Source: Escherichia phage Mimir124. Taken from it: 64,000 nt of DNA. Shown one piece after another: positions 1 through 64,000 of the stretch; positions within the stretch are counted from its first letter, which is position 1; each line of letters starts with the position of its first letter. The notes beneath the pieces were generated by a model. It saw only the letters and a program-made list of their open reading frames with translations. It was not told the DNA's origin and ran no database searches. The stretch is from the sequence record PQ310662.1; one strand, 5' to 3'. A program made the position numbers and the translations under genes.

Positions 1-86
1 GTGGCTAGGGCTACACCCTTACACTCAACCATCCCCCCCGGTATGTTGACGGTGTAGCCACTACCCTACCCCACCTTACACGTTAC

Positions 87-101
87 ACATGCTCCGCATG
101 T
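87..101 (+). promoter_or_regulatory. Candidate N4-type virion-RNAP early promoter hairpin (stem ACATGC/GCATGT, loop TCC)
   Basis: 6-bp stem with 3-nt loop TCC and inner GC-TCC-GC core, 43 bp upstream of ORF 144; same core recurs at 736 and 4908. Confidence 0.45.
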
Positions 102-143
102 TATGGACATGTCGTCCTATCATCAACTATTGGAGCTATCATC

Positions 144-407
144 ATGACTACTACCGCTTCTGTACGTATGACCGCAGGAACTTTACTTGGTACTGTTAAC
201 TCAGCTGCTACTACTGTTGCAGATACCTTCGGTACTGCAACTAAAGCAGTAGGTATGCTTAATTCATATGTTAGTACTATGGCAGAGAAACAGGCCATCC
301 GTACTAAATTAGAAATGCATACCTTTGTTAATAAACTGGCAGAGGAAACAGCTATGAACGAGACTCTGCGTAAGAAAAGTATCGAAGATTTCTGCAAGGA
401 TTTCTGA
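144..407 (+). CDS. hypothetical early protein (87 aa)
   Basis: ORF with GGAG 9 nt upstream of ATG; followed by a terminator at 476. Confidence 0.5.
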   Translation: MTTTASVRMTAGTLLGTVNSAATTVADTFGTATKAVGMLNSYVSTMAEKQAIRTKLEMHTFVNKLAEETAMNETLRKKSIEDFCKDF

Positions 408-475
408 GAACGCTCGTATCTATAACGCAGAATATTCAAAAGTAATTGACATCCTGACTAAAGACTAAGTCACCT

Positions 476-503
476 AGGAGACTCTTCGGAGTCTCCTGTT
501 TTG
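476..503 (+). terminator. rho-independent terminator
   Basis: aggagactc-ttcg-gagtctcct followed by gtttt. Confidence 0.65.
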
Positions 504-556
504 AACATTAGATAGATAGTCAAAAGTAGATAACTATCTACTTTAGGAGAAGTAAA

Positions 557-730
557 ATGTCCCTGACAGGTTGCAAATCAGATAGTCCTCAGGAAGCTTT
601 GGAAAGATTTGAAGAAGCACTGCGTAATAAGATTTATTCAGATACTTACTATCTAGATTCTACTGAACAAGAGAATAAGTATCAGAAAGCTAAGGCTGAA
701 TTACTAATCTGGTTGTCTTACATTCCTTAA
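557..730 (+). CDS. small hypothetical protein (57 aa, below track cutoff)
   Basis: ATG at 557 preceded by AGGAG (545-549); open to TAA at 728-730. Confidence 0.4.
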   Translation: MSLTGCKSDSPQEALERFEEALRNKIYSDTYYLDSTEQENKYQKAKAELLIWLSYIP

Positions 731-735
731 AAACC

Positions 736-752
736 AAGACGCTCCGCGTCTT
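736..752 (+). promoter_or_regulatory. Candidate N4-type virion-RNAP early promoter hairpin (stem AAGACGC/GCGTCTT, loop TCC)
   Basis: 7-bp stem, 3-nt TCC loop, GC-TCC-GC core; upstream of ORF starting at 859. Confidence 0.45.
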
Positions 753-858
753 ACGGATGATGTAAATGCATCCACTAATCATTGAACTTTTATCCCTTTG
801 TTTGGGTGTTCTCACCGACGAGTTCACCCGTAAATCACATAAATCTGGAGAGTACAAA

Positions 859-1239
859 ATGTCTATTCAAAAATTCACTTTCGGTCAATCTAACGCTGCT
901 GCTACCACTGCTAAAGCTGATAAGCCTAAGGCTCAGTTCTGGCTGAACATTGGTTATGTAGCTAATGAAGGCTCTGAAGAAGAGAAGTTCATCTCTCTGC
1001 CTACCGGTATTCCACTGGATACTCAGGAGCCACTGCCTACTAATAGCAGCAATGCTGACTTCCGTGCTATGCGTTGCGCACAGAATGACTTGCTGGAACA
1101 GTTAATCCAATATGCTCAGAACCTGGAACCAGGTGAAGAAGGTATCATTAACCTGCAAGTTCAGCTTCGTCGTGTGAAAGCAGAGGCTGCTGACATCCCA
1201 GCAGACGAGAATAAATATGCTCGTAAACTGACTTTCTAA
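859..1239 (+). CDS. hypothetical early protein (126 aa)
   Basis: Internal ATG at 859 with GGAG 7 nt upstream (MSIQKFTF...); track ORF begins at 766 but lacks an RBS. Confidence 0.5.
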
Positions 1240-1249
1240 TCAACCACTA

Positions 1250-1277
1250 GACTCCCTTCGGGGAGTCTTTTATTTTT
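1250..1277 (+). terminator. rho-independent terminator
   Basis: gactccc-ttcg-gggagtc followed by ttttattttt. Confidence 0.65.
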
Positions 1278-1382
1278 AACTAGACGATAAGCTATTTCTA
1301 CTTTTTGAGTATCTTTAGACGAAGGGTACTGAAACAGTAACTCAATAGATATAGATTTATATTAGATGAAGGAGTAACCATT

Positions 1383-1568
1383 ATGCGTACAGTATGTAAC
1401 CGTTATAACTCGCAGAAGTTGATTGTTACGTTACAACCATGGGGCAGTAAGATGTCACTAAATGCTCGTTGGCAGGTATCTGTAAAAGATGAGAATGGTC
1501 ACTGCTATGACCACTTCTTTGTAGCTAAACCTACTCGTAAACAAATCCGTAAACTTCATAAGGTGTAA
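1383..1568 (+). CDS. hypothetical small protein (61 aa)
   Basis: ORF with GGAG upstream; tightly spaced with the next ORF. Confidence 0.4.
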   Translation: MRTVCNRYNSQKLIVTLQPWGSKMSLNARWQVSVKDENGHCYDHFFVAKPTRKQIRKLHKV

Positions 1569-1572
1569 GACT

Positions 1573-1791
1573 ATGTTGGACTTCATTGCGTTTGTAATAC
1601 TCTGTTATGTGCTATATCGCCTACGTGGTTACATTCTTAATGGAGCCAAGTGGGTAATTACTAAATTGATACTTATCTGTAAGTTACCGGTTGTATTCGT
1701 CAAGTGTCTGTTTGTTTCTCTCGTAGCTAAAGAGGTACGTAAGCAACTATGGGCTAAAGAAGCAGAAGACTATGCTAAGAGGAACCAGTGA
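1573..1791 (+). CDS. hypothetical small membrane protein (72 aa)
   Basis: Hydrophobic N-terminal half (FIAFVILCYVLY...); stop overlaps next small ORF start. Confidence 0.4.
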   Translation: MLDFIAFVILCYVLYRLRGYILNGAKWVITKLILICKLPVVFVKCLFVSLVAKEVRKQLWAKEAEDYAKRNQ

Positions 1792-2216
1792 TGAATTATT
1801 CAGAATTGTGGCTTAAGTTCTATGAAGATTGGCTTGGTGCTGTATCAGGTAGACGCACCGAAGGTGACGTGAACCGGGCAAAGGAATTTGCAGATAAATG
1901 TATAAAGTCACTGAAGGAATCAGATGATGTTCACTGACATAGAATCTGCTATTGAAGAAGCTATGTATCGTATGACCAGTGGTCCTCAGATAAGACACTA
2001 TGGTCTGGTACAGAAAGGTCACCTTATTGCTGTACGTATTGTACGTAACAGTAACCATCAACGTTTTATGTGGACAACTAAATCATGCGTAAATCATTAA
2101 TCATGGGTACCAAAGAAGACGTTCAAAAGATGAAAGAGCGTCTGGCTGCAAAGAAAAAGACATCTGAACCAGTACGTAAGATTGTTACTTTCAATCATCC
2201 ATGTATCAAATAACAA

Positions 2217-2250
2217 GGAGTCCTCCATTAGGAGGGCTTCTATTTTTTAT
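2217..2250 (+). terminator. rho-independent terminator
   Basis: ggagtcctcc-atta-ggagggcttc hairpin followed by tattttttat. Confidence 0.55.
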
Positions 2251-2291
2251 TCTTGAATAGTTAGATATGTATTTAAATAGGAGAAATTATC

Positions 2292-2600
2292 TTGAATGAA
2301 ATTGTTTGTATACTTCCTCATTCAGCTAAGATAGCTGACCGGAATATACGTATTCACCTACCATTCCCATTAAGTAATCCATTCACTCGTAATGAAAGAA
2401 CCACGGTAGAAGATGTAGAGGTAGCTTATGAAGCTTACCTTCGTAATCGTCTTATTGGTGGTGACAAGCTAATTACAGCAGAGATGGAAAGGATTGCATC
2501 CTTTGTAACAGATAGTACAGGTAAACCAGTAGGCTTAATTGGTACTGAATCTGATGTAAATGTTATTCGTAAAATATTACTGGAGGCTTTAAGCCAATGA
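2292..2600 (+). CDS. hypothetical protein (TTG start in track; true start uncertain)
   Basis: Track ORF begins at a TTG codon; stop overlaps the next ORF start. Confidence 0.3.
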   Translation: MNEIVCILPHSAKIADRNIRIHLPFPLSNPFTRNERTTVEDVEVAYEAYLRNRLIGGDKLITAEMERIASFVTDSTGKPVGLIGTESDVNVIRKILLEALSQ

Positions 2601-2818
2601 TGTATTCAACTGATTATGGTGTTTGCCCTATATGTAACAAACGTAAAGGAGTTGCTAATCATAAGAAGTGTAGTCGTATTCTACAGAAACAAAGGAACAA
2701 AGAAGAATGGGATAGGATACTGAATAATCAGTATAAAGAAGAGAAACAACAGATGGCTGTTAAAGCCTCCACTCAACGTATTCGCCGTATTAACTATATA
2801 CAGGGTTATCAGAAATGA
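2597..2818 (+). CDS. hypothetical protein with Cys-pair motif (CPICNKRK...HKKC)
   Basis: 73-aa ORF; 4-bp overlap with neighbours on both sides (translational coupling). Confidence 0.4.
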   Translation: MMYSTDYGVCPICNKRKGVANHKKCSRILQKQRNKEEWDRILNNQYKEEKQQMAVKASTQRIRRINYIQGYQK

Positions 2819-3171
2819 AACTGATTGTGGCTGGTGGAAGAGACTTCGTAAATACCCAAGTAATGATTACAGTATTAATGGATTTAGTGGAGAAGGGTAA
2901 GATTGACCCTAATCCCGAATTGGTATGTGGCATGGCTCGTGGTGCTGATATGCTTGCATACAGCCTATGGGCTAACCACAATATGAAAATCCATACATTC
3001 CCGGCAGATTGGAAAACTCACCCAAGAAGTGCTGGATATATTCGAAATGCAGAAATGGGTAATTTTGCAGATGTACTTGTTGCCTTCTGGGATGGTAAAT
3101 CCAGAGGAACCAAGCACATGATTGATATCATGCAGAGGCTAAATAAACCTGTATACATCGTGAGGTACTAA
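2815..3171 (+). CDS. SLOG/DprA-like Rossmann-fold protein (DUF2493-like)
   Basis: VAGGRDF...GMARGADMLAY resembles the GG.R / G.ARG.D signature of DprA/Smf-YpsA-type SLOG domains; recalled, not searched. Confidence 0.4.
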   Translation: MKLIVAGGRDFVNTQVMITVLMDLVEKGKIDPNPELVCGMARGADMLAYSLWANHNMKIHTFPADWKTHPRSAGYIRNAEMGNFADVLVAFWDGKSRGTKHMIDIMQRLNKPVYIVRY

Positions 3172-3426
3172 ATGATTATTACATATCCTACAGGCAAAAA
3201 TGTGGAATATATGGGTCATACTATCCAAGTACCACATTGGGTTAAGTATATAGCGTTGTATACTCGACAGTATAAGAGTGCTAATACCTCCTTAATAGGA
3301 TTCTCTAAGAAGCCTAAGCTAACAGAAAACAATATCTGGGTATCCTCTGGGAGACAAGAAGAGATTGGTTTCTGTGATTTGAGTATTGTTGATAATAACA
3401 TCTATGGGACATTGAAAAAGGTATGA
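3172..3426 (+). CDS. hypothetical protein
   Basis: 84-aa ORF in a coupled gene array. Confidence 0.35.
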   Translation: MIITYPTGKNVEYMGHTIQVPHWVKYIALYTRQYKSANTSLIGFSKKPKLTENNIWVSSGRQEEIGFCDLSIVDNNIYGTLKKV

Positions 3427-3737
3427 AAACTATTCTAGTAGTTCATGATTCTACATTTACCGATGTAGATAAGATGATGCGTAATATTGATTATGTATCT
3501 CAGACAAGCCAAGCATTCAATGAAGAGTTTACTCTGTACTGTAATGCTGAATCTCCACTGGTTCCTATCCTTAAGGAATCAGGTCTACCTTTCTCTACAG
3601 AGAACTTCCCGGAAGAACCAGACTATGTAATCTCTTTTATCTATGACTTACATGATGGTTCTGAAACCAGTGAATTAGCTATGAACCAGTGGCGTAGTAA
3701 ACGTCCTGTGTTCGCATTTCAGGTATTAAAACCATGA
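3423..3737 (+). CDS. hypothetical protein
   Basis: 104-aa ORF; 4-bp overlaps with neighbours. Confidence 0.4.
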   Translation: MKTILVVHDSTFTDVDKMMRNIDYVSQTSQAFNEEFTLYCNAESPLVPILKESGLPFSTENFPEEPDYVISFIYDLHDGSETSELAMNQWRSKRPVFAFQVLKP

Positions 3738-4114
3738 AGACTATCTCATTAGGTGATGACACCAATGCTTTAATAGGTGTATCTGCACGTCCAATTAGCA
3801 TTGTTAATAAACATCACGGTAAATCCGGTGAGTATATTGGGCGTGGTTCACCATTAGGCAATCCATTCGTCATTGGTAAACATGGAACCAGAGAGCAAGT
3901 AATTGCTAAGTATAAAGTCTGGCTGCAAGAACAGATTGATAAGGGTAATCCAGTTGTATTGGATGAACTTAATCGTCTTGGTAATAAAGCTATTGATGAG
4001 AAAGGATTAGCCTTACAGTGCTTCTGTTATCCGAAGCCATGTCATGGTGAGGTTATTAAAGAGAAGCTAGTGAAAGCTATGTACAAATATTTTGTGGAGA
4101 ATCCTAATGGATAA
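3734..4114 (+). CDS. DUF4326-family protein
   Basis: YIGRGSPLGNPF...GTREQVIAKYKVWL...CFCYPKPCHG matches the DUF4326 signature as I recall it. Confidence 0.5.
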   Translation: MKTISLGDDTNALIGVSARPISIVNKHHGKSGEYIGRGSPLGNPFVIGKHGTREQVIAKYKVWLQEQIDKGNPVVLDELNRLGNKAIDEKGLALQCFCYPKPCHGEVIKEKLVKAMYKYFVENPNG

Positions 4115-4292
4115 GCAATGCAAATGTGGCAAAGGTTATGTATCCCAATGGGATGGTAAATGTGGTCATTGCCGAACCAAGAAAGAACAACGTGACCATG
4201 AATATGCTCTTACTTATTTAGAAGTAACCCGTCAATACAACAATATGACCACACACGATGCTTATATTTATAATAGAGAGGCTTGTAAATGA
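4107..4292 (+). CDS. small Cys4 zinc-ribbon protein
   Basis: MDKQCKCGKGYVSQWDGKCGHCRTKK: two CxC/CxxC pairs; start moved to ATG at 4107. Confidence 0.4.
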   Translation: MDKQCKCGKGYVSQWDGKCGHCRTKKEQRDHEYALTYLEVTRQYNNMTTHDAYIYNREACK

Positions 4293-4639
4293 AAGAAATC
4301 TTAGTATTCACTACCAATTTACTTGGGCAGCATAATAATGCTGCTGCCAAATTAGCATATAAGAAGCATGGTGCTCGCTGGGGTATGGCCTATGGTCATT
4401 ATGGTAATAGCTTTGCCATTCCAGTAAAGGATGGTTATGGTAACCGGATTAAAGAGGGTGCTATCTATGGCTTCATTGAAGGTTTCATTGCCTATGCATC
4501 TTCTAATCCACAATGGGATTTTAAAGTCATGAATAATGACTATCTGGACCCATACCAATTCATTAACGTAACTGGAAATGTACTGTTACCAGAAGTATGG
4601 CGTAAACACTTAGGCGATGCTTACAACTACTGGAGTTAA
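4289..4639 (+). CDS. hypothetical protein (116 aa)
   Basis: ORF with GMAYGHYGNSFAIP motif; family not recognised. Confidence 0.4.
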   Translation: MKEILVFTTNLLGQHNNAAAKLAYKKHGARWGMAYGHYGNSFAIPVKDGYGNRIKEGAIYGFIEGFIAYASSNPQWDFKVMNNDYLDPYQFINVTGNVLLPEVWRKHLGDAYNYWS

Positions 4640-4641
4640 TA

Positions 4642-4902
4642 ATGACTTATGAAGAATTATGGTCTGCTCAAGTCAGAGCCAGAGCACTTACACGGCATGA
4701 CATCTATTGTGCGTTACAAAACGAACTAAAAGGTCGTACTAAGTTAGGCCACATATCAGGTTTTGTTAATATACCTATGCGTAGTCTGGTGTGGCCTTAT
4801 AAAGAAAAAAGTAATGAATTTAACGGTAATGGTTTATATGTACGTATCAACTACCTTGGCCAAGAGAACAACATTCGTATTGCCTTTTGGACTAAGCGTT
4901 AG
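4642..4902 (+). CDS. hypothetical protein (86 aa)
   Basis: ORF immediately after preceding stop. Confidence 0.4.
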   Translation: MTYEELWSAQVRARALTRHDIYCALQNELKGRTKLGHISGFVNIPMRSLVWPYKEKSNEFNGNGLYVRINYLGQENNIRIAFWTKR

Positions 4903-4907
4903 GTAAT

Positions 4908-4922
4908 AGCTGCTCCGCAGCT
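4908..4922 (+). promoter_or_regulatory. Candidate N4-type virion-RNAP early promoter hairpin (stem AGCTGC/GCAGCT, loop TCC)
   Basis: 6-bp stem, TCC loop, followed by TT then AGGAG and ATG at 4937. Confidence 0.45.
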
Positions 4923-4936
4923 TTAGGAGATTAACT

Positions 4937-5191
4937 ATGGATACAACTGCTGTAAGCATTGGGGAGATTGTAAAAAGAAAACATGAATTAAAATGGAGAG
5001 ATTATCATCTATTAAAACATCTTATTCGTATGACTGTTTCAAGTCCTGCTCTCCAATATTCAGAAGTAAGTGAAATAGGGGCAAGATTATCGATGTTTAC
5101 CCATAGAGAGGTCGTATCAAAGAGTATATTTATAAGCTGCTACTTCGATAAAAGTATTGGCAAATATGAATTCAATTGTTTTATTGAATAA
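4937..5191 (+). CDS. hypothetical early protein (84 aa)
   Basis: ORF with AGGAG RBS directly downstream of hairpin at 4908. Confidence 0.45.
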   Translation: MDTTAVSIGEIVKRKHELKWRDYHLLKHLIRMTVSSPALQYSEVSEIGARLSMFTHREVVSKSIFISCYFDKSIGKYEFNCFIE

Positions 5192-5214
5192 ACTAATTTA
5201 TTAGGAGATATGCG

Positions 5215-6030
5215 ATGTACTCATCAATAGAACATCAGAAGCAACTCGAAGTACTATTCAATAAAAATCAATTACTGCCTCGCATGAGGAAGGAATTCGA
5301 GGACTCCAAAGAAATTGACTTTAAGGCATTCGCTGCCTATTTAGAAATAGATTATAAGCTGCTCATTGATGCAATGGTGCAGATTGCCCTACATAAACGT
5401 GCTGATATCCAGACTATGATTGGCTCTCTCATGAGCCACTCAGATGATGCTCAGTACATCGCTGACTGTCTGTATAAGATGGCAGAGAATGACTGCTTCA
5501 ACTATGACCCTACTATAGACAAGTTCGGTGTTATCTATGAGATTAGTGAAGATGTTCAGATGGAACTGGAAGCATTCCAGTATCCATTGCCTATCGTAAG
5601 TGCTCCTAATCCTGTTAGAACTAACCGGGATACCGGTTATTACCAGACTAAAGGAAGCATTATCCTCAAGAAGAACCATCATGAGATGGACGTCTGCCTT
5701 GACCACATCAACCGTATGAACAATCAACGTCTCTGTATTAACTGGGACGTTGCCAACTATGTAAAAGACTCCCGTCCTAACATGGATAAACCCAAAGATG
5801 GTGAAACCCGTCAGGACTATGAGAAACGAGTTAAAGCCTTTGAGAAGTACAGTCGTACTGCTAAGGAAGTAATGGAGTTAGTGACTCAGGAAGGTAATAA
5901 CTTCTCACTAGCGCATCGTTACGACAAACGAGGCCGCACGTACTGTGCTGGATACCATATATCCTACCAAGGCACTTCATATAACAAAGCTGTCATTGAA
6001 TTTGCCGATAAAGAACTAGTAGAGGACTAA
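5215..6030 (+). CDS. T7-like single-subunit RNA polymerase, N-terminal subunit (N4 RNAP II small-subunit-like)
   Basis: RYDKRGRTYCAGYHISYQG resembles the T7 RNAP D.RGR.Y region; 271 aa; followed by the second RNAP part at 6555. Confidence 0.7.
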   Translation: MYSSIEHQKQLEVLFNKNQLLPRMRKEFEDSKEIDFKAFAAYLEIDYKLLIDAMVQIALHKRADIQTMIGSLMSHSDDAQYIADCLYKMAENDCFNYDPTIDKFGVIYEISEDVQMELEAFQYPLPIVSAPNPVRTNRDTGYYQTKGSIILKKNHHEMDVCLDHINRMNNQRLCINWDVANYVKDSRPNMDKPKDGETRQDYEKRVKAFEKYSRTAKEVMELVTQEGNNFSLAHRYDKRGRTYCAGYHISYQGTSYNKAVIEFADKELVED

Positions 6031-6536
6031 TGAAACCAACTCAAGCAGAGTTGATGGAACTACTCGACTATGACCCAGTGAATGGAACATTTCATTGGAC
6101 TCATAGTCCATTGGTGTACATCAACGTAAGAGGTAAGGAGACTGGCCTAACAGGCTCCAGAGGACATCGCAAGATTGTCATTAATAAGCAAGATTACAAA
6201 GCTCACCATGTGGCTTGGTGCATAATGACTGGCGTATGGCCTGAACAAGTTGACCACAATGATACGAACCGAGCTAATAATCGCTGGGATAATCTACGTG
6301 AGGCAACCCACACACAGAACATGCGCAATAGAACCATGAGCAAGAATAACACTTCTGGATTTAAGGGTGTTCGTATGCGTAATGGTAAGTATCTGGCGCA
6401 GATACAGGTTAATGGCTCTAAAGTAGAATTAGGATCATTTAGTGACCCTGTAGAAGCCGCTAAAGCCTATGATGCCGCTGCAATCAAATACTTTGGTGAG
6501 TTCGCCAAAACAAATAAAGAACTTAACAACTACTAA
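6030..6536 (+). CDS. HNH homing endonuclease with AP2-like DNA-binding domain
   Basis: VDHNDTNRANNRWDNLREATHTQN (HNH) plus SGFKGV...AAKAYDAAAIKYFGEFA (AP2-like); ATG overlaps the stop of the preceding RNAP subunit. Confidence 0.75.
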   Translation: MKPTQAELMELLDYDPVNGTFHWTHSPLVYINVRGKETGLTGSRGHRKIVINKQDYKAHHVAWCIMTGVWPEQVDHNDTNRANNRWDNLREATHTQNMRNRTMSKNNTSGFKGVRMRNGKYLAQIQVNGSKVELGSFSDPVEAAKAYDAAAIKYFGEFAKTNKELNNY

Positions 6537-6554
6537 TCCACTAATGCGAGCCAA

Positions 6555-7799
6555 ATGGCTCAAGACGCTAAGGAATATAGAATGCAACTGTTAACTGCCC
6601 GTGAATACCTGAAAGTAGATATCGCTAATAACTATGGCTTAGATAAGAAGACATGGGATGAACGTATTAGCTGGTTCGATGAGAACGAAACTAACCTGCT
6701 CAATCTGGTAGATGAAGCAGAAGAATCTGCACTGTTCTATGCTGGTGTAAATGCATGGAATGATATGAAAGCAGGTAAGCCTATCGGGTATGCTGTAGCT
6801 CTGGATGCTACATCATCTGGCTTGCAATTACTGGCCTGCCTGACTGGTGACCGCTCTGCTGCTGAACTGTGTAACGTAGTTAACTACATGGGAGAGAATG
6901 GTAAGCCATTACGTCGTGATGCTTATACAGTCATCTATCACAAGATGCTGGACATCCTTGGTGAAGCATCTCGTATTAAACGTAGTGACACTAAGCAGGC
7001 TGTTATGACTGCATTCTACGGTTCTGAAGCCAAACCTAAAGAAGTATTCGGTGAGGGTATTCGTCTCAAGACTTTTGAGAATGTAATGGAAACTGTTGCT
7101 AGTGGTCCTTGGGCACTTAACAAGTTCTTACTGCAATGTGGTAACCCGGATGCCAACCGTTACGTATGGATACTGCCTGACAACTTCCACGCTGTCATTA
7201 AGGTAATGGTTCCTGAAGTACAGACTGTTAACTTCTTAGGTAAGCCATTCGACATCACTCGTATGGTTCAGGGTACTGAAGAAAAGACTCGTATGCTCTC
7301 TGCTAACATCACCCACTCTATTGATGGGATGGTGGTACGTGAGATGCTGCGTCGTTGTAACTTCGACCGTGACTTAGTGGAAGCTGTGCGAGAACTCTGT
7401 GATGAAGGTCCATCAGAATATGGGGAAATTGCAGGTAACCTGGAGAAAGTACAAGAGCTATGGAGCCATTATGAGAAATCTGGCTTCTTATCTTTATCTA
7501 TCCTGGATTATCTTGACCCATGTACTATTGCTTATGTAGACCGTCAGGTAGTGGCAGATATGATTGACACTTTGCCTAAGAAACCTTTCCCTGTAATGAC
7601 TGTGCATGACTGCTTCCGTTGCCATCCTAACTACGGTAATGACCTGCGTCGTCAATACAACCAGATTCTGTCTGACATTGCTAAGAGCGACCTATTGGGA
7701 TTCATCTTGTCTCAGGTACTGGGTCAAGAGTTCTCTGCTGGTAAGCTGGATGACAGCCTCTGGCAGGACATTCTTGAAACAGACTATGCATTAAGTTAA
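6555..7799 (+). CDS. T7-like RNA polymerase, catalytic subunit (N4 RNAP II large-subunit-like)
   Basis: [25 protein letters not shown] parallels T7 [29 protein letters not shown] motif-C-like; 414 aa. Confidence 0.75.
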   Translation: [414 protein letters not shown]

Positions 7800-7806
7800 T
7801 AAACTA

Positions 7807-7841
7807 GCCTCATTCCTTCGGGAATGGGGCTTTTATTTTTT
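7807..7841 (+). terminator. rho-independent terminator
   Basis: gcctcattcc-ttcg-ggaatggggc followed by ttttatttttt. Confidence 0.65.
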
Positions 7842-7843
7842 CT

Positions 7844-8041
7844 TTGGAGGTAGCAACTATGCTAATCACTTTTGAAGTAATCTTTCAGTTAATACTGATA
7901 GTTTTATCTATACTGGCTCTGGCTACGATAGTTCGTGCCCACAAGTCTAAGTTTGCTTACTGCTACTATGGGGCATACTCACTTGGCTGCTTTGTAATGG
8001 CAGGATGGATAGCTTTTGCTCTCTACTGTGTAATCAACTAA
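7844..8041 (+). CDS. small membrane protein (65 aa)
   Basis: Two hydrophobic segments; flanked by terminators at 7807 and 8041. Confidence 0.35.
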   Translation: MEVATMLITFEVIFQLILIVLSILALATIVRAHKSKFAYCYYGAYSLGCFVMAGWIAFALYCVIN

Positions 8042-8068
8042 CCCACCACTAGGTGGGTTTATTTTTTT
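8041..8068 (+). terminator. rho-independent terminator
   Basis: acccacc-acta-ggtgggt followed by ttatttttttac. Confidence 0.6.
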
Positions 8069-8115
8069 ACATGTCATGTATACTAACCCAGCTATTTACT
8101 TATGAGGAAATTGAT

Positions 8116-8949
8116 ATGCCAACTTTGAAAGTAAGTTTTAACAAAACCACTAATGTCGCAACTGTACTGGATGCCAGTGGTTCTATTCCAGGTGGTTCCG
8201 TAGAAGTAGGAACCTTTGTACACCCGGATGCCACTTACCCTGATAGCTTAGTTATCTATCACGGTGTACGTGATCTGCTGTATAGACGCTCTGCTAAAAA
8301 CCCAGCTGAAGCAGGCTTCTGGCCTGACAACATCGTGGATATGCAGGCCATCTCTATTGATATGAAAGCTACTCCACGACTGACTATTGCTACCAAACTG
8401 CCTCGTGTAGTCTCTGCTATCGAAGGTGAAGACATCAACTGGCACATTGATGTAGCAGGTGGTAAAGCACCATTTACTTATAAATGGCAGTTCAAAGCAA
8501 ATACTGCTGGTGCAGCATTCGCTGATATTAGCTCCAGTACTAACCCATCTGCTGCTACTGCAACACTGACTATTAATGGTGTAACAGCTGCTTCTGCTGG
8601 TACTTATAAAGTGATTGTTACTGATGCTAATGGAACCACTGTAGAAGATGAGTCGCTACTGGCTGTAGGCTATTATGAAGCAAGTTCACTAGTAGCTACA
8701 CCTGCTTCACTGTCTCTGTCTGTTGCTGCTGATACTACCGATGGTAAGAACGTAACAATTGCTGCTATACCTGTTGGTTCATCTGCTGGTACTTTGTCTA
8801 TTAAGACTGCTCCGGATTCCGGTCGTGCTACAGCTACCATTTCTGGTAACGTACTGACGGTTAAACCAGTGGCTGCTGGTAAAGCTACTTCTGTTGTAGT
8901 TACAAATGGTACTGTTGATGTAACCATCGCTATTACTGTTGCAGAATAA
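8116..8949 (+). CDS. Ig-like domain protein (N4 gp17 capsid-decoration-like by position)
   Basis: Thr/Ala/Val-rich beta-strand repeats (TATLTINGVTAASAGTYKVIVTDANG); start set to ATG 8116 with AGGAAA upstream; sits just after RNAP II. Confidence 0.5.
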   Translation: MPTLKVSFNKTTNVATVLDASGSIPGGSVEVGTFVHPDATYPDSLVIYHGVRDLLYRRSAKNPAEAGFWPDNIVDMQAISIDMKATPRLTIATKLPRVVSAIEGEDINWHIDVAGGKAPFTYKWQFKANTAGAAFADISSSTNPSAATATLTINGVTAASAGTYKVIVTDANGTTVEDESLLAVGYYEASSLVATPASLSLSVAADTTDGKNVTIAAIPVGSSAGTLSIKTAPDSGRATATISGNVLTVKPVAAGKATSVVVTNGTVDVTIAITVAE

Positions 8950-8999
8950 GGGTATCCCTTATTTGGGGTTATAAACTCTGAGATAAAACCCTCAAGTTT

Positions 9000-9030
9000 G
9001 ACCTCCCTATTGAAGGGAGGTCTTTTTTTT
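9000..9030 (+). terminator. rho-independent terminator
   Basis: gacctccc-tattgaa-gggaggtc followed by tttttttt. Confidence 0.7.
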
Positions 9031-9055
9031 GACTTAAACAAACTGGAGCCAGGAA

Positions 9056-9244
9056 ATGTATAAAGAGATTGCATTCTTCTCGTTCTTGTTAGGTGGGTTA
9101 ATTGGTGCAGGATTTGTAGCTATTTCTAATACCTACTTTGGTTCTACTCCAAACTCTGTAACGCAAACCCTCAAGCATGAATGTGAATTGAATATCCCTC
9201 GTAATCAAAGCTGCGTAATGCAGTTCGTACCGGAGAAGAAATGA
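9056..9244 (+). CDS. small membrane protein (62 aa)
   Basis: N-terminal TM segment (FFSFLLGGLIGAGFVAI). Confidence 0.35.
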   Translation: MYKEIAFFSFLLGGLIGAGFVAISNTYFGSTPNSVTQTLKHECELNIPRNQSCVMQFVPEKK

Positions 9245-9426
9245 AACTTACTCAGTCCCAAGCAATTTTCCTTCGCATGGTTCAAGGTGGTTCTGCCACC
9301 AGCAACCGTAATAACAAAACGGCACAGTCTCTTAAGAAGCTGGGCTTAGTACAGTTCAATGCTGGTCTTGGGTGGTCATTAACCCCTACCGGAGTACTTC
9401 AACTTAACGAATTAAAAGGTAACTAA
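9241..9426 (+). CDS. hypothetical small protein (61 aa)
   Basis: Coupled ORF (4-bp overlap). Confidence 0.35.
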   Translation: MKLTQSQAIFLRMVQGGSATSNRNNKTAQSLKKLGLVQFNAGLGWSLTPTGVLQLNELKGN

Positions 9427-9753
9427 ATGAAAACTTTAATTGCTGTTGTTCTAGTAGCTTTATCAGTTCTTTCATTCGGTGCTCAAGCATCTAGCCGTGC
9501 AACCTTATTGGAAGCTGCTGCTGATTACAAAGCCAATAATGCAAACTTTGTGAATCAGGGTTACTTCATGGGTATGGTTACTATGGGTGTGGAAGCAGGA
9601 AAAAATTGTGTACCTGACGATATGAAATTAGGGCACATTTTTGACAGAGTGGCATCTATTATTCTGTATGACCGAAAGGTTAATGCAGTAAAAGTACCAT
9701 CAGACATGATTTTGTTGGCGATTGATACAGCGTATCCCTGCGTTAAATCTTAA
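9427..9753 (+). CDS. secreted/periplasmic small protein with signal peptide
   Basis: MKTLIAVVLVALSVLSFGAQA-SS: positive n-region, hydrophobic core, AxA cleavage motif. Confidence 0.45.
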   Translation: MKTLIAVVLVALSVLSFGAQASSRATLLEAAADYKANNANFVNQGYFMGMVTMGVEAGKNCVPDDMKLGHIFDRVASIILYDRKVNAVKVPSDMILLAIDTAYPCVKS

Positions 9754-9787
9754 TTAGTAATTCCATTAACTTTAGGAGAGTAAGTAA

Positions 9788-10840
9788 ATGGCGAGCATTG
9801 ACTCCTTGACTGTATGTAATACACGCCAAGCCCGTAACTTTATTATCCGTGCCTTGCAAGCAGGTAACGTGCCGTTCCTGACTTCATCACCAGGCATGGG
9901 TAAGTCTGCAATTATCCGTTCTGTTGCAGATGAATTTGGTATGAAGCTGATTGACCATCGTCTGTCTACTTCTGCCCCAGAAGACTTATCTGGTCTGCCA
10001 TTCCGTAATGGTGACCGCGCAGAGTTTATCCCTTTTGCTGACTTATTCCCTATTGAGGGGGATGAAGTACCTGAAGGTTATAATGGCTGGCTCCTGTTCC
10101 TTGATGAGTTCAACTCAGCTAAGAAAGAAGTAGTAGCTGCTGCATACAAACTGATTCTCGACCGTATGACTGGTCAGAAGAAACTTCACCCTAATGTAAT
10201 GATTGTCTGTGCCGGTAACAAAGCTACTGACCGAGCCATCGTTAACCCACTGGGTACTGCAATGCAGTCCCGTGTTGTCCACTTCGAAATGGAACTTAAC
10301 TTCGACATCTTTGTTGAAGACGTAATGATTCCGCAAGAATGGGATGAGCGTCTGGTTGCATTCTTACATGCTAACCCTGGCTATCTGCACGACTTCGACC
10401 CTGCCCATAAGAACAAAACATTCTGTTGCCCTCGTACCTGGGACTTTGTTAACAAAGACCTTAAGAACCGACCAGAAGGCGCTCTTCCTGATGAAGATTC
10501 TATCTACTATGCAGGTCACGTTACTGCCGGTAAAGCTACAGAGTTTGTTCAGTTCACTCAGGTATACAATCGTATGATTACGATTGAGAAGGTAGTCAAA
10601 GACCCTTTGGGATGTACACTGCCTGAAGATAATAACCTGTGCTGGGCTACCGTTAACCATCTGGCTAACAAGACCACTGAAGATAACTTCGCTGATGTTC
10701 TTCAGTATATTGAACGCTTTAAAACGTTCACTCATAAGATTCTGTACTTCCGTACAGTAGGCAAAGCATTACCAGAAATTCAGGCTACCCCTGAATGGCG
10801 TAAGGCTGCTGCCAATATCTCTCGTTACATTCACGGATAA
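9788..10840 (+). CDS. MoxR-like AAA+ ATPase
   Basis: Walker A SPGMGKSAI, Walker B LLFLDEFN; 350 aa; VWA partner downstream. Confidence 0.7.
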   Translation: MASIDSLTVCNTRQARNFIIRALQAGNVPFLTSSPGMGKSAIIRSVADEFGMKLIDHRLSTSAPEDLSGLPFRNGDRAEFIPFADLFPIEGDEVPEGYNGWLLFLDEFNSAKKEVVAAAYKLILDRMTGQKKLHPNVMIVCAGNKATDRAIVNPLGTAMQSRVVHFEMELNFDIFVEDVMIPQEWDERLVAFLHANPGYLHDFDPAHKNKTFCCPRTWDFVNKDLKNRPEGALPDEDSIYYAGHVTAGKATEFVQFTQVYNRMITIEKVVKDPLGCTLPEDNNLCWATVNHLANKTTEDNFADVLQYIERFKTFTHKILYFRTVGKALPEIQATPEWRKAAANISRYIHG

Positions 10841-10847
10841 TCACATC

Positions 10848-11324
10848 ATGAACTGGAATGACTTGTTCACATACAGCAATGGTGCTCTTTACTGGAAAGT
10901 ATCTAGAGGCCGTGCACTAGCTGGGGCTGTTGCCGGGAGTGTGGACAATAGTGGATACGTTAGAGTCAAATGCTTCAAAAAGATGTACTTGGTTCACCGT
11001 ATAATCTATGAAATGGAAATCGGCCCAATCCCTGATGGCTACCAGGTAGACCATATTGACCATAACAGGTTAAATAACTACCCAAGTAACTTCCGTTTAG
11101 TCACCAATTTAGATAACTGCCGTAACCAAAAGAAAAGGATAACCAATTCTTCTGGTATTACAGGAGTCTATTGGCACTCCAGAGATGAAATATGGGCTGC
11201 TTCCATAAATGATAATGGTAAGCAAATTTATTTAGGAAAATTCCCTAGTAAAGAAGAAGCTGCTAAAGCCAGGAAAGAGGCTGAAAAGCTTATTGGTTAC
11301 CATAAAAATCATGGAGCACCTTAA
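10848..11324 (+). CDS. HNH homing endonuclease with AP2-like domain
   Basis: VDHIDHNRLNNYPSNFRLVTNLDN plus SGITGVYWH...AAKARKEAEKLIGY; paralog of 21725 ORF; inserted between ATPase and VWA genes. Confidence 0.7.
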   Translation: MNWNDLFTYSNGALYWKVSRGRALAGAVAGSVDNSGYVRVKCFKKMYLVHRIIYEMEIGPIPDGYQVDHIDHNRLNNYPSNFRLVTNLDNCRNQKKRITNSSGITGVYWHSRDEIWAASINDNGKQIYLGKFPSKEEAAKARKEAEKLIGYHKNHGAP

Positions 11325-12499
11325 TGAATAACATACCTACACATACCCTTACTGATGAACAGTTAATGAGGGAGTACGACAGGATCCAAGCCAACGCATT
11401 TCTTGGACGCAGCGCAGCGTTTTTTGGTTCATTGCTGTGTAGTCTTAAGTTCTCATGGAAACGTGAGGACTGTCCTACTGCATGTACCGATGGGATAGAA
11501 CTCCATTTCAACCCAGACTTCTTTATCTGGATGTGTCCCGATGCAAGAGAAACAGTGCTAATGCACGAACTCTGGCATGTGGCATATCTGCACGGCATCC
11601 GTTGTGGAAGCCGTGACCCGGAAGTCTGGAACCAGGCATGTGACCACTTCATCAACCTTCAGTTAGAAGAAGATGGTTACAAGTTCACTGGTATCGACAA
11701 AGGCATTTGCAAAGACCCTCAATATAAAGGATGGGTCGAAGAAGACATCTACGATGACCTGATGAAGAACCCTCAGAAAAGGCAGAAGCCGTCAGGGGGT
11801 GCTGGAGCAGGTCTTGCTGGCGACATGAAAGCTCCCTCTTCGGGGCAGTCCCAGGGTGCTGTTGTCAACAACGTAGTACGTGCAATGCAAAGCCAGAAGA
11901 TGGCTGGTGGAATGATGCCCGGTAAAGGTGCTGGTCGTATGGAAGAGGTAATTACCCAATTCCTTAAACCAGTGGTTCCTTGGCAGGAAGTCCTGCTGAA
12001 CTTCTTTACCGACATTGATGACACACACTATACGTGGGCCAGACCTAATCGTCGTTTCACTGACATCTATCTACCTTCTCTGGAAGATGATGAAGGACGC
12101 TTACGACACTTAGCTTACTTTGAGGATGTATCTGGTTCTATTAGTAGTGCTGACTCTCTGCGTTTTAACTCAGAGGTTGCCTACGTTAAGAGCCAGTTCA
12201 ATCCTAAGAAGATGACCCTTATTACCTTCGACGATATTATCCAAGAAGAAATAGACATCACTGAAGAAGATACTTTTGAAGAGATTAAGATTACCGGTCG
12301 TGGTGGTACAAACCTTGAACCAGTGCGTGAATGGATTATTAAGAATAAGCCAACCGCTGCAATCATATTCTCTGATATGTATGTTAAACCAATGGAAGAA
12401 TTACCATTTGATATCCCTATCATCTGGTGTGTTCTGAATAATCCCAATGCTACCGTACCTTTTGGGGAGGTAGTTCATATCCATAAAGGAATGAAATAA
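11324..12499 (+). CDS. VWA-like protein with HExxH motif (partner of AAA+ ATPase)
   Basis: MHELWHVAYLH motif in N-terminal part; C-terminal region with VWA-like alternation; pairing with MoxR-type ATPase. Confidence 0.45.
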   Translation: MNNIPTHTLTDEQLMREYDRIQANAFLGRSAAFFGSLLCSLKFSWKREDCPTACTDGIELHFNPDFFIWMCPDARETVLMHELWHVAYLHGIRCGSRDPEVWNQACDHFINLQLEEDGYKFTGIDKGICKDPQYKGWVEEDIYDDLMKNPQKRQKPSGGAGAGLAGDMKAPSSGQSQGAVVNNVVRAMQSQKMAGGMMPGKGAGRMEEVITQFLKPVVPWQEVLLNFFTDIDDTHYTWARPNRRFTDIYLPSLEDDEGRLRHLAYFEDVSGSISSADSLRFNSEVAYVKSQFNPKKMTLITFDDIIQEEIDITEEDTFEEIKITGRGGTNLEPVREWIIKNKPTAAIIFSDMYVKPMEELPFDIPIIWCVLNNPNATVPFGEVVHIHKGMK

Positions 12500-13005
12500 T
12501 GGTTGTTAACGGTAATTCTCTATATCGTTCGTCTCAATTGCTGGATGTACCAGACCGTAAGGTATCCGAGCATGGTGTAAGTTATGGGCTAGGTGAAGCC
12601 GGTTATGATATTCGTATCAAACAAGACATCACCTTCTATCGCTTATTTGGGTTGATTCCAATGGTGAAAATCGTTGATGGAAAACAAGTATCACGCCATC
12701 TCGGTAAATTCGCATTGGCTTCAGCAATTGAGAAGTTCAATATGTCCCCATCCTGTGTAGCTATCGTTCATGATAAATCCACATGGGCAAGACGTGCATT
12801 ATCAGTATTTAATACCGTAATAGAACCAGGGTGGAAAGGTTGGCTTACTTTAGAGCTTGTCTACCATGGTCGTAAGAAATTGCATATCCCGGCTGGTTCT
12901 GGGATAGCTCAAGTATTATTTCATCTGGTTCAAGAACCTGCTAATTACAATGGCAAGTATATGAACCAGGAAAACAAACCAGTAGCTGCTAGACCTTCAA
13001 AATAA
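12499..13005 (+). CDS. dCTP deaminase/dUTPase-fold protein
   Basis: GYDIRI and VIEPGWKGWLTLELV resemble dCTP deaminase motifs (GYDLR; IDPGfrG.l.lEl). Confidence 0.55.
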   Translation: MVVNGNSLYRSSQLLDVPDRKVSEHGVSYGLGEAGYDIRIKQDITFYRLFGLIPMVKIVDGKQVSRHLGKFALASAIEKFNMSPSCVAIVHDKSTWARRALSVFNTVIEPGWKGWLTLELVYHGRKKLHIPAGSGIAQVLFHLVQEPANYNGKYMNQENKPVAARPSK

Positions 13006-13035
13006 AAGGCTATCCGGCTTAGTCAAGGAAACAAT

Positions 13036-13236
13036 ATGTCAGTATTTCAAGTAACTCCTGTTGGCAGTACTATGCGTAAAACTATTGTTGCAACTAACGT
13101 AGTAGACGTAGATGAAACTCCGGCAGGTGCTGTAATTCGTCTGATTGATGGACGTTCAGTATATGTAGAAGAAAGTTATCGTTCAGTACGTGGTTATATT
13201 CGCAAAGCCATGACTACCGCTTCTGACGCAGAGTAA
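13036..13236 (+). CDS. hypothetical protein (66 aa)
   Basis: ORF with GGAAAC upstream. Confidence 0.4.
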   Translation: MSVFQVTPVGSTMRKTIVATNVVDVDETPAGAVIRLIDGRSVYVEESYRSVRGYIRKAMTTASDAE

Positions 13237-13273
13237 GTAGCTGCCTAAATAGCCCAGCATAATTGGGCTATTT

Positions 13274-13570
13274 GTGAAGAAACTAACTCAACCCTACATA
13301 GGAACCATCATGGAATCTTTAGCAGCAATCCTCGTTCTGTTATTCGCACTAGCTGTATACCTTATCCCTACTATTATTGCTTTTACACGAGGCCATGCCT
13401 CTAAGTGGGGTATTGGTGTACTCAATATCGTATTAGGCTGGTCTTTAGTCTTCTGGGTAGTAGCACTGATTTGGTCACTGTCTAATAAAGGACAGTCTCA
13501 GACTACAATCGTTAACGTTGGTAGTGGTAATCAGTACAACGTGTCTCAAACGAGCCAGTCTGATAAGTAA
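13274..13570 (+). CDS. superinfection-immunity-like small membrane protein
   Basis: IPTIIAFTRGH...LNIVLGWSLVFWVVALIWSL resembles the Imm-type two-TM signature; true start may be the internal M (MESLAA). Confidence 0.4.
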   Translation: MKKLTQPYIGTIMESLAAILVLLFALAVYLIPTIIAFTRGHASKWGIGVLNIVLGWSLVFWVVALIWSLSNKGQSQTTIVNVGSGNQYNVSQTSQSDK

Positions 13571-13645
13571 CTAACCTAAGCATCATTACATAGTGGTGCT
13601 TGCGGAAGTTACTTCCAGCTCATTGCTTATCCATCTCCTAATCCA

Positions 13646-13672
13646 AGCCCACCTAACCCGTGGGCTTTTTTA
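13646..13672 (+). terminator. rho-independent terminator
   Basis: agcccac-ctaaccc-gtgggct followed by tttttaatt. Confidence 0.6.
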
Positions 13673-13687
13673 ATTACAGGTACTCGT

Positions 13688-14077
13688 ATGTCAAACAGAC
13701 GAAATGGTAAGTCTATCTTGCAAGGGATGGACTTCGGTAAGCTGGAACAAACTGCAATGCTTACTTTAGGTAAAACTATGCACGACCTGGTGGAAAAGAA
13801 TGGAATTAACTCTGATGTTTATGCAGCAATGCAGGTTCTTATTCAGAAAGGATGGACTACTAGTAGACCTTTTAGCACCACTTCATACATTCCCCCAGAA
13901 CCTCATCTGAAATCTAAGGTAGACCGAATCATAGATAAGTTCTGGGCATATCCAGGAGAAGGTCACATGTACCTATACTTGGAGCAGTTACGAAAGAATC
14001 CCATTACTCGTGACTTGTTCAAGGGTAAAAGTACTACCCATCACTACCCCTGGTATAGAAGAGGTAGTAAATACTAA
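13688..14077 (+). CDS. hypothetical protein (129 aa)
   Basis: ORF; stop overlaps next start. Confidence 0.4.
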   Translation: MSNRRNGKSILQGMDFGKLEQTAMLTLGKTMHDLVEKNGINSDVYAAMQVLIQKGWTTSRPFSTTSYIPPEPHLKSKVDRIIDKFWAYPGEGHMYLYLEQLRKNPITRDLFKGKSTTHHYPWYRRGSKY

Positions 14078-14520
14078 TGCGTATCCCATTCCTAAGAAAA
14101 AGGGAACGAAATCCTGTTCTTTATAATAAAGGTATAGAGGATGAGTATGAACTCAACCGTAAAGCCCGTTCCTACACAACAAAATTATTTATGGGGACTA
14201 ACAACCCTGATAGATTACTGGACTTTGTTTTTGAACAAGTCTTTATCATATACAGCTTAGCTATGTCTGCTGGTTCACAAGAAGTAAGTGATAAGGCAAG
14301 GGATGCTCTCTGTATGCTCCGTAAAGAGTATGAAGCCCTCCTGTATGAAGACTTGTACTCCTTTAAAAAAGAAACCGCTGTAGCGTGTTCTGTGGCTCTT
14401 ACTGAAGGTATATCAGTATTACAGGAACTACCTCGTAGTGAGTTTAAGCTGGTATATGTTCAGGCCAGGAAGATTACAGAAAACCGTAGTGGTATTACTA
14501 ACTATCTAAGGTCATTCTAA
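14077..14520 (+). CDS. hypothetical protein (147 aa)
   Basis: ORF coupled to neighbours. Confidence 0.4.
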   Translation: MRIPFLRKRERNPVLYNKGIEDEYELNRKARSYTTKLFMGTNNPDRLLDFVFEQVFIIYSLAMSAGSQEVSDKARDALCMLRKEYEALLYEDLYSFKKETAVACSVALTEGISVLQELPRSEFKLVYVQARKITENRSGITNYLRSF

Positions 14521-15464
14521 TGATTAAGGCAACTGTCATTGCAGATTCCGTTCATCATGCAACGGGTACTCGTATTACTACCTTTGAATTGGTCTATCCC
14601 CGATTCATTCACAGTGAGTTTATGACTCACCGTGTGTTCAACCGCAATGCTTCAAGCAGTCGTGCTATCCCCACATCTAAGTTCATCGAACAGGTTCGTA
14701 AGGAACCAGTGATGCCAAGTCACTGGGGCAAGAACCAGAAAGGTATGCAAGCAGATGAAGAACTCACTCCTATGGAGATTGAGGATGCTAAGTTTATCTG
14801 GGATAACGCTGCATCTGCTGCTGCTGTATATGCTGAACAACTCCGTCGTGGACAAGTACATAAGCAGATTGTTAACCGTATTCTGGAACCATTCACGCAT
14901 ATCCGTGTAGTAGTAACTTCAACTAGCTGGGCTAATTTCTATGGCTTGCGTGACCATGAAGACGCTCAACCAGAGATTCGTGAACTGGCCCAAGCAATGC
15001 GTAAGGCTCATAATGAAAGTGTTCCATCAAAACTCATGCAAGGACATTGGCATATGCCATATATCACTGCTAATGATCGTTTTGCTGCTTACGATTTCTG
15101 CAAACATCAACGAATTACTCGTGATGAACCAAGTGGTGCAGAAGTGTATGGACTACTTCTCAAAGTAAGTGCTGCACGTTGTGCCCGTGCTTCTTATAAC
15201 AACTTCGAGGGGCGACCTTCTACTATTGAAGAAGACCTTGGCTTGTTCGCTAAGTTAGTGGAAGACCAGCCTATTCATGCTTCACCAACGGAGCATCAGG
15301 CTACGCCTATGAACCTTGGTGAGAAGTATGTGAATAACATGAACCCAGTTACCTGGGAACAAGGTGTTACATCTATGGATAAAGAAGGAAATCTGTACTC
15401 AGGTAACCTGCTTCACTTTATCCAATTCCGTAAGTTAATTCCTGGTGAGACTATTACTGAATGA
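14520..15464 (+). CDS. flavin-dependent thymidylate synthase (ThyX)-like
   Basis: THRVFNRNASSSRAI fits the ThyX RHR-x7-S-x-R motif with T for the first R; 314 aa. Confidence 0.5.
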   Translation: MIKATVIADSVHHATGTRITTFELVYPRFIHSEFMTHRVFNRNASSSRAIPTSKFIEQVRKEPVMPSHWGKNQKGMQADEELTPMEIEDAKFIWDNAASAAAVYAEQLRRGQVHKQIVNRILEPFTHIRVVVTSTSWANFYGLRDHEDAQPEIRELAQAMRKAHNESVPSKLMQGHWHMPYITANDRFAAYDFCKHQRITRDEPSGAEVYGLLLKVSAARCARASYNNFEGRPSTIEEDLGLFAKLVEDQPIHASPTEHQATPMNLGEKYVNNMNPVTWEQGVTSMDKEGNLYSGNLLHFIQFRKLIPGETITE

Positions 15465-15700
15465 AAAAACTAGCCCTGTATGCAATGCTACTTAGTACCT
15501 TACTCACACTGACCTACGCATACAAAGTCGCCTTTGTCGTAGAAACAGATATGCAGTTCATTCGAGCTAGTATTCTGTTATTTGTAAGTGAGATTGGTTT
15601 GTGGTGTGTTTACTACTTTGCTCGTGACTATGAAGCTATTAAAGAGCATGATGAAGCAAAAGAACGTATGAGACGTTTCGTTGAAGAAAATCGTAAGTAA
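15461..15700 (+). CDS. small membrane protein (79 aa)
   Basis: Two hydrophobic segments; followed by terminator. Confidence 0.4.
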   Translation: MKKLALYAMLLSTLLTLTYAYKVAFVVETDMQFIRASILLFVSEIGLWCVYYFARDYEAIKEHDEAKERMRRFVEENRK

Positions 15701-15705
15701 ACCTA

Positions 15706-15732
15706 AGACCTCCCCCGGGAGGTCTTTTTTTG
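15706..15732 (+). terminator. rho-independent terminator
   Basis: agacctccc-cccg-gggaggtct followed by ttttttt. Confidence 0.7.
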
Positions 15733-15760
15733 GTTTCAATTAACTCTTTTAGGAGGGCAT

Positions 15761-15973
15761 ATGCCTGCTAAATACCGTATCAAAGACACACCACTAATGT
15801 GTGAGGGTGAGAAAGGTGACATTGTATATGCCTGTATCCAAGACGATTTCAATGCTGCTCTGATGTTAACCCAAATGACAAATACACTGCATGTATCAGT
15901 AACACTGGATCCTACCGGTGACTATCCATGCTTCCCTATCCCTGCCCACAACCTGGAGCAAATCCATGATTAA
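15761..15973 (+). CDS. hypothetical protein (70 aa)
   Basis: ORF with AGGAGG upstream. Confidence 0.4.
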   Translation: MPAKYRIKDTPLMCEGEKGDIVYACIQDDFNAALMLTQMTNTLHVSVTLDPTGDYPCFPIPAHNLEQIHD

Positions 15974-16292
15974 TCCTGAAGTTATTCATAGTAAAACTGG
16001 TAAAGCTGTTCCACTCAGTGATATTGCAGTTACCGGTGATATTGCTGCTTGCCCAGCTAACATCGCCTCCCTATGTATGTGCATTGCTGCACTGGCAGAG
16101 GAACGTAAATTATGGCTGGAACCAAGCAAGGAGATGATTCAGGCTGGTTTAGCTGAAGTGCAGAATGTGCTTGATAACTGGGAAGATAACGGTCCGTTAC
16201 CTTATGGTACGGTTAATGACATTACTGATGACATGGCATCAGATATGGCTGTATTCATCCTTCAAGCAATGGCAGGTAAACGTAATGGCTAA
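15966..16292 (+). CDS. hypothetical protein (108 aa)
   Basis: Start moved to ATG 15966 overlapping previous stop (atgattaa); track ORF starts at 15918. Confidence 0.4.
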   Translation: MINPEVIHSKTGKAVPLSDIAVTGDIAACPANIASLCMCIAALAEERKLWLEPSKEMIQAGLAEVQNVLDNWEDNGPLPYGTVNDITDDMASDMAVFILQAMAGKRNG

Positions 16293-16503
16293 TGTAAATA
16301 TCGCCTCAGAGAAAACGTATAGCATTCAGATCAATGGCTTAACAGAATAACAAGTCTTATTCCTAATGAATGCTTTTCAAAACAGTCCATTGGGTCACCA
16401 CCCCAATGATGAACCGCTGGAAGAAGCTGAACTACGTAAAGCTATTTTTGATAAGTGTAAACAAGTACTACTTTAAGCAACATTTAAACTGGAGAATAAA
16501 TAA

Positions 16504-19071
16504 ATGTTAGTTGCAGATACCAATCAATCAGCCACTTCAGCGACACTGGGTGGCAAAGAAACAATTGCCTTTGGCATCTCTGATGACCCGGCATTCTTCC
16601 ATGTATTAAGTACTTCCCTGTATAACAATCCTACTCTGGCAGTAGTCCGTGAGACTATCTGTAACAGTTGGGATGCTCATATTGAAGCAGGTAAGACTGA
16701 TACTCCTATTCGTATCACTATTGATACAGACAACTTTATTACCTTCCGAGACTTCGGTAGCGGTATTCCAGATGAACTCATTGGTTCCATTTATGGTGTC
16801 TATGGTGCATCTACTAAGAAGTCCAACAGTAGTGTTACTGGTGGCTTCGGTCTGGGATGTAAATCCCCATTCGCTTATACAGATAGCTTCCAGGTTACTT
16901 CATGGAACCAAGGAAAGATGTCTGTATATAACGTAGCTAAGGCTGCGATTGAGAATGATGGTAAACCGGGTATTGTTCCTATTGTTACCAATATTCCTAC
17001 TGAGGAATCTGGTCTGGAAGTTAAATTCCAGTTAGGCAAGCATGATGTAAATACCTTCGTGCATTACATCACATCAATTGTGTTTAACGGTGAGATTAAA
17101 GCTGAGCTTAGTATTCCTAAACTCGTTAAAACAGAAGAGGGTAACAGTATTCAGCAGGGTGATTACACTCTACTGAATACACTGGGTATGTCATTTGAAC
17201 CTGGTTCGTATGATATGTCTGATAGATGGTATCAAGGCTATATGGGTAGTAGTAACATATACGTTCGCTACGGTAACGTAATGTACCCAATAGTATCTAG
17301 CCCGGCTAGTGAAGAGGCTGTAGGGCTTATCCTCAACTTCATGAATATTATTGGTGCTTTTAATTTAGTAGTTCAGGCTGCACCAGACACCTTAGCTATT
17401 GCTCCTAGTCGAGAAACACTGTCTAACCAGAAGTTAACTGATGATGGTATTACTACTCTATGCGTAGATTTAGTAGACCGTATGGAGAAAGAGATTAAGG
17501 CTAAGATTCCTGAAGCTATTAAACAGATTGAGGAATATGCCTCTGAATCCTCTACCCGTTTCTGGGAATATCCATCATTCCTACTTGCCGTTACAGACAA
17601 AACTGTTCAACGCTATATGTCCTCTAGTTTGTGGGCTAAGCAACGTAAGCATCATATCAAGCACTGGCGTAACTTATCCAATAAGGCATTATTAGCTCGT
17701 CCTGAATATGCAGGTCTTAAGAAACTGTATGGTAAGGCTATGCGTGCTCTTAAGGATACTCGTGAAGAAAGTACATACTCCCCATTCCATGAATTAGTAT
17801 ATCGTCATCTGCACTTACCCCAGCTTGCTGCTTTAAAAGCTATAGGTATTAAGTGGTCTGGCTACATAGTGAACCAGGGTAACAGTGTTGACTTGGAGAA
17901 AGGTAAACTCGCTGACTACTTTAGAATATTCCATAACTCCCACCAGAGTATTGGCATATTCACTACCAAGAACGTTGTAGTTACTCGACGTTTGTCTGAT
18001 TGTGCTGACTCTTTCTCATACTTCCCTGAATACAACAGAGGTGACTTGGAGCGTACAGCTTTTGTTCACGTCGTTGGACCTAAGAAGGGTGCGGCAGAGG
18101 AAGCTGTAGCTAAGTTCACTGCTATGGGTTATCGGGTAATTGACCTTACTCAATACAATGAGTGGGACAAACCAACTAACTTCCGTAGGGAACAGGCTAA
18201 GATAGCTGCTGAGAAACGAGCTAAGACAATAGCTACCAATAAAACCAAAGCAGGAGGTAAAACTAATGCTCTGATTTCATTGAATGCAGTTAATGGTACT
18301 ACTATTGTACGGGATAAAAATGGTGATTGGTTATCTAAGCCTTATATTCAGAATGAGTTTGCTGACCCAAGCCGCCATGATAAATCTGGTTTCGTTGAAG
18401 TAGAGAAGCCAAAGTACTATGTACTGGCTAATCAGGTTGGTTCAGGTAGCCCAGTAACTGCCAGTATTGGAACCATGTGGAAATGGTATGAGTTATCTGA
18501 TGAGATGAAAGCAGAGACTGTTGTCTGTCGTAATCAAATCGAAGCTAACAAGGCTAAACGACGAGGTGCTATCCACATTGATGATGTTCGCTTTAGTGAA
18601 TTGATGTCAGTTATTACCAGTAAAGGCTTCAAGAAATATGTTACTGAACACCGCATCGGTATTCTGGAATACGTAGGGCTGGATGACAGAGAGTATTGGG
18701 AAATCCTCGACATACTGGGTCTAACATTCAAACCATTACAGAATCTGATTTTTAAACCAGAATATGAATGGGCATATGACTTTCTACGGAATCGCCCACT
18801 CAACAACAAAGAAAAACTTGTTGAAATGGGTTGTATTAAGTCAGTGAATGATTTAAAGCCATATGCAAGGATGGTTAACCCACGTAACCATAAGTACTAT
18901 GAGATACTTAGTAGTTACAAAGAGTTATTCAGCTATAGCTGGAATAAAAATGACATCCTACAGACGCTGGACTTAGGTAGTTTGGTCAAACACCTTAAGA
19001 AGAATCCAGAGGATATTCCTGGGTTTAAGTCCCTCTACCGTAATCGTCTAAATAAACTGAAAGGTAACTAA
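16504..19071 (+). CDS. rIIA-like protein with N-terminal GHKL/histidine-kinase-like ATPase domain
   Basis: ETICNSWDAH...ITFRDFGSGIP...GGFGLGCKSPF match GHKL N, G1 and G2 boxes; 855 aa. Confidence 0.55.
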   Translation: MLVADTNQSATSATLGGKETIAFGISDDPAFFHVLSTSLYNNPTLAVVRETICNSWDAHIEAGKTDTPIRITIDTDNFITFRDFGSGIPDELIGSIYGVYGASTKKSNSSVTGGFGLGCKSPFAYTDSFQVTSWNQGKMSVYNVAKAAIENDGKPGIVPIVTNIPTEESGLEVKFQLGKHDVNTFVHYITSIVFNGEIKAELSIPKLVKTEEGNSIQQGDYTLLNTLGMSFEPGSYDMSDRWYQGYMGSSNIYVRYGNVMYPIVSSPASEEAVGLILNFMNIIGAFNLVVQAAPDTLAIAPSRETLSNQKLTDDGITTLCVDLVDRMEKEIKAKIPEAIKQIEEYASESSTRFWEYPSFLLAVTDKTVQRYMSSSLWAKQRKHHIKHWRNLSNKALLARPEYAGLKKLYGKAMRALKDTREESTYSPFHELVYRHLHLPQLAALKAIGIKWSGYIVNQGNSVDLEKGKLADYFRIFHNSHQSIGIFTTKNVVVTRRLSDCADSFSYFPEYNRGDLERTAFVHVVGPKKGAAEEAVAKFTAMGYRVIDLTQYNEWDKPTNFRREQAKIAAEKRAKTIATNKTKAGGKTNALISLNAVNGTTIVRDKNGDWLSKPYIQNEFADPSRHDKSGFVEVEKPKYYVLANQVGSGSPVTASIGTMWKWYELSDEMKAETVVCRNQIEANKAKRRGAIHIDDVRFSELMSVITSKGFKKYVTEHRIGILEYVGLDDREYWEILDILGLTFKPLQNLIFKPEYEWAYDFLRNRPLNNKEKLVEMGCIKSVNDLKPYARMVNPRNHKYYEILSSYKELFSYSWNKNDILQTLDLGSLVKHLKKNPEDIPGFKSLYRNRLNKLKGN

Positions 19072-19075
19072 TCTG

Positions 19076-21124
19076 ATGAAAATCGAACTGATTTCTATCA
19101 TCGCACTGGCAGTTGACAGTCGAAACCTCACACTGTGGAAGCCAGATGGCTCCACGGTTGTATATCCACAAAGCGACCCACGGGTTGCTCGTATTGTATC
19201 TGAAGCACAGACTAAAGGTCTTGGCACTACCCAGGACCAAATAGAAGTAAACATTGCACCAGAAGTAGAACTTCGTACTGAATATCTGGAAGCAGAGAAG
19301 AACACCAACGGATTCGTCCGTTTCTTCAAGGTAGCTAAGGCTAAGCTAAAAGAGTTCTTCGAGGATGGTACAAGTGTTCAACCAGCCCGTATCATTTCAG
19401 ATATTAAACTGGGTAATCCTACAAAGACTCTGGTGTCTAAAGCTATGGATACCTTCCTGGCTGGCCAGGCAAATGAACCAGAAGTAACGGTGGCAGATGG
19501 TTGTTACGACAAACGTGACAATCTGATGTGGGTTACTGGTTGGGATAAGGACCATAACCATCTTGCACTGGTTCGTTTTATTAATGACGTACTGGGTTGG
19601 GGTTATGACCATACTAATCGCATCCTTGCACGGGAATGGCCTATTGGAATCCGTGCAGTATCCGATGATGAAATGGGTGAGTTTGCTAAACAAGCCAAGC
19701 ACATCAAAGGAGTACACATTGTATTCACCAGCCGTAAACATACCCCACCACCTTACATTGAAGTAGCTAAAACTACGAACCAGGATAAGCTGGCTGCTGC
19801 TTCTGAGAAGTTAGCTGCATTGGGTGCTATTAGTACCGATGACGCTAACTTCCACACTGAAGTGAAAGAAGATGAAGTGGTTGTTGCTGTTACCAACAAT
19901 GGGGTTATCCCTGGAGTTGAGAACCTGCAACGTCACCTACGCCAATCTGCCAAACTGAAAGACTATAAGGGCTTTACTAAGTTCCTTGAGCGTCTGGCTC
20001 CGGTTATTAAAGACCGTTTGCACTCAGTGGAAGACTTGATGAAGTTCATGGAAACTGCTGAACTGCCTATCGCTGATGATGGCTCTATCCTGTTCCTGAA
20101 ACGCCTTAAGTTCCGGGGTACAGAAGACGGTAAACGTGTATTCGTTGACTGTCACTCAGGTAACATCCGTCAGTGGGTAGGCTGTAAAGTACAGGTACGA
20201 GAAGACCTGGTAGACCCTGACCGTCGTCAGGACTGCTCTAATGGCCTACACGTAGCATCCATGAGCTATATCCGTAGCTTCGGTGGTAACGTAACTATCC
20301 TTGGTAAAGTAGCACCGGAAGATGTATTTGCTGTTCCTCAGTACAGCACCAATAAGATGCGTGTATCTGCATATCATATTATTGCTGAACTGCCGGAAGA
20401 AGAACGTAATAACGTTAACAATGGTATCTACCTGTCTAAGACAGAAGTAGGTAAAAAGTTGCTTAATGATGCCATCGTTGGGAACCATAGTTCACCTACC
20501 ACTCTTATTATGGTTGGTGGACATCGTGGTACTAACCTCAAATACACTAATCTTACATCTGGTTCTGTAGAACAATTCCGTACAGTTGCTAGTAAAGAAG
20601 CACTGAACATGGAAGAGTCACTGAATGAAGCCGTAGCTGCTGAACCAGTGAAGGCTACTGACCTTAAACCTGTTATTAAGAAGGCTCCTACTGTGAAAGA
20701 ACAAATCCAGGAACTGGTCAAAGAGTTCCTTAATGCAACAACCCCGGAAGATAAGTTAGCTGCTGCTGACCTTCTGGTAGAACTGCGTTCCAAAGCCAGA
20801 AAGCCTTGGGGTGCATTCGACGTAGGTAGTGATGTAGTAGACGCTATTGCTACTATCCGTAGTACTCGTATTCCTGCACCTAAAGCTGTTAAGCAGGATA
20901 AGACAGTTAAACCTACACGTTCTGCTGCTGCCACTAAAGTAGCTCCGTCTGGTAAACACGCTGATAATCTGCGTAGCATCCTGAACGATACGACGTACTC
21001 CGACTATCAGAAAGGCCATGCTCTGCAAGACTATAAGCGTCATGCTAAGAAGTCATTCACTGCAATGGGTCTGACTGAAGAAGAAGCTAAGTTAGCTACC
21101 AAGCTGGTTAAGGCTGCTAAGTAA
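19076..21124 (+). CDS. rIIB-like protein (assigned by position after rIIA-like)
   Basis: 682-aa ORF immediately after the rIIA-like gene; no diagnostic motif recognised. Confidence 0.3.
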   Translation: MKIELISIIALAVDSRNLTLWKPDGSTVVYPQSDPRVARIVSEAQTKGLGTTQDQIEVNIAPEVELRTEYLEAEKNTNGFVRFFKVAKAKLKEFFEDGTSVQPARIISDIKLGNPTKTLVSKAMDTFLAGQANEPEVTVADGCYDKRDNLMWVTGWDKDHNHLALVRFINDVLGWGYDHTNRILAREWPIGIRAVSDDEMGEFAKQAKHIKGVHIVFTSRKHTPPPYIEVAKTTNQDKLAAASEKLAALGAISTDDANFHTEVKEDEVVVAVTNNGVIPGVENLQRHLRQSAKLKDYKGFTKFLERLAPVIKDRLHSVEDLMKFMETAELPIADDGSILFLKRLKFRGTEDGKRVFVDCHSGNIRQWVGCKVQVREDLVDPDRRQDCSNGLHVASMSYIRSFGGNVTILGKVAPEDVFAVPQYSTNKMRVSAYHIIAELPEEERNNVNNGIYLSKTEVGKKLLNDAIVGNHSSPTTLIMVGGHRGTNLKYTNLTSGSVEQFRTVASKEALNMEESLNEAVAAEPVKATDLKPVIKKAPTVKEQIQELVKEFLNATTPEDKLAAADLLVELRSKARKPWGAFDVGSDVVDAIATIRSTRIPAPKAVKQDKTVKPTRSAAATKVAPSGKHADNLRSILNDTTYSDYQKGHALQDYKRHAKKSFTAMGLTEEEAKLATKLVKAAK

Positions 21125-21303
21125 TGGTTAGCATTGATAAGGTGGATATACGGGAAGTAATCACACCCCTAAAGCAAACCGTTATAAGGATTTGTGTAAA
21201 GTACAACGGACACTTTGGTCAATTCTTTGAAGGCTTGTCTCTAGAAGATGCGATGAAAGAGTTCGGAGAATGGTATAAGAACCAGTCCTAGCCTGTTCAA
21301 AAG

Positions 21304-21334
21304 CCCTCACTTGTAATAAAGTGAGGGTAATTTT
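21304..21334 (+). terminator. probable terminator
   Basis: ccctcactt-gtaata-aagtgaggg hairpin followed by taatttt. Confidence 0.45.
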
Positions 21335-21350
21335 GAGGAGGAAATAAGCT

Positions 21351-21707
21351 ATGTCTAAAGTATTCAGAAGTAATCGCAAAGCAACTGATGAAGACATCAT
21401 TCGCATGAATGCTGTTGGTCTGTCCCTCGCAACTATCGCTAAGACGTTGGGGGTTCACCCCACTACGGTTACACTTCGGCTACGTTCTTTGAATATAGAA
21501 CCTGCGGATACAAGAAGAACCTTTATGGAAAATGTTCTAACTCCACTACCTACACCTATGATTGATTGGTTAGCTGAACAGCTCGGCCCTAAATATGAAA
21601 TTAGGCAGTTTGTAAGGGATTTGCTGATAGATGCCTATAAGAATAGACAAGCAACAGACCTCCCTGCACACATCCGTTACTTACGGGCATATGGGGGGGA
21701 AGAATAA
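21351..21707 (+). CDS. putative HTH DNA-binding protein
   Basis: LSLATIAKTLGVHPTTVTLRL resembles a helix-turn-helix. Confidence 0.4.
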   Translation: MSKVFRSNRKATDEDIIRMNAVGLSLATIAKTLGVHPTTVTLRLRSLNIEPADTRRTFMENVLTPLPTPMIDWLAEQLGPKYEIRQFVRDLLIDAYKNRQATDLPAHIRYLRAYGGEE

Positions 21708-21724
21708 TTTCCATAGAGGTACTA

Positions 21725-22204
21725 ATGCATAATTGGAATGAAATACTTACCTACTCTAACGGTAAGCTGTACTGGGCAATAAAACCGAAACGGGGTACAC
21801 AAATAGGTGACCCCGTGGGAAATCCGAATAAAAACGGGTATTTACGTTTTCAATATAAAGGAAAACATTATTTAGTCCACCGCATTGTGTGGGAAATGCA
21901 CTATGGAGAAATACCCATGGGAATGCAGGTAGACCACATATGGCATAACAAGCTAGATAATAGGATAGAGAATCTTAGGTTAGTGACTCCTCTGGATAAC
22001 CAGAGAAACAGAAGTAAAGCTCCAAAAAATACATCAGGAGTTACAGGTGTATGTTGGAGCAAACCAAGTGCTAAGTGGTTAGCGAGTATAACTGTTAAGG
22101 GTATTCGTAAACACTTAGGAATGTTTGACAATATAGAGGATGCTGCAAAAGCCCGTAAGCAAGCAGAATTGCTTTACGGATTCCATCCTAATCACGGTAA
22201 ATAA
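21725..22204 (+). CDS. HNH homing endonuclease with AP2-like domain
   Basis: VDHIWHNKLDNRIENLRLVTPLDNQRN plus SGVTGVCW...AAKARKQAELLYGF; N-terminus parallels the 10848 ORF. Confidence 0.7.
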   Translation: MHNWNEILTYSNGKLYWAIKPKRGTQIGDPVGNPNKNGYLRFQYKGKHYLVHRIVWEMHYGEIPMGMQVDHIWHNKLDNRIENLRLVTPLDNQRNRSKAPKNTSGVTGVCWSKPSAKWLASITVKGIRKHLGMFDNIEDAAKARKQAELLYGFHPNHGK

Positions 22205-22206
22205 CT

Positions 22207-22659
22207 ATGAGTAATTCTTTAAACGATACGCTGGAAAACACACGGCAATGGTTTGAAATCGCAGTAGCGAATCCGACGAGTAAGAACATTAGTACCCAGA
22301 TTGGTTGTCATCTGGAAGAAGTAGCTGAAATGCTGGAGACAATTAGTAGTATCTATAAAGATGACGCTAAAATACTTGCTTCCTTACACGATGCTATTAA
22401 CTACGTAGCAGACCGTATTAAACAAAACGGTGGTATTGTTGTGAAAGACCCTATAGGACTTTTGGACAGCATTGCTGATCAGATTGTTACAGCAACTGGC
22501 GTCGGTACTTTCCTTGGGATGAATGTCCCTGGAGCATTGGCTGAAGTCAATCGCTCAAACTATTCCAAGTTCGAAGATGGGGAACCTATCTTCAACGAGA
22601 ACAAGAAAGTCATGAAAGGGAAAGACTACACTCCCCCCGATTTATCACCTTACATCTAA
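22207..22659 (+). CDS. MazG-like nucleotide pyrophosphohydrolase (putative)
   Basis: HLEEVAEMLE and DSIADQIV resemble MazG-type EE..E / D..D metal-binding helices. Confidence 0.4.
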   Translation: MSNSLNDTLENTRQWFEIAVANPTSKNISTQIGCHLEEVAEMLETISSIYKDDAKILASLHDAINYVADRIKQNGGIVVKDPIGLLDSIADQIVTATGVGTFLGMNVPGALAEVNRSNYSKFEDGEPIFNENKKVMKGKDYTPPDLSPYI

Positions 22660-22680
22660 CCCTCTACGGAGGGTTTTTTA
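22660..22680 (+). terminator. rho-independent terminator
   Basis: ccctc-tacg-gaggg followed by tttttt. Confidence 0.6.
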
Positions 22681-22692
22681 CTGGAGATTTAA

Positions 22693-24003
22693 ATGTTTTC
22701 CAAACCTACCAAAGCCCCATTGAACCAGGGGCAAGAAGCGGTTGCGAAGGAGTTCTTCGACTTCCTGCTCGACCCTAATGCCACAGAGTTCGGAATCAGT
22801 GGACCTGGAGGAACTGGTAAGACATTCCTGATGTCGCACCTGATTGATGACACTATGCCTGCATATATGGAAACCTGTTCTTTGATGGGAACCAAGCCTC
22901 TGTATAACGAAGTTGTCATGACAGCGACCACGAACAAAGCTGCTGAAGTTCTGGCTCAAGCTACGGGGCGTCCAACCTCTACCTATCATTCCTTCCAGGG
23001 ACTGATTGTTAAGAATGACTTTAAGACGGGTGAGGCTAATGTCGTACCTTCTAAATCATTCACTATTAAGAAGAACAAGATTATCTTCGTAGATGAAGCA
23101 TCCATGATTGACCGTCAGTTACTTAAGTATGCTCGTGAAGGTACTCACCAGTGCAAACTGGTATTCGTAGGTGATGCTTCTCAGCTTCTGCCTGTTAAAG
23201 AGAGTAAGTCTCCAGTGTATGCAGGTAATATCCCAACACACTATCTGACCGAACAGATGCGTACTGATACACCAGAACTCAAAGCATTGCACCAGCAATT
23301 GCGTGATACGGTGGAAGGTAAGACAGGCTTCCTGCCTATTAAATGTATTCCAGGCATTATTGACTGGGTGCAGGGAGAAGAGATGGAGAAACTGGTTCTC
23401 AGTCACTTCACTCAGCCTACCAATAGCCGTATTGTTGCTTACACAAATGACCAGGTTATTAATTACAATAACTACATACGTGAAGCTAACGGATATGTGG
23501 GTGAATACTCCATTGGCGAACAGTTAGTCTCTAACTCAGCCGTTCGCTTGGGCGTGGATGACCGTCTGTCTATCGAGCAGGACGTAAAACTCATTGACCA
23601 GGATAGCAGTACTCGCATGATTAAAGTTACAGGTGACCTGGAACTGGAAGTCCGTGACAGTACTCTAGACCTTGGCTATGGTGGTATTGTAAGTGAAGTA
23701 CCAGTTCCTACCGACCCAGACTACTTCAACCGTTTAGTTAAGTGGTTAGGTAAAGAGAAGAACTGGGAACCTTACTTCCGTCTTAAAGAAACCATTCCAG
23801 ACCTTCGTGCTACCCATGCATGTACTGTTCATAAATCACAAGGCTCTACTTACGACACAATCTTTATTGATGCAAATGACCTCTCAAGCTGTCGCCAACC
23901 TGATATGGTTGCCCGTCTGCTTTACGTCGCTGTGTCTCGTGCACGTAAGCGTGTAGTGTTCTATGGAAATCTCGCCAGTAAGTACGGTGGTCTAACTTTC
24001 TAA
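22693..24003 (+). CDS. Dda/RecD-like superfamily 1 DNA helicase
   Basis: Walker A GPGGTGKTF, FVDEASM (Walker B), GDASQLLPV, TVHKSQGSTYD, AVSRARKRV. Confidence 0.75.
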   Translation: MFSKPTKAPLNQGQEAVAKEFFDFLLDPNATEFGISGPGGTGKTFLMSHLIDDTMPAYMETCSLMGTKPLYNEVVMTATTNKAAEVLAQATGRPTSTYHSFQGLIVKNDFKTGEANVVPSKSFTIKKNKIIFVDEASMIDRQLLKYAREGTHQCKLVFVGDASQLLPVKESKSPVYAGNIPTHYLTEQMRTDTPELKALHQQLRDTVEGKTGFLPIKCIPGIIDWVQGEEMEKLVLSHFTQPTNSRIVAYTNDQVINYNNYIREANGYVGEYSIGEQLVSNSAVRLGVDDRLSIEQDVKLIDQDSSTRMIKVTGDLELEVRDSTLDLGYGGIVSEVPVPTDPDYFNRLVKWLGKEKNWEPYFRLKETIPDLRATHACTVHKSQGSTYDTIFIDANDLSSCRQPDMVARLLYVAVSRARKRVVFYGNLASKYGGLTF

Positions 24004-24013
24004 GGGAGGGTAT

Positions 24014-24544
24014 ATGCCTCAGATTGGTTCAGCGACTATTGGTCAGGTTGCCAATAGTAGTGAGATAGTCAAGCACCTGTTCTTAGCAGAACTAGTTCGT
24101 CTTGATGGTGTGTTAAACGGTATCATTGATAAGAATGACTGTATCAATGGTGTAGATGTATCGGCTGGCTTCCTTCACCAAGGGGAGTTCTATCAGCGTT
24201 CCAACGCTACCAGACCCCCAACCTATGGAGAACGATTAACACTTAATCCAGAACTTTGGCCTGCAATGGACAAGTATCTGAAAGCCTCCAGTCGTCTGAT
24301 TATGGAAGTACACCTTGTGAACCAGACTGTATATCGACTGGTTCGTGGTTGTATGTCCTATCAGGATGTACGTGATGCTTTACCTGAATGTCTGGTAGCA
24401 CAAGACCAGACTGGTCAGTACAAAGAGCTACCACGTACTCGTGAAGCAGCTTGGACTCTTGCTGGTGATGCTATGGCAATCAAACAGTATGAGAAGATTT
24501 TACCTTCTATTGAATACTATGCAGCTTCACATCTGATTTTCTAA
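24014..24544 (+). CDS. hypothetical protein (176 aa)
   Basis: ORF with GGGAGGG RBS. Confidence 0.45.
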   Translation: MPQIGSATIGQVANSSEIVKHLFLAELVRLDGVLNGIIDKNDCINGVDVSAGFLHQGEFYQRSNATRPPTYGERLTLNPELWPAMDKYLKASSRLIMEVHLVNQTVYRLVRGCMSYQDVRDALPECLVAQDQTGQYKELPRTREAAWTLAGDAMAIKQYEKILPSIEYYAASHLIF

Positions 24545-24553
24545 GGTAAAGCT

Positions 24554-27133
24554 ATGCGTTACATCACCTCTCAGGATACTGGTAAGTATCCTATTGCTAT
24601 CCTCGGTCATCAAATCCGAAGGGAGGAGATGATTAAAACCTACCTGCTGCCTTATGACCTAAGCATGGAAGATTTCATCTTCCTTGAACTTCATTCTGCC
24701 CCTGGCAAGAAGAAAACTCCTGCAAGGGAGATTAAAGAGTTCATTCAGCAGGAACTACAACAAGTACTGGATGATGCAGAGACTCAGTACATTATCTGTA
24801 CCGACTCTGACTACTTCAAAATACTGACTAAAGAAGCTAAAGCAGAGGCTAACCTCGGCTATGTTTGCGACTCAGTATGGGGTAAACAGAAGGTTATCTA
24901 TACACCTAGCTACAGGCAGGTCTTTTATGACCCACCTGTGGTAAAAGCCAAGATTGCTCAGGGTATGGATGCATTACTTAACCACATTCGTGGGCAGTAT
25001 GCTGAACCAGGTCAGGGAATCATTGAGTTTGAAGCCTATCCAGATACACCCGAAAAGATTAAAGCCTGGCTAGACCAGTTGCTTGAGATGAATAAGCCTC
25101 TGGCTATAGACATCGAATCATTCGGTTTAAAGCACTATAACGCAGGCATAGGAACGATTACGTTCTGTTGGAGCAAGACACAAGGCATAGCCTTTAATGT
25201 GGACTACGAGCCAATTAAGGGGGCTACTGAGGCTCCTTATGGGCGTATTAACAGGAATGATGTTGTTCGTAACCTGTTGCGTGAGTTCTTCATTAAGTAC
25301 ACTCAACGGCAGATGTATCACAACATTAGCTATGACGTGTACATACTTATCTATCAGTTATTCATGGATAACCTGATTGATACGGAAGGCTTACTACATG
25401 GCATGGATATCATGCTACGTAATTGGGACTGTACTAAGTTAATCACCTACCTGGCTACTAACAGTTGTGCTGGCAATCACCTTAGTCTGAAAGAACAGGC
25501 CCAAGAGTATGCTGGTAACTACGCTCAGGATGATATTAAAGACATTCGTCTTATTCCTAATGAGCAACTGCTACGCTACAACCTCATTGATGGTTTGTGT
25601 ACGTGGTACACCTACGAGAAGCACTGGGATACTCTCATTGCTGATGACCAACTGGATGTTTACAACAACATCTTTAAACCAGCCTGTGAAGACATTATTC
25701 AGATGCAGTTAACCGGTATGCCCATGAATATGGAAACCGTTAACCAAGTAGCTGAAGAGATGGAAACTGACAGGAACCAGGCTCTGAAAACTATTCGTGA
25801 GTCTAAGCTCATGAAGAATTTCACCCTGATGCTTCGTCAGGAATGGGTAGATGATAAGAATGCTAAGCTCAAGAAGAAACAAGTAACACTTGCTGACTGT
25901 GACATCGAGTTTAACCCAAACTCTGGTCCACAATTACAAAAACTGTTATTTGATTATATTGGCTTACCAGTTCTTGGTCTTACTAAGAGCAAGCAACCTG
26001 CTACTGACGGTGACACTATTAAAGCACTGCGTACACATACGCAGAGTGAAGATGTTAAGGAACTGCTCAATGCACTTATCGACTATAAGCTCGTGGATAA
26101 GATTATCACTAGCTTCATCCCGGCTTTTAGAAATGCCCAACCTGGGCCAGATGGTTGGCACTACCTATTCGGCAACCTCAATTTGGGGGGAACAGTTTCT
26201 GGTAGATTATCTGCCTCTGAGCCAAACCTGCAAACCATACCGTCTGGTTCTAAGTATGCCAAGAAGATTAAGAAATGCTTCGAAGCACCACCAGGTTGGA
26301 TATTTTGTGGACTGGACTTTGCGAGCCTTGAAGACCGTATCTCAGCTTTAACTACTAAAGACCCACAGAAGCTTAAGGTATATACCGATGGCTACGATGG
26401 TCACAGTCTCCGTGCATATGCTTACTTCGGTGAGCAGATGCCAGACATAGTAGATACTGTAGAATCCATTAACTCCATTCAGCATAAGTACAAATCCTTA
26501 CGTAGTGACTCGAAGGCTCCAACCTTCCTACTTACCTATGGTGGTACATATATGGGCTTAATGAAAAACTGTGGCTTCTCTGAAGAGAAGGCTAAGACTA
26601 CAGAGAAGCGTTATCACGACCTCTATGTGGTAAGTGATATGTGGGTTCAGGCTAAGCTAGACGAAGCTGCCAAAACTGGTTATGTTACTGCTGCATTTGG
26701 TTTGAGAGTGCGTACTCCTTTACTGGCTCAGGTATTACGTGGGACATGTAAGACTCCATATGAAGCAGAAGCTGAAGGCAGAACTGCTGGCAATGCCTTG
26801 GGGCAAAGCTGGTGTCTACTGAATAACCGTGCTGGTTCAGAGTTTATGCGTAAAGTCAGAGCCAGTGAGTTCAGGCTAGATATACGCCCTAGTATTCACA
26901 TTCATGATGCACAGTACTTCATGATTCGTGACAACATGGATACCTTGCAGTACACGAACAAGCATTTGGTTGAAGCCGTTAACTGGCAAGACCATCCTGA
27001 TATTGCTCATCCAGAAGTTGGTTTGGGCGGGGAACTATCCTTGTTCTACCCAACGTGGGCTAACGAGATTGAGATTCCAAATCACGCTACCCCAGAAGAA
27101 GTTCATCAAATAATTCAAAAGGCATTCGCATGA
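24554..27133 (+). CDS. family A DNA polymerase with 3'-5' exonuclease domain
   Basis: IDIESFGL (exo I), RLSASEPNLQTIP (motif A region), KAPTFLLTYGGTYMG (motif B), IHIHDAQYF (motif C); 859 aa. Confidence 0.85.
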   Translation: MRYITSQDTGKYPIAILGHQIRREEMIKTYLLPYDLSMEDFIFLELHSAPGKKKTPAREIKEFIQQELQQVLDDAETQYIICTDSDYFKILTKEAKAEANLGYVCDSVWGKQKVIYTPSYRQVFYDPPVVKAKIAQGMDALLNHIRGQYAEPGQGIIEFEAYPDTPEKIKAWLDQLLEMNKPLAIDIESFGLKHYNAGIGTITFCWSKTQGIAFNVDYEPIKGATEAPYGRINRNDVVRNLLREFFIKYTQRQMYHNISYDVYILIYQLFMDNLIDTEGLLHGMDIMLRNWDCTKLITYLATNSCAGNHLSLKEQAQEYAGNYAQDDIKDIRLIPNEQLLRYNLIDGLCTWYTYEKHWDTLIADDQLDVYNNIFKPACEDIIQMQLTGMPMNMETVNQVAEEMETDRNQALKTIRESKLMKNFTLMLRQEWVDDKNAKLKKKQVTLADCDIEFNPNSGPQLQKLLFDYIGLPVLGLTKSKQPATDGDTIKALRTHTQSEDVKELLNALIDYKLVDKIITSFIPAFRNAQPGPDGWHYLFGNLNLGGTVSGRLSASEPNLQTIPSGSKYAKKIKKCFEAPPGWIFCGLDFASLEDRISALTTKDPQKLKVYTDGYDGHSLRAYAYFGEQMPDIVDTVESINSIQHKYKSLRSDSKAPTFLLTYGGTYMGLMKNCGFSEEKAKTTEKRYHDLYVVSDMWVQAKLDEAAKTGYVTAAFGLRVRTPLLAQVLRGTCKTPYEAEAEGRTAGNALGQSWCLLNNRAGSEFMRKVRASEFRLDIRPSIHIHDAQYFMIRDNMDTLQYTNKHLVEAVNWQDHPDIAHPEVGLGGELSLFYPTWANEIEIPNHATPEEVHQIIQKAFA

Positions 27134-27435
27134 CTAAAAGTACTAAAGAAACCGTCGTCAAAAAATATCATTGGATGGTGGCAGCACAGGTAATCTTCCA
27201 GCTTCCTAAAGCCGATGATGGTTCCCTGCTTACCATGAACACAATGCTGCTCACTGACGAACCTCATGTGACGTATAAAGATTTGGCCCGTGTCAATCAC
27301 TCTCTGAAGATTAGTCTGGACCAGCGTTTTGATACTTCGGTTGACCTGAAAGACATTGTTTATCTGTCCATCAATAACCTGGGTCTGATGTCTGAACCAG
27401 AGTTCCAGGCAAACATGATTCCCAAGGGGGAATAA
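27130..27435 (+). CDS. hypothetical protein (101 aa)
   Basis: ORF overlapping the DNA polymerase stop by 4 bp. Confidence 0.4.
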   Translation: MTKSTKETVVKKYHWMVAAQVIFQLPKADDGSLLTMNTMLLTDEPHVTYKDLARVNHSLKISLDQRFDTSVDLKDIVYLSINNLGLMSEPEFQANMIPKGE

Positions 27436-27908
27436 TGACTAAGCTCTCCGGCGGATTGAATAACTGGTATGTAGTACCAATTAAGAACCCCCAACGGAAA
27501 GAGCAAGAGCCATACCAAGCAGAGTGTGAGGATATTATCCAAGCACTGGGCATGACCTTTGATGAAGGTTGTGCCTTTAAAGCTCTATGGCGAAACGCTG
27601 CTGCCCGTATGGGTAATGGTAAACCTGGAAACACTACAGTGTATGATTGTGAGAAGCTAGTTCATTATGCTAATCGTCTACTTGCTAAAGCTTACCTTGA
27701 TTCTAGGGATAGTGGTGAAGTAGTTAAGTTGGAAGAATCCTGTACCGATTGGGTTTACAGTAATGAAAGACCTTCCTTCATGCGTAAGTGGAAGAAGATT
27801 GAGTATGAGTACAAAAACCATTGTAAAACATACACATGCTTTTCGGGAGAACCACAGTTCCAGTCTATCAATTGGGCAGATATTTACCGTTATAGGATTT
27901 TCTACTAA
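27435..27908 (+). CDS. hypothetical protein (157 aa)
   Basis: ORF coupled to preceding gene. Confidence 0.4.
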   Translation: MTKLSGGLNNWYVVPIKNPQRKEQEPYQAECEDIIQALGMTFDEGCAFKALWRNAAARMGNGKPGNTTVYDCEKLVHYANRLLAKAYLDSRDSGEVVKLEESCTDWVYSNERPSFMRKWKKIEYEYKNHCKTYTCFSGEPQFQSINWADIYRYRIFY

Positions 27909-27979
27909 TGAAAATAACCAACAACCATGATGTCTCACTGGCCCTGGCTGTATGGCTATTGCATGACGAGTAACTAATT

Positions 27980-28477
27980 ATGAAACAGAGGATTGCCCAT
28001 GACAGGCTTTTACAGCTTGTTAGTTATGACCCTATTTCCGGGATTTTTACTCGTAGGAATACCGGAAAGGTATCCGGTTACCTAATGAAGAGTGGCTACA
28101 TTCAACTTCGTGTGGATAGCGTGTTGTACTATGGGCATATCCTTGCATGGTTTTATGTGCACGGTGTATGGCCTACGGATAGGATTGACCATAAGGACAA
28201 TATACGCCATCACAACTGGATAGATAACCTCAGAGAAGCGACCCACAAGCAGAATAACCAGAGTGCTGTTTTATCTAAAACAAACACATCTGGGTTTAAG
28301 GGTGTCTCCTTTTCAAAGAGTATGGGTAAGTACAGAGCAACTATTTGGGTTAATAGCAAACCAATTACATTAGGTTACACAGATAACCCAATAGAGGCTG
28401 CTGTTCTCTACGATGAAGCTGCTGTAACTCATTATGGTGAGTTTGCCAAAACCAACAAACAATTAGGACTGTTATGA
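27980..28477 (+). CDS. HNH homing endonuclease with AP2-like domain
   Basis: IDHKDNIRHHNWIDNLREATHKQN plus SGFKGV...YGEFAKTNKQL; close paralog of 6030 ORF. Confidence 0.7.
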   Translation: MKQRIAHDRLLQLVSYDPISGIFTRRNTGKVSGYLMKSGYIQLRVDSVLYYGHILAWFYVHGVWPTDRIDHKDNIRHHNWIDNLREATHKQNNQSAVLSKTNTSGFKGVSFSKSMGKYRATIWVNSKPITLGYTDNPIEAAVLYDEAAVTHYGEFAKTNKQLGLL

Positions 28478-29454
28478 AACTTACTAACAATCATGATGTT
28501 AGTCTTGCACTAGCTGTTTGGCTTGTTACAGATGATTATGATTACGTAGACAATCCTAAGTACCTGTCTGCTACTACATTGCTTAAACCTATTAAGCAAA
28601 TCGTCATGAAGCATCGTGTAGATTTTAGTGACCAGTCAATTGATGTTATGGATTTCGTATCCACATCAATGGGTACTGGCTTACATGACTCTATAGAGAA
28701 AGCCTGGAAGCTAGGTCATAAGACTGCATTGAAGAAGTTGGGTTACCCTCAACGAGTAATTGATGCAGTAGTCATTAACCCAACCAAAGCAGACTTTGCT
28801 ACTAATCCTGACCTTATCCCAATCTACATTGAACAACGTGGAACCAAGCAGGTTAAGGGATGGACTATTGGTGGTAAATTCGACATCGTAACAGAAGGTC
28901 TGTTACAAGACTTCAAGTCTACCTCAACCTATTCTTGGGTTGCTGGTTCCCGTGATGATGAACACAAGATGCAAGGCAGCTTGTACCGTTGGATTCACAA
29001 CGACATCATTACTGAGGATGTAATTCGTATTAACTACATCTTCACTGACTTCATGAAACACATGGCTAACAGCAATCCGAACTATCCTGCTAATCGTATT
29101 ATGCATAAGGATATACCGTTGCTGTCTGTCGAGAAGACTGAGCGTTGGGTGGAAGAGAAGATTCACTTAATCGAAAAGTACTGGGATGCACCTGAAGAGG
29201 AAATCCCTGAATGTACTGACGAGGAGTTGTGGCGAACAGAGCCACAGTTCAAATACTTCTCTGATGCTTCTAAGGTAGATGTACCTGGAGCCAGAAGTAC
29301 CAAAAACTTTGACGATATGGCATCTGCCCGTATCTTCATGGCTGAAAAGGGTGGCAAGGGTGCTATCAAGGTCGTGGAGGGACAGGTTAAAAGATGTCTT
29401 TACTGCCCTGTCGCTTCTATTTGCAAACAAAGAGAGAGATATTTTCCATCATGA
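28474..29454 (+). CDS. PD-(D/E)XK-family nuclease (RecB/Cas4-like, putative)
   Basis: GKFDIVTEGLLQDFKSTSTY (D..E.K-like core) and C-terminal CLYCPVASIC cysteine cluster. Confidence 0.4.
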   Translation: MKLTNNHDVSLALAVWLVTDDYDYVDNPKYLSATTLLKPIKQIVMKHRVDFSDQSIDVMDFVSTSMGTGLHDSIEKAWKLGHKTALKKLGYPQRVIDAVVINPTKADFATNPDLIPIYIEQRGTKQVKGWTIGGKFDIVTEGLLQDFKSTSTYSWVAGSRDDEHKMQGSLYRWIHNDIITEDVIRINYIFTDFMKHMANSNPNYPANRIMHKDIPLLSVEKTERWVEEKIHLIEKYWDAPEEEIPECTDEELWRTEPQFKYFSDASKVDVPGARSTKNFDDMASARIFMAEKGGKGAIKVVEGQVKRCLYCPVASICKQRERYFPS

Positions 29455-31604
29455 GTATTGACCTTACCGGAGTAGTGCACCATCCAGCGATTGAAGAAAT
29501 CGTAGATGTGCTCTGCAATAAAACCCAGAATAATGACCGGGGATTCTTCCGTGTCGAAGTAGCCTACTTCTTGGCTAAAATGGCATCCTGCATGGGTGCA
29601 ACCATCGTAACTAAAGACCGTGGTGACCTGCCGGTAAACATCTACGCTATGGCGTTGGCTACATCTGGTTTCGGTAAAGGTCACTCGGTAAATATTATTG
29701 AAGACGGGTTCATGACTGGATTCCGTAAGCGATTTATGGAAGACACCATGCCCGTCATTGCAAATGACCGATTATGGAAGATTGCTAACGAACGTGCTGC
29801 TCGTCAGGGTACGGACCAGAATGATGAGTTCGACAAAGTTGAAGCAGAGTATAAACGTGCTGGGGCATTCCCATTCACGTTCGACTCTGGTACAGCACCT
29901 GCTGTAAAACAACTTCGACACAAGCTGCTTATGGCTGGTTGCGGTGCTATTAACTTACAGATTGATGAGATTGGTTCCAACCTCATTGCCAACGTTGAAG
30001 TACTTAACCTGTTCCTTGAGTTGTATGACCAGGGGAAAGTAAAACAGAAGTTAACCAAGAACACTGCTGAAAGTATTCGTGGCGAAGAACTGGATGGTAA
30101 GACTCCTGCTAACCTGCTGCTGTTCGGTACTCCGAGTAAGCTGCTGGATGGTGGTCAGACTGAAGACCAGTTCTATGACTTCCTTGATACAGGGTATGCA
30201 CGTCGTTGTCTGTTTGCCATTGGGCATTTAGACAAGCGAGCACATGCAACGATGACCCCGGAAGAAATCTACCGTAACCTGATTAAGCAGGATAACGTTC
30301 AGTCTCTTGGTAAGTGGGCTAACCACTTCCATAGTCTGGCTGACCCAAACCTGTTTGGCTTTAAGATGATTGTGGAAGATGCAGTGGGTATTGCTCTGAT
30401 TACTTACAAAATTGATTGTGAGAAAAAAGCAGAAGCTATGGCTGACCACGAAGAAATTCGTAAGGCTGAAATATCCCACCGTTACTTCAAGGCTCTTAAG
30501 CTGGCAGGTGCACTGGCGTTTGTTGATCAGAGTTCATTCATTGAGATGTCTCACCTTAAACAAGCAATCTTGCTCGTAGAAGAATCTGGGGCAGCATTCC
30601 AGGGTATTCTCAATCGTGAGAAAGCCTATGTGAAGCTGGCTAAGTACATTGCCTCCGTAGGCAAAGAGGTTACTCATGCTGACTTGCTGGAGTCATTACC
30701 TTTCTATAAGAGTGGCAATGCGGCTCGTAATGAGATGATGACTCTTGCTACAGCATGGGGTTACAAACAGCACATCATTATTAAGAAGACCTTCAATGAG
30801 GGTATTGAGTTCTTCCGTGGTGAGACTCTGAAAGAGACTGACACCAATGAGATGATAGTGGCATATAGTGATAGCTTTGCTTATGACTATGTTGGTGAAC
30901 GTGTACCGTTTGACCAGCTACATGTATTAACCCAAGCTCCCGGTATGCACTGGGTGAACCATCATATGAAGAATGGACATCGTTCTGAAGAGAACGTTAT
31001 CCCAGGATTTAACATGATTGTTATTGACTGTGATGGTGGAGTACCACTGCATACGTGCCATGAACTGATGAAGGAATATAAGTTCATGACCTATACCACT
31101 AAGCGTCATACCGACGAAGAGAACCGCTTCCGTCTGATTATTCCAATGAACTATGAGCTACACCTCGACACTGAGGAATACAAAGAGTTCATGAATAACG
31201 TTATGGCTTGGCTACCATTCGAAACGGATGAGTCTGCTAACCAACGAGCCAAGAAGTGGATGTCCTGTGAGACTGGTTCCTATCATTACAACCTTGATGC
31301 GAATCTGTTGGATGTACGTGACTTTATTCCTCGTACCAGTAAGAACGAGCAGTTCCAGAACCAGATGAAGGAAGTACAGTCGCTGGACAATCTGGAGCGT
31401 TGGTTCGCTGGTCGTATTGCCTCCGGTAATCGTAATAATCAAATGATTAAGTACGCACTGGCATTAGTAGACAGTGGTTGGGACTTTGCTCAAGTACAGC
31501 AAGCCGTCTATTCATTCAATAAGAAACTGGCTAATCCATTGCCAGATGATGAATTGAATTCAACCGTAATGGTCACCGTGGCTAAACGCTTCGCTGGCAA
31601 GTAA
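29451..31604 (+). CDS. putative DNA primase/replication initiation protein
   Basis: MIVIDCDGG (hhhDhD) ... TKRH ... RFRLII resemble archaeo-eukaryotic primase motifs; 717 aa from ATG 29451 (track start 29394). Confidence 0.4.
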   Translation: MSIDLTGVVHHPAIEEIVDVLCNKTQNNDRGFFRVEVAYFLAKMASCMGATIVTKDRGDLPVNIYAMALATSGFGKGHSVNIIEDGFMTGFRKRFMEDTMPVIANDRLWKIANERAARQGTDQNDEFDKVEAEYKRAGAFPFTFDSGTAPAVKQLRHKLLMAGCGAINLQIDEIGSNLIANVEVLNLFLELYDQGKVKQKLTKNTAESIRGEELDGKTPANLLLFGTPSKLLDGGQTEDQFYDFLDTGYARRCLFAIGHLDKRAHATMTPEEIYRNLIKQDNVQSLGKWANHFHSLADPNLFGFKMIVEDAVGIALITYKIDCEKKAEAMADHEEIRKAEISHRYFKALKLAGALAFVDQSSFIEMSHLKQAILLVEESGAAFQGILNREKAYVKLAKYIASVGKEVTHADLLESLPFYKSGNAARNEMMTLATAWGYKQHIIIKKTFNEGIEFFRGETLKETDTNEMIVAYSDSFAYDYVGERVPFDQLHVLTQAPGMHWVNHHMKNGHRSEENVIPGFNMIVIDCDGGVPLHTCHELMKEYKFMTYTTKRHTDEENRFRLIIPMNYELHLDTEEYKEFMNNVMAWLPFETDESANQRAKKWMSCETGSYHYNLDANLLDVRDFIPRTSKNEQFQNQMKEVQSLDNLERWFAGRIASGNRNNQMIKYALALVDSGWDFAQVQQAVYSFNKKLANPLPDDELNSTVMVTVAKRFAGK

Positions 31605-31660
31605 GAAAACAGGAGTCTTTCTTTGGTTTGAAGGACTCCTAAACTAAACGAGGAAAAATA

Positions 31661-32413
31661 ATGTCCGAAGAAATCTCCAATGATATGAACACTCAGCTAA
31701 TCCTGATTGCAGGATTCTCAGCGAGTGGTAAATCAGCATCACTGCGTAATATCCGGAACCAGGAACGCTGGTTGTATCTGAATACAGAAGCAGGTAAGCG
31801 TCTACCTTTCCGTAATAAGTTCAACACCTACAACATTGAAGACCCATATCAGATTTGGGAAGCATTTGATGTTGCATCTCCAGGGGGTGAAATGGCAGAC
31901 GATGTTGATGGTATCATTATCGACTCTGCCACCTTCATGATGGACATGCTGGAATCCCAGTATGTATTGCCATCTGCTAATACCCAGAAAGCCTGGGGGG
32001 ACTTTGCACAGTTCTTTAAAATACTGCTGCAACAGAAAGTCGTTAAGTTTGGTAAGCCAGTAATCATTACTGCCCATGCTAAAGATGAACTCGACGAAGC
32101 TGCTGGTGTGATGAAAACATTCATCCCAGTGAAAGGCTCCCTGAAGAATAATGGCCTTGAGGCTTACTTCTCTACAGTGGTTTACGCAGAACGCGTAGAT
32201 ATTAAGGAACTGGAGAAGTATGGCAACAAGATGCTTGATATTACGGAAGAAGAACGTGACTTAGGCTATAAGCACGTATTCCAGACACGTCCAACCAAGA
32301 AGTCTGTTGGTAAACGTCTTCGCTCACCGATGGGTATGTTCGATAAGTCTCAGACTTACATTGATAATGATGCCCAGAAACTCTTAGACCATCTGGCTGA
32401 ATACTACGCTTAA
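31661..32413 (+). CDS. RecA-fold ATPase (Sak4-like, putative recombination/replication)
   Basis: Walker A GFSASGKS, Walker B IIIDSAT; 250 aa. Confidence 0.5.
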   Translation: MSEEISNDMNTQLILIAGFSASGKSASLRNIRNQERWLYLNTEAGKRLPFRNKFNTYNIEDPYQIWEAFDVASPGGEMADDVDGIIIDSATFMMDMLESQYVLPSANTQKAWGDFAQFFKILLQQKVVKFGKPVIITAHAKDELDEAAGVMKTFIPVKGSLKNNGLEAYFSTVVYAERVDIKELEKYGNKMLDITEEERDLGYKHVFQTRPTKKSVGKRLRSPMGMFDKSQTYIDNDAQKLLDHLAEYYA

Positions 32414-32453
32414 GCGTTTGCCTGGTTGTTAATCACTTATTAGGAAAAATATT

Positions 32454-33257
32454 ATGTCACTGTTCGGTAACTTGAAAGAAAAGACCAAAAACGTTGAAGC
32501 TGCAAAAGACACTCTTGGTGGTGGTGGCTTCGGTGCAAAAGAATCTGATATCTACACCGGTACTGTAAAAGTAGCTTACGTAGGTAAAGCTGATTCTGGT
32601 GCAGACTGGATGCAGTTAATCATTGAAAACCTGAAAGGTTCTGATGGCAATGATGCTGGTGAGTTCCGTGCCCAGGTATACTTCACTTCCGGTAATGCTA
32701 AAGGCAATAAGCCGACTTACGAGAAGAATGGTAAAGAGTACTTCCTGCCTGGTTACACTGTCATTAATGACATGATGCTGATGGCTACTGGTTGTGAACT
32801 GCCAGATGCAGACTTCGAAGAGAAGATTGTTAAAGTCTATGACTTCGACCTGAAAGCAGAAACCAATAAGTCTGTCATGGTTCCAGTTGATCTGGTGGGC
32901 CAGACTGTTACCTTCGCTCTGGAAAAGGTTCTGGAAGCTAAGCAGGTTAAGGGTGATAACGGTTACGTTGACTCCGGAGAAACTCGCGAAGTAAACGAGA
33001 TTCAGAAAGTGTTTCACCCGGAACTGCTGGTTACAGTCGTCGAGGCTCAGGAAGCAGAGAAGGCTGAGAAAGAACTGACCCCAGAACTGGCTGTATTCTA
33101 TACAGCATGGTTGGAAAAGAACAAAGGTAAAACCCGTGATAAGACCAAGGGTTCTGCTGGTGGTAATGGTAAAGGTGGCTTACCTCCTAAACCAGGTGCA
33201 GGTGCTGGCACAGGTACTACTCCTGCTGGGGGTAAATCTCTGTTCGGTAAGCGTTAA
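32454..33257 (+). CDS. single-stranded DNA-binding protein (N4 SSB-like by size/position)
   Basis: 267 aa with Gly-rich C-terminal tail (GSAGGNGKGGLPPKPGAGAGTG); position between ATPase and resolvase. Confidence 0.5.
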   Translation: MSLFGNLKEKTKNVEAAKDTLGGGGFGAKESDIYTGTVKVAYVGKADSGADWMQLIIENLKGSDGNDAGEFRAQVYFTSGNAKGNKPTYEKNGKEYFLPGYTVINDMMLMATGCELPDADFEEKIVKVYDFDLKAETNKSVMVPVDLVGQTVTFALEKVLEAKQVKGDNGYVDSGETREVNEIQKVFHPELLVTVVEAQEAEKAEKELTPELAVFYTAWLEKNKGKTRDKTKGSAGGNGKGGLPPKPGAGAGTGTTPAGGKSLFGKR

Positions 33258-33811
33258 TGAAAATCCCAATTGTCGGTGCAGATATTAGTCTCCGCAATTG
33301 GGGATTAGCTCGTGGGATGCTGGACATTGAGTCCGGTGTCTTCGAGCAGGTCGAACTTAAACTGGTTCAAACTGAAGTTGACCACAACAAACAAGTTCGA
33401 ACCAACTCCAAAGATATACAAGCTGCCCATGATTTGTTTCTTGGTTGCAAAGAATGGTTACGGTCTGCTAAAGCAGTGTTTGTAGAAGTACCAGTAGGCT
33501 CTCAGTCTGCTAACGGTATGAAGTCCTATGGTGTATGCGTAGGATTAATCGGTGCATTCCGTGCATTGGGTTGCCCAATCTTTGAAGTATCCCCAATTGA
33601 AAACAAACTTGCACTGGTCGGTGATAAAACTGCATCCAAAGACACGATGATTCGTGCTGCTCATGCCATCTATCCCGAAGCCAACTGGCTCACGGATAAG
33701 AAAGGTAAACTCCTGAATAAGAATGAGCACTTAGCTGATGCAATCGGTGCAATCCACGCTGGGGTAAATCTACCAGCTTTCCAGAATCTCATTAAATTAA
33801 TAAAGGCATAA
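33257..33811 (+). CDS. RuvC-like Holliday junction resolvase
   Basis: VGADISLRNWGLA (G.D.S.r..G.A) and C-terminal HLADAIGAIHAG resemble RuvC motifs. Confidence 0.55.
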   Translation: MKIPIVGADISLRNWGLARGMLDIESGVFEQVELKLVQTEVDHNKQVRTNSKDIQAAHDLFLGCKEWLRSAKAVFVEVPVGSQSANGMKSYGVCVGLIGAFRALGCPIFEVSPIENKLALVGDKTASKDTMIRAAHAIYPEANWLTDKKGKLLNKNEHLADAIGAIHAGVNLPAFQNLIKLIKA

Positions 33812-33812
33812 T

Positions 33813-34262
33813 ATGCAAATCGTTCTGAACCAGTCTGAAGTAGAAGCTGCTATTGAAGCTTATGTAAATGAACAAGTTAATCTTGCCGGGGACATTAATA
33901 TCCTGGTGAATGCAGATGGTACTGCCACTATTGGTATCAATGAAGAGGTCGGTCATAGTGATGACACTCCCCCCGTGGTAGAGAAGAAGACTCGCCGTCC
34001 TCGTAAGAACCCACAAGAAGCCAAACACCGTCCGGTAGAACCGGAACCGGTTGTTGAGGATGAAGCTGAAGAAGAGGTAAAGGAAGAAGAAACCCAGACC
34101 TCTACTGGTGGACCGAACGGGAGTTCTACGCCGGAACCTGAAGAAGCAGTAGCTGAACCAGAAGCACAAGAAGAAGTTGTGCAGGAGGAAGTTAAGGCAG
34201 AAGAACCAGCAGAGAAACCTGCTGCGAAGCCTTCACTGTTCGCTGGCCTAAAACGTAGTTAA
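33813..34262 (+). CDS. acidic low-complexity protein (149 aa)
   Basis: E/P-rich C-terminal half (EPEPVVEDEAEEEVKEEE...). Confidence 0.45.
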   Translation: MQIVLNQSEVEAAIEAYVNEQVNLAGDINILVNADGTATIGINEEVGHSDDTPPVVEKKTRRPRKNPQEAKHRPVEPEPVVEDEAEEEVKEEETQTSTGGPNGSSTPEPEEAVAEPEAQEEVVQEEVKAEEPAEKPAAKPSLFAGLKRS

Positions 34263-34493
34263 TCTGGTAGGTGGCTCAGAAGCTGCTGCTAGGTGTGGTA
34301 GTGTTTATAGTCCTGATGCTACTACTGGTCAGAATTATAGACGTGTCGGCTCCATACATAGCTTTTATCATCACTGTCATTATCCTGTGGAAATGCAGTG
34401 GTAAACACGGTGGTGACAAGCCGCCAGAATAACAACAACCGAACCAGTGGATTGGAATACTCTCCCCAGTCCATTGGTTCAACCGGGGTTAAT

Positions 34494-34664
34494 ATGAACA
34501 AATTTACTATTCACTGGCTCAATGGAAAGGTTAGTTCTTTCATGGGTGAAGAACCTGCTGAAGGAAACAAAGCATTCCACATTGATTCAGAAGGCTGCAA
34601 AATCTTAATACCTTATGCTTGGTATAAAGATGGTGAAGTTGAAGCATTGAAAAAGAGTAGTTAA
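34494..34664 (+). CDS. hypothetical small protein (56 aa)
   Basis: ATG at 34494 within track ORF 34398..34664. Confidence 0.3.
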   Translation: MNKFTIHWLNGKVSSFMGEEPAEGNKAFHIDSEGCKILIPYAWYKDGEVEALKKSS

Positions 34665-35441
34665 TATCGTGAAGGGTTCTGTCAGAATCCTTTGAGATAG
34701 GAACTCCTATCATAACCTTTCTTAACTTAATCTTTGCCGTATGGCACTGACGCTAGGGGTGGCCCCCCATCCGTCAGACAGACTATTTTAAGAATGGGTT
34801 ATCTCAGAAAATGTAAAGCAACATTCGGGTTAATCAATGGCCTCTCCTATAGGGGCCATTTCTGAGTCTTAGGCTATATCCCAAAGGTTAGTATCTTTGG
34901 GATAAGGCTTCAGATCCCTTATCAAACTAGCTGCTCAATGTTGAGCATATTAATCAACCAAGCCCAATAAGGGGGCGGGAGTTTAATGCCGGTAAGCATA
35001 AGCCTATCCGTCTACAACATCGAACTGTTAGATCTTACATGCAATATAGGGTATAAAGGGAGGACTCGTCCCCTCCCTCCTATTATGAACTATCGGAGAG
35101 TGCATTAGTTGATTAGCTGTGGAAGGTAGGCCGATGTCCACGAGCATGGCCCAGAGCTAGTGTACTCCCCGATAGTTTTCGTAGCGATTATGCGGTTTTT
35201 TAGAAACGAACCAATAACATAAATGCAAACGAAGAAGCGTATCTGATGGTCGCCTAACAGCGTAACCTCAGTCAGGAGTGAGTCGTCCTGATTATCAAAC
35301 GACCGTGGAGTTCTCCCGTCCATGTATTAGAAACGGGGGACCAATTACCAGTTGCACGAGATGGCTTGACATGTTCAAGTTTGGACTAAGTGTGACACCG
35401 CTAGATTGGAGGGCTGCTGCGGTAAGCTATAGACTCCAACC

Positions 35442-35469
35442 GGAGGTTCGAATCCTTCACTGGTAACCA
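35442..35469 (+). ncRNA. tRNA 3' module (canonical T-arm GGAGG-TTCGAAT-CCTTC, acceptor 3' strand, discriminator A, encoded CCA); 5' half not resolved
   Basis: Exact GGTTCGAATCC T-loop motif; the only complementary 5' acceptor strand (taccagt) lies 121 nt upstream at 35346. Confidence 0.4.
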
Positions 35470-35545
35470 ATTCAAAGTAGCACTGTATCTTTAAATGTTT
35501 CCCGGCATTCAAAGAACCCACCGTGACAGTGCTACTCTGAATTGG
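35467..35545. repeat. 20-bp inverted repeat (19/20) flanking a 39-nt spacer
   Basis: ccaattcaaagtagcactgt (35467-35486) versus acagtgctactctgaattgg (35526-35545). Confidence 0.7.
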
Positions 35546-35642
35546 AAGAATTAAGACGGGTCTGGTTGAAGTAGATGGGGTTCGATTACCTCCGGTGGAG
35601 TAATCCACTAGCGTGCTTGGTGCACGAATAAGACTTAGTACT

Positions 35643-35667
35643 GGTGGTTCGATTCCATCCCCCGTTA
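35643..35667 (+). ncRNA. tRNA 3' module (T-arm GGTGG-TTCGATT-CCATC + acceptor 3' strand ccccgtt); candidate 5' strand gatgggg at 35574 (94-nt span)
   Basis: Canonical T-arm geometry; no standard D/anticodon arms found by hand in the intervening sequence. Confidence 0.35.
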
Positions 35668-35861
35668 CCTGAAGTCGCCAGGTACTTATGGCAAACGGGT
35701 AGTAACGAACTAGTCATTCGTCAAACGCCCACCCAATTATGAGTCAGCAAGAACGCCTTCACTTAAACTTAAACAAAAAAGCTTAACGCAATAATTATGT
35801 AGGGGTATGTAAGGATTGCGAAGAAGGAGCCAGTTAGAGCCTGGCATGACTCACCTATTAT

Positions 35862-35935
35862 GTCCACTTAGCTTAGACTGGGAAAGCAACCGACTAATAA
35901 TCGGAAGGTCACTGGTTCAAATCCAGTAGTGGATA
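35862..35935 (+). tRNA. tRNA (74 nt, canonical cloverleaf; anticodon loop CTAATAA, anticodon reads AAT in standard register)
   Basis: Acceptor gtccact/agtggat (7 bp), U8, D-stem gctt/aagc with GG in D-loop, anticodon stem ccga/tcgg, 5-nt variable loop, T-arm actgg-ttcaaat-ccagt, discriminator A. Confidence 0.6.
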
Positions 35936-36166
35936 CTTATTCAGCAGTAACATAGTCCTGATTGCATAGCACTCTAAAGACAACACTGGTAAGACAGTCC
36001 AGTGGCTGCTAATGTATTGTTATTCCCCTCGACGGGAATTTCGCTAGTGAAGGTAACACTTAAAAATCCAAACCTACGTCTTACTACTATCGGGCTATCA
36101 ACCCACGGTCGCTTAACCCTGTAGTGATAGTAGTTTGACGGCCTGCCTCGTTGACTGCGTTAAAGT

Positions 36167-36207
36167 CACTAAGTCCCTCGGAGCCGTCACTCTGGGGGAC
36201 TTTTTTA
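36167..36207 (+). terminator. rho-independent terminator closing the non-coding island
   Basis: aagtccc...gggggactt hairpin followed by tttttattt. Confidence 0.5.
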
Positions 36208-36208
36208 T

Positions 36209-36394
36209 TTGAGAACTGTTTATTGGACGATTCATATGATTGACCTAATCTTAACCCCGTATGCCTATGAGGTAACGGATAACCGAGGACGTAAGTCTTT
36301 GGTGTTTGCAGGTAGCGTAGCCTATAACAACGCAGTCATGTTTAAATACAAACTTAAACCACTTTATGAGGCTAATAATGGCAACAGTAAGTAA
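36209..36394 (+). CDS. hypothetical small protein (61 aa)
   Basis: ORF starting right after the terminator. Confidence 0.35.
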   Translation: MRTVYWTIHMIDLILTPYAYEVTDNRGRKSLVFAGSVAYNNAVMFKYKLKPLYEANNGNSK

Positions 36395-36758
36395 AGAATC
36401 AATCGAAGCTAAGATTAAGAGCGTTTACTATTTCAATGGTGCTGATGCAGTAAAGACTGCATTCGTTAACCCTTCTGCACTTCCGGCAGACGATTTGGCT
36501 AACCTGAGCCTGGTAACCTACTGTATTATCATCCTGGAAAACGGATTCAAAGTTGAAGGTGTATCTGCCTGTATTGACCCAACCATCTATGATGAACAAA
36601 AAGGCCGTCAGTATGCATATGAAAATGCATTCAATAAGATTTGGGAAATAGAGGGTTACCTGCTACGTCAGGCATTGCATGAGAAAGAGGAGACTACTAA
36701 GGCTCTGGCTTCCTTTGCAGAAAACAACACCTGTGATGGTGGTGGTTGCACCATTTAA
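36378..36758 (+). CDS. N4 gp49/Sf6 gene 66-like family protein
   Basis: LSLVTYCIIILENGFKVEGVSACIDPTIYDEQKGRQYAYENAFNKIWEIEGYLLRQ resembles the gp49-like family signature as I recall it; start set to ATG 36378. Confidence 0.45.
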   Translation: MATVSKESIEAKIKSVYYFNGADAVKTAFVNPSALPADDLANLSLVTYCIIILENGFKVEGVSACIDPTIYDEQKGRQYAYENAFNKIWEIEGYLLRQALHEKEETTKALASFAENNTCDGGGCTI

Positions 36759-36849
36759 CAAACAGGTGTAAGGTAGTTTTTACCGAAAGGTACTGAACTA
36801 CCCAACATGTGGTAAGGCTCTAGAAGCCAAAACAAAACAAGCCCTCCTA

Positions 36850-37365
36850 GTGAGGGCTTTATCATTTGAGGTAGTTATGTCCGAAGAAATTAAAATTCAC
36901 TTCACCAACTACATTGGAACCAAGTGTGTAAATGGTTTCAAGATGAACAAGGAAACATATTGCAAACTTCGTGGCTGGGATGTGCCTGCTAATGAAGACC
37001 CATTAGAAGAAGGTTACTTAGTAGAGTACCCAGACTCTAAACCTAACCATGAGCAATTCCGTGGTTATATTAGCTGGTCACCAAAAGCTGCATTTGAGGC
37101 TGCATATTGTGACGTAACTAAGGGTTGTACTTTTGGTCACGCAGTAGAACTTTTGAAGTCTGGTTTTAGACTGTCCCGTAAAGGCTGGAATGGAAAAGGA
37201 ATGTATATCACCTTGGTACCGGGTAAATATTGGTCCATGGCTAAACATGAGAACTCCATTTGTGAGAAACGGGATTGGTTGGGCATCAAAACTGTTGATG
37301 ACCAGTTTATGCCTTGGGTTCCATCCCAATCGGATGTATTAGCTGAAGACTGGGTAATTCTGTAG
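36850..37365 (+). CDS. DUF2829-domain protein (Tad2-like C-terminal domain fused to an N-terminal domain)
   Basis: C-terminal FGHAVELLKSGFRLSRKGWNGKGMYITLVP...WVPSQSDVLAEDWVIL matches the DUF2829 signature (GWNGKxM...SQ.D.LAEDW). Confidence 0.5.
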   Translation: MRALSFEVVMSEEIKIHFTNYIGTKCVNGFKMNKETYCKLRGWDVPANEDPLEEGYLVEYPDSKPNHEQFRGYISWSPKAAFEAAYCDVTKGCTFGHAVELLKSGFRLSRKGWNGKGMYITLVPGKYWSMAKHENSICEKRDWLGIKTVDDQFMPWVPSQSDVLAEDWVIL

Positions 37366-37374
37366 GAAACTATT

Positions 37375-37605
37375 ATGACACAAGTATCTATTACCTCTGT
37401 TGTTCGTGAATCCATTCTCAACAATACTGTCCGTACATATTCATTCGATGAAATCGCAGAGAAGCTGGGAGTAACTCGTTACGTAGCTAAAAAACTCTAC
37501 TTCACATTCCTGTGGTTCCCTACGGAGGAAACATTACGGAAGATTAAAGAGACTGGTAAATTTCCAAGTGAAGGACGTAAGCCTAAAATGTGGAAAACAC
37601 CCTGA
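37375..37605 (+). CDS. hypothetical protein (76 aa)
   Basis: Last plus-strand ORF before the convergent terminator. Confidence 0.4.
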   Translation: MTQVSITSVVRESILNNTVRTYSFDEIAEKLGVTRYVAKKLYFTFLWFPTEETLRKIKETGKFPSEGRKPKMWKTP

Positions 37606-37617
37606 CTTCTAAAAGCA

Positions 37618-37646
37618 AAGCCCCTCTAATGAGGGGCTTTTTTATT
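37618..37646. terminator. bidirectional terminator between convergent plus-strand genes and the minus-strand vRNAP gene
   Basis: aaagcccctc-taat-gaggggcttt flanked by an A-run upstream and ttttttatttt downstream. Confidence 0.7.
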
Positions 37647-40600
37647 TTAATTTACCAGGTTCATCCAAGGGTTAAGGTTGTGAGCACGAAGCCCCTGACC
37701 AAAGCCCCATGAGTAATCCAGACTACCCTTAGCAGCAATGCTAAAGATGTTGTCCTGAATAGGTAAGCCAACGTTACCAAACATGGTAGGAGTTGGAGCC
37801 AACATAGCCATAGCAGCATGCACTGGGTTATTACGAATCATGGACACTGCAACTTTTGCAGAACGAATCTTAAAGTTGTAGAACCACATTAAACCAACAC
37901 TTTCCATATACCCACGGAAGCGACCAGGTAAACGATCATAGTTAATGAACTCTTCCGTTACACGTCCTAGTGCTTCTTCACGAGTCTTACCTTTACGCTG
38001 GGTCAATTCATCATAGATGATTGCTTTAGCGATAAAGTCAGAGTACTCAACGGTCTTCTGGATACCCTGGAATAAAGCAGTATCCTTAGTGATAAGTGCA
38101 TAACGTCCGGCAGTACGTACTGACTTAGGTAGCTTATCTGCCAATTTACTCATGTACTCTTGAAGTTTACCTTCGGTAATAAGGATGTCATCACGACCGA
38201 TACCAGCGTCTGCAATTGAAGAGAACTCACCAGCTTCTAACAGAGGCCAGATACTCATACGCTTATGGCTATCAGTAATGGACTGAATCTCAGCCTTAAG
38301 TTTACGAATCTGGTTCGGGTTAGTAGCTGCACGTAATTCTGCTTCTGCATCTACCTGACGCAGACGAGACTTCAGGTACTGGTTAATCTCAGCAGTTTTC
38401 TGTGGAATGCTCTTAGCAATGTTCTTAACCGGTACGCCACGGGCAACCATCTGGTAAAGGTTAGCCAAGAAGTTAACAGCAGGTACGACTACTGACTTAA
38501 CTACAATCAGAGTCTTGGCTTCTTTAACTAAGTTCTGAACCAGGTTCTCACCACCCATAGTGTACTTATAAGCACGGTTGCCAAATACACCCAGCATAGC
38601 TTTCTTGAAGGTATCCAGGGTTTCCGGGGACCAACGAGAATTACCAGACCAGGCATCACCAACAGAAGCTGCACGATAACCAAGTGCATCATTCAGCATG
38701 TCACGACGCACCCACAGTTCGCCATCACCAAACAGGCTTTCTGCTTTCCGTCGAGTTTCACTGTTCATCAGCTTAAGTGCATCAGCAGTTACTGGGTCCA
38801 GTTTAGAACCAAGAAGGTTCACATACTGGGACTTGTTAGAGGCAGACATCTTTATGTCGTTCTCATACATACTATGCAGGTTCTCAATCAGCATATCGTT
38901 GAAACGCTGTGCCTTAGCCTCTTCCACCTGACGCCCACGCCATACACCAATTGCACGTGCAAGATGGTTCTCACCTTCAATATGCTTCAGCATGTTAGGG
39001 TCAATGGATTGCTCATAAGCAACTACATTACCTTTATCATCATATACAGGCAGGAGTGGTTCATTACCACGTTCACCACGAGCCAGTGCTTTAGTGATAC
39101 GGTCTACGGAAGGCTTGTCAGTGATACGACCTGCTACCATGGAACCCATCGTAAAGCCTGTACCCAGGTCTACACCACCAGCAGTATTACGAACGTTCTG
39201 TAGGATACCCTGTGAGAATGGAGCCTGTGCCTGTACTGGTGCAAAGTAATAACTACGTGCCGGACCACGGTTAGCAGAACTACCTTGATAAGTACCCAGA
39301 CGTACATAGGACTTCTCAATCAAATCAGCAAACTGACTATCTTCAGCAACAATCAGATTAACGCCCTGTTTAGTCTCACTAGGGATATGCCCTTTGTACT
39401 GGTTCAGGGTTGCACGCATATCAGATTTGGCTTTAGCCATTTCATCTTTACGCTGACCAACCAGATAAGAAGTAGCAAAGTCCATTCCCTCAACTTCTGA
39501 TTGAGCCAGTGAAGATAACATCTCACGGTCGGACTTATTCATTGCTTCCAGTGCATACAGGGTAATCAGTTTATCCAGTTGAGCTACATCTACAGTAGAA
39601 CGAGCAGCCTGACGTTCACCCAGCATACGAGAGATTGCAGTAGCATTACGCAGCAGGTTATTACCGACTGTACCATTAATCATGTACTGAGCCAGTTGCT
39701 TAGATTTACGACTAATAAGAGGCCAGTTACGACCAGCTTGTTTTTGCAAATCTGCTTCCAGCTTATTCACTTCACGGTCAACAATCTTCTGGTCAGTCAG
39801 CAGGTCACGGATTTCAGCCAGAGACATAGTGTCACGCAGAACAGCTAAGTCAGTTTTACCCATACCAGTGTGCATTGCTTTCCACTCATCTTTAGTCAGC
39901 TTACGGCTGAACTTAGATGCGATAGTGGTGGGCAGGTGTTCACGAAATTGTTGACGGTCTGCTTGTACCTGTGCACGAACTGCTTTAATTAAATCATATA
40001 CAGAAGCATTACTCTTAGTACGACCAGTTAGGTCATTAACTAAGTCATGGAAAGGTTGCCATACCTTGCCTTGGTTCATTGCAGCCATAACACCTTCAGC
40101 TACGATTACACCATTCTTCTCTGTAGCAATGGCAGCTACCAGTTGTGCAGCATGAGCAGCACCTTTAACCAACGGGTTCTTGGTATTAGCTGCAACTTCA
40201 CGAGCACTTTCTAAAGCACGGGTGGACAGTGCATCAATAGAATCCACCAGATACTGGTTAGCACGGTCGATAGCATTACCACTAGGTATAGCAACGGAAT
40301 CATAAAATGACTGTGCATTGAGGCTGGTCTGCATGATTGTCTGAGCCAGTGCATCCGTCCCTTCCTGCACATTGGTGGCTTTGGTATCACCTGTTACACG
40401 AGCATTCAGGCTAGACATTGCAGCAGTACCGATGTTAGTCAGCATTGCATCAATGGTATTACCAGATTTCTTATCTGCTTTCATAACAGGAATGTTAGCC
40501 AGTACATTACGTACTTCTTCACTAACCATTGCCAGACCAACAAAGGTAGGCAATAAGGAAGAACGACCCTGTGCATCAAACTCAATGTTGTTAGCACCCA

Positions 40601-43600
40601 TGATGGTATCAAACTTCTGTTGAGCATAGTAACGGTCAGCAGGGTTAGTGCTATCAGGGTCAGCCATGAATGCTTCAACGGTCAGGTTCTTAGTGACGTG
40701 TGCGTAGTATTCCTGTGCACGAGAAAGAGCAGCCGGACTAATAGCAGCTTCAGTAGCCAAAGCAGCAACAATGTTAGTGAACAGTCGCTGTTCCTGCATA
40801 TTCATAGTGAAGCCATGAGCCTGAACATCACGAGTTACTTTAGTTGCATTCACTACTGCATCAGAGAACTTACCCTTACGAATTACTTGCTGTACCGGTT
40901 CTGAACCAATGTAGTTAGTAATCAGCTTATCAAAGGTCTGCCCCAACTCTTCCAGACGGGTATTGTCACCGTATGCTTTGTTATGGAACAGAGTAGTGTC
41001 TTTGGCTACAGCAGCAGTAGGAGCCTGCCCACGCATAACTACAGAAGAGTTAAACAGTAAGCCAGAGAACATATCATCTGCGTTAGCAGGGGCTTTCTTA
41101 CGACCAAATACCAGACGTTTGATTGCTTCATATACAGCCTGAACCATGGCCTTAAGTGCAGTGGTTTTCTTCTGCTTACCAATCAATTCACGGTTGGTTA
41201 AACCCCATGCCATGTACTCATTCAGTGCAGCAGCTTTAGCCATTGCTGGTTCAATAAAGCCATTAGACAAGTGACCATTAATGGTATTGAGTGCATCAGC
41301 ATATGCTTCACGTACTGCCGGGGATTCATCCTTAACATCCAGAGTACGGAACTGGTTCATCAGGTCTTCAATATTCTGGACTGCTTCATTAGAAGTACCT
41401 TCATAGTGAGCCAGTACAGATTCAAAAGTAGAAGCATGTACCAATTCATGAACCAGAGTCTCTAAGGAAGGAGTAACTAAGTAGATGGTCTTATCTTCAA
41501 AGTTAGTCCAGCCATATGCATTACCAGCTTCAGCAGCTTCAATATCTTCCGGTGCTGGGCGAGTAATGTTCTTCTCAATAGCATAAGCATCCAGTTGAGC
41601 AGGAGTACCATAAACAACCTTGTAGTCTTTAGCAGCAAGGGATTTCTGTACTTCTTTCAATACTGCTTGCTGTTCTGGGGACATCTCTTTAGCCAGCTTA
41701 GTGATAGCAGTATTGGACAGCAGACGTACACCGGACTTCAGTACACGACCTACCTTCTCCATTGCTGGTACTTCTTTCACTGGTTCTGCTTTAGCAGCAC
41801 GTACTGCATCACGACGCTTATTTAATTCAGCATCAAACAGCTCGTTCAGCTTAGCTACTTGTTGGTCTACAGTCAGACCTTCCAGAGAAATTTTACCGTT
41901 GTTCACATAAGGAGCACCTACAGCAGCCATCTGGTCAACAGTAGTCTGTACCTGGTTCATTACTTTGTGGCGAATATCTACACCCAGAGCAATGTTACGC
42001 AGATTACGTTCAATCTGTTCAGCACCAATACGTAACAGGTCATCAGTAGCACCTTCACGTTGGTCATATTCCAGAGCAGATTTAGCGATAGCCTGTTTGG
42101 TTTCATCAGACAGTTTGCTGAAGTCTACGTTCTTCATGAACTTAGCGAAGGAGTCATAAACATTCTTGATAGGGTTTCCTTGCCAAGAAGTATATACAGC
42201 CTCGTTAGCTTTACGACTTGCATCAGTAATGTCATTAATACCAATGTTCATACCATCAAAGATTTTCAGGGTATTCTTCGGAGCACCCTTCATAGTAGAA
42301 AGAGTCTGCATCATCATGCCATCACCAGTACCGATGGTCATAAATGGAATACCTGCAACACCTGCCTGTGAAGGAGCATAGATGCTCATTGGCACACGCA
42401 TACGGTCATCTAAGTTGGTAGCCAGTACTTGGTTAGCAACATCAGTGTTCTCACTACCAGCAATGTAGAAAGTCTGTGAGCCAGTCTCAATCATTGGAGC
42501 CAGCGGAGATAAGCTATTCTGAATTTCATTCAGTTCTTTCTGCGTTAAGAAATCACCTTTCTTCCATGTTGAGTCTTTTTCTTTTTCTGCAAGTTTAGCC
42601 TGTACTGCCTGTTGGAACATATCCTGCAATACCAGAGACTGAATCTGGGTAGCCTTCTGTAAGTTCTCAGTAGAATGCATCAGACCTTCACCAACAGTAT
42701 TTCGAATACCAGTACGCATTGGTTCAACGAACAGGTGAAGCATGTTCTCTTGTAAGTTCTTCAGGGCATTACCAGATACAGTAAACTTCTGTGGGTCTAA
42801 CTTACCAGTCAGAGCACCTTCTACCTGCTGAATAGATAACTCACCCTTACGCATAACTGGAACATTGCCAGTCAGTGCTTCCATAGAAGTAAGGAAAGTA
42901 TCCAGCATAGCCTGAGCATCAGCCTCAGATGCAGCCTCCTTACCAAACATTGCCATAGCCGGGGAAATACTAGGGTCAGCAGCACGAGCTTGCAGAACGT
43001 CGCTGAAGCGTTCGTAGATGGTATCAGTAATTGCACTAACCATCTTGCCAGCAATACCACGAGCACCAGAACCATAGATGGTAATGGTTAGTGGGTTTTT
43101 AGCGATACCACGTTTCAGGTCCAGTGTACCGTCTTCATTCAGGTTAAAGTCTTTGATGAACAGGTCCATTAACTTCTGGAGATGATTCATCTGGCTCATA
43201 ACAGGAACGTTGTTACGGTAAGTACTACGTAATTCACCAAGTGCTTGTTGCAGACCATTAGTAGATGCTTCATACAGGTCAACACTGTCATCCTGTGAGC
43301 GATGCTCGTTCATAGTCTTACCAGCTTTACCGAAGAACAAACCACCCTTAGCAGTATTCTTAATCCAGTCTGGAGTGAACTTACCACCGGTCATTAATAC
43401 CATTGCGTTGATTGGGCCATTGGTTACACCATCAGCTTCAACGTACAGTGGGGTATTAAAATTGGCACGGTCATCGCTATTCAGGTAACGGGCATATTCC
43501 ATCAGAGCCATGAGAGCTACGAATGATTTATCACCACCCAAAGAGGTCTTAAGAATATCCACTGCATCAACTGGTAAGTAACCAGACTTATCAAACTCAA

Positions 43601-46600
43601 CCATCATATCAACAGCAGGTTTCAGGTTACCTTCCAGAGCTTTGGTCAGCTTTTCAGACATAGCTTCACGGGACATGTTATGTACCTTGATGCCTAATGC
43701 CTGAGCCAGACCTAACTGAAAGTCAGAGAACGCTTGGCTGTTTTCATTACTCAAGTCAATAGTAGAGAAGGTTGGCAGAATTGCTTCACGAACCAGCTTA
43801 CTGGATTGTGGGTTATTCTTACCAAGCATCTGCATACGACCTACACGGGTCATGTTGTAACCATAGTGAATAGGAGTATCCAGTCCATTCTCCTGTTCCT
43901 GAACCTGATTGATTACCCCAAACAAGGAATCGTATGCCATAGACACGGACAGGTTCTTACATTCCAATGATTTAGCAGTGTTTACGTTCAGTAGTTCAGG
44001 ATTAATCGTACCAGCACCCATCAGTTCCAGAATGTTGTCACGACCCAATGCTTCATAGAAATTAACCATCGGCATGTGTACACGGAACTCAGTAGCCTGT
44101 TCTGCTTTAAGAGCAGCTTTCTGTTCTGGAGTATTCTTGACAGCCGGGTTACGTAACTGAGTTTGAGCCACGGAAGGAATATCATCCCCGAAGTACATTT
44201 TCTCTTCCGGTTCTACGAGGACAGCTTCCTCAATAGCAGTAGGGAAATTGTTAATGGCATCGTTATCATCCAGCTTCTCAATGGTGTACAGACCTACAGT
44301 CTTATTGGAGGCTGGGTCAATTTCAGACACATCCAGCATAGACTCTTTAACTTCACCCATCTCAATAAAGGAAGACAGAATCTCTGTAGCCATTGCCATT
44401 GGGATACCCTTGGTATAACCCAGTGGTGCATTAGGATTACGATTCAAACCCCAATAGGATTCAATCTTTTGAGCCAGTGAGTTAGTAGCTTCAACCAGGG
44501 TCTGAGCATTCTCGAAGTCAGCCAGAATACCTTCAGGTAACAGGGATGCTTCTACACCAGTAATAGCAGCTACATCTTTCATGTCTTTAATGGCAGCATT
44601 CTGTGTAGCAGTCAGTCGCCATTGCAAACCAGCAAGTACAGCAGTCTCTAGCAACTGGTCATTGAACTTAAAGGTGTCACCATCCTTCTCAACGATATTC
44701 AGCAGTTTACCACCCACCCAACGGTTAGCTTCAGTACCTTCTGCAAAACGTTTACCAACATTCTTGTTAGCAAGGAACTTAGCTAGACGGTCAGAAAGAG
44801 TAGTCTTCAGGGTTTCACCAAAATCAAACAAGTCCTGATAACGCTTAATCACATCACTTGTGAGAGCGTTATTTTCTTTTTGAGTAAATGCTTCAAAACG
44901 AGCAACAGAAGACAGTGCTTTCTTAACATCAGTCAAAGGAGACTCAGAACCAATGGTACGAGACTTAGGTTCTTCCGGTAGGGTAAATGCTTTCAGGAAC
45001 TGGTTCGGTGTCTTTTCATTGTTATAGACAGGGAACACTGTTTCCATTTCTGTTTTGGTTTCGACTACTTCCTGGGTAGTATCTACTGTTTCAGACTTAG
45101 TAGTAGAGACTTCTTCTGTTTTTGGGCTAGTCTCCATAGTAGGAGCAGTCTTATTTTCTACCACTGGTTTAGCTTTAGGCTGTACAGTAGTAGTGTCCTC
45201 TTGCACTGGTGCAGGAGTTTCATCAACCTGATTCACTGGTTCATTGGTCTGTTGGGATTGAGCAGCGTCAAGATTGCCCTGACGGAACTCTTTAACTACC
45301 TGGGCAGCAGGCTTGTCCAGACGTGAATCCAATGGGGTAACTTTCACATGAGAAACATTAAGCTCCGGGTAAGCCGTAGCAAGTGCGTTAGCAATATCAG
45401 CTACGGTTTTGGCCTCCAGTCCTACTTGCTGGGCAAACTTAACAGACTTGGTATCGTAAGGATTGACACCGAGTCCAGTACGACTACGTACCCATTCACG
45501 GGAAGGCGAGAGAGCCTGATAATGAACAGACTTATTCTTATCCGCATTCCCAGAAATCAGATGCTCATTCAACGCTCCGACCTTATTCTGCATGTGCTGG
45601 GCGAACTTCATAAAGTCGCTCAGATAAGCGGAGGCCAAATCGAAGTTACCAGAGTTATACGCAGAACGAATGCGTTTCGCATGTTGCAACGCAGAGTACT
45701 GTCCTTCGTTAGAACGAGACTCATCGGTTTTAATTTGTTTACTAACAATGTCTTGAGGACGTAAGCCCAGTTCTTCTGCTTTAGCGTCGAACTCACGTGC
45801 ACCCTGTAACAAGGCAGCAGCAGATTGCAGGGCAGCACGTTGATGATTCCCCAGTGTAATCTTACCTTCACTTGCATGTTTCAGAACCATGTTCACTGAA
45901 TCTGCATCCAGTACTTCTGGGGATACATCAGCAGCCATAGCAATGTTGTTTGCTTGGGCTTGATTAGCTTCTTCAGTAGCTTTCAGCTTACCTGCTTCAG
46001 CCTGTTCCTGAATCATGGAATGGATAGCACGGTATGCACGGAGTACTTTAGGTGTATTCTGTACGTTAGCCATCAGGCCAGAGAACTGGTCTACGATAGT
46101 AGCAGCAGGGGAACCTTGTTCCAGATTAGCCAGAGCACCTGGGTCACGGTTAATGAAGCTATCCATAGACATAATGTTGTCATACATCTGGATTGCAGCT
46201 TCCATTTGAACGTTAGGATCTTCAGCAGTATTAACCAGGTCAGCCATCTTCTGAATAGCTTCTACACGGTTAGTGGAACCAGAAACAGCTTCACGGATTA
46301 CCAGGTTAGCTTGTTCCAACTCTACTGGGTCGAACTTCATTGCCTGAGTTAAGTCAGCAGCATACTGAGTAGCAGCAGCTTTCTCTTCTGGAGTGATATC
46401 CATTGCATCTACTGCTTCCTGTACAGTTGCTTGTGCCTGCTCTGCCTGAGCAGCAGCTTCCTGTGCAGCAGCGTTAACCGTAGCATCAGCTACAGGGGAT
46501 GCTTGTTCATTACGCTTAGCAACTTCTTCCCCACGTTGAACCAGGATGTTAGTAAGAGGAGATGCAGCTTTTGCTAATGTTTTACCAACCAGAGAAGCAC

Positions 46601-47996
46601 CAGCCAGAGTAGTACGTAGAGCAGGACCAGCAGAAGCACCAACTGCTTTAACAGTTGCACCTGGAGCTTGAGCAACCCCAGCACTACCGAAGCCATAAAG
46701 TGCACCAAGACCTGCTTGCTCACCAACCCCTTTGAGAGTGTCACGGGATGCATCAACATTTTCCTTGATTGCACGGTTCTGGGCATACTGACCGAAGCCG
46801 GATTGAATACCCTCTTCTACAGTTTCACGGAGCATGTTAGAACCAGCACCAGCCAGTGAACCTACCTTAAGTGGGTTAAGTTCAAAACGAGATACCAGTG
46901 GGCCGGTAGCAGCAGCAACTGGAGCAGTTAAGCCAGCAGCAATAATACCTGTTTCAGATGCAGTCTGACGACGTGCTTCATCAGGGGATAATCCATCAGC
47001 AATATGTTGTTGGTAAACAGGAGACTTACTTGCCAAATCTTGATGGGACATCTTCATGATTTCAGAAGCAGTCTGTTGGTATGCACCACCAGCTTCCATA
47101 CCACCAATTGCAATAGCAGGTGCAGCAACACGACCAGCAGACAATGCAACCTGTGCAGGGCGTGAACCTAACTCAGCAGCTAAGGTAATACCCTTAACAG
47201 CTTTATCACCACCTACCATTACTTTACCAAGTGCAGATACACCACGGATAAGTGGACCACCAGTAAAGAGGGAACCAACACCTTCACTCAGTCCGTCGGA
47301 AGCAGCCATACCATTATCAAGTGTATTAGCAACAGAATCGAAAGCATCACGACCAATGCGAGACAAGGAGGCAACCAAATCGCTCTCCCCATTTTTGACG
47401 TCTTGTTCATAGAGTTTCTGGTTCTTTTGAGCAGAAATCTGGTTCTGATTCTGAACAACTTTACGGGTAGCATTCAGTGCATCAGATTGTAAATTGTGTA
47501 CACCTTCATTCAACCAATCCATCCCGGAAGCAATGGATGCCCCGGCATTATCATTGACCAGACCTGTGCCAAGAGCAGCAATGCCCCCAAGGGTATTAGC
47601 AACACCAAGACCAACACCAGAAAGAGTATCGCCAAATGCTTCTGCGTTAGTACGTTGTTTAGATAAGTCCTGACGTACAACATCAGCAGCATTAGCTCGG
47701 CTATTAAGAATTTGTAGACCTTGCTCATTACCGTACTTATTAATGATTTCTAATGGAGAGGCTTGAGTGAAATCTGCCTGAAGTGAACCCGGTTCGAATG
47801 CACCGATTCCAAGATTACCTACTCGTCCAGTCTGGAGATTGTAAGCGTTCTCTGGGGTTAATTGGAAAGGGCTTTGCCCTTGTGCAGCTTGCTTCTGAGA
47901 GGTTGCAGTAGAGACATCGACTTGCTTAGCAGTAGTGATGCTGTCTGCGAAACCTGCCAGACGGTCAAATGTTGACATAGCATGTTTCCTGTTCAA
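37647..47996 (-). CDS. virion-encapsidated giant RNA polymerase (N4 vRNAP-like)
   Basis: Single 3449-aa ORF (N4 vRNAP is about 3500 aa); first gene of the leftward late module; co-occurs with a split RNAP II. Confidence 0.75.
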   Translation of the reverse strand: MNRKHAMSTFDRLAGFADSITTAKQVDVSTATSQKQAAQGQSPFQLTPENAYNLQTGRVGNLGIGAFEPGSLQADFTQASPLEIINKYGNEQGLQILNSRANAADVVRQDLSKQRTNAEAFGDTLSGVGLGVANTLGGIAALGTGLVNDNAGASIASGMDWLNEGVHNLQSDALNATRKVVQNQNQISAQKNQKLYEQDVKNGESDLVASLSRIGRDAFDSVANTLDNGMAASDGLSEGVGSLFTGGPLIRGVSALGKVMVGGDKAVKGITLAAELGSRPAQVALSAGRVAAPAIAIGGMEAGGAYQQTASEIMKMSHQDLASKSPVYQQHIADGLSPDEARRQTASETGIIAAGLTAPVAAATGPLVSRFELNPLKVGSLAGAGSNMLRETVEEGIQSGFGQYAQNRAIKENVDASRDTLKGVGEQAGLGALYGFGSAGVAQAPGATVKAVGASAGPALRTTLAGASLVGKTLAKAASPLTNILVQRGEEVAKRNEQASPVADATVNAAAQEAAAQAEQAQATVQEAVDAMDITPEEKAAATQYAADLTQAMKFDPVELEQANLVIREAVSGSTNRVEAIQKMADLVNTAEDPNVQMEAAIQMYDNIMSMDSFINRDPGALANLEQGSPAATIVDQFSGLMANVQNTPKVLRAYRAIHSMIQEQAEAGKLKATEEANQAQANNIAMAADVSPEVLDADSVNMVLKHASEGKITLGNHQRAALQSAAALLQGAREFDAKAEELGLRPQDIVSKQIKTDESRSNEGQYSALQHAKRIRSAYNSGNFDLASAYLSDFMKFAQHMQNKVGALNEHLISGNADKNKSVHYQALSPSREWVRSRTGLGVNPYDTKSVKFAQQVGLEAKTVADIANALATAYPELNVSHVKVTPLDSRLDKPAAQVVKEFRQGNLDAAQSQQTNEPVNQVDETPAPVQEDTTTVQPKAKPVVENKTAPTMETSPKTEEVSTTKSETVDTTQEVVETKTEMETVFPVYNNEKTPNQFLKAFTLPEEPKSRTIGSESPLTDVKKALSSVARFEAFTQKENNALTSDVIKRYQDLFDFGETLKTTLSDRLAKFLANKNVGKRFAEGTEANRWVGGKLLNIVEKDGDTFKFNDQLLETAVLAGLQWRLTATQNAAIKDMKDVAAITGVEASLLPEGILADFENAQTLVEATNSLAQKIESYWGLNRNPNAPLGYTKGIPMAMATEILSSFIEMGEVKESMLDVSEIDPASNKTVGLYTIEKLDDNDAINNFPTAIEEAVLVEPEEKMYFGDDIPSVAQTQLRNPAVKNTPEQKAALKAEQATEFRVHMPMVNFYEALGRDNILELMGAGTINPELLNVNTAKSLECKNLSVSMAYDSLFGVINQVQEQENGLDTPIHYGYNMTRVGRMQMLGKNNPQSSKLVREAILPTFSTIDLSNENSQAFSDFQLGLAQALGIKVHNMSREAMSEKLTKALEGNLKPAVDMMVEFDKSGYLPVDAVDILKTSLGGDKSFVALMALMEYARYLNSDDRANFNTPLYVEADGVTNGPINAMVLMTGGKFTPDWIKNTAKGGLFFGKAGKTMNEHRSQDDSVDLYEASTNGLQQALGELRSTYRNNVPVMSQMNHLQKLMDLFIKDFNLNEDGTLDLKRGIAKNPLTITIYGSGARGIAGKMVSAITDTIYERFSDVLQARAADPSISPAMAMFGKEAASEADAQAMLDTFLTSMEALTGNVPVMRKGELSIQQVEGALTGKLDPQKFTVSGNALKNLQENMLHLFVEPMRTGIRNTVGEGLMHSTENLQKATQIQSLVLQDMFQQAVQAKLAEKEKDSTWKKGDFLTQKELNEIQNSLSPLAPMIETGSQTFYIAGSENTDVANQVLATNLDDRMRVPMSIYAPSQAGVAGIPFMTIGTGDGMMMQTLSTMKGAPKNTLKIFDGMNIGINDITDASRKANEAVYTSWQGNPIKNVYDSFAKFMKNVDFSKLSDETKQAIAKSALEYDQREGATDDLLRIGAEQIERNLRNIALGVDIRHKVMNQVQTTVDQMAAVGAPYVNNGKISLEGLTVDQQVAKLNELFDAELNKRRDAVRAAKAEPVKEVPAMEKVGRVLKSGVRLLSNTAITKLAKEMSPEQQAVLKEVQKSLAAKDYKVVYGTPAQLDAYAIEKNITRPAPEDIEAAEAGNAYGWTNFEDKTIYLVTPSLETLVHELVHASTFESVLAHYEGTSNEAVQNIEDLMNQFRTLDVKDESPAVREAYADALNTINGHLSNGFIEPAMAKAAALNEYMAWGLTNRELIGKQKKTTALKAMVQAVYEAIKRLVFGRKKAPANADDMFSGLLFNSSVVMRGQAPTAAVAKDTTLFHNKAYGDNTRLEELGQTFDKLITNYIGSEPVQQVIRKGKFSDAVVNATKVTRDVQAHGFTMNMQEQRLFTNIVAALATEAAISPAALSRAQEYYAHVTKNLTVEAFMADPDSTNPADRYYAQQKFDTIMGANNIEFDAQGRSSLLPTFVGLAMVSEEVRNVLANIPVMKADKKSGNTIDAMLTNIGTAAMSSLNARVTGDTKATNVQEGTDALAQTIMQTSLNAQSFYDSVAIPSGNAIDRANQYLVDSIDALSTRALESAREVAANTKNPLVKGAAHAAQLVAAIATEKNGVIVAEGVMAAMNQGKVWQPFHDLVNDLTGRTKSNASVYDLIKAVRAQVQADRQQFREHLPTTIASKFSRKLTKDEWKAMHTGMGKTDLAVLRDTMSLAEIRDLLTDQKIVDREVNKLEADLQKQAGRNWPLISRKSKQLAQYMINGTVGNNLLRNATAISRMLGERQAARSTVDVAQLDKLITLYALEAMNKSDREMLSSLAQSEVEGMDFATSYLVGQRKDEMAKAKSDMRATLNQYKGHIPSETKQGVNLIVAEDSQFADLIEKSYVRLGTYQGSSANRGPARSYYFAPVQAQAPFSQGILQNVRNTAGGVDLGTGFTMGSMVAGRITDKPSVDRITKALARGERGNEPLLPVYDDKGNVVAYEQSIDPNMLKHIEGENHLARAIGVWRGRQVEEAKAQRFNDMLIENLHSMYENDIKMSASNKSQYVNLLGSKLDPVTADALKLMNSETRRKAESLFGDGELWVRRDMLNDALGYRAASVGDAWSGNSRWSPETLDTFKKAMLGVFGNRAYKYTMGGENLVQNLVKEAKTLIVVKSVVVPAVNFLANLYQMVARGVPVKNIAKSIPQKTAEINQYLKSRLRQVDAEAELRAATNPNQIRKLKAEIQSITDSHKRMSIWPLLEAGEFSSIADAGIGRDDILITEGKLQEYMSKLADKLPKSVRTAGRYALITKDTALFQGIQKTVEYSDFIAKAIIYDELTQRKGKTREEALGRVTEEFINYDRLPGRFRGYMESVGLMWFYNFKIRSAKVAVSMIRNNPVHAAMAMLAPTPTMFGNVGLPIQDNIFSIAAKGSLDYSWGFGQGLRAHNLNPWMNLVN

Positions 47997-48048
47997 ACTT
48001 ATATCGTATATAGGTAACTTACTCTACAGTAAGCCAGTTAAAGAAAAA

Positions 48049-48062
48049 AGCCCCGTAGGGCT
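48049..48062. terminator. hairpin terminator between 579-aa virion gene and vRNAP gene
   Basis: agccc-cgta-gggct flanked by A-run and T-run (works on either strand). Confidence 0.5.
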
Positions 48063-48072
48063 TTTATTAGTA

Positions 48073-49812
48073 TTACCGATTTTGCCTTGGTTGCATATAC
48101 TCAGGCAGTCCCTGTGCCTGACGTAAGTACCTTGCAGCACGCTCTTCGTCTTCCTTAGCTCGTGCTCTATCCACACTAGCCTGTGACCGGAAACCCCTTG
48201 GAGCCAGGTTAGCTGGGTCAGCTTGAACCTGTGCCTGTGCAGCTTGGAGCATTGCAGCAGCTTTAGTAACAGCCTCCTGACGTGCAGGTAAAAGAGCAGT
48301 AAGACCACTTTGTCCGGTGTTAATCTTGTTCTGGGTATTTGCCAGTGCAGCTACAGCAGCATCATACGCAGTCTGTGCTGCCTGAATATTCTGCATAGCC
48401 TGAGCACGACCTAGGTTACGAACACTACCTTCCAGTGGTTCTCCCCGTTTCACACCCTCAATTAACTGTTCTACCTGACGGTCATTAAGACGCATACCAT
48501 TACCGGCTTCATTGGTAATGAATGGGTTAACTGCATCAATAGCACGACTAATATAACCTTCCGGTACACCAGTCTGTGCACGCTGCATAACAGCAGCAGC
48601 CATAGCTGGTGACATATTCCCACGCTGGGAAATATCATTCAGTCGGTTCAGTACCCAGTTACGGTCAGCACCTTTAAAATCACCTTCCAACAAACGGTTA
48701 GCAATCTCACCTACTGGGGTATTATCAGTGACAGTACCGAGGAAGTCAGTATTAAGACTACCGGTGTTATCCTGCATAGAACGAGTACCAATCATACCCT
48801 GAGCCAGAGTAGATACTGCCTGATTGCCCTGATTATTCTGAACCATAGCAAGTGGGTCAGCCCCTACTTCAGCTTGGGCAATAACAGGTTTAATCTCTTC
48901 CCATGTCATATCCTTATAAGCACCAGGGGTAGAGTTAGGCAGTGCAGCCCAAGTATCTTTAAGGTTGCCATTCTTACGAGATTCGAAGATAGCCTTACCA
49001 ATCTTATCCTGGTTCTCAGGAGAAAGGGGCTGGCTTTGCCAATCTGAACCAAGAACTTTGGGAGCGAAGTCTTTCAGTGTAGCTTGGTTAATCTGGAACG
49101 CACCAACAGGTGAAGCACCCTGGTTAGACTTCATACCATCCTGGTGTTTAATTACATCACCAATACTCATTTGAGTAATAGGAGTAGATGTACCAGCAAA
49201 CTGGTAAGTAACATCGTAAGGGGAACCCTGACGAGTACCAGCAGTACCAGGAGCAGATGCAGCACCTACGCCATTGCCATATACACCCGGGTAAGCATTA
49301 GCCAGTAATCCCTGCAAGCGTGCCTGTGCAACTGGGGACAGGTTCTTACTATATGCTTCTGCCAACAGACGGGCATCGTTGGGGTTCTCAGCACCACGGG
49401 TAATCTGTGACATTACACCCATAGCTGCCTGACTATCGGCATCATTACGTTGAGCAACACCCAAATCAAAACGGTTCTGTGCTTGACTAATAGCCTGACC
49501 TTGTTGAGTCAGAAGTGTACCTGCTCTCTCATCCAGATTCTGGAGAGTACGCTGGTTTACCAGAGAAGGGTCAACTCCCTGAAACAATGCACCTGATGCC
49601 AAAGCATTACGATACTCAGTTGGGTCTTGATATTGCATAGCATTCATCATGACGGCATTGCCAGCCTCCTGCTTGGCAGCGTTCTGGAAATTACCCAGTG
49701 CATCACTTAAGCCGGAGGTGGCGTTACCAATCATGCTACCAAATGTGCGAATGCTGTCACCAACTCCAGAGAAGTTAGGTGCATCAACATTACGCCATGT
49801 TATCTGACTCAT
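48073..49812 (-). CDS. virion structural protein (579 aa)
   Basis: Gln/Ala/Asn-rich protein in late module upstream of vRNAP. Confidence 0.5.
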   Translation of the reverse strand: MSQITWRNVDAPNFSGVGDSIRTFGSMIGNATSGLSDALGNFQNAAKQEAGNAVMMNAMQYQDPTEYRNALASGALFQGVDPSLVNQRTLQNLDERAGTLLTQQGQAISQAQNRFDLGVAQRNDADSQAAMGVMSQITRGAENPNDARLLAEAYSKNLSPVAQARLQGLLANAYPGVYGNGVGAASAPGTAGTRQGSPYDVTYQFAGTSTPITQMSIGDVIKHQDGMKSNQGASPVGAFQINQATLKDFAPKVLGSDWQSQPLSPENQDKIGKAIFESRKNGNLKDTWAALPNSTPGAYKDMTWEEIKPVIAQAEVGADPLAMVQNNQGNQAVSTLAQGMIGTRSMQDNTGSLNTDFLGTVTDNTPVGEIANRLLEGDFKGADRNWVLNRLNDISQRGNMSPAMAAAVMQRAQTGVPEGYISRAIDAVNPFITNEAGNGMRLNDRQVEQLIEGVKRGEPLEGSVRNLGRAQAMQNIQAAQTAYDAAVAALANTQNKINTGQSGLTALLPARQEAVTKAAAMLQAAQAQVQADPANLAPRGFRSQASVDRARAKEDEERAARYLRQAQGLPEYMQPRQNR

Positions 49813-49824
49813 GATGGTTTCCTA

Positions 49825-50289
49825 TTAACGAGTTAGTTTATTGGCTGCAATGTAAGCATCAGCCGAAGACTGGTCACGGTTCTCTGCCGTAGCACGACTA
49901 CGAGCACGGTCTTCCAGTGCAGTGTTATAAGACTTAATCTGGTTATTCAGGTTAGTGTTAGTAACACTCTTAGTAAAGTTCAACTGGTCTTTGGCTAACT
50001 TATTAGCCTGGAAACCACTGTAAATATTAGCTAATGAACCAAGTGCACCTAATCCTAGTTGGAAGGTAGGTACGTTCATGCCCAACTGATTAGCTGAACC
50101 AGACAGGAAAGAAGTAGGGGAAGCTACTCCCGAACCTGCCCCCATACCAATAGCAGCACCTGGGTTGTAGTTCATAGCCGGGGTATTAAAGTTCTGATTG
50201 TTATTAGACATCCAAGACATAGCCGCTGGCTGTGGGGCTTGGTTACCTGTTAAGAATGACAAATCCATGAGGATTCTCCTGTTAAGCAA
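49825..50289 (-). CDS. virion-associated protein (154 aa)
   Basis: Gly/Ala/Asn-rich ORF; 8-bp overlap with upstream gene. Confidence 0.45.
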   Translation of the reverse strand: MLNRRILMDLSFLTGNQAPQPAAMSWMSNNNQNFNTPAMNYNPGAAIGMGAGSGVASPTSFLSGSANQLGMNVPTFQLGLGALGSLANIYSGFQANKLAKDQLNFTKSVTNTNLNNQIKSYNTALEDRARSRATAENRDQSSADAYIAANKLTR

Positions 50290-52924
50290 GGTCAGTATTA
50301 AGGGTCATGTCAGAGTAGCTGCCAATCATGTTTAAAGACAAGTCAGCTATATCCGAACCAGTCATAAGAGTACGTGATAAGAAAGAATCCATCGACTCCA
50401 TTGACACGAATTGCATAGGGTCAATTACACCCTGCCCAGCAGTACCAAACATTTCTTCATACTGCTTATTGATTGCCATCATATCAGTATTGTACTGCTG
50501 CATTACACTCTCTGCTTTCTGAATAGTAGCAGCCGTGGATGCATTAATATACTGACTAATACCATTACCTACTGAGCTGGTAAGCTGCATGATGTTTTGG
50601 GCATTCATCATTTCACCTGCTAAGGTAGATAATGATGTACCAGTAGACAAAGCAGTACCAACATTCATAGCTACCATTGAAGCAATAGCAGCAACGATAA
50701 AGCCTAGTTTATCTCCAAACAGTGAAGTGGATACTTTTGTGACAAGGGATACCAGAATCATTCCAGCAATGGCATTTGCTACAGCACCAACTATTACAGC
50801 AGCTAATCCAACAAAACCTAGTGATGCACCAACTGCACCATATGCCCCAAGTATACCTGCACCACCAGCACCAGCAGTAAATACCGATACAACGACAGCA
50901 ACCACAACAACTACAATCTTAAAGGCAGAAGACTGATACCACTTTTTCTTAACCTTTTTATATGAGTTCATTACTAAGTAAGAACAGGCAGTAGATAACT
51001 GAGTACTACGAACCAGTGACATTGAACGGTAGATGTTAGTGTGTAGTGGAATGATGAAACCACTCTCTTCTGCATCACTCATTGCTTCAGCAACATCAAT
51101 GTTTACTGATTTATTTTTATATACCCTGTTATTGTGGTGTAGACCCAGTACTCTAAGTTTACGGTAAGAGTTATTACCATCCTGCCAAAGTAATTCATAC
51201 TCCTGCATAGAGTAAAACGTGGGGGTAATCTCTAGTTTTTTGCTATCACTTGTACGTATGTTCTTGCGAGTAAGAGTTATATCTCCTGCATACCTGGCTC
51301 GTAGTTGTCCCTGTTTAGCACCAGCCCATGCTTGTCCTGAGTGGGTAGTTTCAGATGCGTAGTTCCAGCCAATAGTCATGTCGTATTTGTAATGTTTACT
51401 ACTATGCACCCTAAACTCACGCTTAGGTATGACTGGGTATTCCGGTAGCGATGGAGGTGTTCCAACAATCTGGCCTTCCTGCCTGTTCCACCATGCTACA
51501 TAGTCATCAACTGCATCATTAGCTGCCTGATAACCTGCAATGACTGCCTCCAAAGTAGGATAAGTTGGGTCGGGTGGGAATGCTTCAGTAGCCATCTGAA
51601 AGAAACGGTAGATGTATTCCTTAGCAGTATCCTCTGGTGTATTAAGAGATACACCGAATGAGCCACAGATGTATTGAATATCCCCAATGTCATCATTCTT
51701 CTTAAGCTCTGATGTTACTTTATTGAGTTTTCCTCCAGTAGCTTTATAAAGAGCCTTCTTGCAGTGAGGGTAGATTGGGTCATTCTCTACCCATTGTTTA
51801 TCGTTCCTTATTGGGATGAATGGGTAGAACCGGTTATCAGTAGCCTCAGTTTCAAACAGTGAGTCTAGTGCAACGTTACCAGAGTTCTGTTTATAGATAA
51901 GCATCTTAGGTGTACCAGCAGCAGCCATTTCTGTATCAGTACGAGTAGTCTGTGATGAATACTTGCGAACCAGTGACTCTGTAGTTGTAGTAATTGTGTC
52001 GGTGCGAGTAACACCACCACCTATATCAACTACATTGGTAGTTACAGCAGTACTGGATTGAATCTCACCAAACTTTGTATGAGTCATTACTCTGTCAGAT
52101 ACAACTACAGTCACATCATCAGGTTTCTCAGTGAATCCTCTACGATAAACCTTAACGTAAGAGTTCCAGTTATCCACACTTGGTTCTGTGACAGTGCTGT
52201 CTTCATCCGGCCTACCATCAGAGTATACAGAATGAGTCTGTATAGTCTTGGTAAGGTTAGTTGTATTAGCAGTCATATCACTTGAGATGGTAGTCCATAG
52301 CAAAGTGGAGGGTAAGTCATCCTCATCATCATAGACAGTAGTCGGACCTTCTACTGGTGGATTGGTAGTAGGTGACTTATAGAATGTGTAGTCAGCATAG
52401 AGATACAAAGCACCTGGTTCAAAGTTAGTAGGTGTGAATGTAATAGTAGAGCCTCCATCTAAGGAGGTCATAGTAATTTCATTGGTATCTTCATCAATGT
52501 CTATGTCGAATCGTTCCATGATTCGACTTGGGGCATTCTCATAAAGATACTGGTCACACCATTGTTCAAAGTCAGCAAAGCCAATCTCTGCTGCCTGAAC
52601 ATAGACAGATTCCCCAGCAGGTGGAGTAATTTGACCCTCTATAACAGTAGGGTCAATCTTAGCCAGTACGCCTAATGAAGAGCCTGCCATACCAACTTCT
52701 GAATCATAGTGGTTCTTACTCCAGCTGGAGAACAGTCGCATACGAATACCTGGTCCATTCAGATAACTATCAGAGATAGTATCTGCCATAGTGAATCCTG
52801 TATTGGAAATAATGTTGCCAATGACTACAGTCTTCATATAGTTAGGACGTTTATGTATATCCCCTGCCATGTTATAGACAGAGGATGCTACGTATACTTT
52901 GGTCTTCCCACTGAATAAGCCCAT
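50282..52924 (-). CDS. large virion protein with C-terminal multi-TM Gly/Ala-rich region (putative ejection/channel protein)
   Basis: 880 aa; C-terminal FKIVVVVVAVVVSVFTAGAGGAGILGAYGAVGASLGFVGLAAVIVGAVANAIAGMILVSLV indicates several membrane helices. Confidence 0.5.
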   Translation of the reverse strand: MGLFSGKTKVYVASSVYNMAGDIHKRPNYMKTVVIGNIISNTGFTMADTISDSYLNGPGIRMRLFSSWSKNHYDSEVGMAGSSLGVLAKIDPTVIEGQITPPAGESVYVQAAEIGFADFEQWCDQYLYENAPSRIMERFDIDIDEDTNEITMTSLDGGSTITFTPTNFEPGALYLYADYTFYKSPTTNPPVEGPTTVYDDEDDLPSTLLWTTISSDMTANTTNLTKTIQTHSVYSDGRPDEDSTVTEPSVDNWNSYVKVYRRGFTEKPDDVTVVVSDRVMTHTKFGEIQSSTAVTTNVVDIGGGVTRTDTITTTTESLVRKYSSQTTRTDTEMAAAGTPKMLIYKQNSGNVALDSLFETEATDNRFYPFIPIRNDKQWVENDPIYPHCKKALYKATGGKLNKVTSELKKNDDIGDIQYICGSFGVSLNTPEDTAKEYIYRFFQMATEAFPPDPTYPTLEAVIAGYQAANDAVDDYVAWWNRQEGQIVGTPPSLPEYPVIPKREFRVHSSKHYKYDMTIGWNYASETTHSGQAWAGAKQGQLRARYAGDITLTRKNIRTSDSKKLEITPTFYSMQEYELLWQDGNNSYRKLRVLGLHHNNRVYKNKSVNIDVAEAMSDAEESGFIIPLHTNIYRSMSLVRSTQLSTACSYLVMNSYKKVKKKWYQSSAFKIVVVVVAVVVSVFTAGAGGAGILGAYGAVGASLGFVGLAAVIVGAVANAIAGMILVSLVTKVSTSLFGDKLGFIVAAIASMVAMNVGTALSTGTSLSTLAGEMMNAQNIMQLTSSVGNGISQYINASTAATIQKAESVMQQYNTDMMAINKQYEEMFGTAGQGVIDPMQFVSMESMDSFLSRTLMTGSDIADLSLNMIGSYSDMTLNTDLA

Positions 52925-52925
52925 A

Positions 52926-53768
52926 TTAGTTCAGCCCGTTGTTAGACTTCAGCTTGGTCAAAATGGTATCAATACTTGCGTTAGTGAAACCATTTGGTGG
53001 ATTCAAGCCTTCATCAATAGTCTTCTGAGTAATCCATGCATCAGTAAACAATTTAGATGCTTTAACTTCTGCATCACGTTGATATGAAGTAATCTGCTGG
53101 TCATACAACTCCTTCTGCTTACCAATACTACCTTTGATTGGTAAAGAGTCAGAACGTGTTTCCATAGTCTGTGCACGTTGTACTTCATACTGCTCTTGCA
53201 GTAAACGCCCCTGAGCTGGAAGAATCTCATCCATATTGAACTTTGCAGCACAGTAATTCTGGCCCTCAATAGAGAGTTTCATCTTAGTTAAGGCATACTC
53301 AGACTTAGTAGACAGTGCCTGTACCTTAGCAAGTACAAACTGAGCCTTAGCTGTTGCCAAACCAACACGTGCAGTAACTGCCTGAATCTGTGCCAGTGCT
53401 GCCTGGAAGTAAGCAGAGTCACGACCCAGAAGGAATTGAACAGCGTTACCCATACATGCTTCCAAGGTAGCAATATAGGCTTTAGTGTACTCACCACCTG
53501 TAATTCGGTTTTCTTTAAACTCAGCTTTAAGGTGCTTACTAGCAGATTCCATTAATGCATCAAATACACCAGAGCCGCCTACTTCACGAGTAGTAAGGGA
53601 TTCGTTAGTGATTCGGGGTACTTCTGCAAAGATTGGTGAATTATCCCCACCAGGGATATCCCATTCAGGTCCAGTCATATCAATGTTGGGAAGGGTAAAA
53701 TCATCACCCTTGGTTAACTCTTCTAGGAGTCGGTTAGCTTCTACCTCAGCAGAACAAGACATAATCAT
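52926..53768 (-). CDS. virion protein (280 aa)
   Basis: Late-module ORF abutting the 880-aa gene. Confidence 0.45.
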
Positions 53769-53838
53769 TCCTCTTGGTTCAAAAAGAAACGGCCCACGGA
53801 GTTACCCCAGTGAGCCGTGTTGAACTGTAGCTTATACG

Positions 53839-54480
53839 TTAATCGTTCAGGCTACCAGCAGCAATCTGTGCTTGAGCCAGTTGAGCCAATTCTGCTTCAG
53901 TCAACGGAGGCAATACTTCAATGGAGAACTCACGTGCTTCAGTTGCACGGATATCCGGTAAGCCATTCTTACCTTTACGAGTAGTAATGTTGATGAACTT
54001 ACGTTCTTTAAGGAACTCGTAGATACAGTACGGGATATGATAACCATTGTCGGTTACTTCACCGAACGGAACAAACTTACGTACAGTACCCATATATTCA
54101 TTAGCTACGGTGATAATCTCACCTGGCAGGTCTTTCTTCTTAGGGTCAAGGTTCTGGATACGTACACGAATCAGCCGAGTCTGTTCTGCACGAATCTTCT
54201 GACCCAGGGTCATCTTCTTAACACCTGCTTCTTGTTTAGCACCCAGTGGGTTAACAGCATCTTCTTCTACTTCTGGTTCATCGCTTGCTTGTGCAGCTTC
54301 AATCTTCTCACGAAGTTTCTCAACGGAGATGTTGTTAGAGAACTTAATATTCATCAACGTTGCACGTTGCTTAAGAACTTCAAGTTCACTAGGCATTGCA
54401 ATATCGTTAACGGTATCTTCGTTGCCCTGTACGTTCAGTTCTACGTCAGTGGTCGGTTTATCGTTAATGCTCATGTTCAT
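53839..54480 (-). CDS. hypothetical late protein (213 aa)
   Basis: ORF with GGAAAT RBS; directly downstream of capsid gene. Confidence 0.45.
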   Translation of the reverse strand: MNMSINDKPTTDVELNVQGNEDTVNDIAMPSELEVLKQRATLMNIKFSNNISVEKLREKIEAAQASDEPEVEEDAVNPLGAKQEAGVKKMTLGQKIRAEQTRLIRVRIQNLDPKKKDLPGEIITVANEYMGTVRKFVPFGEVTDNGYHIPYCIYEFLKERKFINITTRKGKNGLPDIRATEAREFSIEVLPPLTEAELAQLAQAQIAAGSLND

Positions 54481-54510
54481 ATTTCCTGTGGTTCATTTAG
54501 TTTTATTAAG

Positions 54511-54530
54511 AGGGGGACTAATGTCCCCCT
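54511..54530 (-). promoter_or_regulatory. strong hairpin immediately downstream of the major capsid gene (attenuator/stability element)
   Basis: agggggac-taat-gtccccct (8-bp GC-rich stem); on the minus-strand mRNA it is not followed by a U-run. Confidence 0.4.
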
Positions 54531-54547
54531 TGTTTTATTTCGGACTA

Positions 54548-55750
54548 TTACAGAGGAGCAACAGTCTTAATCAGAGCCAGACGTTCTGGGCGTTTAACCA
54601 GAATACCGTAGTACCACTTGATAGAACTGAAACCAGTCTCACCATACGGGTCATTACGGTCAGCAGTTTCTTTACCTGGCATCTTAGTCATGATGGTGAA
54701 CTTAACAGACTTACCATCAGTCTGGAAGCCAATGGTAGAGAAGGAGTCATCACCAACTACCAGCATCGGGAATACGTCGTAGTGTTCTTCACCACTAACC
54801 ATAGAAGAACGATAACCCGGGTTAGTAGTAACCTGAGCACCAGCACCTGCCCAATGCAGCATCTCAGGAACCTGGATAATACGGAACTTGTCGATACAAC
54901 CAATCTCACCATTCATCAGAGTACCAGCATCAGCATAGTGCTGAACCTCGATGAATGCTTTGTTACCGAACAGGTCTTTCATCGCTTTCAGTTCTGGAAC
55001 CAGCTCAGAACCTACGTACATTACACGAGTACCACCAAGTACTTTGGTATCAGTAAGTTTAGAACCAGTGATGATAGTAGTCTGGGTCGGAGTACGGTTC
55101 TCAGTAAGAATCTGGTCAAGACGCATCAGGTTCTTATAAGAAACTACAGACGGGGTAGCACCTTCACCAGTGATGGTAGCATCAGAGGTAGCAGCACCTG
55201 CATACAGTACAGTACCAGCAGCAGCCAACAGGTCTTTCTGGAGAACAGCTTCAGTCAACTGTACAGCACCGTTCATCAGTTCACGAGACAGGTGTTCTTT
55301 CAGTTGGTCATCAGAATCAAAGTCCAGGGACTCTTGAGTAAATTCATAGAAGAAACCGAACTTATGAATGGAACCTTCACGAGACAGACGAGTAAAGCCT
55401 ACACGGTTAACACGACCACCATTCTCTGTCAGCAGAGGCAGTTTAGAGGTGATGTTACCAACGTCTCTGGAAGAGCCATACAGGTTACCATTAACGATGG
55501 TAGCTCCATTAGCATCAATACCCTGGTCGTTGATGTTCTTATCATCAAGCAATGGAACGTACTCATACACCTTAACAGTCTTACCGTAGTTCTTCGGCAT
55601 GTTAATGGTGTTAGCCAGTGGCATGAAATACTGGTCTTTACGGGACTGAATAATAGCTTTCTTCAGCCAGTAATAGGTATTCATCTGGTCGGAACCAGCA
55701 CCATCAATGCTAGATTTCTGACCGTCAATTGGGGCGTTATAGTTTAACAT
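54548..55750 (-). CDS. major capsid protein (N4 gp56-like)
   Basis: 400 aa (N4 MCP is about 401 aa); position between scaffold-like acidic protein and virion genes; hairpin downstream. Confidence 0.65.
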
Positions 55751-55766
55751 ATCATCTTATTCCTGT

Positions 55767-56987
55767 TTAAAGACTACCCGGTACTGGGAGTTTAGCGAAA
55801 TCTTCATCACTCATAGCGAGTGGGTTTACAATAGGTGTTGCTTTACGTGTAGCAGCCCGATTGAGGGAAGCTGCTTTAGCTTGCTCACTGTTAGCCAGAG
55901 TCTGCTTAGGTTGTGCTACACGCACTACCGGCTGAACCACTGGCTTAACTGCTTGTACCGGTTCTGGCTTAGCTACTCGGTTAAATGCCCCTTGCTGTGC
56001 AAGGAGGTTACCGACGTGGTTATAAGCCTGAATGAACGGAGTACCTACCGGAATCTGGCCTAACATCTGAAGACGGTTCACTTCGTTTGCAATGGTGTCA
56101 TAAATACCATTCTCACGTTGTTCGTGAATAGTCTGGAGTAGGCCACGATTCTGGTAAAGAGCATCTTTACTGGCAGCATCCCATGTCGAGCCGATAACAC
56201 CTAATGTAGCTTGTCCTTCTTGAGTAGACTTTAAGTCGTCAATTTCGGTTGCAAAATCTGCTTCGGTGTCGGTAACACGGTGATTGCCACCCTGGTAATT
56301 AATTTCCTCATCTGGGTTAAAGTCCAGAGGATCTGTACCAGAGTCTTTGAGCAACTTCTTAATGGCTTCAGGATTCTTTTTATCCAGGTCAATCAGGAAA
56401 GAAAGTTTATCCTCATCCATTAAACCGTTGTTCTGTAACATCAGCATTACCTTACGGTAAGGCTTTAGTTCTTGCATCTTACGAGTATAGTTAGCACCCA
56501 TCTGCATCAGGCTAATGGCCTCCTCCGGTGAACGGGGAGTAATCACTTTGCCGTTAGCTTTAAAAGGAGCCATCAACTTTTCGTAACTTTCCTTATAGTT
56601 GAAGTCAGCAGGCAGACCTTCAGACTGTTTGCCTTCTTCTTCCTGTTCCTGGCCTGGTTCAGCAGTAGAAGGTTCAGCTTTAGTAATCGGCTCGCCGTTA
56701 CTATCAACTTCTGTGTCAACAACTTTATCATCAACTTTATCAGAAGTTAAAGGATTTGCTGAATCTTCTTCATCTAGTTCGACTTCAGGGGAGGTTTCTT
56801 CGGTTGGTAGGTCTTCAACAGCAGGGGTGTCAACTTCTTCTTCAGGAGTCTGTACGCCGTTGGTTTCTGGGTTGTTCTGAGTGGAAGTATCTTCCTCAGC
56901 AATAATTGCTGGGGCTTCCATATTCAGAATCTCATCATCCGACATTGCGAGAATGTCGGAAGCTGTGGTTGCAGCTTCCGTAGTCAT
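55767..56987 (-). CDS. putative scaffolding protein
   Basis: Strongly acidic, low-complexity N-terminal third (EEDTSTQNNPETNGVQTPEEEVDTPAVEDLPTEETSPE); located between portal and capsid genes. Confidence 0.4.
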   Translation of the reverse strand: MTTEAATTASDILAMSDDEILNMEAPAIIAEEDTSTQNNPETNGVQTPEEEVDTPAVEDLPTEETSPEVELDEEDSANPLTSDKVDDKVVDTEVDSNGEPITKAEPSTAEPGQEQEEEGKQSEGLPADFNYKESYEKLMAPFKANGKVITPRSPEEAISLMQMGANYTRKMQELKPYRKVMLMLQNNGLMDEDKLSFLIDLDKKNPEAIKKLLKDSGTDPLDFNPDEEINYQGGNHRVTDTEADFATEIDDLKSTQEGQATLGVIGSTWDAASKDALYQNRGLLQTIHEQRENGIYDTIANEVNRLQMLGQIPVGTPFIQAYNHVGNLLAQQGAFNRVAKPEPVQAVKPVVQPVVRVAQPKQTLANSEQAKAASLNRAATRKATPIVNPLAMSDEDFAKLPVPGSL

Positions 56988-57006
56988 AGGAAATATCTCC
57001 GGTTAA

Positions 57007-57351
57007 TTATTCGTCTTCAGGTTCAGCACGAACTGCGTCGAGTTCTTCTTCTACCTGTAGAATAACGTCAGCTTCGTTTTCGCCCATACGAATAGCGAGG
57101 TCAAGCCAACGACGTAAGTGACCAGCAGCTTGAGCCATGTTCAATGCATCTGCACGGTTATTAGCTTCAAGCAGTGGGTCACCAGACTCTTGCACGTAAC
57201 GTGCACAATCTTCCGTACAGAACTGGCGAAGGATTACTTTACGGAACAGTGGATTCTCCAGAAGTTTACGTACATCTTCTGCATGTGCAACTGCACCTTT
57301 AGCAGCTTCCAGTCGATGTTCCAGTCCAGCGATTGTTGATTCTTTACTCAT
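57007..57351 (-). CDS. hypothetical late protein (114 aa)
   Basis: ORF between portal and scaffold-like genes. Confidence 0.45.
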   Translation of the reverse strand: MSKESTIAGLEHRLEAAKGAVAHAEDVRKLLENPLFRKVILRQFCTEDCARYVQESGDPLLEANNRADALNMAQAAGHLRRWLDLAIRMGENEADVILQVEEELDAVRAEPEDE

Positions 57352-57364
57352 GTGAAGGTCTGCC

Positions 57365-59635
57365 TTACAGGTTCATGCCAAGAGCCGATGCTGGGTCTTG
57401 GCTAGGGTCATAGAATTGGGAACTAAGTGAATAAGCCGGGTCTTGCTGAGCAGCTATATCACGTTCTGGTATAGAGTTCCCATCAGTCAAAGTATTATAT
57501 CCAACAGCAGCAGATATGTTGGGGGTAGTTTCCCCTTCTTTAATAGGTGTTGTCAATGCCTTAGTTATCTGAAGGTTCTGGTTTCCTTGAGACTGTGCTT
57601 TTTGTTTTTCCATATCACGAGCATGTTTAGTACCAGATTCCTGTTCCAGATAATCCAAGTCTTTAAGGTCACCAGCAGAAGCAGCCTCTTTAGCCTTAGC
57701 CATATTGAGTGCAATCTTACTCTGCAACTCTTCATTCTCAAGCTGTGCTTTCTGAATTGCCAATTGCTTAAGCTGTTCTTCCATAGGGTCTGGTTGTGGT
57801 TGCCAAGTACGTAATTCATGAGCCAGGTCAGGCATACGTTTAAGTTCTGCAATCTTAGCTACGAGAGATAACGTAATAGTCTGGTCAACCGTATTACCCA
57901 ATGTTTGAACCATGAAGCTCAAATCCTGAGACTTCTGGTTATCAATTTCAGCAGTGTTAATATCAACCTCAATGTCGAAGTTACCTTTAAGGTCTTCACG
58001 GTTAATCTCTACATACTGCTCGTTAGTAATACGTACTACTTCTTTCTCAGATAAGAACACAGCATTCATTGCACAAATCTTAGTACCAATGTCTGCCATA
58101 CCCTTAGCTAATCGACGAAGGATTGCCATCTCTCGTTTAGATGCTGCATCAAGTGCACCACGAATACCAGCAGCCACGTCCCCATAAGCTGAGCCAGTTA
58201 CACCACCAGAGAATGCTTTAACACCAGTTAGGGATTCTGCTTCCTGGTTTTGCATCTGGGTCATTACTATTGCCGACTGAGGTAACTCTGGGAACTTATG
58301 TTCCATAATGGCCTGACTAGGATTACCCTGCATTGGGTTATATTCATAGTCTTGCCCATCGTCATATCGACGTCGGTTCAGTGTATCCAGCATCCCTTTA
58401 GGGTAGCCACGTTGACCATTTGCACTTCGACCTAACAGGTCAATCATCCCACGCATAGTTGCACCAAGAATTGCTTGGTTATCCCCTAATAGTTCAGCAT
58501 CAGCTTCACCAAAGAGTTCGCGTTTACGTGGCATGTAAGGAACAACTACTAAAGGTAACTTACCATCCGGGAATGGGTTCTTCTCCATACGAATAAGAGT
58601 AGAACCAATCCAGGTAGCAACAATTGGTTCCAGAGAACCATCATCGTTGATGTCGTAAAATCCCCAGTACTCATAAGCAACAACTTTCTTACGAAGTGCA
58701 TCCTTAAACTGGAAGTCACTAGGAGTTTTACTTTCATGGTCTGGGTCAGTCATAGGGCTGGAGCTTTCCCAATCAATCTTATCCAGGTTGTGATAACGGT
58801 CTTTGTTCTTCATGAGGTCTGCTTTGCATGTCTCGAATGAAATGACTGCATAAAGAGCCTTATCCAAATCACCATTACAGCTTGGGTCAATAACTACGTT
58901 ATTAGGGTTAAGCATTTCAACGGTAGGTCTGTTAACCAGTGCTTTCTCTACCTCTACCTCAGTAACTCCAGTCTGGATTGCATAAGTAGCTTCACCAGTT
59001 TCATTAAAGTAGTTAACAGCTTCCTTAATATCTTCAGACATTGTTTCATCATACTCACGAGGATTCTCAGCCTGAAGTTGTAAAGCCTGTTGAAGAACAT
59101 CTGCCTGTTCCTGTTTCTCAATGGGATACAGCTGGAAGACTGGGGTTTCTGTTTTAATCTTAACAGTCTTACGTTCCCAACCGATACGAGCAATACCAGT
59201 ACCATCGTCTACGATACTATGCACGTAATCATCCACCAGTTTTACTTTATTAAGCTGGGTACGGAATTGGTAGTTAAGAACTAACTCATTCTGACGTGCA
59301 GCTAACTCATCTTCAAAAGTAACAGGTGTTAGCTTAAAGAGTTTACTGGATGAGAGGAATGGTTCAGATAATGGTGCATAACGCCACTCCGCCTGACGGC
59401 GAACCAGTCTAGGCTGGACTTGTGAACGTCCCTTAATCTTTGGGGGTTTAGCTTTACCCTTGACTTCCATTAGGTCATTCCACTCACGAATCTGAGACAT
59501 GATTGCATCATGAGCAGGTTTAGCAGATTCCAAATCACCCTTCAGTAATTGGATACTTGGTTCCTTCTTCCAGTCCGTTAACTTCTCTGATTGAGTCGGG
59601 TCTGGTAAAGGCTTAAAAGAGTCTTGGTGTTCCAT
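57365..59635 (-). CDS. portal protein (N4 gp59-like)
   Basis: 756 aa; position upstream of scaffold and capsid genes; size matches N4 portal as I recall it. Confidence 0.6.
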
Positions 59636-59643
59636 AGTTATTC

Positions 59644-60144
59644 CTATTCAAAAAGTTTACGGTCAGCCTGAATTTGTTTACCCAACTCAATTAGTTGGTT
59701 GTCACGGAGTCTAACAGTTGCCCGGAGTTCTTCAACCAAACGTCTGCCTTCTTCAAGACTATTGTCGAGTCTGGCTGCATGGCTTGCAAGACTTCTGCAC
59801 TCAAAGGCTCCGGCTTCGGCTTGACGTTTATATACCGATGCTCGTCTTTCAGACTGTTGCATCCGGCTGTCATAATCACTGCTAACGCGAGCAAGCTCGC
59901 TTGCGTAATTACTCTCAGCCGTCTGCAACCGGGAAGTGAGTAACCCGACTTCATAACTATGGTTTCTTTGGAGAGCATTGTATTTGTCCTGTAATTTTTG
60001 TGTTGCCTTAAGGTCTTCGACCTTTTGGTCATCCCACTTCTTTTGAACAGTAGACTGTCCATTGGAATTACCCCAAAAGTAAATGGTGGCCCCAAGGACC
60101 ACCACCAGAAGATAAGGCCAACCTTTAGAGATTAGCATCTTCAT
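59644..60144 (-). CDS. i-spanin (Rz-like)
   Basis: N-terminal TM ([16 protein letters not shown]) followed by charged coiled-coil region; immediately downstream of endolysin; start set to internal M (MKMLISKG). Confidence 0.5.
59691..59954 (-). CDS. candidate embedded o-spanin (Rz1-like lipoprotein)
   Basis: Alternate frame inside Rz; [32 protein letters not shown] has charged n-region, hydrophobic core and a lipobox-like TAGC; Pro-containing mature part. Confidence 0.35.
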   Translation of the reverse strand: MKSGYSLPGCRRLRVITQASLLALAVIMTAGCNSLKDEHRYINVKPKPEPLSAEVLQAMQPDSTIVLKKADVWLKNSGQLLDSVTTN

Positions 60145-60760
60145 TACATGCCTCCAGTGGCACATTGCCTATTCGGTTAGCTACCCAACCATACGTAAAG
60201 TCTGGCATGTTTAATGAGGTGTAGTGGTTCAGTTGTTTGGCATCTAGTAACTTAATTATTACCTGACATGCTGCAACTTTGCCTCTTTTTTTCTGTAATG
60301 CTTTATATGCATTAACAGTACCTGCACCGACTTTACCATCAACCTGTATTTTAGGGTAGTCTTTGCCATCACGGGACATTTCATTAAGAGATAGCTGCAA
60401 CCACTTAGCCGGACGGGATACACCAGTGTTAACACCAGCATCAACCAGTTTGTGCGTTATAGCAGGAGATATATCAGCGAAGGCTACGAAGTTAGGCTTA
60501 AGTACGTAGTCATCAATGTATATCTCAGCAGCCATCTCTTTAGATAAACCTTTCATAGAACCATCCCAACCATACTCAGTAGCCAGAACTTCTTTATGGG
60601 TCTTAGCTACTGATTGGGTAATACCATGATTAGTTTCCCCACCTGGGTCGCGAGGATTGTTTACGTACCCTCCTTCCATATAGAACACTGCCCCCAGAAT
60701 AGCAGCGACAACTCCTCCCACTGCACCCCCTTTTGCAGCGAGTTTCTGTTTAGCTTTCAT
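60125..60760 (-). CDS. SAR endolysin, GH108 N-acetylmuramidase with peptidoglycan-binding domain
   Basis: MEGGYVNNPRDPGGETNHGITQ matches the GH108 EGGY..DP.D.GG.T..GIT motif; preceded by Gly/Ala-rich weakly hydrophobic N-terminus (GGAVGGVVAAILGAVFY). Confidence 0.75.
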   Translation of the reverse strand: MKAKQKLAAKGGAVGGVVAAILGAVFYMEGGYVNNPRDPGGETNHGITQSVAKTHKEVLATEYGWDGSMKGLSKEMAAEIYIDDYVLKPNFVAFADISPAITHKLVDAGVNTGVSRPAKWLQLSLNEMSRDGKDYPKIQVDGKVGAGTVNAYKALQKKRGKVAACQVIIKLLDAKQLNHYTSLNMPDFTYGWVANRIGNVPLEACNEDANL

Positions 60761-61010
60761 GAGATTTTTCCTTCGGTTGGAATCGTATTAATCTGCCTAC
60801 AATGTTTAGGGCAAACAGTGCGATTGTAATACTGGAGCCATGTGGAATATCTTCCAGAATGTGACGAGGTAGTCCTGTTAGCATTGGTTGGATAATATCT
60901 ACAGCAGAAAATAGTATTAACCCAAACGTACTAATCTGAACAGATGCCCACTTCCAGGACTTCTTCCAGTTAGGTACTAACTCAATCTTTCTTTTTAGCC
61001 TGCGAACCAT
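60750..61010 (-). CDS. holin-like two-TM membrane protein (possible pinholin)
   Basis: Two hydrophobic helices (ISTFGLILFSAVDIIQPML; ITIALFALNIVGRLI); overlaps endolysin start; start set to internal MVRRLKRK. Confidence 0.4.
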   Translation of the reverse strand: MVRRLKRKIELVPNWKKSWKWASVQISTFGLILFSAVDIIQPMLTGLPRHILEDIPHGSSITIALFALNIVGRLIRFQPKEKSHES

Positions 61011-61360
61011 GCGAATATCTCCCGTCTTGCAGCAGCCAATACACCAATAATTGCACCTGCTCCTGCCCATACCCACTTACCGAAGATACCAGCACCAACC
61101 ACTTTGTGCTTAATGGTAATAAACTCTTCAATGGTGGGTTCCGACTTAGCAAGGCTATCCTCTACGTTTTTAAGTCTGCCTTCCATTTGCTGAACAGACT
61201 CCTTCAAACCAGATAAGGTTTGTTCCAGTTTATCCTTAGAACGTTCCTCCTTTTCTTGGTTCTTAAATAATGTTTCCAGTCTTTCCTCCAATCGGGCAAG
61301 AAGAACCGAAGTCGATTCATCGCTCATGAGAAAGTCCTTATTGTTTGTAGTGACACCCAT
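60995..61360 (-). CDS. coiled-coil protein with C-terminal TM segment (lysis-associated?)
   Basis: N-terminal heptad-like charged region, C-terminal VVGAGIFGKWVWAGAGAIIGVLAAA. Confidence 0.35.
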   Translation of the reverse strand: MGVTTNNKDFLMSDESTSVLLARLEERLETLFKNQEKEERSKDKLEQTLSGLKESVQQMEGRLKNVEDSLAKSEPTIEEFITIKHKVVGAGIFGKWVWAGAGAIIGVLAAARREIFAWFAG

Positions 61361-61428
61361 ACGGGACGTATCAGAAGAGTCTGACTGAAAGATAATACTG
61401 ATTTAGGTTTGTAGAGGGAAGTGAGAAA

Positions 61429-61448
61429 AGCCTCCCGCATGGGAGGCT
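61429..61448 (-). terminator. rho-independent terminator (minus strand)
   Basis: agcctccc-gcat-gggaggct; on the minus strand followed by tttt. Confidence 0.6.
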
Positions 61449-61452
61449 TATT

Positions 61453-61713
61453 TTAAACAGACTGTTTTAGTGCAGCTTCTGCTTCTGCAATGGGATTACC
61501 AGAACCAGAATAGGTAAAGGGGAATCGGTTAGCACTACCCTGCTTACCGTCTATGGTAACAAGGTACTCTGCTACACCATCATTACCAAATAAGCTGACA
61601 ATACCCTTAACATCAAAAGTTGCCGTAACTTGTTCCATGACAGAGTCAGAGATTACATTGTACTCTGGGTAAGAACTTTTTTTACTAGTATTAATTTGCT
61701 TAGTAAAAGACAT
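61453..61713 (-). CDS. hypothetical late protein (86 aa)
   Basis: ORF between tailspike gene and terminator. Confidence 0.45.
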   Translation of the reverse strand: MSFTKQINTSKKSSYPEYNVISDSVMEQVTATFDVKGIVSLFGNDGVAEYLVTIDGKQGSANRFPFTYSGSGNPIAEAEAALKQSV

Positions 61714-61721
61714 AAATAACC

Positions 61722-63968
61722 TTAGCTGGATGCCAGCACTTTATTTGCTATAAGAGAAGCAATCAACGCATTAACGGCCACAGAAGCTGGGTCAGTACCT
61801 GTACTTGGAGTTACTGCTGCTCCCTTAGTGACAGGACCTACTACTATGACACCAGACGGATTATCTGATGTTGGTTTGTTAGAGGACAGCCTCAAGTAAC
61901 CATCAGAACCTACCCAGCAATAATACCCATTAAGGATGATATAGCCATCACGATAATCCCCAACGTAAGCAGTTCCTCCCTTCTGCCTTGACCCAATCCA
62001 ACCCGAACCAGCAGACATAGTTTTACGGAGTTGGTTACCCTGCATACAAGGGTTGGTCACATTAGAAGATAGGACCACAGACTGAGATACAGTAGGTCTA
62101 TCCATACAGCCTGCCCCAACTATTGGGTAGTCTTCCTGAGACAGCTGCATAGTAATGGCATCCGTAGATGTAGACAACCCATTAATATTATAGAGATTAT
62201 TGCTACCAATAGTCTGAGCTGCACCTGTAACGGGGTTAGTGGTCCCAGCACCTGTACGGAAAGCGATGTTTATACTACTACCAGTACCTACACCTGTGCA
62301 GGTAATATTGTACGTAGAATCAGAACCACCCAATTTCAGGCCAGACTTACATACGGCAGTTACGATACAACCAACCAAATCTCTCAGCTCTATTGCATAT
62401 TTAGCTATACTAATTCCAGAGAACACAGTAGTAGAGCAACCTTGTAGAAAAGTCTGTCCACCAATTAACCCATCTACAACAGAATCACGCAATCCGTATA
62501 ACCAGATACTACGAAGCACCGTAGACCGAGATGGTTCCACCCGAATTCCCTGTATAACCATATTTCTATTGGGTACATAGTAAGGAGTAAAGATGGCATC
62601 TACGTAGAAACCGTAGTTACCCTGAGAACCAGTGGCATTCGCATCTTTGGTTGAGATTTTACCAATCACCAGACCGGGGGAACTCATTACCTTGAATACA
62701 GCATTATCGGTAGTAGAGCTAGAACCAGATAAAGTCACACTATCTATAATTGAGTGACCGAATACATAAGTAGTATTCATACTGGATGGTTCATACGCAC
62801 CTAACACATTATTGTTAGTAAAATGAAAGTTATATAAGAAGCTGTTAACAGATCGCCCAATAGTAACACCATCTACCTTAACCCCAGCAGATTGTCTAAT
62901 CTCCAATCGTTTTATATAACCAGCCCCTACGATTGAGACATTTTCAATGTAACCAACTTTAGCAATCCAAGGGTTAACATGAGTAAATTCCAACCGCTTA
63001 TCCAGAACAATACTGGTAGACGTAATGGACTTAACTCGAACCACTTCGAAGTAGGCAGACTTGGCCTCTACCCCATCAGTACCATCAGTGTTCTCAATAC
63101 GCAGTAAATCATTTACTGCGAATAGGGCTGTATAATCCCCCGGTATAGTATAACCATCTGATGACAGAGTACCTGTGTACTTGACGGCAGACTTGAGAAT
63201 GGAGATTACAGGTTTCTGGTAAGGGTAACGAAGACCGGAACTCAAGGTAAGAGATGAGCTGGACGCAGCAGCTACAGTAGCAATATCAGAGCCAATTTCA
63301 TTACCCTGAGAGGCACTACCTCCGTCAGTATCGTTAAGACGTACTACAACAGTGTCTCCTACGTTAAAATCCAGAGCATTACCCTGAGAGGCACTACCTC
63401 CGTCAGTATCGTTAAGACGTACTACAACAGTGTCTCCTACGTTAAATCCAGAGAAGTCACCAGATAATACTGTGGTTCCTGCTGGGATATCTGACCATGC
63501 AGCGTCACTGTTTACTGTCCTTGTAGTGGAGAAGTACTCGCCTTTAACAATTACAGAGAACTGTAAGTTAGCATTCTGATTCAGCTGGATACTAACGCTT
63601 TTGTCAATGTTAAGTGTGTTACCTATGTAATTACCAGCTGGGAAAACCAGAGGCCACTTTTTAGATATTGCAGCATTGGCAGCTAATAGTATTGCAGCAG
63701 TATCGTCAGTAACACCATCCCCTTTAGCCCCATACATTTGAGGAGTAACGTAGTTAAGACCACCGATAAGGGATGTTCCTGTCAGAGAAGACAGAGCATC
63801 TGCTAACCAACCCCCAGGTTGAGCCTTGGTTAGTGTAAATTGTCCAACATCTGTAGTAAGAATCAGGGAATCAGACGATACTGACCATGCTACAGGAGTA
63901 CCTGTGGCGTTACCCGTAAACCAACAGGTTTCAGTAATTGGGTCATACAAAACTGTATACCCATTCAC
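61722..63968 (-). CDS. tailspike/tail fibre with pectate-lyase-like beta-helix (putative depolymerase)
   Basis: QMYGAKGDGVTDDTAAI matches the pectate lyase superfamily N-terminal motif common in phage tailspikes; 748 aa; internal 26-aa tandem repeat. Confidence 0.6.
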   Translation of the reverse strand: MNGYTVLYDPITETCWFTGNATGTPVAWSVSSDSLILTTDVGQFTLTKAQPGGWLADALSSLTGTSLIGGLNYVTPQMYGAKGDGVTDDTAAILLAANAAISKKWPLVFPAGNYIGNTLNIDKSVSIQLNQNANLQFSVIVKGEYFSTTRTVNSDAAWSDIPAGTTVLSGDFSGFNVGDTVVVRLNDTDGGSASQGNALDFNVGDTVVVRLNDTDGGSASQGNEIGSDIATVAAASSSSLTLSSGLRYPYQKPVISILKSAVKYTGTLSSDGYTIPGDYTALFAVNDLLRIENTDGTDGVEAKSAYFEVVRVKSITSTSIVLDKRLEFTHVNPWIAKVGYIENVSIVGAGYIKRLEIRQSAGVKVDGVTIGRSVNSFLYNFHFTNNNVLGAYEPSSMNTTYVFGHSIIDSVTLSGSSSTTDNAVFKVMSSPGLVIGKISTKDANATGSQGNYGFYVDAIFTPYYVPNRNMVIQGIRVEPSRSTVLRSIWLYGLRDSVVDGLIGGQTFLQGCSTTVFSGISIAKYAIELRDLVGCIVTAVCKSGLKLGGSDSTYNITCTGVGTGSSINIAFRTGAGTTNPVTGAAQTIGSNNLYNINGLSTSTDAITMQLSQEDYPIVGAGCMDRPTVSQSVVLSSNVTNPCMQGNQLRKTMSAGSGWIGSRQKGGTAYVGDYRDGYIILNGYYCWVGSDGYLRLSSNKPTSDNPSGVIVVGPVTKGAAVTPSTGTDPASVAVNALIASLIANKVLASS
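63301..63446. repeat. 78-bp tandem duplication (2 units, 68 bp identical) inside the tailspike gene
   Basis: ttaccctgagaggcactacctccgtcagtatcgttaagacgtactacaacagtgtctcctacgttaaa occurs at 63301 and 63379; encodes NVGDTVVVRLNDTDGGSASQGN twice. Confidence 0.85.
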
Positions 63969-64000
63969 AGGTGAATGCTTATTTATATAACCAACAGCAG

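Follow-up and report, generated by a model that had tools for sequence, protein, structure and literature searches.

Three stem-loops near the left end of the window (the whole stretch of DNA analysed, 64 kb) have a probability of roughly 0.93 of being P1, P2 and P3, the early promoters of an N4-like phage (Gamaleyavirus), read by the virion RNA polymerase (vRNAP), a single-subunit enzyme that is packaged in the particle and encoded further along on the opposite strand (Table 1). We based this on the anatomy of the sequence, statistics, orthology, covariation and the conservation of the enzyme's contact residues. Promoter function rests here on homology, and the starts are predictions from the sequence. 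The initial annotation had reported hairpins with a TCC loop at these three places and likened them to N4 virion-RNAP promoters. Our reading of the sequence agrees on the hairpins, and the N4 architecture is supported by synteny, flanking sequences, the bases read by the polymerase and the cognate enzyme.

Table 1. Predicted early promoters, associated genes and terminator-like sites, and the virion RNA polymerase, in window coordinates.
Feature	Position	Strand	Details
P1 hairpin	87-101	+	ACATGC-TCC-GCATGT, 6 bp stem; covariance-model score 32.8 bits
P1 predicted start	105-106		loop centre C94 = -11; +1/+2 = G105, G106
gp1 homologue	144-407	+	77% identical to N4 gp1; first gene of P1 unit
Terminator-like hairpin after gp1	476-503	+	AGGAGACTC-TTCG-GAGTCTCCT then GTTTTG
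P2 hairpin	736-752	+	AAGACGC-TCC-GCGTCTT, 7 bp stem; 36.7 bits
P2 predicted start	755-756		loop centre C744 = -11; +1 = G755; GG at 755-756
gp2 homologue	766-1239	+	66% identical to N4 gp2 over 161 aa; first gene of P2 unit
Terminator-like hairpin and T-run after gp2	1249-1276	+	terminator scan
P3 hairpin	4908-4922	+	AGCTGC-TCC-GCAGCT, 6 bp stem; 37.4 bits
P3 predicted start	4926-4927		loop centre C4915 = -11; +1 = G4926; GG at 4926-4927
ORF, 84 aa	4937-5191	+	first gene after P3
gp15 homologue (RNAPII small subunit)	5215-6030	+	65% identical to N4 gp15
gp16 homologue (RNAPII large subunit)	6555-7799	+	68% identical to N4 gp16
Terminator-like site after gp16 homologue	7806-7831		terminator scan
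vRNAP	37647-47996	-	3449 aa; 67% identical to N4 gp50, 72% in mini-vRNAP domain

Direct reading shows that the three hairpins are perfectly paired and intergenic. They are confined to the first 5 kb, on the plus strand only, and are co-directional with the early genes. Their stems of 6, 7 and 6 bp, each closed by three nucleotides, fall within the 5-7 bp stem and 3-nt loop that we took as a criterion. All share the coding-strand core GCTCCGC, which is GCGGAGC on the template strand; for P1, the functional element on the template would be a hairpin with a GGA loop on the minus strand. The N4 enzyme reads -11G, -10G, -8G and +1C (PMC4496689), all of which are present here at the correct spacing. 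It requires a template purine at the -11 loop centre, G at -10 and -8, and a GC-rich heptamer (PMC4496689), and P1, P2 and P3 have the required template bases at -11, -10 and -8. As judged from the sequence only, each also carries GG at the predicted +1/+2, 11 nt from the loop centre. The GCGGAGC mini-hairpin is bound by mini-vRNAP with a KD of 2 nM (PMC13037366). On the side of the enzyme, residues K114, R119, W129, K268, K849, K850, D901 and R904 are conserved relative to N4, as are the catalytic residues D559 and D951, while Asn takes the place of K267 in the beta-intercalating hairpin. The P2 template strand folds into the predicted hairpin (-6.5 kcal/mol, z -2.8), and the corresponding values for the P3 template strand are -5.7 kcal/mol and z -2.2. 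For P1, the nearest-neighbour DNA fold, whose parameters omit the extra stability of GNA mini-hairpins, favours, on either strand, a competing stem formed by CATGT and ACATG. Folding energy was dropped as support for P1 because this competing stem is the minimum-energy fold.

The window covers the leftmost 64 kb of the genome of a G7C-like coliphage (Gamaleyavirus, Schitoviridae) and begins, like N4, at the physical left end. The N4 cores are found at 93, 562 and 4551 of NC_008720, and our three sites are syntenic with them: P1 stands before the gp1 homologue, P2 before the gp2 homologue and P3 upstream of the gp15/gp16 homologues. Alignment with N4 P1-P3, proposed at the outset as a check, retrieved the corresponding hairpins and common flanks. 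P1 is orthologous to N4 P1 (NC_008720 ~88-102), and both then carry TTATGGACATG downstream. The downstream flank of P2, GGATGA..AATGCATCC, is common to N4, and the P3 stem is identical in N4, with the same six pairs and loop. The identity of N4 P2 agrees with a published template-strand oligonucleotide, ...CCAAAAGAAGCGGAGCTTC... (PMC13492108).

The genes that follow the hairpins are consistent with three early transcription units. Alignment with SP5M, L004 (72,570 bp) and N4 indicates that gp1 is cut short by an apparent 1-nt insertion near 401-403. The hairpin after gp1 is common to N4 and SP5M and is annotated as a terminator in the latter; it falls narrowly below the T-run rule of our terminator scan. 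The initial annotation had placed each hairpin 15-110 bp before an early ORF. The 110 bp given for the second hairpin assumed a start at ATG 859, whereas the conserved gp2 frame opens at ATG 766. The latter is probably the gp2 start, as the homology to N4 gp2 includes the N-terminal MHPLIIELL... extension. It lies 14 nt past the P2 hairpin and would be the 12th nucleotide of the predicted P2 transcript. In N4, gp2 is the cofactor of the middle RNA polymerase. The 84-aa ORF after P3 has no match among the N4 early proteins gp1-gp18, and the same arrangement is found in one relative (L008). For annotation, the outcome is three early transcription units with predicted starts at G105, G755 and G4926 and a probable correction of the gp2 start.

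Stem-loops in such places could instead act in RNA, as intrinsic terminators or as processing or stability hairpins of transcripts reading through from upstream. P2 and P3 each start 6 nt past the stop of an ORF (557-730 and 4642-4902, respectively), and the P2 hairpin, followed by a T-run on the minus strand, was caught by the terminator scan. But P1 has no gene upstream at all, and the stems are short with 3-nt loops. The test for Rho-independent termination (a GC-rich stem-loop plus a U-tract) found no plus-strand T-run after P1, P2 or P3: the coding strand continues as UAUGGAC after P1, ACGGAUG after P2 and UUUAGGAG after P3. Good terminators are found elsewhere, at 476-503, 1249-1268 and 2216-2241. 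A role in RNA would also leave unexplained the invariant asymmetric loop and the fixed GG 11 nt downstream. We thus consider this alternative very improbable; an RNA-level role may nevertheless be additional to promoter function.

We then turned to relatives, in a sample of 21 loci plus the window (290 kb of loci plus the window). In an unselected check, 62 of the 66 plus-strand copies of GCTCCGC had at least three extra stem pairs, and 60 of these 62 hairpin copies had GG at +1/+2. The heptamer was absent from the minus strand of the 21 loci and the window. Among 39 distinct promoter 29-mers, the 11-nt spacing from the loop centre was always kept, with GG at that place in 38. The two inner stem pairs, whose conservation had been noted in the window, are invariant in all 39. 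The next three pairs covary: double-change cells number 44, compared with 13.4 in shuffles (0/500), and the covariation score is 0.45, whereas sliding the partner column yields no more than 0.083. The percentage of pairing is partly circular, since the 29-mers had been chosen for stems of 5 bp or longer and many of their source genomes are close relatives. In N4, the conserved bases are contacted by the enzyme and the other stem bases need only pair (PMC4496689). This is the pattern found here, where only structure constrains the three outer pairs. Loop conservation had been set beforehand as a test that could refute the promoter reading: loop and core proved invariant in the relatives, and the outer stem covaries.

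The hairpins are kept at syntenic sites in every relative of the synteny comparison. Close relatives have three or four of them, and one (L007) has five if two atypical hairpins are included. A more distant relative (L019, gp1 61% identical) has one canonical hairpin in 6.5 kb. Across the coliphages of the G7C-like and N4-like groups, the N4 promoter code (a GCGGAGC template hairpin and a GG start at 11 nt from the centre of the loop) stays the same, whereas the outer stem has drifted through compensated changes.

These patterns also bear on the idea that the sites are double-stranded palindromic operators for a dimeric regulator of the phage or the host. Intergenic inverted repeats are typical operators. 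Yet the central three nucleotides are asymmetric and all 62 hairpin copies have the same orientation, with no GCTCCGC on the minus strand. The outer arms vary freely in sequence but keep their complementarity, as expected of a stem that is extruded; a protein that reads bases in the duplex would not leave this signature. Operators are in our view as improbable as a purely RNA-level role.

Within the 64 kb of the window, GCTCCGC/GCGGAGC has three occurrences and no more, in agreement with the initial annotation. The heptamer by itself is not above chance (3 found against 2.07 expected; at least 3 in 33 of 100 shuffles). When at least three further complementary pairs are required, the three observed compare with a mean of 0.037, and none of 2000 dinucleotide shuffles reaches three. 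A motif-blind test is weaker, with some heptamer core recurring at least three times in 21 of 300 shuffles. The significance comes from the motif having been fixed beforehand by N4 biochemistry, together with position, strand and conservation. Chance co-occurrence of short GC-rich palindromes, which would fit the unremarkable frequency of the heptamer and the 7% of shuffles with a recurrent core, has a negligible probability and is refuted by the shuffles of the composite motif, by the restriction of all three copies to intergenic sites on one strand in the first 5 kb, by synteny in every relative compared and by the motif counts in relatives.

Further promoters were sought in the whole window, and neither hairpin enumeration nor a covariance-model scan revealed a fourth. 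The enumeration, restricted to perfectly paired stems of 5 bp or more around a loop of three nucleotides, returned 113 hairpins, of which only P1-P3 have a TCC loop on the plus strand. TTC-loop hairpins at 24667, 38167, 42519, 58296, 60010 and 62938, and a minus-strand TCC hairpin at 61359, were rejected as promoters because they have neither the GC/GC core nor the base required at -8. With filters off, the covariance model gave three matches (33-37 bits) and a next best of 11.6 bits; as P1-P3 were in its training set, the scan says no more than that the rest of the window holds nothing similar. Host-type promoters are scarce in the early region, with 8 sigma-70-like sites in positions 1-9000 against 25 expected, which also favours the main reading.

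If P1-P3 are early promoters, this is the known N4 mechanism in an N4-related coliphage and not a new one. By analogy with N4, we infer hairpin extrusion, dependence on single-stranded DNA-binding protein (SSB) and the actual start sites. From N4 biochemistry, the left genome end would enter the cell before the rest, and negative supercoiling driven by gyrase would extrude the inverted repeats as cruciforms. Host SSB would melt the non-template arm and leave the template-strand GCGGAGC mini-hairpin intact for vRNAP to dock on. W129 and R119 would then contact -11G, K114 would contact -10G, D901 would contact -9C/-10G and R904 would contact -8G. RNA synthesis would begin with GTP-GTP opposite the CC of the template, at 11 nt from the centre of the loop. 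The P1 unit would be short, carrying gp1 and ending at the 476-503 hairpin. The P2 unit would express gp2 and the following genes, and the P3 unit the 84-aa ORF and then both subunits of the middle RNA polymerase.

The predicted 5' ends of these transcripts have features of their own. Exactly from +1 onwards, transcripts of the P1 class would form a conserved stem-loop at their 5' terminus (GGAC...GUCC), and so would those of the P2 class (GGAUG...CAUCC). Relatives show compensatory variants of the 5' stem (GGACA/UGUCC, GGGU/AUCC and GGAUUC/GAAUCC). The predicted P3 transcript begins with GGAGAUUAACUAUG. At P2 and P3, the initiating GGA(U/G) stands 7 nt before the AUG, the usual place of a Shine-Dalgarno sequence. 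It is conceivable, if rather doubtful, that these promoters are coupled to RNA fate, with the obligatory GG start of vRNAP doubling as an mRNA-stabilising 5' stem and/or as a ribosome-binding site on early messages that have almost no leader. We met no description of such a coupling in the literature, which was consulted without a dedicated search.

The closest known system is N4 itself. Its P1-P3 are likewise three in number, lie leftmost in the genome and point the same way as the early genes, before gp1, gp2 and gp15. They likewise have a 5-7 bp stem, a 3-nt loop, template -11G, -10G and -8G, and CC at +1/+2, with 7 nt from the -8 base to +1 in both phages. The two differ in several respects. 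The N4 P1 template loop is GAA, whereas all three loops are GGA here. The outer stem bases differ, with compensation, and the spacer at -1 to -4 is here something other than AAAA. Two extra ORFs are present here, one between the gp1 terminator and P2 (557-730) and one between P3 and gp15 (4937-5191).

More distant systems share part of this organization. Early hairpin promoters have been predicted in LUZ7, LIT1 and PEV2 (PMC3715699) and in the Pectobacterium phages CB1, CB3 and CB4 (PMC6027278), likewise in the early region, with a short stem, a 3-nt loop and a preference for G as start nucleotide. In LUZ7, where early promoters were mapped by ONT-cappable-seq (PMC9163698), there are nine early start sites at 13-14 bp from the hairpin centre, against three sites and a spacing of 11 here and in N4. 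The GCGGAGC core is an instance of the GCGNAGC mini-hairpin DNA of Hirao, which is unusually stable, has a sheared G:A pair and explains why the hairpin of the template strand is more stable than its complement; GCGNAGC is, however, a structural motif and not a promoter class. T7-type single-subunit RNA polymerases belong to the same family as vRNAP and likewise use a specificity loop together with a recognition element at the N terminus (PMC4496689), but T7 promoters are recognised in double-stranded form, whereas promoters of the P1-P3 type are read as single-stranded hairpins.

Three stem-loops with a TCC loop lie near the left end of the window (P1, P2 and P3, named after the early promoters of phage N4), where the initial annotation had read them directly from the sequence. 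Their core, GCTCCGC, is indeed confined to them, with 3 copies in 64 kb and no further copy on either strand. The whole window holds 113 perfect hairpins whose loop is 3 nt long and whose stem reaches 5 bp or more, and TCC loops are limited to these three. Taking the loop centre as -11, each is followed by GG at +1/+2 (105-106 for P1, 755-756 for P2 and 4926-4927 for P3). A covariance model built from an alignment of promoter 29-mers (A1) matched the same three sites only, at 33-37 bits, the next match in the window scoring 11.6 bits. Hence, there are exactly three canonical sites in this part of the genome. We also folded the template strand as DNA, with standard parameters, which lack the mini-hairpin bonus. 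The promoter hairpin is the minimum-energy structure at P2 (-6.5 kcal/mol, z -2.8) and P3 (-5.7 kcal/mol, z -2.2), while at P1 a CATGT/ACATG alternative competes with it.

Hairpins, open reading frames and terminator-like elements of the window, with the N4 counterparts of the hairpins
Feature	Coordinates	Strand	Description
P1	87-101	+	ACATGC-TCC-GCATGT, 6 bp stem, perfect, intergenic
P2	736-752	+	AAGACGC-TCC-GCGTCTT, 7 bp stem, perfect, intergenic
P3	4908-4922	+	AGCTGC-TCC-GCAGCT, 6 bp stem, perfect, intergenic
N4 hairpin 1	~88-102 of NC_008720		GTTGC-TTC-GCAAC
N4 hairpin 2	556-572 of NC_008720		AAGAAGC-TCC-GCTTCTT
N4 hairpin 3	4546-4562 of NC_008720		AAGCTGC-TCC-GCAGCTT
Terminator-like hairpin	476-503		after gp1, conserved with N4
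Terminator-like hairpin	1249-1268		after gp2
Terminator-like hairpin	2216-2241		after the block following gp2
Terminator-like hairpin	7806-7831		after gp16
84-aa ORF	4937-5191		between P3 and the gp15 homologue
168-aa ORF	6030-6536		between the gp15 and gp16 homologues
vRNAP homologue	37647-47996	-	3449-aa ORF, 67% identical to N4 gp50

The comparison with N4 P1-P3 that the initial annotation had proposed revealed matching hairpins, flanks and downstream genes. The first 9 kb of N4 (NC_008720) contain exactly three such hairpins, and the second, when reverse-complemented, gives the template-strand P2 oligonucleotide of a cryo-EM study, ...CCAAAAGAAGCGGAGCTTC... (PMC13492108). The N4 promoters all contain a GC-rich heptamer that has its centre at -11 and inverted repeats on either side (PMC4496689). 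Downstream of the hairpin, the window and N4 have in common TTATGGACATG at P1 and GGATGA..AATGCATCC at P2; at P3, the six stem pairs and the loop are identical. On the template strand, N4 P1 has a GAA loop, whereas all three window promoters have GGA. P1 is followed by a homologue of N4 gp1 (77% identical) and P2 by a homologue of gp2 (66% over 161 aa). After P3 comes the extra 84-aa ORF, then the homologues of gp15 (65%) and gp16 (68%), the two subunits of N4 RNAPII. Neither this ORF nor the 168-aa one has a counterpart among N4 gp1-gp18.

A search with the gp1 homologue retrieved 19 loci from viral contigs; N4 and a further relative, SP5M, bring these to 21, and loci and window together span 290 kb. 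In the 39 distinct 29-mers of A1 the two inner pairs are invariant and the next three covary among AT, TA, GC and CG. Cells with both sides changed number 44, against 13.4 in shuffles (0/500), and the covariation score reaches 0.45, whereas slid partners give 0.083 at most. The loops are conserved in relatives, as expected by the initial annotation, and the pattern is that of N4, where contacted bases are conserved and the others need only pair (PMC4496689). It is important to note that the paired percentage in A1 is partly circular, because only 29-mers with a stem of 5 bp or more were admitted. The unselected control is the count over all plus-strand GCTCCGC copies in the 290 kb: 62 of 66 have at least 3 additional perfect stem pairs (chance below 2%), and 60 of these 62 have GG at +1/+2. 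No copy occurs on the minus strand in the 21 loci and the window.

These patterns bear on other explanations. The hairpins could be terminators or RNA elements, but the coding strand lacks a U-tract after them and P1 has no upstream gene at all. They could also be duplex operators, but the loop is asymmetric, all copies have a single orientation and the arms covary. Chance is ruled out by the control count, by the same hairpins in N4 and relatives, and by the composite motif: GCTCCGC alone is unremarkable (3 found versus 2.07 expected in 64 kb), but with at least 3 further complementary pairs 0.037 are expected, and three were reached in none of 2000 dinucleotide-preserving shuffles. A test that does not specify the motif has less force (three or more copies of some core turn up in 7% of shuffles), so the statistical strength comes from a motif fixed beforehand by N4 biochemistry, together with position, strand and conservation.

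The number of promoters varies among relatives. Close relatives have three or four hairpin promoters each, and locus L007 has five if two atypical ones are counted. One of these has a variant core, GCTGT-TCC-ACAGC (GT-TCC-AC, closed by a T-A pair), with GG at the right distance; the other is a GCTCCGC hairpin with CG where GG would stand. The sites concerned are at 897 and 1157 (L002), 7755 and 8011 (L005), 7654 (L010/L011), 8289 (L014), 967 (L016), and 506 and 791-819 (L007). Extra copies accompany small ORFs that sit as insertions between gp1 and gp2, resembling cassettes of a promoter plus a gene. In several genomes P1 and gp1 are found at each end, which would agree with terminal repeats. 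A more distant relative (L019/L020, IMGVR_UViG_2974723488_000001; gp1 61% identical) has a single canonical GCTCCGC hairpin in its first 6.5 kb, P1; the covariance model recognised no equivalent of P2 or P3 there.

P2 does lie upstream of an early ORF, as initially annotated, but not at a distance of ~110 bp. From ATG 766 onwards the gp2 frame stays open and its protein sequence is conserved (N4 counterpart MHPILYEILTFCLGLLTD...), and the 31-aa N-terminal extension is conserved in 13 genomes. The homologue thus most likely starts at ATG 766, 14 nt from P2, its AUG being nucleotide 12 of the predicted transcript. ATG 859 has a strong GGAG site, and several relatives have the short form alone annotated. 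The predicted P3 transcript begins GGAGAUUAACUAUG, with a Shine-Dalgarno-like GGAG at its extreme 5' end. In the P3 (4926-4939) and P2 (755-768) transcripts the initiating GGAG and GGAU, respectively, are 7 nt upstream of AUG, and the GG that every start requires may also serve very short leaders as their ribosome-binding site. The predicted P1 (105-117) and P2 (755-773) transcripts form 5'-terminal stem-loops from +1, GGAC-AUGUC-GUCC and GGAUG...CAUCC; P3-class and extra promoters have none. Relatives show compensatory variants (GGACA/UGUCC, GGGU/AUCC and GGAUUC/GAAUCC, the last turning gp2 His2 into Asn), and the element may stabilise the mRNA. Within 395-480, the gp1 homologue carries a single additional T near 401-403 (GGATTTCTGAG versus GGA-TTCTGA in SP5M, N4 and L004). 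The resulting frameshift makes the ORF stop at 407, shorter than in all relatives compared, while the +1 frame goes on to a conserved C-terminus, ...ISENARIYNAEYSKVIDILTKD-stop. Either the T-run contains a sequencing error or the protein is really truncated; in N4, middle transcription is believed to require gp1.

Sigma-70-like sites are about three times rarer in 1-9000 than in shuffles (8 versus 25 +/- 5.8), which fits a region unserved by the host polymerase. A perfect 10-bp inverted repeat, AAAGTAGATA-AC-TATCTACTTT (523-544), stands just before the Shine-Dalgarno of ORF 557-730, which lies downstream of the gp1 terminator and lacks its own hairpin promoter. The corresponding place in N4, directly upstream of P2, carries a different repeat, GATAGTT-CAAT-AACTATC. 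The window is similar to N4 over the first 60 bases of each, so it begins at the physical left end or close to it. There, the inverted repeat GGCTACACC / GGTGTAGCC (9-17 and 51-59) flanks a C-run; N4 has a near-identical pair at 7-15 and 51-59. The window's repeat may relate to a genome-end function (packaging, replication or injection).

The window also encodes the expected enzyme, a homologue of vRNAP, the giant virion-packaged polymerase of N4 (gp50), 72% identical in the polymerase domain (998-2103). An offset of 997 recovers every named residue in N4 gp50; K114, R119, W129, K268, K849, K850, D901, R904 and the catalytic D559 and D951 are kept, and only K267 is altered (to Asn). N4 vRNAP reads -11A/G, -10G, -8G and +1C of the template strand: W129 stacks on -11G, and R119 contacts -11G, K114 -10G, D901 -9C/-10G and R904 -8G, while the spacer acts as a ruler that sets the start 8 nt beyond -8 (PMC4496689). 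The template core of the window promoters, GCGGAGC, belongs to the GCGNAGC mini-hairpins, which are unusually stable, and mini-vRNAP, the polymerase domain, binds GGA-loop promoters with a KD of 2 nM (PMC13037366). Orthologous positions, the bases read and the conserved enzyme residues all support the initial reading, and we predict by homology, with high confidence, that the three hairpins are vRNAP early promoters. As in N4, gyrase-driven supercoiling would extrude the hairpins, SSB would help expose the one on the template strand, and initiation would use GTP-GTP.

G7C-like coliphages (Gamaleyavirus, Enquatrovirinae, Schitoviridae) match the window at ~90-94% identity over its first 6 kb and over 24 kb of its interior, and none of the genomes listed for these two queries exceeds ~94%. 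Early start sites have been mapped in LUZ7, which independently supports a function of such hairpins in N4-like phages (PMC9163698), and their prediction is routine in papers on N4-like genomes. The three hairpins of the window belong to a promoter class that is already known, and they occupy orthologous positions in a phage closely related to N4.

Follow-up and report, generated by a model that had tools for sequence, protein, structure and literature searches.

Small open reading frames of the window

The stretch of DNA analysed here (the window, 64,000 nucleotides) is the left ~64 kb of an N4-like podophage of the genus Gamaleyavirus, ~90–93% identical to known genomes. A preliminary description had proposed that small ORFs fill apparent gaps in it where only antisense ORFs were seen. 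As indicated in Table 1, six such ORFs, here called O1 to O6, are present on the + strand, and the only ORFs of at least 60 aa over these places are indeed antisense (1813..2061(−), 21182..21406(−) and 34276..34482(−)). The coordinates first given were exact for O1 and O3 and had to be corrected by 1–2 nt for O2, O4, O5 and O6.

Table 1. Positions of the six small ORFs (stop codons included) and of the expression signals around them.
Feature	Position	Strand	Description	Position first given
P1	87..101	+	virion-RNAP early promoter hairpin, ACATGC-TCC-GCATGT, heptamer GCTCCGC; upstream of gp1 homologue	
t1	476..503	+	terminator, AGGAGACTC-TTCG-GAGTCTCCT + GTTTTG; between gp1 and O1	
O1	557..730	+	57 aa, ATG	same
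P2	736..752	+	virion-RNAP early promoter hairpin, AAGACGC-TCC-GCGTCTT; upstream of gp2 homologue (859..1239)	
t2	1249..1268	+	terminator after gp2	
operon	1383..2213	+	61-aa ORF, 72-aa ORF, O2, O3, O4; starts 3' of t2	
O2	1791..1937	+	48 aa, ATG	1792..1938
O3	1924..2100	+	58 aa	same
O4	2085..2213	+	42 aa	end at 2211 (not a multiple of 3)
t3	2216..2241	+	terminator immediately behind O4; annotated in SP5M	
P3	4908..4922	+	virion-RNAP early promoter hairpin, AGCTGC-TCC-GCAGCT; ahead of RNAPII subunit genes	
O5	21124..21291	+	55 aa	21123..21290
stem-loop	21304..21335	+	terminator-like, CCCTCACTT-GTAATA-AAGTGAGGG + TAATTTTG; closes rIIA-rIIB(-O5) unit	
O6	34271 (GTG)..34432	+	53 aa	34273/34315..34431

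The ribosome-binding sites and start-stop overlaps ascribed to these ORFs were read directly from the sequence. Shine-Dalgarno sequences precede O1 (AGGAG at 545–549, 7 nt 5' of the ATG), O2 (GAGG, 8 nt upstream) and O3 (AAGGA, 6 nt upstream), and overlaps occur from O2 to O5: O2 shares TGATG with the stop of the 72-aa ORF (1573..1791), O3 overlaps O2 by 14 nt, O4 overlaps O3 by 16 nt, and O5 shares TAATG with the rIIB stop. O4 and O6 have no recognisable Shine-Dalgarno sequence and O5 has no well-spaced one; the GTG of O6 lies 9 nt past the gp47 stop, immediately behind an in-frame TAG. A GTG at 1788 is an alternative start for O2, giving 49 aa.

The early region: O1 to O4

GCTCCGC hairpins were found only at P1, P2 and P3, none of them directly before O1 or O2–O4. 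P1 has the architecture of N4 P2 (N4 position 562), according to the N4 promoter definition (PMC4496689), and the N4 equivalent of P3 is located at 4551, before gp15. O1 ends just before P2, with t1 intervening between P1 and O1; t2 intervenes between P2 and O2–O4, which are enclosed by t2 and t3. None of the four ORFs is thus placed like an N4-type early gene, that is, behind a GCTCCGC hairpin with no terminator in between. The counterpart of t1 in SP5M carries a terminator annotation, and both relatives and N4 conserve the site; its U-tract is weak, which suggests partial read-through. With no vRNAP promoter immediately before O1 or O2–O4, we infer their temporal class: they are probably transcribed from P1/P2 by read-through of weak terminators.

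Judged by its relatives, O1 is the short form of a variable gene that fills the slot between t1 and P2. Its homologues (48–58% identity) were found in only 5 phage records, and IME11_77, an annotated hypothetical protein of a close relative, stands at 58%. The counterpart in other relatives is a protein of 95–112 aa of which only the C-terminal module resembles O1, O1 being a divergent short form; this module is common to O1, SP5M gp02, St11Ph5 gp02 and 24-32N Gp2. O1 also gave a weak match to phrog_24403.

O2 was found in 5 phage records and is annotated as St11Ph5 gp07 (hypothetical protein, 94% identity). On either side of the O2 cassette lies the near-repeat AGGAAYCAGWTGATG; IME11, G7C and others lack O2, and their O3 lies directly behind the upstream gene. 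O2 is, from its junctions, an accessory gene inserted between near-identical repeats.

O3 is assigned to phrog_5407, a widespread family of small alpha+beta phage proteins, by a full-length PHROG profile match (E=5.5e-26); the family occurs in 251 phage records, including Kagunavirus/K1G-like siphophages. The core RHYG.VQ...VRIVR...FMW.TK, seen in an alignment of 12 sequences, is shared by O3, which is the orthologue of G7C gp2.4. The O3 allele is of the St11Ph5/IME11 type, with only ~52–57% identity to the G7C type, and it starts with ATG behind O2, whereas the G7C type starts with GTG directly behind the upstream gene. The AF2 model of O3 is compact and confident (pLDDT 82.9), with a predicted helix and three-stranded sheet, and no PDB fold matched it significantly.

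O4, the last gene before t3, is by similarity and synteny the orthologue of N4 gp6 and G7C gp6 (phrog_7648; E=5.7e-23 over residues 1–42, its full length). In tblastn it is 64% identical to N4 gp6 (YP_950484.1; E=8e-12), and the family counts 85 phage records, N4 gp6 among them. Family members have the invariant ends MRKS[LI][IL]MG...IVTFNH with in-frame indels mid-protein; O4 shares MRKSLIMGT.EDV and IVTFNHP with N4 gp6 and G7C gp6. The position before a terminator and the gp9 homologue is the same in G7C, St11Ph5, SP5M, Bp4, ECBP1 and N4, and in N4 as here this is near the end of the second early-region operon. Unlike O4, N4 gp6 has a Shine-Dalgarno sequence, and it is 10 residues longer, O4 having a deletion in the variable middle.

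Could all six be early-expressed micro-proteins that take over host functions, as was proposed in the preliminary description? Small size and a variable accessory character, such as those of O1 and O2, are typical of host-takeover factors, and O4 is orthologous to a gene of the N4 early region. In addition, the leftmost 2.2 kb, which is injected first, contains O1–O4, and it is in this left-end region that N4 encodes its early proteins (PMC4496689). The description as early-region proteins therefore suits O1–O4 by position, but it does not extend to O5 and O6, which lie behind rIIB and gp47, inside the middle (replication) module. Against host takeover also stand the absence of a vRNAP hairpin directly before O1 or O2–O4 and the family and domain searches, which detected no similarity of any of the six to a characterised host inhibitor. 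We regard this reading as possible but rather unlikely for the six together.

O5 and O6 in the middle module

O5 occurs in 7 phage records and is annotated as IME11_35 (YP_006990640.1, hypothetical protein), which is 100% identical and is joined to rIIB by the same TAATG. In metagenomic contigs O5 is always directly behind rIIB, and its insertion point falls exactly inside a TAATAG present in other phages; on this comparison O5 is a lineage-specific accessory gene, inserted seamlessly behind rIIB. For the stem-loop that follows, G7C has a stem_loop annotation and SP5M a terminator annotation. Despite variation at 12 nucleotide sites, the C-terminal 29 residues of O5 hardly change, with 3 substitutions, each in a single sequence. 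Its AF2 model (pLDDT 87.4) is compact and confident, with three predicted strands and a C-terminal helix, and the fold search returned no match. O3 and O5 were the only two ORFs modelled, and for neither did this search give a match indicating function.

O6 contains two hydrophobic segments (about residues 5–20 and 27–40) and a charged C-terminal tail, KCSGKHGGDKPPE, and is predicted to be a two-pass inner-membrane microprotein. It is a core gene, placed behind gp47 in every Enquatrovirinae genome examined: all 84 Enquatrovirinae-type phage records have it, N4, KP8 and Moo19 among them, and most carry no annotated feature at the match. Located on the early/middle strand where the replication module ends, it has the gp47 homologue on one side and the gp47.2 homologue and tRNA region on the other. 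O6 matches phrog_19025 (E=5.4e-9) in profile, in its two hydrophobic segments and in its place behind gp47, and the phrog_19025/E20_55 protein and O6 have the same synteny in the 84 records. E20_55 (WAQ79337.1) is identical to O6 read with Met at the GTG; a weaker match was to phrog_15123, "membrane protein" (E=1.4e-3). The counterpart is without annotation in N4 (32132/32135..32299), G7C, St11Ph5, IME11, SP5M and most others, and protein databases scarcely contain O6, which has only 2 clusters among 5.8e9 and a single truncated representative among 1.84e9 proteins.

In some records the gene is called only as a 38-aa form beginning at the internal ATG at 34316, the start that the preliminary description had put at 34315. 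Conservation does not support this form, since the Met is an Ile in N4 and codons 2–15 show synonymous-biased change. From its sequence O6 bears no more than a resemblance to class II (two-TMD) holins and other small phage membrane proteins, in its small size, two hydrophobic stretches and charged tail. However, no endolysin or spanin gene adjoins it as in a lysis cassette, and it gave no sequence match to a characterised holin.

Conservation at O6, and perhaps at O5, might instead be due to an element acting as DNA or RNA, such as a replication signal, a terminator, a promoter or an sRNA. The DNA of O6 is nearly identical in close relatives, with only 1–2 substitutions, it borders a largely non-coding, tRNA-bearing stretch, and gene callers rarely call it. 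In diverged phages, however, the substitutions concentrate at third codon positions (variable sites 21/9/33 by codon position), the amino-acid changes are conservative I/V/L swaps, and indels of +3 and +6 nt preserve the frame. Moreover, the pattern of two hydrophobic segments is kept from N4 to Klebsiella phage KP8, and no Rfam family matched at O6. We thus find such an element very improbable and retain a protein-coding O6.

The sense frames are conserved

The long genes of the window contain 154 wrong-frame or antisense ORFs of 38–70 aa, which we used as a background set; the existence of an ORF of this size is therefore no evidence by itself. These spurious ORFs lend some weight to the view that the six are open by chance, within non-coding spacers or leaders, and encode nothing, as do the missing Shine-Dalgarno sequences of O4 and O6 and the mediocre codon scores of O5 and O6. 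Conservation and codon usage nevertheless set the six apart from the background. As the preliminary description had suggested, frame conservation and Ka/Ks were followed across relatives. For each ORF, frame +0 was the sole frame open in all variants, the others being interrupted, and its omega was the lowest of the six. O1 was open in 5/5 variants, O2 in 4/4, O3 in 11/11 and O4 in 14/14; O6 was intact, with its GTG start and behind gp47, at 30/30 loci (16 distinct sequences). The sense-frame dN/dS ranged from 0.19 to 0.43 (O1 0.43, O2 0.38, O3 0.41, O4 0.42, O5 0.19, O6 0.29), the results for O1, O2 and O5 coming from few independent sequences (4–7 distinct variants), whereas both shifted sense frames gave ~1 or higher; for O6 the other frames gave 0.49–5.5. 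Compared with the other five, the reading frames thus show purifying selection. All indels in the alignments of relatives are in-frame.

The codon score was best in the stated frame, of six, for every ORF. O1–O4 scored within the top 0–2% of the spurious ORFs (top 0.6% for O1), whereas codon usage is atypical in O5 and O6, 16% and 4% of the spurious ORFs scoring equally high. Taken with the strong PHROG profile matches and the homologues of O3 in unrelated siphophages, these data make chance frames highly implausible.

It is hardly credible at all that the true genes are the antisense ORFs, with the sense ORFs as their shadows: the antisense ORFs are longer (82, 74 and 68 aa, in the order given above), one antisense frame comes near the sense value (dN/dS 0.31–0.69, partly low values being expected where third codon positions coincide) and the ORF facing O6 stays open in the majority of variants (omega 0.49), but their omega is always above that of the sense frame, they contain stop codons (1813..2061 in St11Ph5 and NAN33P5, 21182..21406 in NAN33P5, 34276..34482 in Moo19 and Jgk1), their starts and lengths vary (47 to 70 aa), and the neighbouring genes up to ~38 kb are all on the + strand. 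Altogether, the sequence comparisons indicate that the six ORFs are very probably bona fide sense-strand protein-coding small genes of this N4-like (Gamaleyavirus) phage.

Discussion

By their distribution, the six genes are of two evolutionary classes: core genes (O3, O4 and O6), and accessory cassettes present in few relatives (O1, O2 and O5). Finding them is correct but ordinary, since nearly all are already "hypothetical proteins" in related phages: annotated orthologues exist for O2–O5 in G7C, St11Ph5, IME11 and N4, and for O1 and O6 in a few records (altogether G7C gp2.4 and gp6; St11Ph5 gp07, gp08 and gp09; IME11_35 and IME11_77; N4 gp6; E20_55). No match indicating a function was obtained for the six in Pfam, NCBIfam or PHROGs, and a literature search on small proteins of N4-like phages found no paper.

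O1–O3 would be translated from their own Shine-Dalgarno sequences, and translation of O2, O4, O5 and O6, which start at or near an upstream stop, would most likely be coupled to that of the preceding gene. From their position, O5 and O6 would belong to middle, RNAPII-transcribed operons of the replication module. Our best guess is that O1–O4 are small binders of host or phage proteins, acting early. The exception to this ordinary picture is O6, a 53-residue predicted membrane protein that most annotations, among them that of phage N4, do not list; it might be a cytoplasmic-membrane protein with both termini inside, modulating a membrane-linked stage of infection, for example exclusion or the timing of lysis.

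Placement and coordinates of the small ORFs

By megablast, the sequence is assigned to Gamaleyavirus, a genus of G7C-like podophages related to N4 (Schitoviridae, Enquatrovirinae), with about 90–93% identity to known genomes over most of the window length. The genome left end lies close to window position 1 and, as indicated by GC skew and the annotation of relatives, roughly the first 38 kb have their genes on the + strand and the remainder on the − strand. The six small ORFs of the preliminary description (O1 to O6) are all present, some of them at shifted coordinates (see the table), and every ORF of at least 60 aa at these sites is antisense, as it had said. Its claim of ribosome-binding sites or start-stop overlaps held for O1, O2 and O3, which have Shine-Dalgarno-like sequences 6–8 nt from the start, and for the overlaps found in O2 to O5: one base with the upstream stop for O2 (TGATG) and O5 (TAATG), 14 nt between O2 and O3, and 16 nt between O3 and O4. 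O4 and O6 have no Shine-Dalgarno sequence. The GTG start of O6 is located 9 nt past the stop of the gp47 homologue, immediately after an in-frame TAG.

Positions of the small ORFs, virion RNA polymerase (vRNAP) hairpin promoters and terminators in the window
Feature	Position	Strand	Length	Remarks
O1	557..730	+	57 aa	preliminary coordinates correct
O2	1791..1937	+	48 aa	preliminary coordinates 1 base off
O3	1924..2100	+	58 aa	preliminary coordinates correct
O4	2085..2213	+	42 aa	preliminary end 2 bases too early
O5	21124..21291	+	55 aa	preliminary coordinates 1 base off
O6	34271 (GTG)..34432	+	53 aa	internal ATG at 34316 would give 38 aa
P1	87-101	+ (coding strand)		N4-type hairpin; GCTCCGC in 6-7 bp stem, TCC loop
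P2	736-752	+ (coding strand)		as P1
P3	4908-4922	+ (coding strand)		as P1
t1	476-503			terminator
t2	1249-1268			terminator
t3	2216-2241			terminator

The six ORFs are under coding constraint

The long genes of the window contain 154 wrong-frame or antisense ORFs of 38–70 aa, so an ORF of the size of O1–O6 is by itself no evidence of a gene. When codon usage was scored as log-odds with the 25 longest genes as the training set, the sense frame was the best of six for each of O1–O6, and O1–O4 ranked in the top 0–2% of the spurious ORFs. O5 and O6 have atypical codon usage, with 16% and 4% of the spurious ORFs, respectively, scoring equally high. For comparison we then took homologous regions from 14 relatives in GenBank, N4, Moo19 and Jgk1 among them, together with metagenomic and IMG/VR loci. 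The sense frame was unbroken in each relative possessing the DNA, and every length difference among homologues was in-frame. Pooled Nei-Gojobori dN/dS in this frame was 0.43, 0.38, 0.41, 0.42, 0.19 and 0.29 for O1 to O6, compared with about 0.9–5.5 in the two shifted sense frames, and the reading frames other than the sense one carried stops in most or all variants. The antisense ORFs that had been mapped at these sites gained stops in several relatives and varied in start and length. Because the sense frame is conserved with the lowest dN/dS, indels are in-frame and the antisense ORFs are broken, all six ORFs are judged protein-coding on comparative sequence evidence, which is decisive. Frame conservation and Ka/Ks, the check proposed in the preliminary description, thus both came out on the side of coding, with sense-frame values of 0.19–0.43. 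As for other apparent gaps, one of 916 nt at 28.5–29.4 kb proved not to be a gap; it is the exonuclease gene.

Early-region genes O1 to O4

O4 is orthologous to gp6 of both N4 and G7C. It matches phrog_7648 (E=5.7e-23), is contained in 85 phage records and has invariant ends (MRKS[LI][IL]MG and IVTFNH), with frequent indels in the middle. O3 is the orthologue of G7C gp2.4 and belongs to phrog_5407 (E=5.5e-26), a family of 251 records, the majority from unrelated Kagunavirus/K1G-type siphophages. O2 was found in five records only and corresponds to the annotated St11Ph5 gp07; it lies between near-identical 15-nt repeats (1779-1793 and 1912-1926), the near-repeat AGGAAYCAGWTGATG flanking the cassette on both sides, and in relatives without O2, O3 begins with GTG immediately after the upstream 72-aa gene. 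Homologues of O1 are likewise five only, and distant (48–58% identity). O1 is a short version of a variable gene that occupies the slot between t1 and P2, and the longer forms (SP5M gp02, St11Ph5 gp02 and 24-32N Gp2) have only its C-terminal module in common with it.

Past t1 lies a conserved block at 506-544, ATTAGATAGATAGTCAAAAGTAGATAACTATCTACTTT, in which a perfect 10-bp palindrome (523-532/535-544) adjoins the O1 Shine-Dalgarno sequence; its 3' half, AACTATCTACTTT, recurs in N4 directly ahead of P2. The nearby gp1 homologue (144..468), which is like N4 gp1 and implicated in middle transcription, has 87 aa in the window versus 107 aa in all relatives, the frame shifting at about 401-403 by one extra T (GATTTCTGAG in the window versus GATTCTGAG). 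Either the C-terminus is truly truncated, or the extra T is a sequencing error in a homopolymer. We also observed that the deposited feature table of OY979416.1 (Klebsiella phage vB_Kpl_K57alpha1.2) is out of register with its sequence: the stretch matching the early region of the window carries labels such as primase, Sak4, SSB and RuvC.

Promoters, terminators and timing of expression

Exactly three copies of the heptamer GCTCCGC are found in the 64 kb, all on the + strand, and the hairpins that contain them align with N4 P2 (position 562) and the N4 hairpin ahead of gp15 (position 4551). The positions of hairpins and terminators place O1 between t1 and P2, and O2–O4 at the end of an operon (1383..2213) that begins past t2; neither O1 nor O2–O4 has a hairpin promoter directly ahead. 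Sigma-70 promoter matches were fewer in the early region (7) than in shuffled sequences (20.9), so that no host-type promoter is recognised for the ORFs located there. Since vRNAP transcription is said to pull the DNA beyond the first 500 bp into the cell (PMC4496689), and since the U-tract of t1 is weak, we infer that O1–O4 would be expressed by terminator read-through, as documented in the N4-like phage LUZ7 (PMC9163698). Alternatively, O1–O4 may be expressed as middle genes instead. As a middle-promoter motif we considered TAGATA, which is AT-rich and recurs after t1, t2 and t3, but it was rejected, with 24 (+) and 26 (−) occurrences window-wide.

Both O5 and O6 are located within the replication module and by position would be middle genes, so the earlier assignment of the micro-proteins to the early region stands for O1–O4, at the left end, and not for these two. 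In G7C, St11Ph5, SP5M, NAN33P5 and Jgk1, extra GCTCCGC hairpins precede added small genes (gp1.2, for example), which suggests that promoter-plus-gene cassettes are mobile.

O5, a gene inserted behind rIIB

O5 was found in seven records (six clusters at 90% identity), annotated as IME11_35 and invariably right behind rIIB. Phages without O5 have a TAATAG after rIIB, and O5 is a seamless 165-nt insertion within this sequence (junctions 21121-21126 and 21289-21291). Its C-terminal 29 residues are nearly invariant, with three single-sequence substitutions, although 12 nucleotide sites vary. Right before rIIA, a further 36-aa ORF (16366..16476), not listed earlier and unrelated to G7C gp32.1, is conserved in 6/15 relatives.

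O6, a hydrophobic microprotein gene after gp47

In each of the 84 records with a match (Gamaleyavirus, Klebsiella KP8-like phages, Moo19 and N4), O6 lies behind the gp47 homologue, and it is unbroken with its first possible start unchanged at 30/30 loci (16 distinct sequences). The internal ATG was rejected as the start: N4 has Ile in place of this Met, and in codons 2–15 synonymous change per site exceeds non-synonymous change between the window and N4. The start is therefore GTG (ATG-GTG in N4). Most records, the N4 and G7C RefSeq entries included, have no feature at this site. Only two related clusters were found among 5.8 billion protein clusters, and exhaustive HMMER on 1.84 billion representatives gave one truncated 38-aa form and one spurious membrane protein. 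Gene callers evidently miss O6, probably because of its GTG start, lack of a Shine-Dalgarno sequence, short length and atypical codon usage. The N4 homologue, between gp47 and the tRNA cluster, is at 32132/32135..32299 of NC_008720.1 (55 aa from ATG, 54 aa from GTG) and absent from the reference annotation.

Two stretches of the O6 sequence are hydrophobic, and its tail is charged. Class II holins are alike in size and shape only, and O6 does not have their gene context. Our guess is that O6 could be produced by reinitiation behind gp47 and cross the inner membrane twice, acting on a membrane-linked step.

Downstream, an unlisted 56-aa ORF at 34494..34664 is identical to G7C gp47.2 at 54/56 positions and had been masked by an 88-aa GTG-extended ORF. 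The following 1.5 kb (about 34665-36200) have no convincing ORFs and one tRNA-Ile (anticodon AAT, 35862-35936); relatives have 1–5 tRNAs in the equivalent region. The four N4 tRNAs (Asn, Ser, Thr and Pro, 32.45–33.13 kb) are missing from the RefSeq feature table.

Function searches

Pfam, NCBIfam and PDB sequence searches with the ORFs gave nothing, and PHROGs matches were solely to families of 'unknown function'. Confident AlphaFold models were obtained for O3 (a helix and a three-stranded sheet, pLDDT 82.9) and O5 (three strands and a helix, pLDDT 87.4); Foldseek against the PDB gave neither of them a significant neighbour, no match having E<0.09, and candidates such as Cpn0803 and the enolase N-domain were judged generic small alpha/beta similarity. 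A word-indexed search with O3, O5 and O6 returned near-identical proteins and no remote homologues. The literature search turned up nothing on the function of N4 gp6, nor on the profiling of small proteins in N4-like phages.

Discussion

Six annotation gaps in the window are settled as coding, with corrected coordinates and start codons, and a 60-aa cutoff, even standard gene callers, is shown to fail at such genes. Novelty is low: the ORFs are orthologues of hypothetical proteins already annotated, early regions of phages can be expected to contain small hypothetical genes, and the omission of O6 from annotations, that of N4 included, is the sole mildly notable point. We would guess that O1–O4 are small binders acting early; that at least one of them is host-directed is possible, if doubtful. 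To a broader proposal for O6 we give a still lower probability. O6 would be a translationally coupled microprotein that spans the inner membrane twice and is conserved throughout N4 and its relatives in enterobacteria, systematically unannotated and with a core undescribed membrane-linked function, such as control of the delayed lysis characteristic of N4, superinfection exclusion or replication membrane anchoring. O2, between its repeats, and O5, within TAATAG, display at nucleotide resolution the swapping of small genes at junctions in virulent phages, and the ORF at 32132/32135..32299 provides N4 geneticists with a concrete new gene that is simple to test.

What the first reader, a model, noticed from the sequence alone, without database searches (positions are those of the whole stretch)
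6030..28477. Four paralogous HNH-AP2 homing endonucleases inserted beside essential genes, one splitting the two RNAP II subunit genes
ORFs at 6030, 10848, 21725 and 27980 share an HNH core (DH.D/N.R.NN...NLR) and a C-terminal AP2-like domain (SG.KGV...AAKAYD/AAKARK). They fall into two closer pairs (6030 with 27980; 10848 with 21725). They sit between the RNAP II subunits, between the AAA+ ATPase and its VWA partner, before the MazG-helicase block, and right after the DNA polymerase. This is the classic free-standing homing endonuclease pattern and marks sites of mobile-element-driven mosaicism.
Basis: partly seen in the sequence, partly recalled or inferred. Interest (0 to 1): 0.55.

Follow-up and report, generated by a model that had tools for sequence, protein, structure and literature searches.

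The report
Four HNH-AP2 homing endonuclease genes
This G7C-like (N4-family) coliphage carries four small selfish nuclease genes wedged between or into the ends of core replication and transcription genes; close relatives have clean empty sites, so the reading is correct, but this kind of element is already well known in these phages.

Summary
ORFs 6030-6536, 10848-11324, 21725-22204 and 27980-28477 all have an HNH_3 nuclease core and a C-terminal AP2 DNA-binding domain. All four keep the catalytic D-H...N...N residues.

The window is a Gamaleyavirus (G7C-like), about 91-92% identical to its best relatives. At every site most relatives have an empty junction: 34-35, 7-10 and 1-2 nt between the flanking genes, or overlapping flanks. 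Only 2 to 12 phage records carry the same gene at a given site, and no record has all four.

The genes are under purifying selection (dN/dS 0.05-0.09 where measurable). Each is linked to a 50-110 nt recoded block in the adjacent core gene.

The site-4 element lies inside gp42. A 21-codon remnant of the original gp42 start sits upstream, and a recoded copy restores the gene downstream.

- H4 lies two genes after the DNA polymerase.
- The four are independent acquisitions from a family found in more than 2,000 phage records.
- Mosaicism is genome-wide and not confined to these sites.

G7C's homing endonucleases and the HNH-AP2 family are already published. This is an ordinary, well-supported case with one useful architectural detail. 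Nuclease activity is untested.

The parts
5215..6030 (+). gp15 homolog, small subunit of the N4-type RNA polymerase II; left flank of site 1
   Evidence: 91-97% aa identity to the gp15 genes annotated in G7C and relatives. No Pfam hit.
5917..6027 (+). HEG-linked diverged block at the 3' end of gp15; inferred region of the H1 target site
   Evidence: There are 11 alignment columns where the HEG-bearing genomes (window, PW8) share no base with the 10 others, all within the last 111 nt. Identity to the other genomes falls to 0.60-0.73 here, against 0.94-0.97 further upstream.
6030..6536 (+). H1, HNH-AP2 homing endonuclease gene (168 aa); its start overlaps the gp15 stop (TAATG)
   Evidence: HNH_3 E 2.5e-14 and AP2 E 4.5e-5. 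The model's C-terminal domain has the AP2 fold. The same gene occurs only in PD205 and PW8, at 90.5% aa. dN/dS against PW8 is 0.05.
6582..7799 (+). gp16 homolog, large subunit of RNA polymerase II; right flank of site 1 (start revised from 6555)
   Evidence: Pfam RNA_pol PF00940, E 1.3e-13. The junction alignment shows the upstream ATG is not conserved.
9788..10840 (+). gp24 homolog, AAA ATPase; left flank of site 2
   Evidence: Pfam AAA; 95-98% aa identity to relatives.
10848..11324 (+). H2, HNH-AP2 homing endonuclease gene (158 aa); its stop overlaps the gp25 start (TAATG)
   Evidence: HNH_3 E 9e-19 and AP2 E 9.3e-9, the latter above the curated cut-off. Orthologs are G7C gp24.1 (77% aa) and UE-S5a (81.5%). 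Eight of the 11 fetched relatives have 7-10 nt here instead.
11324..12499 (+). gp25 homolog (DUF2201 metallopeptidase-like plus VWA-like domains); right flank of site 2
   Evidence: Pfam DUF2201_N E 2e-54 and DUF2201 E 1.6e-34.
11330..11385 (+). HEG-linked recoded block at the 5' end of gp25; inferred region of the H2 target site
   Evidence: Nine columns are fixed between HEG-bearing and empty genomes within nt 7-48 of gp25. They include multi-step synonymous changes (CGT to AGG, CTC to TTA). There is no association beyond about nt 62.
21351..21707 (+). gp35 homolog (HTH protein) with a replaced C-terminus; left flank of site 3
   Evidence: 118 aa here against 131 aa in empty genomes, where gp35 overlaps gp36. 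The C-terminal ~30 aa differ; the same C-terminal type is shared only with K57alpha1.2, while pSb-1 has the empty-type gp35 C-terminus cut at its own HEG junction.
21725..22204 (+). H3, HNH-AP2 homing endonuclease gene (159 aa)
   Evidence: HNH_3 E 5e-21 and AP2 E 3.4e-3. I-HmuI (1U3E) is the only solved relative by sequence, E 1.4e-3. An ortholog occurs only in K57alpha1.2 and NAN33P5 (72% aa). pSb-1 and U1G carry a different HNH at the same site (pSb-1's is 47% identical to H3); the remaining relatives have a shorter span with no HEG (fetched empties: gp35/gp36 overlap).
22207..22659 (+). gp36 homolog (MazG-like NTP pyrophosphohydrolase, named from relatives' annotation) with a replaced N-terminus; right flank of site 3
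   Evidence: 60-73% aa identity to relatives. The first ~8 codons differ, and identity with G7C resumes at ACGCTGGAAAACAC.
27435..27908 (+). gp41 homolog (3'-phosphatase/5'-polynucleotide kinase per some relatives' annotation); left flank of site 4; dimorphic allele
   Evidence: 88-94% aa identity to 24-32N, phiG17 and K57alpha1.2, but 60-63% to G7C, PW8, Bp4, EC1-UPM, UE-S5a and SP5M. Both allele types occur with and without the HEG.
27908..27973 (+). Remnant of the original gp42 start: 21 codons (MKITNNHDVSLALAVWLLHDE) then TAA; its ATG overlaps the gp41 stop
   Evidence: 57-60 of 63 nt are identical to the functional gp42 5' ends of HEG-less phages, but only 43 of 63 to this window's own gp42 5' end. 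It is present in all six HEG-bearing genomes. G7C's remnant is 63/63 identical to SP5M's functional start. It forms a direct repeat with a spacing of 566 nt.
27980..28477 (+). H4, HNH-AP2 homing endonuclease gene (165 aa); its stop overlaps the gp42 start (ATGA)
   Evidence: HNH_3 E 2.7e-9 and AP2 E 5.4e-4. It is the ortholog of G7C gp41.1 (98.8% aa) and occurs in 8 phages (12 records). dN/dS is 0.07-0.09.
28474..28536 (+). Recoded copy of gp42 codons 1-21, carried by the HEG cassette, which restores a full-length gp42
   Evidence: 20 of 63 nt differ from the remnant but 17 of 21 aa are kept (for example Ser TCA to AGT). The association with HEG presence ends exactly at codon 21. HEG-less K57alpha1.2 carries this recoded type, 60/63.
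28474..29454 (+). gp42 homolog (exonuclease per RefSeq annotation of relatives); host gene of the site-4 insertion
   Evidence: 96-99% aa identity to nine of the eleven fetched relatives (lower, and split into two HSPs, in pSb-1).

Best explanation
The four ORFs are free-standing homing endonuclease genes (HEGs) of the HNH-AP2 family. Each was acquired independently and sits at its own site in the early/middle gene cluster of a G7C-like N4-family phage.

Inferred mechanism:
- The AP2 domain gives sequence-specific DNA binding.
- In a mixed infection, the I-HmuI-like HNH (HNN) active site nicks or cuts the HEG-less allele of a co-infecting relative. The cut falls at or next to the insertion point: the gp15 3' end, the gp25 5' end, the gp35/gp36 overlap, and codon ~21 of gp42.
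- Recombinational repair from the HEG-bearing genome copies in the cassette together with a short flanking tract.
- The host genome is protected because the site is interrupted and/or recoded.

Each cassette is built to be harmless. It keeps start/stop overlaps with its neighbours, has no terminator-like site between it and its neighbouring genes, and rebuilds the gene end where it lands in coding sequence (gp35/gp36, gp42). At site 4 the retained 63-nt remnant would serve as the left homology arm for homing. It probably also couples H4 translation to gp41.

Shown here: domain architecture, intact catalytic residues, presence/absence polymorphism with exact empty sites, purifying selection, HEG-linked recoded blocks, and independent assortment of the four genes.

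Inferred: cleavage, target positions, homing, translational coupling.
For: Domains: HNH_3 in all four and AP2 by Pfam, by PDB profile and by fold. I-HmuI is the only solved sequence relative.

Active site: D-H...N...N is invariant in all four.

Empty sites in relatives: the gap between flanking genes is 34-35 nt at site 1 (phiG17, EC1-UPM), 7-10 nt at site 2 (8 of 11 relatives) and 1-2 nt at site 4 (6 of 11). At site 3 the flanking genes overlap (8 of 11). The window has 486-568 nt at these positions.

Census of the phage collection: the same HEG is found in 2 of 58 matching records at site 1, about 6 of 58 at site 2, 2 of 74 at site 3 and 12 of 78 at site 4. Other occupants, including unrelated HNH genes, use the same sites.

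Independent assortment: G7C has H2+H4, PW8 has H1+H4, PD205 has H1 only, K57alpha1.2 has H3 only and UE-S5a has H2. No record has all four.

Selection: dN/dS is 0.05 for H1 and 0.07-0.09 for H4. For H2 and H3, dS is saturated with dN 0.13-0.21, while the flanks stay ~95% identical.

Linked blocks: recoded blocks lie next to each HEG.

Site-4 architecture: remnants in different genomes share polymorphisms with naive alleles (G7C's remnant equals SP5M's functional start, 63/63). This points to insertion into several backgrounds. K57alpha1.2 looks like a HEG-loss or resistant allele.

Family size: 1,863-2,777 phage records at E<=1e-10, often several copies per genome.

Literature: the HNH-AP2 HEG family is recognised, and nuclease genes sit at recombination boundaries (PMC10448857). 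G7C was noted to have 5 HNH homing endonuclease genes, none disrupting a gene (PMC3670811).
Against: No member of this exact clade was shown here to cleave DNA, and none has a demonstrated target. I found no paper testing a Gamaleyavirus HEG.

Presence/absence alone cannot separate gain by homing from ordinary recombination and loss.

The recoded blocks could simply be sequence co-transferred from a divergent donor, with no role in immunity.

The AP2 hit is below Pfam's curated threshold in three of the four proteins. Foldseek did not recover the small HNH domain from the model.

Strong purifying selection over long divergence (H2, H3) is more than a purely parasitic, decaying element would need, and leaves room for a benefit to the phage.
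Confidence: 0.85

Rival explanations
1. The proteins are kept mainly because they benefit the phage, and selfish spread is secondary. For example, they could act as weapons that degrade or exclude co-infecting relatives (marker exclusion). Alternatively, they could be AP2-type DNA-binding regulators of the neighbouring genes.
For: dN/dS is 0.05-0.09, similar to the core genes at 0.02-0.07. H2 and H3 orthologs stay intact despite saturated synonymous divergence. The genes are tightly integrated into operons, with overlapping start and stop codons and no terminator-like site between the HEGs and their neighbouring genes. HEG DNA-binding domains are known to be co-opted (PMC10448857).
Against: Most close relatives do without each gene, and some have none at these four sites (for example phiG17). 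That argues against a needed function. Truncated copies exist in relatives (Bp4 site 2 annotated at 312 nt, EC1-UPM site 4 at 393 nt, pSb-1 site 3 at 309 nt), as expected for dispensable elements. Marker exclusion is itself part of standard HEG biology, so this is not a truly separate mechanism.
Confidence: 0.1
2. The four genes arose by duplication within this genome lineage (true paralogs) and are vertically inherited. Relatives simply lost them.
For: They share one architecture and fall into two closer pairs of 43% and 51% identity. K57alpha1.2 looks like a loss at site 4.
Against: The copies share no nucleotide similarity beyond a few matches of 35 nt or less. H3 is 61% identical to a Salmonella siphovirus HEG and 52-54% to many other siphovirus HEGs, against 51% to H2. 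H4 is about 51% identical to HEGs at the gp42/gp43 junction of other Gamaleyaviruses and in Burkholderia N4-like phages, against 43% to H1. HEG orthologs are far more diverged than their flanks (73% against 95% nt at site 2), which does not fit simple co-inheritance. Remnants at site 4 match different naive backgrounds.
Confidence: 0.03
3. The ORFs are inactive relics or non-nuclease DNA-binding proteins, or they are intron-encoded and not free-standing.
For: Activity is untested. Related N4-like phages do have HNH genes that split gp24, the DNA polymerase and gp43, possibly in introns (PMC3670811).
Against: The catalytic D-H, N and N residues are intact in all four. The ORFs are full length and under purifying selection. 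Rfam finds no group I or group II intron anywhere in the window. No flanking gene is split: every flank is a complete ORF, colinear with the uninterrupted genes of relatives.
Confidence: 0.02

Closest known systems
HNH homing endonuclease genes of Escherichia phage vB_EcoP_G7C (gp24.1 and gp41.1) and other Gamaleyaviruses
   Same: These are direct orthologs at the same sites. H2 is 77% aa identical to gp24.1 and H4 is 98.8% identical to gp41.1. They are annotated as putative HNH homing endonucleases in the original G7C record. The literature notes that G7C has five such genes that disrupt no gene (PMC3670811).
   Different: The window also has H1 (shared only with PD205 and PW8, 90.5%) and H3 (shared only with K57alpha1.2 and NAN33P5, 72%). 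G7C has an unrelated endonuclease VII-like HNH at site 1 and nothing at site 3. No record has this combination of four.
HNH-AP2 homing endonuclease family (Magnani, Sjolander and Hake 2004, as cited in PMC10448857; PHROG 99)
   Same: An N-terminal HNH nuclease followed by a C-terminal AP2 DNA-binding domain, in small (~160 aa) free-standing phage genes.
   Different: None in architecture. The ICP1 'IPA-HNH' subgroup of Barth et al. is too divergent for the HNH_3 Pfam profile, whereas these four match HNH_3 strongly.
I-HmuI (PDB 1U3E), HNH homing endonuclease of Bacillus phage SPO1
   Same: It is the only solved structure found by sequence, E 1.4e-3. The alignment covers the segment from the conserved VDH through the NLR motif, with the Asn positions conserved. 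From my own knowledge, I-HmuI is an HNN-type enzyme without a zinc site, and it nicks one strand.
   Different: I-HmuI is intron-encoded and, from my own knowledge, uses NUMOD-type and helix-turn-helix modules for DNA binding where these proteins have an AP2 domain. Whether H1-H4 nick or make double-strand breaks is unknown.
Free-standing seg and mob endonuclease genes of T4-like phages ('intronless homing': SegF, SegG, MobE) - from my own knowledge; the general T4 background is cited in PMC10448857
   Same: Both are intergenic HEGs beside conserved genes. Both are sporadic among relatives, cleave the neighbouring gene of HEG-less relatives, co-convert flanking markers, and carry protective polymorphisms in the HEG-bearing allele. 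The 50-110 nt HEG-linked blocks seen here fit that pattern.
   Different: The nuclease folds differ (GIY-YIG for Seg, a different HNH type for Mob) and they lack an AP2 domain. The T4 cases are experimentally demonstrated and these are not.
HEG cassettes that insert into a coding sequence and carry a replacement gene end, such as the fungal mitochondrial atp6 case of Allomyces - recalled from memory, not checked here
   Same: The site-4 element sits inside gp42. It leaves the original 21-codon start as a dead remnant and supplies a diverged copy that restores the reading frame. Site 3 likewise rebuilds the gp35 end and the gp36 start.
   Different: Here the 5' end is replaced, where the mitochondrial case replaces the 3' end. 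The setting is a phage and the nuclease family differs. I did not find this architecture described for Gamaleyaviruses, but I did not search for it exhaustively.

Membership tests
HNH-AP2 homing endonucleases | HNH (beta-beta-alpha-metal) nuclease domain with catalytic His and Asn residues | tested here: met
   Pfam HNH_3 E 2.7e-9 to 5e-21, above the curated cut-off, in all four. D75, H76, N84, N88 and N97 are invariant. They align to I-HmuI across the motif. Foldseek on the whole model did not recover this small domain.
HNH-AP2 homing endonucleases | C-terminal AP2 DNA-binding domain (three-stranded sheet plus helix) | tested here: met
   Pfam AP2 is above the cut-off in H2 only and sub-threshold in H1, H3 and H4. 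A profile of nine C-terminal domains hits AP2/ERF structures, E 1.1e-10 to 6e-5. The H1 model has strands 114-117, 120-127 and 130-137 and helix 140-155, and it superposes on the TEM1 and AtERF1 AP2 domains at 1.8-2.3 A.
Free-standing homing endonuclease genes | Sporadic presence among close relatives, with precise empty sites | tested here: met
   Empty junctions of 1-35 nt, or overlapping flanks, occur at all four sites in relatives that are 90-97% identical in the flanks.
Free-standing homing endonuclease genes | Not inside an intron or intein; flanking genes intact | tested here: met
   No intron family is found in the window. All flanking ORFs are complete and colinear with those of relatives. 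At sites 3 and 4 the gene ends are rebuilt by the cassette.
Free-standing homing endonuclease genes | HEG-bearing allele differs from the HEG-less allele at or near the insertion point (self-protection or co-conversion tract) | tested here: met
   Fixed differences are confined to the last ~110 nt of gp15, nt 7-48 of gp25 and codons 1-21 of gp42. The gp35 and gp36 ends are replaced. Whether these changes block cleavage was not tested.
Free-standing homing endonuclease genes | Site-specific cleavage of the HEG-less allele | not testable with these tools
   This needs purified protein and target DNA. No published assay for this clade was found in the paper searches.
Free-standing homing endonuclease genes | Super-Mendelian inheritance (homing) in mixed infection | not testable with these tools
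   Only indirect support is available. The four genes assort independently among genomes, and the site-4 remnants match several different naive backgrounds.
Intron-encoded HNH endonucleases (I-HmuI type) | Located within a self-splicing group I intron that interrupts a gene | tested here: not met
   There is no Rfam intron hit, and no host gene is interrupted in the window.

The most novel reading that the evidence does not exclude
The site-4 element (and in a looser form the site-3 element) may represent a distinct, undescribed design of phage HEG cassette. The unit inserts inside an essential coding sequence, after codon 21 of gp42. It carries a heavily recoded replacement for the displaced gene start. 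The displaced original start is kept as a translated 21-codon mini-ORF with two roles: it is the left homology arm for homing, and it passes ribosomes from gp41 to the endonuclease by termination-reinitiation. If this is right, the cleavage site can be read straight from the sequence (around CATGAYGAG|TATGATTA in gp42). HEG-less but recoded alleles such as that of K57alpha1.2 would then be naturally resistant 'scars'.
Probability: 0.3. Interest if true: 0.45.

Novelty: new member of a known kind. Interest (0 to 1): 0.28.

Why it matters
For annotation, these four ORFs can be labelled putative HNH-AP2 homing endonucleases. The 27908-27973 mini-ORF should be labelled a gp42 remnant and not treated as a gene.

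For phage biology, the comparison gives concrete and cheaply testable predictions of four homing sites in genes of the N4-type replication and transcription machinery. It also offers a natural series of naive, occupied and resistant-empty alleles for studying the homing cycle in a phage group used in therapy and in ecology collections.

It does not reveal a new kind of element. The family, its presence in G7C-like phages and the free-standing homing pattern are all established.

Tried and rejected
- Fifth copy: a weak tblastn hit on the minus strand at 15918-15760 (E 0.015) translates to a sequence with no HNH motif, so it is chance.
- Other HEG types: the endonuclease VII-like, gp24-internal, polymerase-internal and post-dCTP-deaminase HNH proteins of relatives have no counterpart in the window apart from cross-hits to H1-H4.
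- Introns: Rfam at gathering threshold finds only one tRNA in the window.
- Own promoters or terminators: sigma-70-like sites are at or below chance and none flanks a HEG. Strong terminator-like hairpins lie after gp16 (7806), at 8040 and 9000, and after gp36 (22658), but not between the HEGs and their neighbours. N4 middle promoters are not covered by this scan, so the result is weak evidence.
- IMG/VR pattern scans for the site-4 left junction and for the recoded HEG-less allele returned only G7C and ECBP1, or nothing, which adds no new genomes.
- Foldseek of the H1 model against the PDB confirmed the AP2 domain but did not retrieve I-HmuI or another HNH domain.
- Mosaicism: the idea that it is concentrated at the HEG sites was rejected. 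A 300-nt sliding comparison with 11 relatives shows many switches of nearest relative away from the HEGs (for example 7400-8300, 12800-13700, 15200-16100, 17000-18800, 26000-26600).
- I did not run the large protein-database searches, because the phage-collection tblastn and the profile searches already settled family membership.
- Magnani et al. 2004 (PMC520932) is not held in the library. It is cited only through PMC10448857.

Full report
**1. What is there**

The window is a G7C-like member of the N4 family (genus Gamaleyavirus, Schitoviridae). The 24.5-kb stretch around the finding matches 48 phage records over at least 80% of its length, at 90-92% identity, and none is closer. This is therefore a new genome within a well-sampled genus.

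The four ORFs are real:

| Name | Coordinates | Length |
|---|---|---|
| H1 | 6030-6536 | 168 aa |
| H2 | 10848-11324 | 158 aa |
| H3 | 21725-22204 | 159 aa |
| H4 | 27980-28477 | 165 aa |

- **Nuclease domain.** All four match Pfam HNH_3 above the curated threshold, E 2.7e-9 to 5e-21. All four match PHROG 99, 'HNH endonuclease', E 1e-60 to 1e-68.
- **AP2 domain.** The Pfam AP2 match clears the threshold only in H2, so I tested it further. A profile of nine C-terminal domains (the four here plus five from relatives) hits solved plant AP2/ERF domains: WRI1 E 1.1e-10, TEM1 9e-7, ERF096 6e-6, AtERF1 6e-5. An AlphaFold model of H1 (mean pLDDT 74) has a three-stranded sheet plus helix. It superposes on the TEM1 and AtERF1 AP2 domains at 1.8-2.3 A with probability 1.00.
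- **Closest structure by sequence.** This is the HNH homing endonuclease I-HmuI (1U3E, E 1.4e-3), aligned across the VDH...NLR...N motif.
- **Catalytic residues.** D75, H76, N84, N88, R90, T93 and N97 (H1 numbering) are invariant among the four.
- **Pairing.** H1/H4 share 43% and H2/H3 share 51%, against 31-34% between pairs.
- **Copy number.** There is no fifth copy and no other HNH type in the 64 kb.

**2. Genomic setting, with corrections**

Using N4/G7C gene names:

- H1 lies between gp15 and gp16, the two RNA polymerase II subunit genes.
- H2 lies between gp24 (AAA ATPase) and gp25 (DUF2201/VWA-like).
- H3 lies between gp35 (HTH protein) and gp36 (MazG-like), upstream of the gp37 helicase.
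- H4 lies between gp41 and gp42 (exonuclease). This is two genes after the DNA polymerase gp39, not directly after it.

The HEGs are packed tightly against their neighbours:

- gp15's stop overlaps the H1 start (TAATG).
- H2's stop overlaps the gp25 start (TAATG).
- H3's stop is 2 nt before the gp36 start.
- H4's stop overlaps the gp42 start (ATGA).

No terminator-like hairpin separates a HEG from its neighbours, and sigma-70-like sites are at or below chance. There is no intron. The real gp16 start is probably 6582.

**3.

I queried each HEG with about 800 nt of flank against 50,697 phage records. I then mapped exact junctions in 11 fetched relatives.

| Site | Same HEG found in | Empty state in relatives | Other occupants of the site |
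|---|---|---|---|
| 1 | PD205 and PW8 (2 of 58 records) | 34-35 nt (phiG17, EC1-UPM) | A 53-aa ORF, a 79-aa ORF, an endonuclease VII-like HNH (G7C, Bas96, pSb-1), a different 168-aa HNH (UE-S5a) |
| 2 | G7C, UE-S5a/b, UE-M3/M6; a diverged, partly decayed version in Bp4-type phages | 7-10 nt in 8 of 11 fetched relatives; about 40 records have the empty-length span | - |
| 3 | K57alpha1.2 and NAN33P5 (72% aa) | gp35 and gp36 overlap | Another HNH in pSb-1 and U1G |
| 4 | Eight phages (12 records) | 1-2 nt | - |

No record carries all four. G7C has H2+H4, PW8 has H1+H4, PD205 has H1, K57alpha1.2 has H3 and UE-S5a has H2. The genes therefore assort independently.

**4. Functional and not decaying**

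- dN/dS is 0.05 for H1 against PW8 and 0.07-0.09 for H4 against three relatives. This is similar to the core genes, at 0.02-0.07.
- H2 and H3 orthologs have saturated dS with dN 0.13-0.21. They are only 67-75% identical in DNA, while their flanks are about 95% identical. These HEG lineages are therefore much older than, or come from outside, the backbone they sit in.
- Truncated copies in relatives (Bp4, EC1-UPM, pSb-1) show the expected decay elsewhere.

**5. Same family, but not intragenomic duplicates**

- tblastn at E<=1e-10 finds the family in 2,027 records (H1), 2,777 (H3) and 1,863 (H4). These are mostly Salmonella, Escherichia, Klebsiella and Vibrio phages, often with several copies each.
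- H3 is 61% identical to a HEG of Salmonella phage STP-SP5 and 52-54% to many siphovirus HEGs. That is as close as or closer than H2.
- H4 is about 51% identical to HEGs at the gp42/gp43 junction of other Gamaleyaviruses and in Burkholderia N4-like phages, which is closer than H1.
- The four share no DNA similarity beyond a few matches of 35 nt or less.

**6. Anatomy of the junctions**

Each HEG is linked to a short block of substitutions in the adjacent core gene.

- **Site 1.** Eleven fixed differences lie in the last ~110 nt of gp15. Identity to HEG-less genomes is 0.60-0.73 there, against about 0.95 upstream.
- **Site 2.** Nine fixed differences lie within nt 7-48 of gp25. They include multi-step synonymous changes (CGT to AGG, CTC to TTA). 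Nothing is associated beyond about nt 62.
- **Site 3.** In empty genomes gp35 (131 aa) overlaps the start of gp36. In the window and K57alpha1.2 the gp35 C-terminus and the gp36 N-terminus are both replaced, and the HEG sits between the now separated genes. pSb-1 has a different HEG inserted within the same overlap.
- **Site 4** is the clearest.
  - Directly after gp41's stop comes ATG 27908 and 21 codons (MKITNNHDVSLALAVWLLHDE), then TAA.
  - These 63 nt are 57-60/63 identical to the functional gp42 starts of HEG-less phages.
  - Six nt later H4 begins.
  - At its end the functional gp42 starts with a recoded version of the same 21 codons: 43/63 nt identical, 17/21 aa kept, Ser TCA to AGT.
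  - The HEG association stops exactly at codon 21.
  - The mobile unit is therefore a 566-nt insertion after nt 63 of gp42 that brings its own replacement gene start.
  - All six HEG-bearing genomes have the remnant with an open frame.
  - The remnants carry the same polymorphisms that segregate among naive alleles, and G7C's remnant is 63/63 identical to SP5M's functional start. This fits repeated insertion into different backgrounds.
  - K57alpha1.2 lacks the HEG but has the recoded start (60/63). The simplest reading is HEG loss by recombination between the repeats, leaving an allele that should resist cleavage.

**7. Mechanism**

This part is inferred from established knowledge of HNH homing endonucleases and of intronless homing in T4.

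- The AP2 domain recognises a site that spans or adjoins each insertion point.
- The HNN-type active site nicks or cuts the naive allele of a co-infecting relative.
- Repair copies in the cassette plus a short tract.
- The resident genome is protected because the site is split and recoded.
- At site 4 the naive site CATGAYGAG|TATGATTA is absent from both junctions of the occupied allele.
- The remnant mini-ORF ends 6 nt before the H4 ATG, which lacks a good Shine-Dalgarno sequence. This suggests translation by termination-reinitiation from gp41.

**8. Mosaicism**

A 300-nt sliding comparison with 11 relatives shows that the nearest relative changes many times across 5-29.6 kb. Strongly dimorphic segments lie far from any HEG, for example at 7400-8300, 12800-13700, 15200-16100 and 26000-26600. 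The HEGs mark local exchange. They do not account for the general mosaic structure.

**9. Comparison with what is known, and verdict**

- The HNH-AP2 HEG family has been recognised since Magnani et al. 2004, as cited by Barth et al. 2023. That paper also shows nuclease genes at boundaries of exchange between phages (PMC10448857).
- G7C's record annotates gp24.1 and gp41.1 as putative HNH homing endonucleases.
- A comparative paper notes G7C's five such genes, none disrupting a gene (PMC3670811).

The finding is therefore correct and ordinary: new alleles and a new combination within a known kind. The modest added value is the set of site-level target predictions and the gene-end-replacing architecture at gp42 and at gp35/gp36, which I did not see described. 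Cleavage and homing are untested.

Noticed in passing
window 35862-35936 (+): This is the only RNA gene found in the window. It is a tRNA (Rfam 62.6 bits) that ARAGORN calls tRNA-Ile with anticodon AAT, an anticodon not normally used unmodified in bacteria.
   Followed up: no
L002 (phiG17) 2043-5465, L009 (SP5M) 18302-21576, L007 (Bp4) 19500-21966: In several relatives the DNA polymerase gene is split into two ORFs by a different HNH gene, at two different positions (after about aa 581 and about aa 617). The window's polymerase (24554-27133) is uninterrupted. Whether these are introns or genes-in-pieces was not examined.
   Followed up: partly
L003 (PW8) 4888-6808, L011 (pSb-1) 5045-6965: The gp24 ATPase gene is interrupted after codon 67 by an HNH-AP2-like gene with about 100-200 nt of non-coding flank on each side. 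This layout would suit a group I intron. The window's gp24 is intact.
   Followed up: no
window 6027-6582, and the same junction in relatives: The gp15/gp16 junction is a hotspot with at least six different states among relatives: empty, a 53-aa ORF, a 79-aa ORF, an H1-type HNH, a UE-S5a-type HNH, and an endonuclease VII-like HNH of 193-204 aa.
   Followed up: partly
window 27435-27908 (gp41): gp41 exists as two very different alleles: 88-94% against 60-63% aa identity to the window's. They are unlinked to H4 presence. In Bas96 and pSb-1 the gene is truncated to about 87 aa.
   Followed up: partly
L005 (OY979416.1, Klebsiella phage vB_Kpl_K57alpha1.2): The deposited annotation does not fit the sequence. 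Structural genes such as virion RNA polymerase and portal are drawn on the minus strand over what is clearly the early/middle replication region, which suggests a coordinate offset in the record.
   Followed up: no
RefSeq records of SP5M, phiG17, St11Ph5, ZQ2 and others (L002 16259-17434, L009 5815-6990): The gp25 DUF2201/VWA-like protein is named 'HNH endonuclease' in several HEG-less RefSeq genomes. This is probably a name carried over from genomes where a HEG is adjacent. It would mislead any HEG count based on annotation.
   Followed up: no
window 5000-12600: Sigma-70-like promoter matches are strongly depleted, with 4 found against 16.6 +/- 4.1 in shuffles. Terminator-like hairpins are enriched, with 11 against 4.5 +/- 2.3, and strong ones lie at 7806, 8040 and 9000. 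This fits transcription by the phage's own polymerases.
   Followed up: no
window 7400-8300, 15200-16100, 26000-26600: These segments have two sharply different allele classes among relatives, for example 0.70-0.79 against 0.92-0.95 identity at 7400-7700 in the 3' end of gp16. None is next to a HEG in the window.
   Followed up: no
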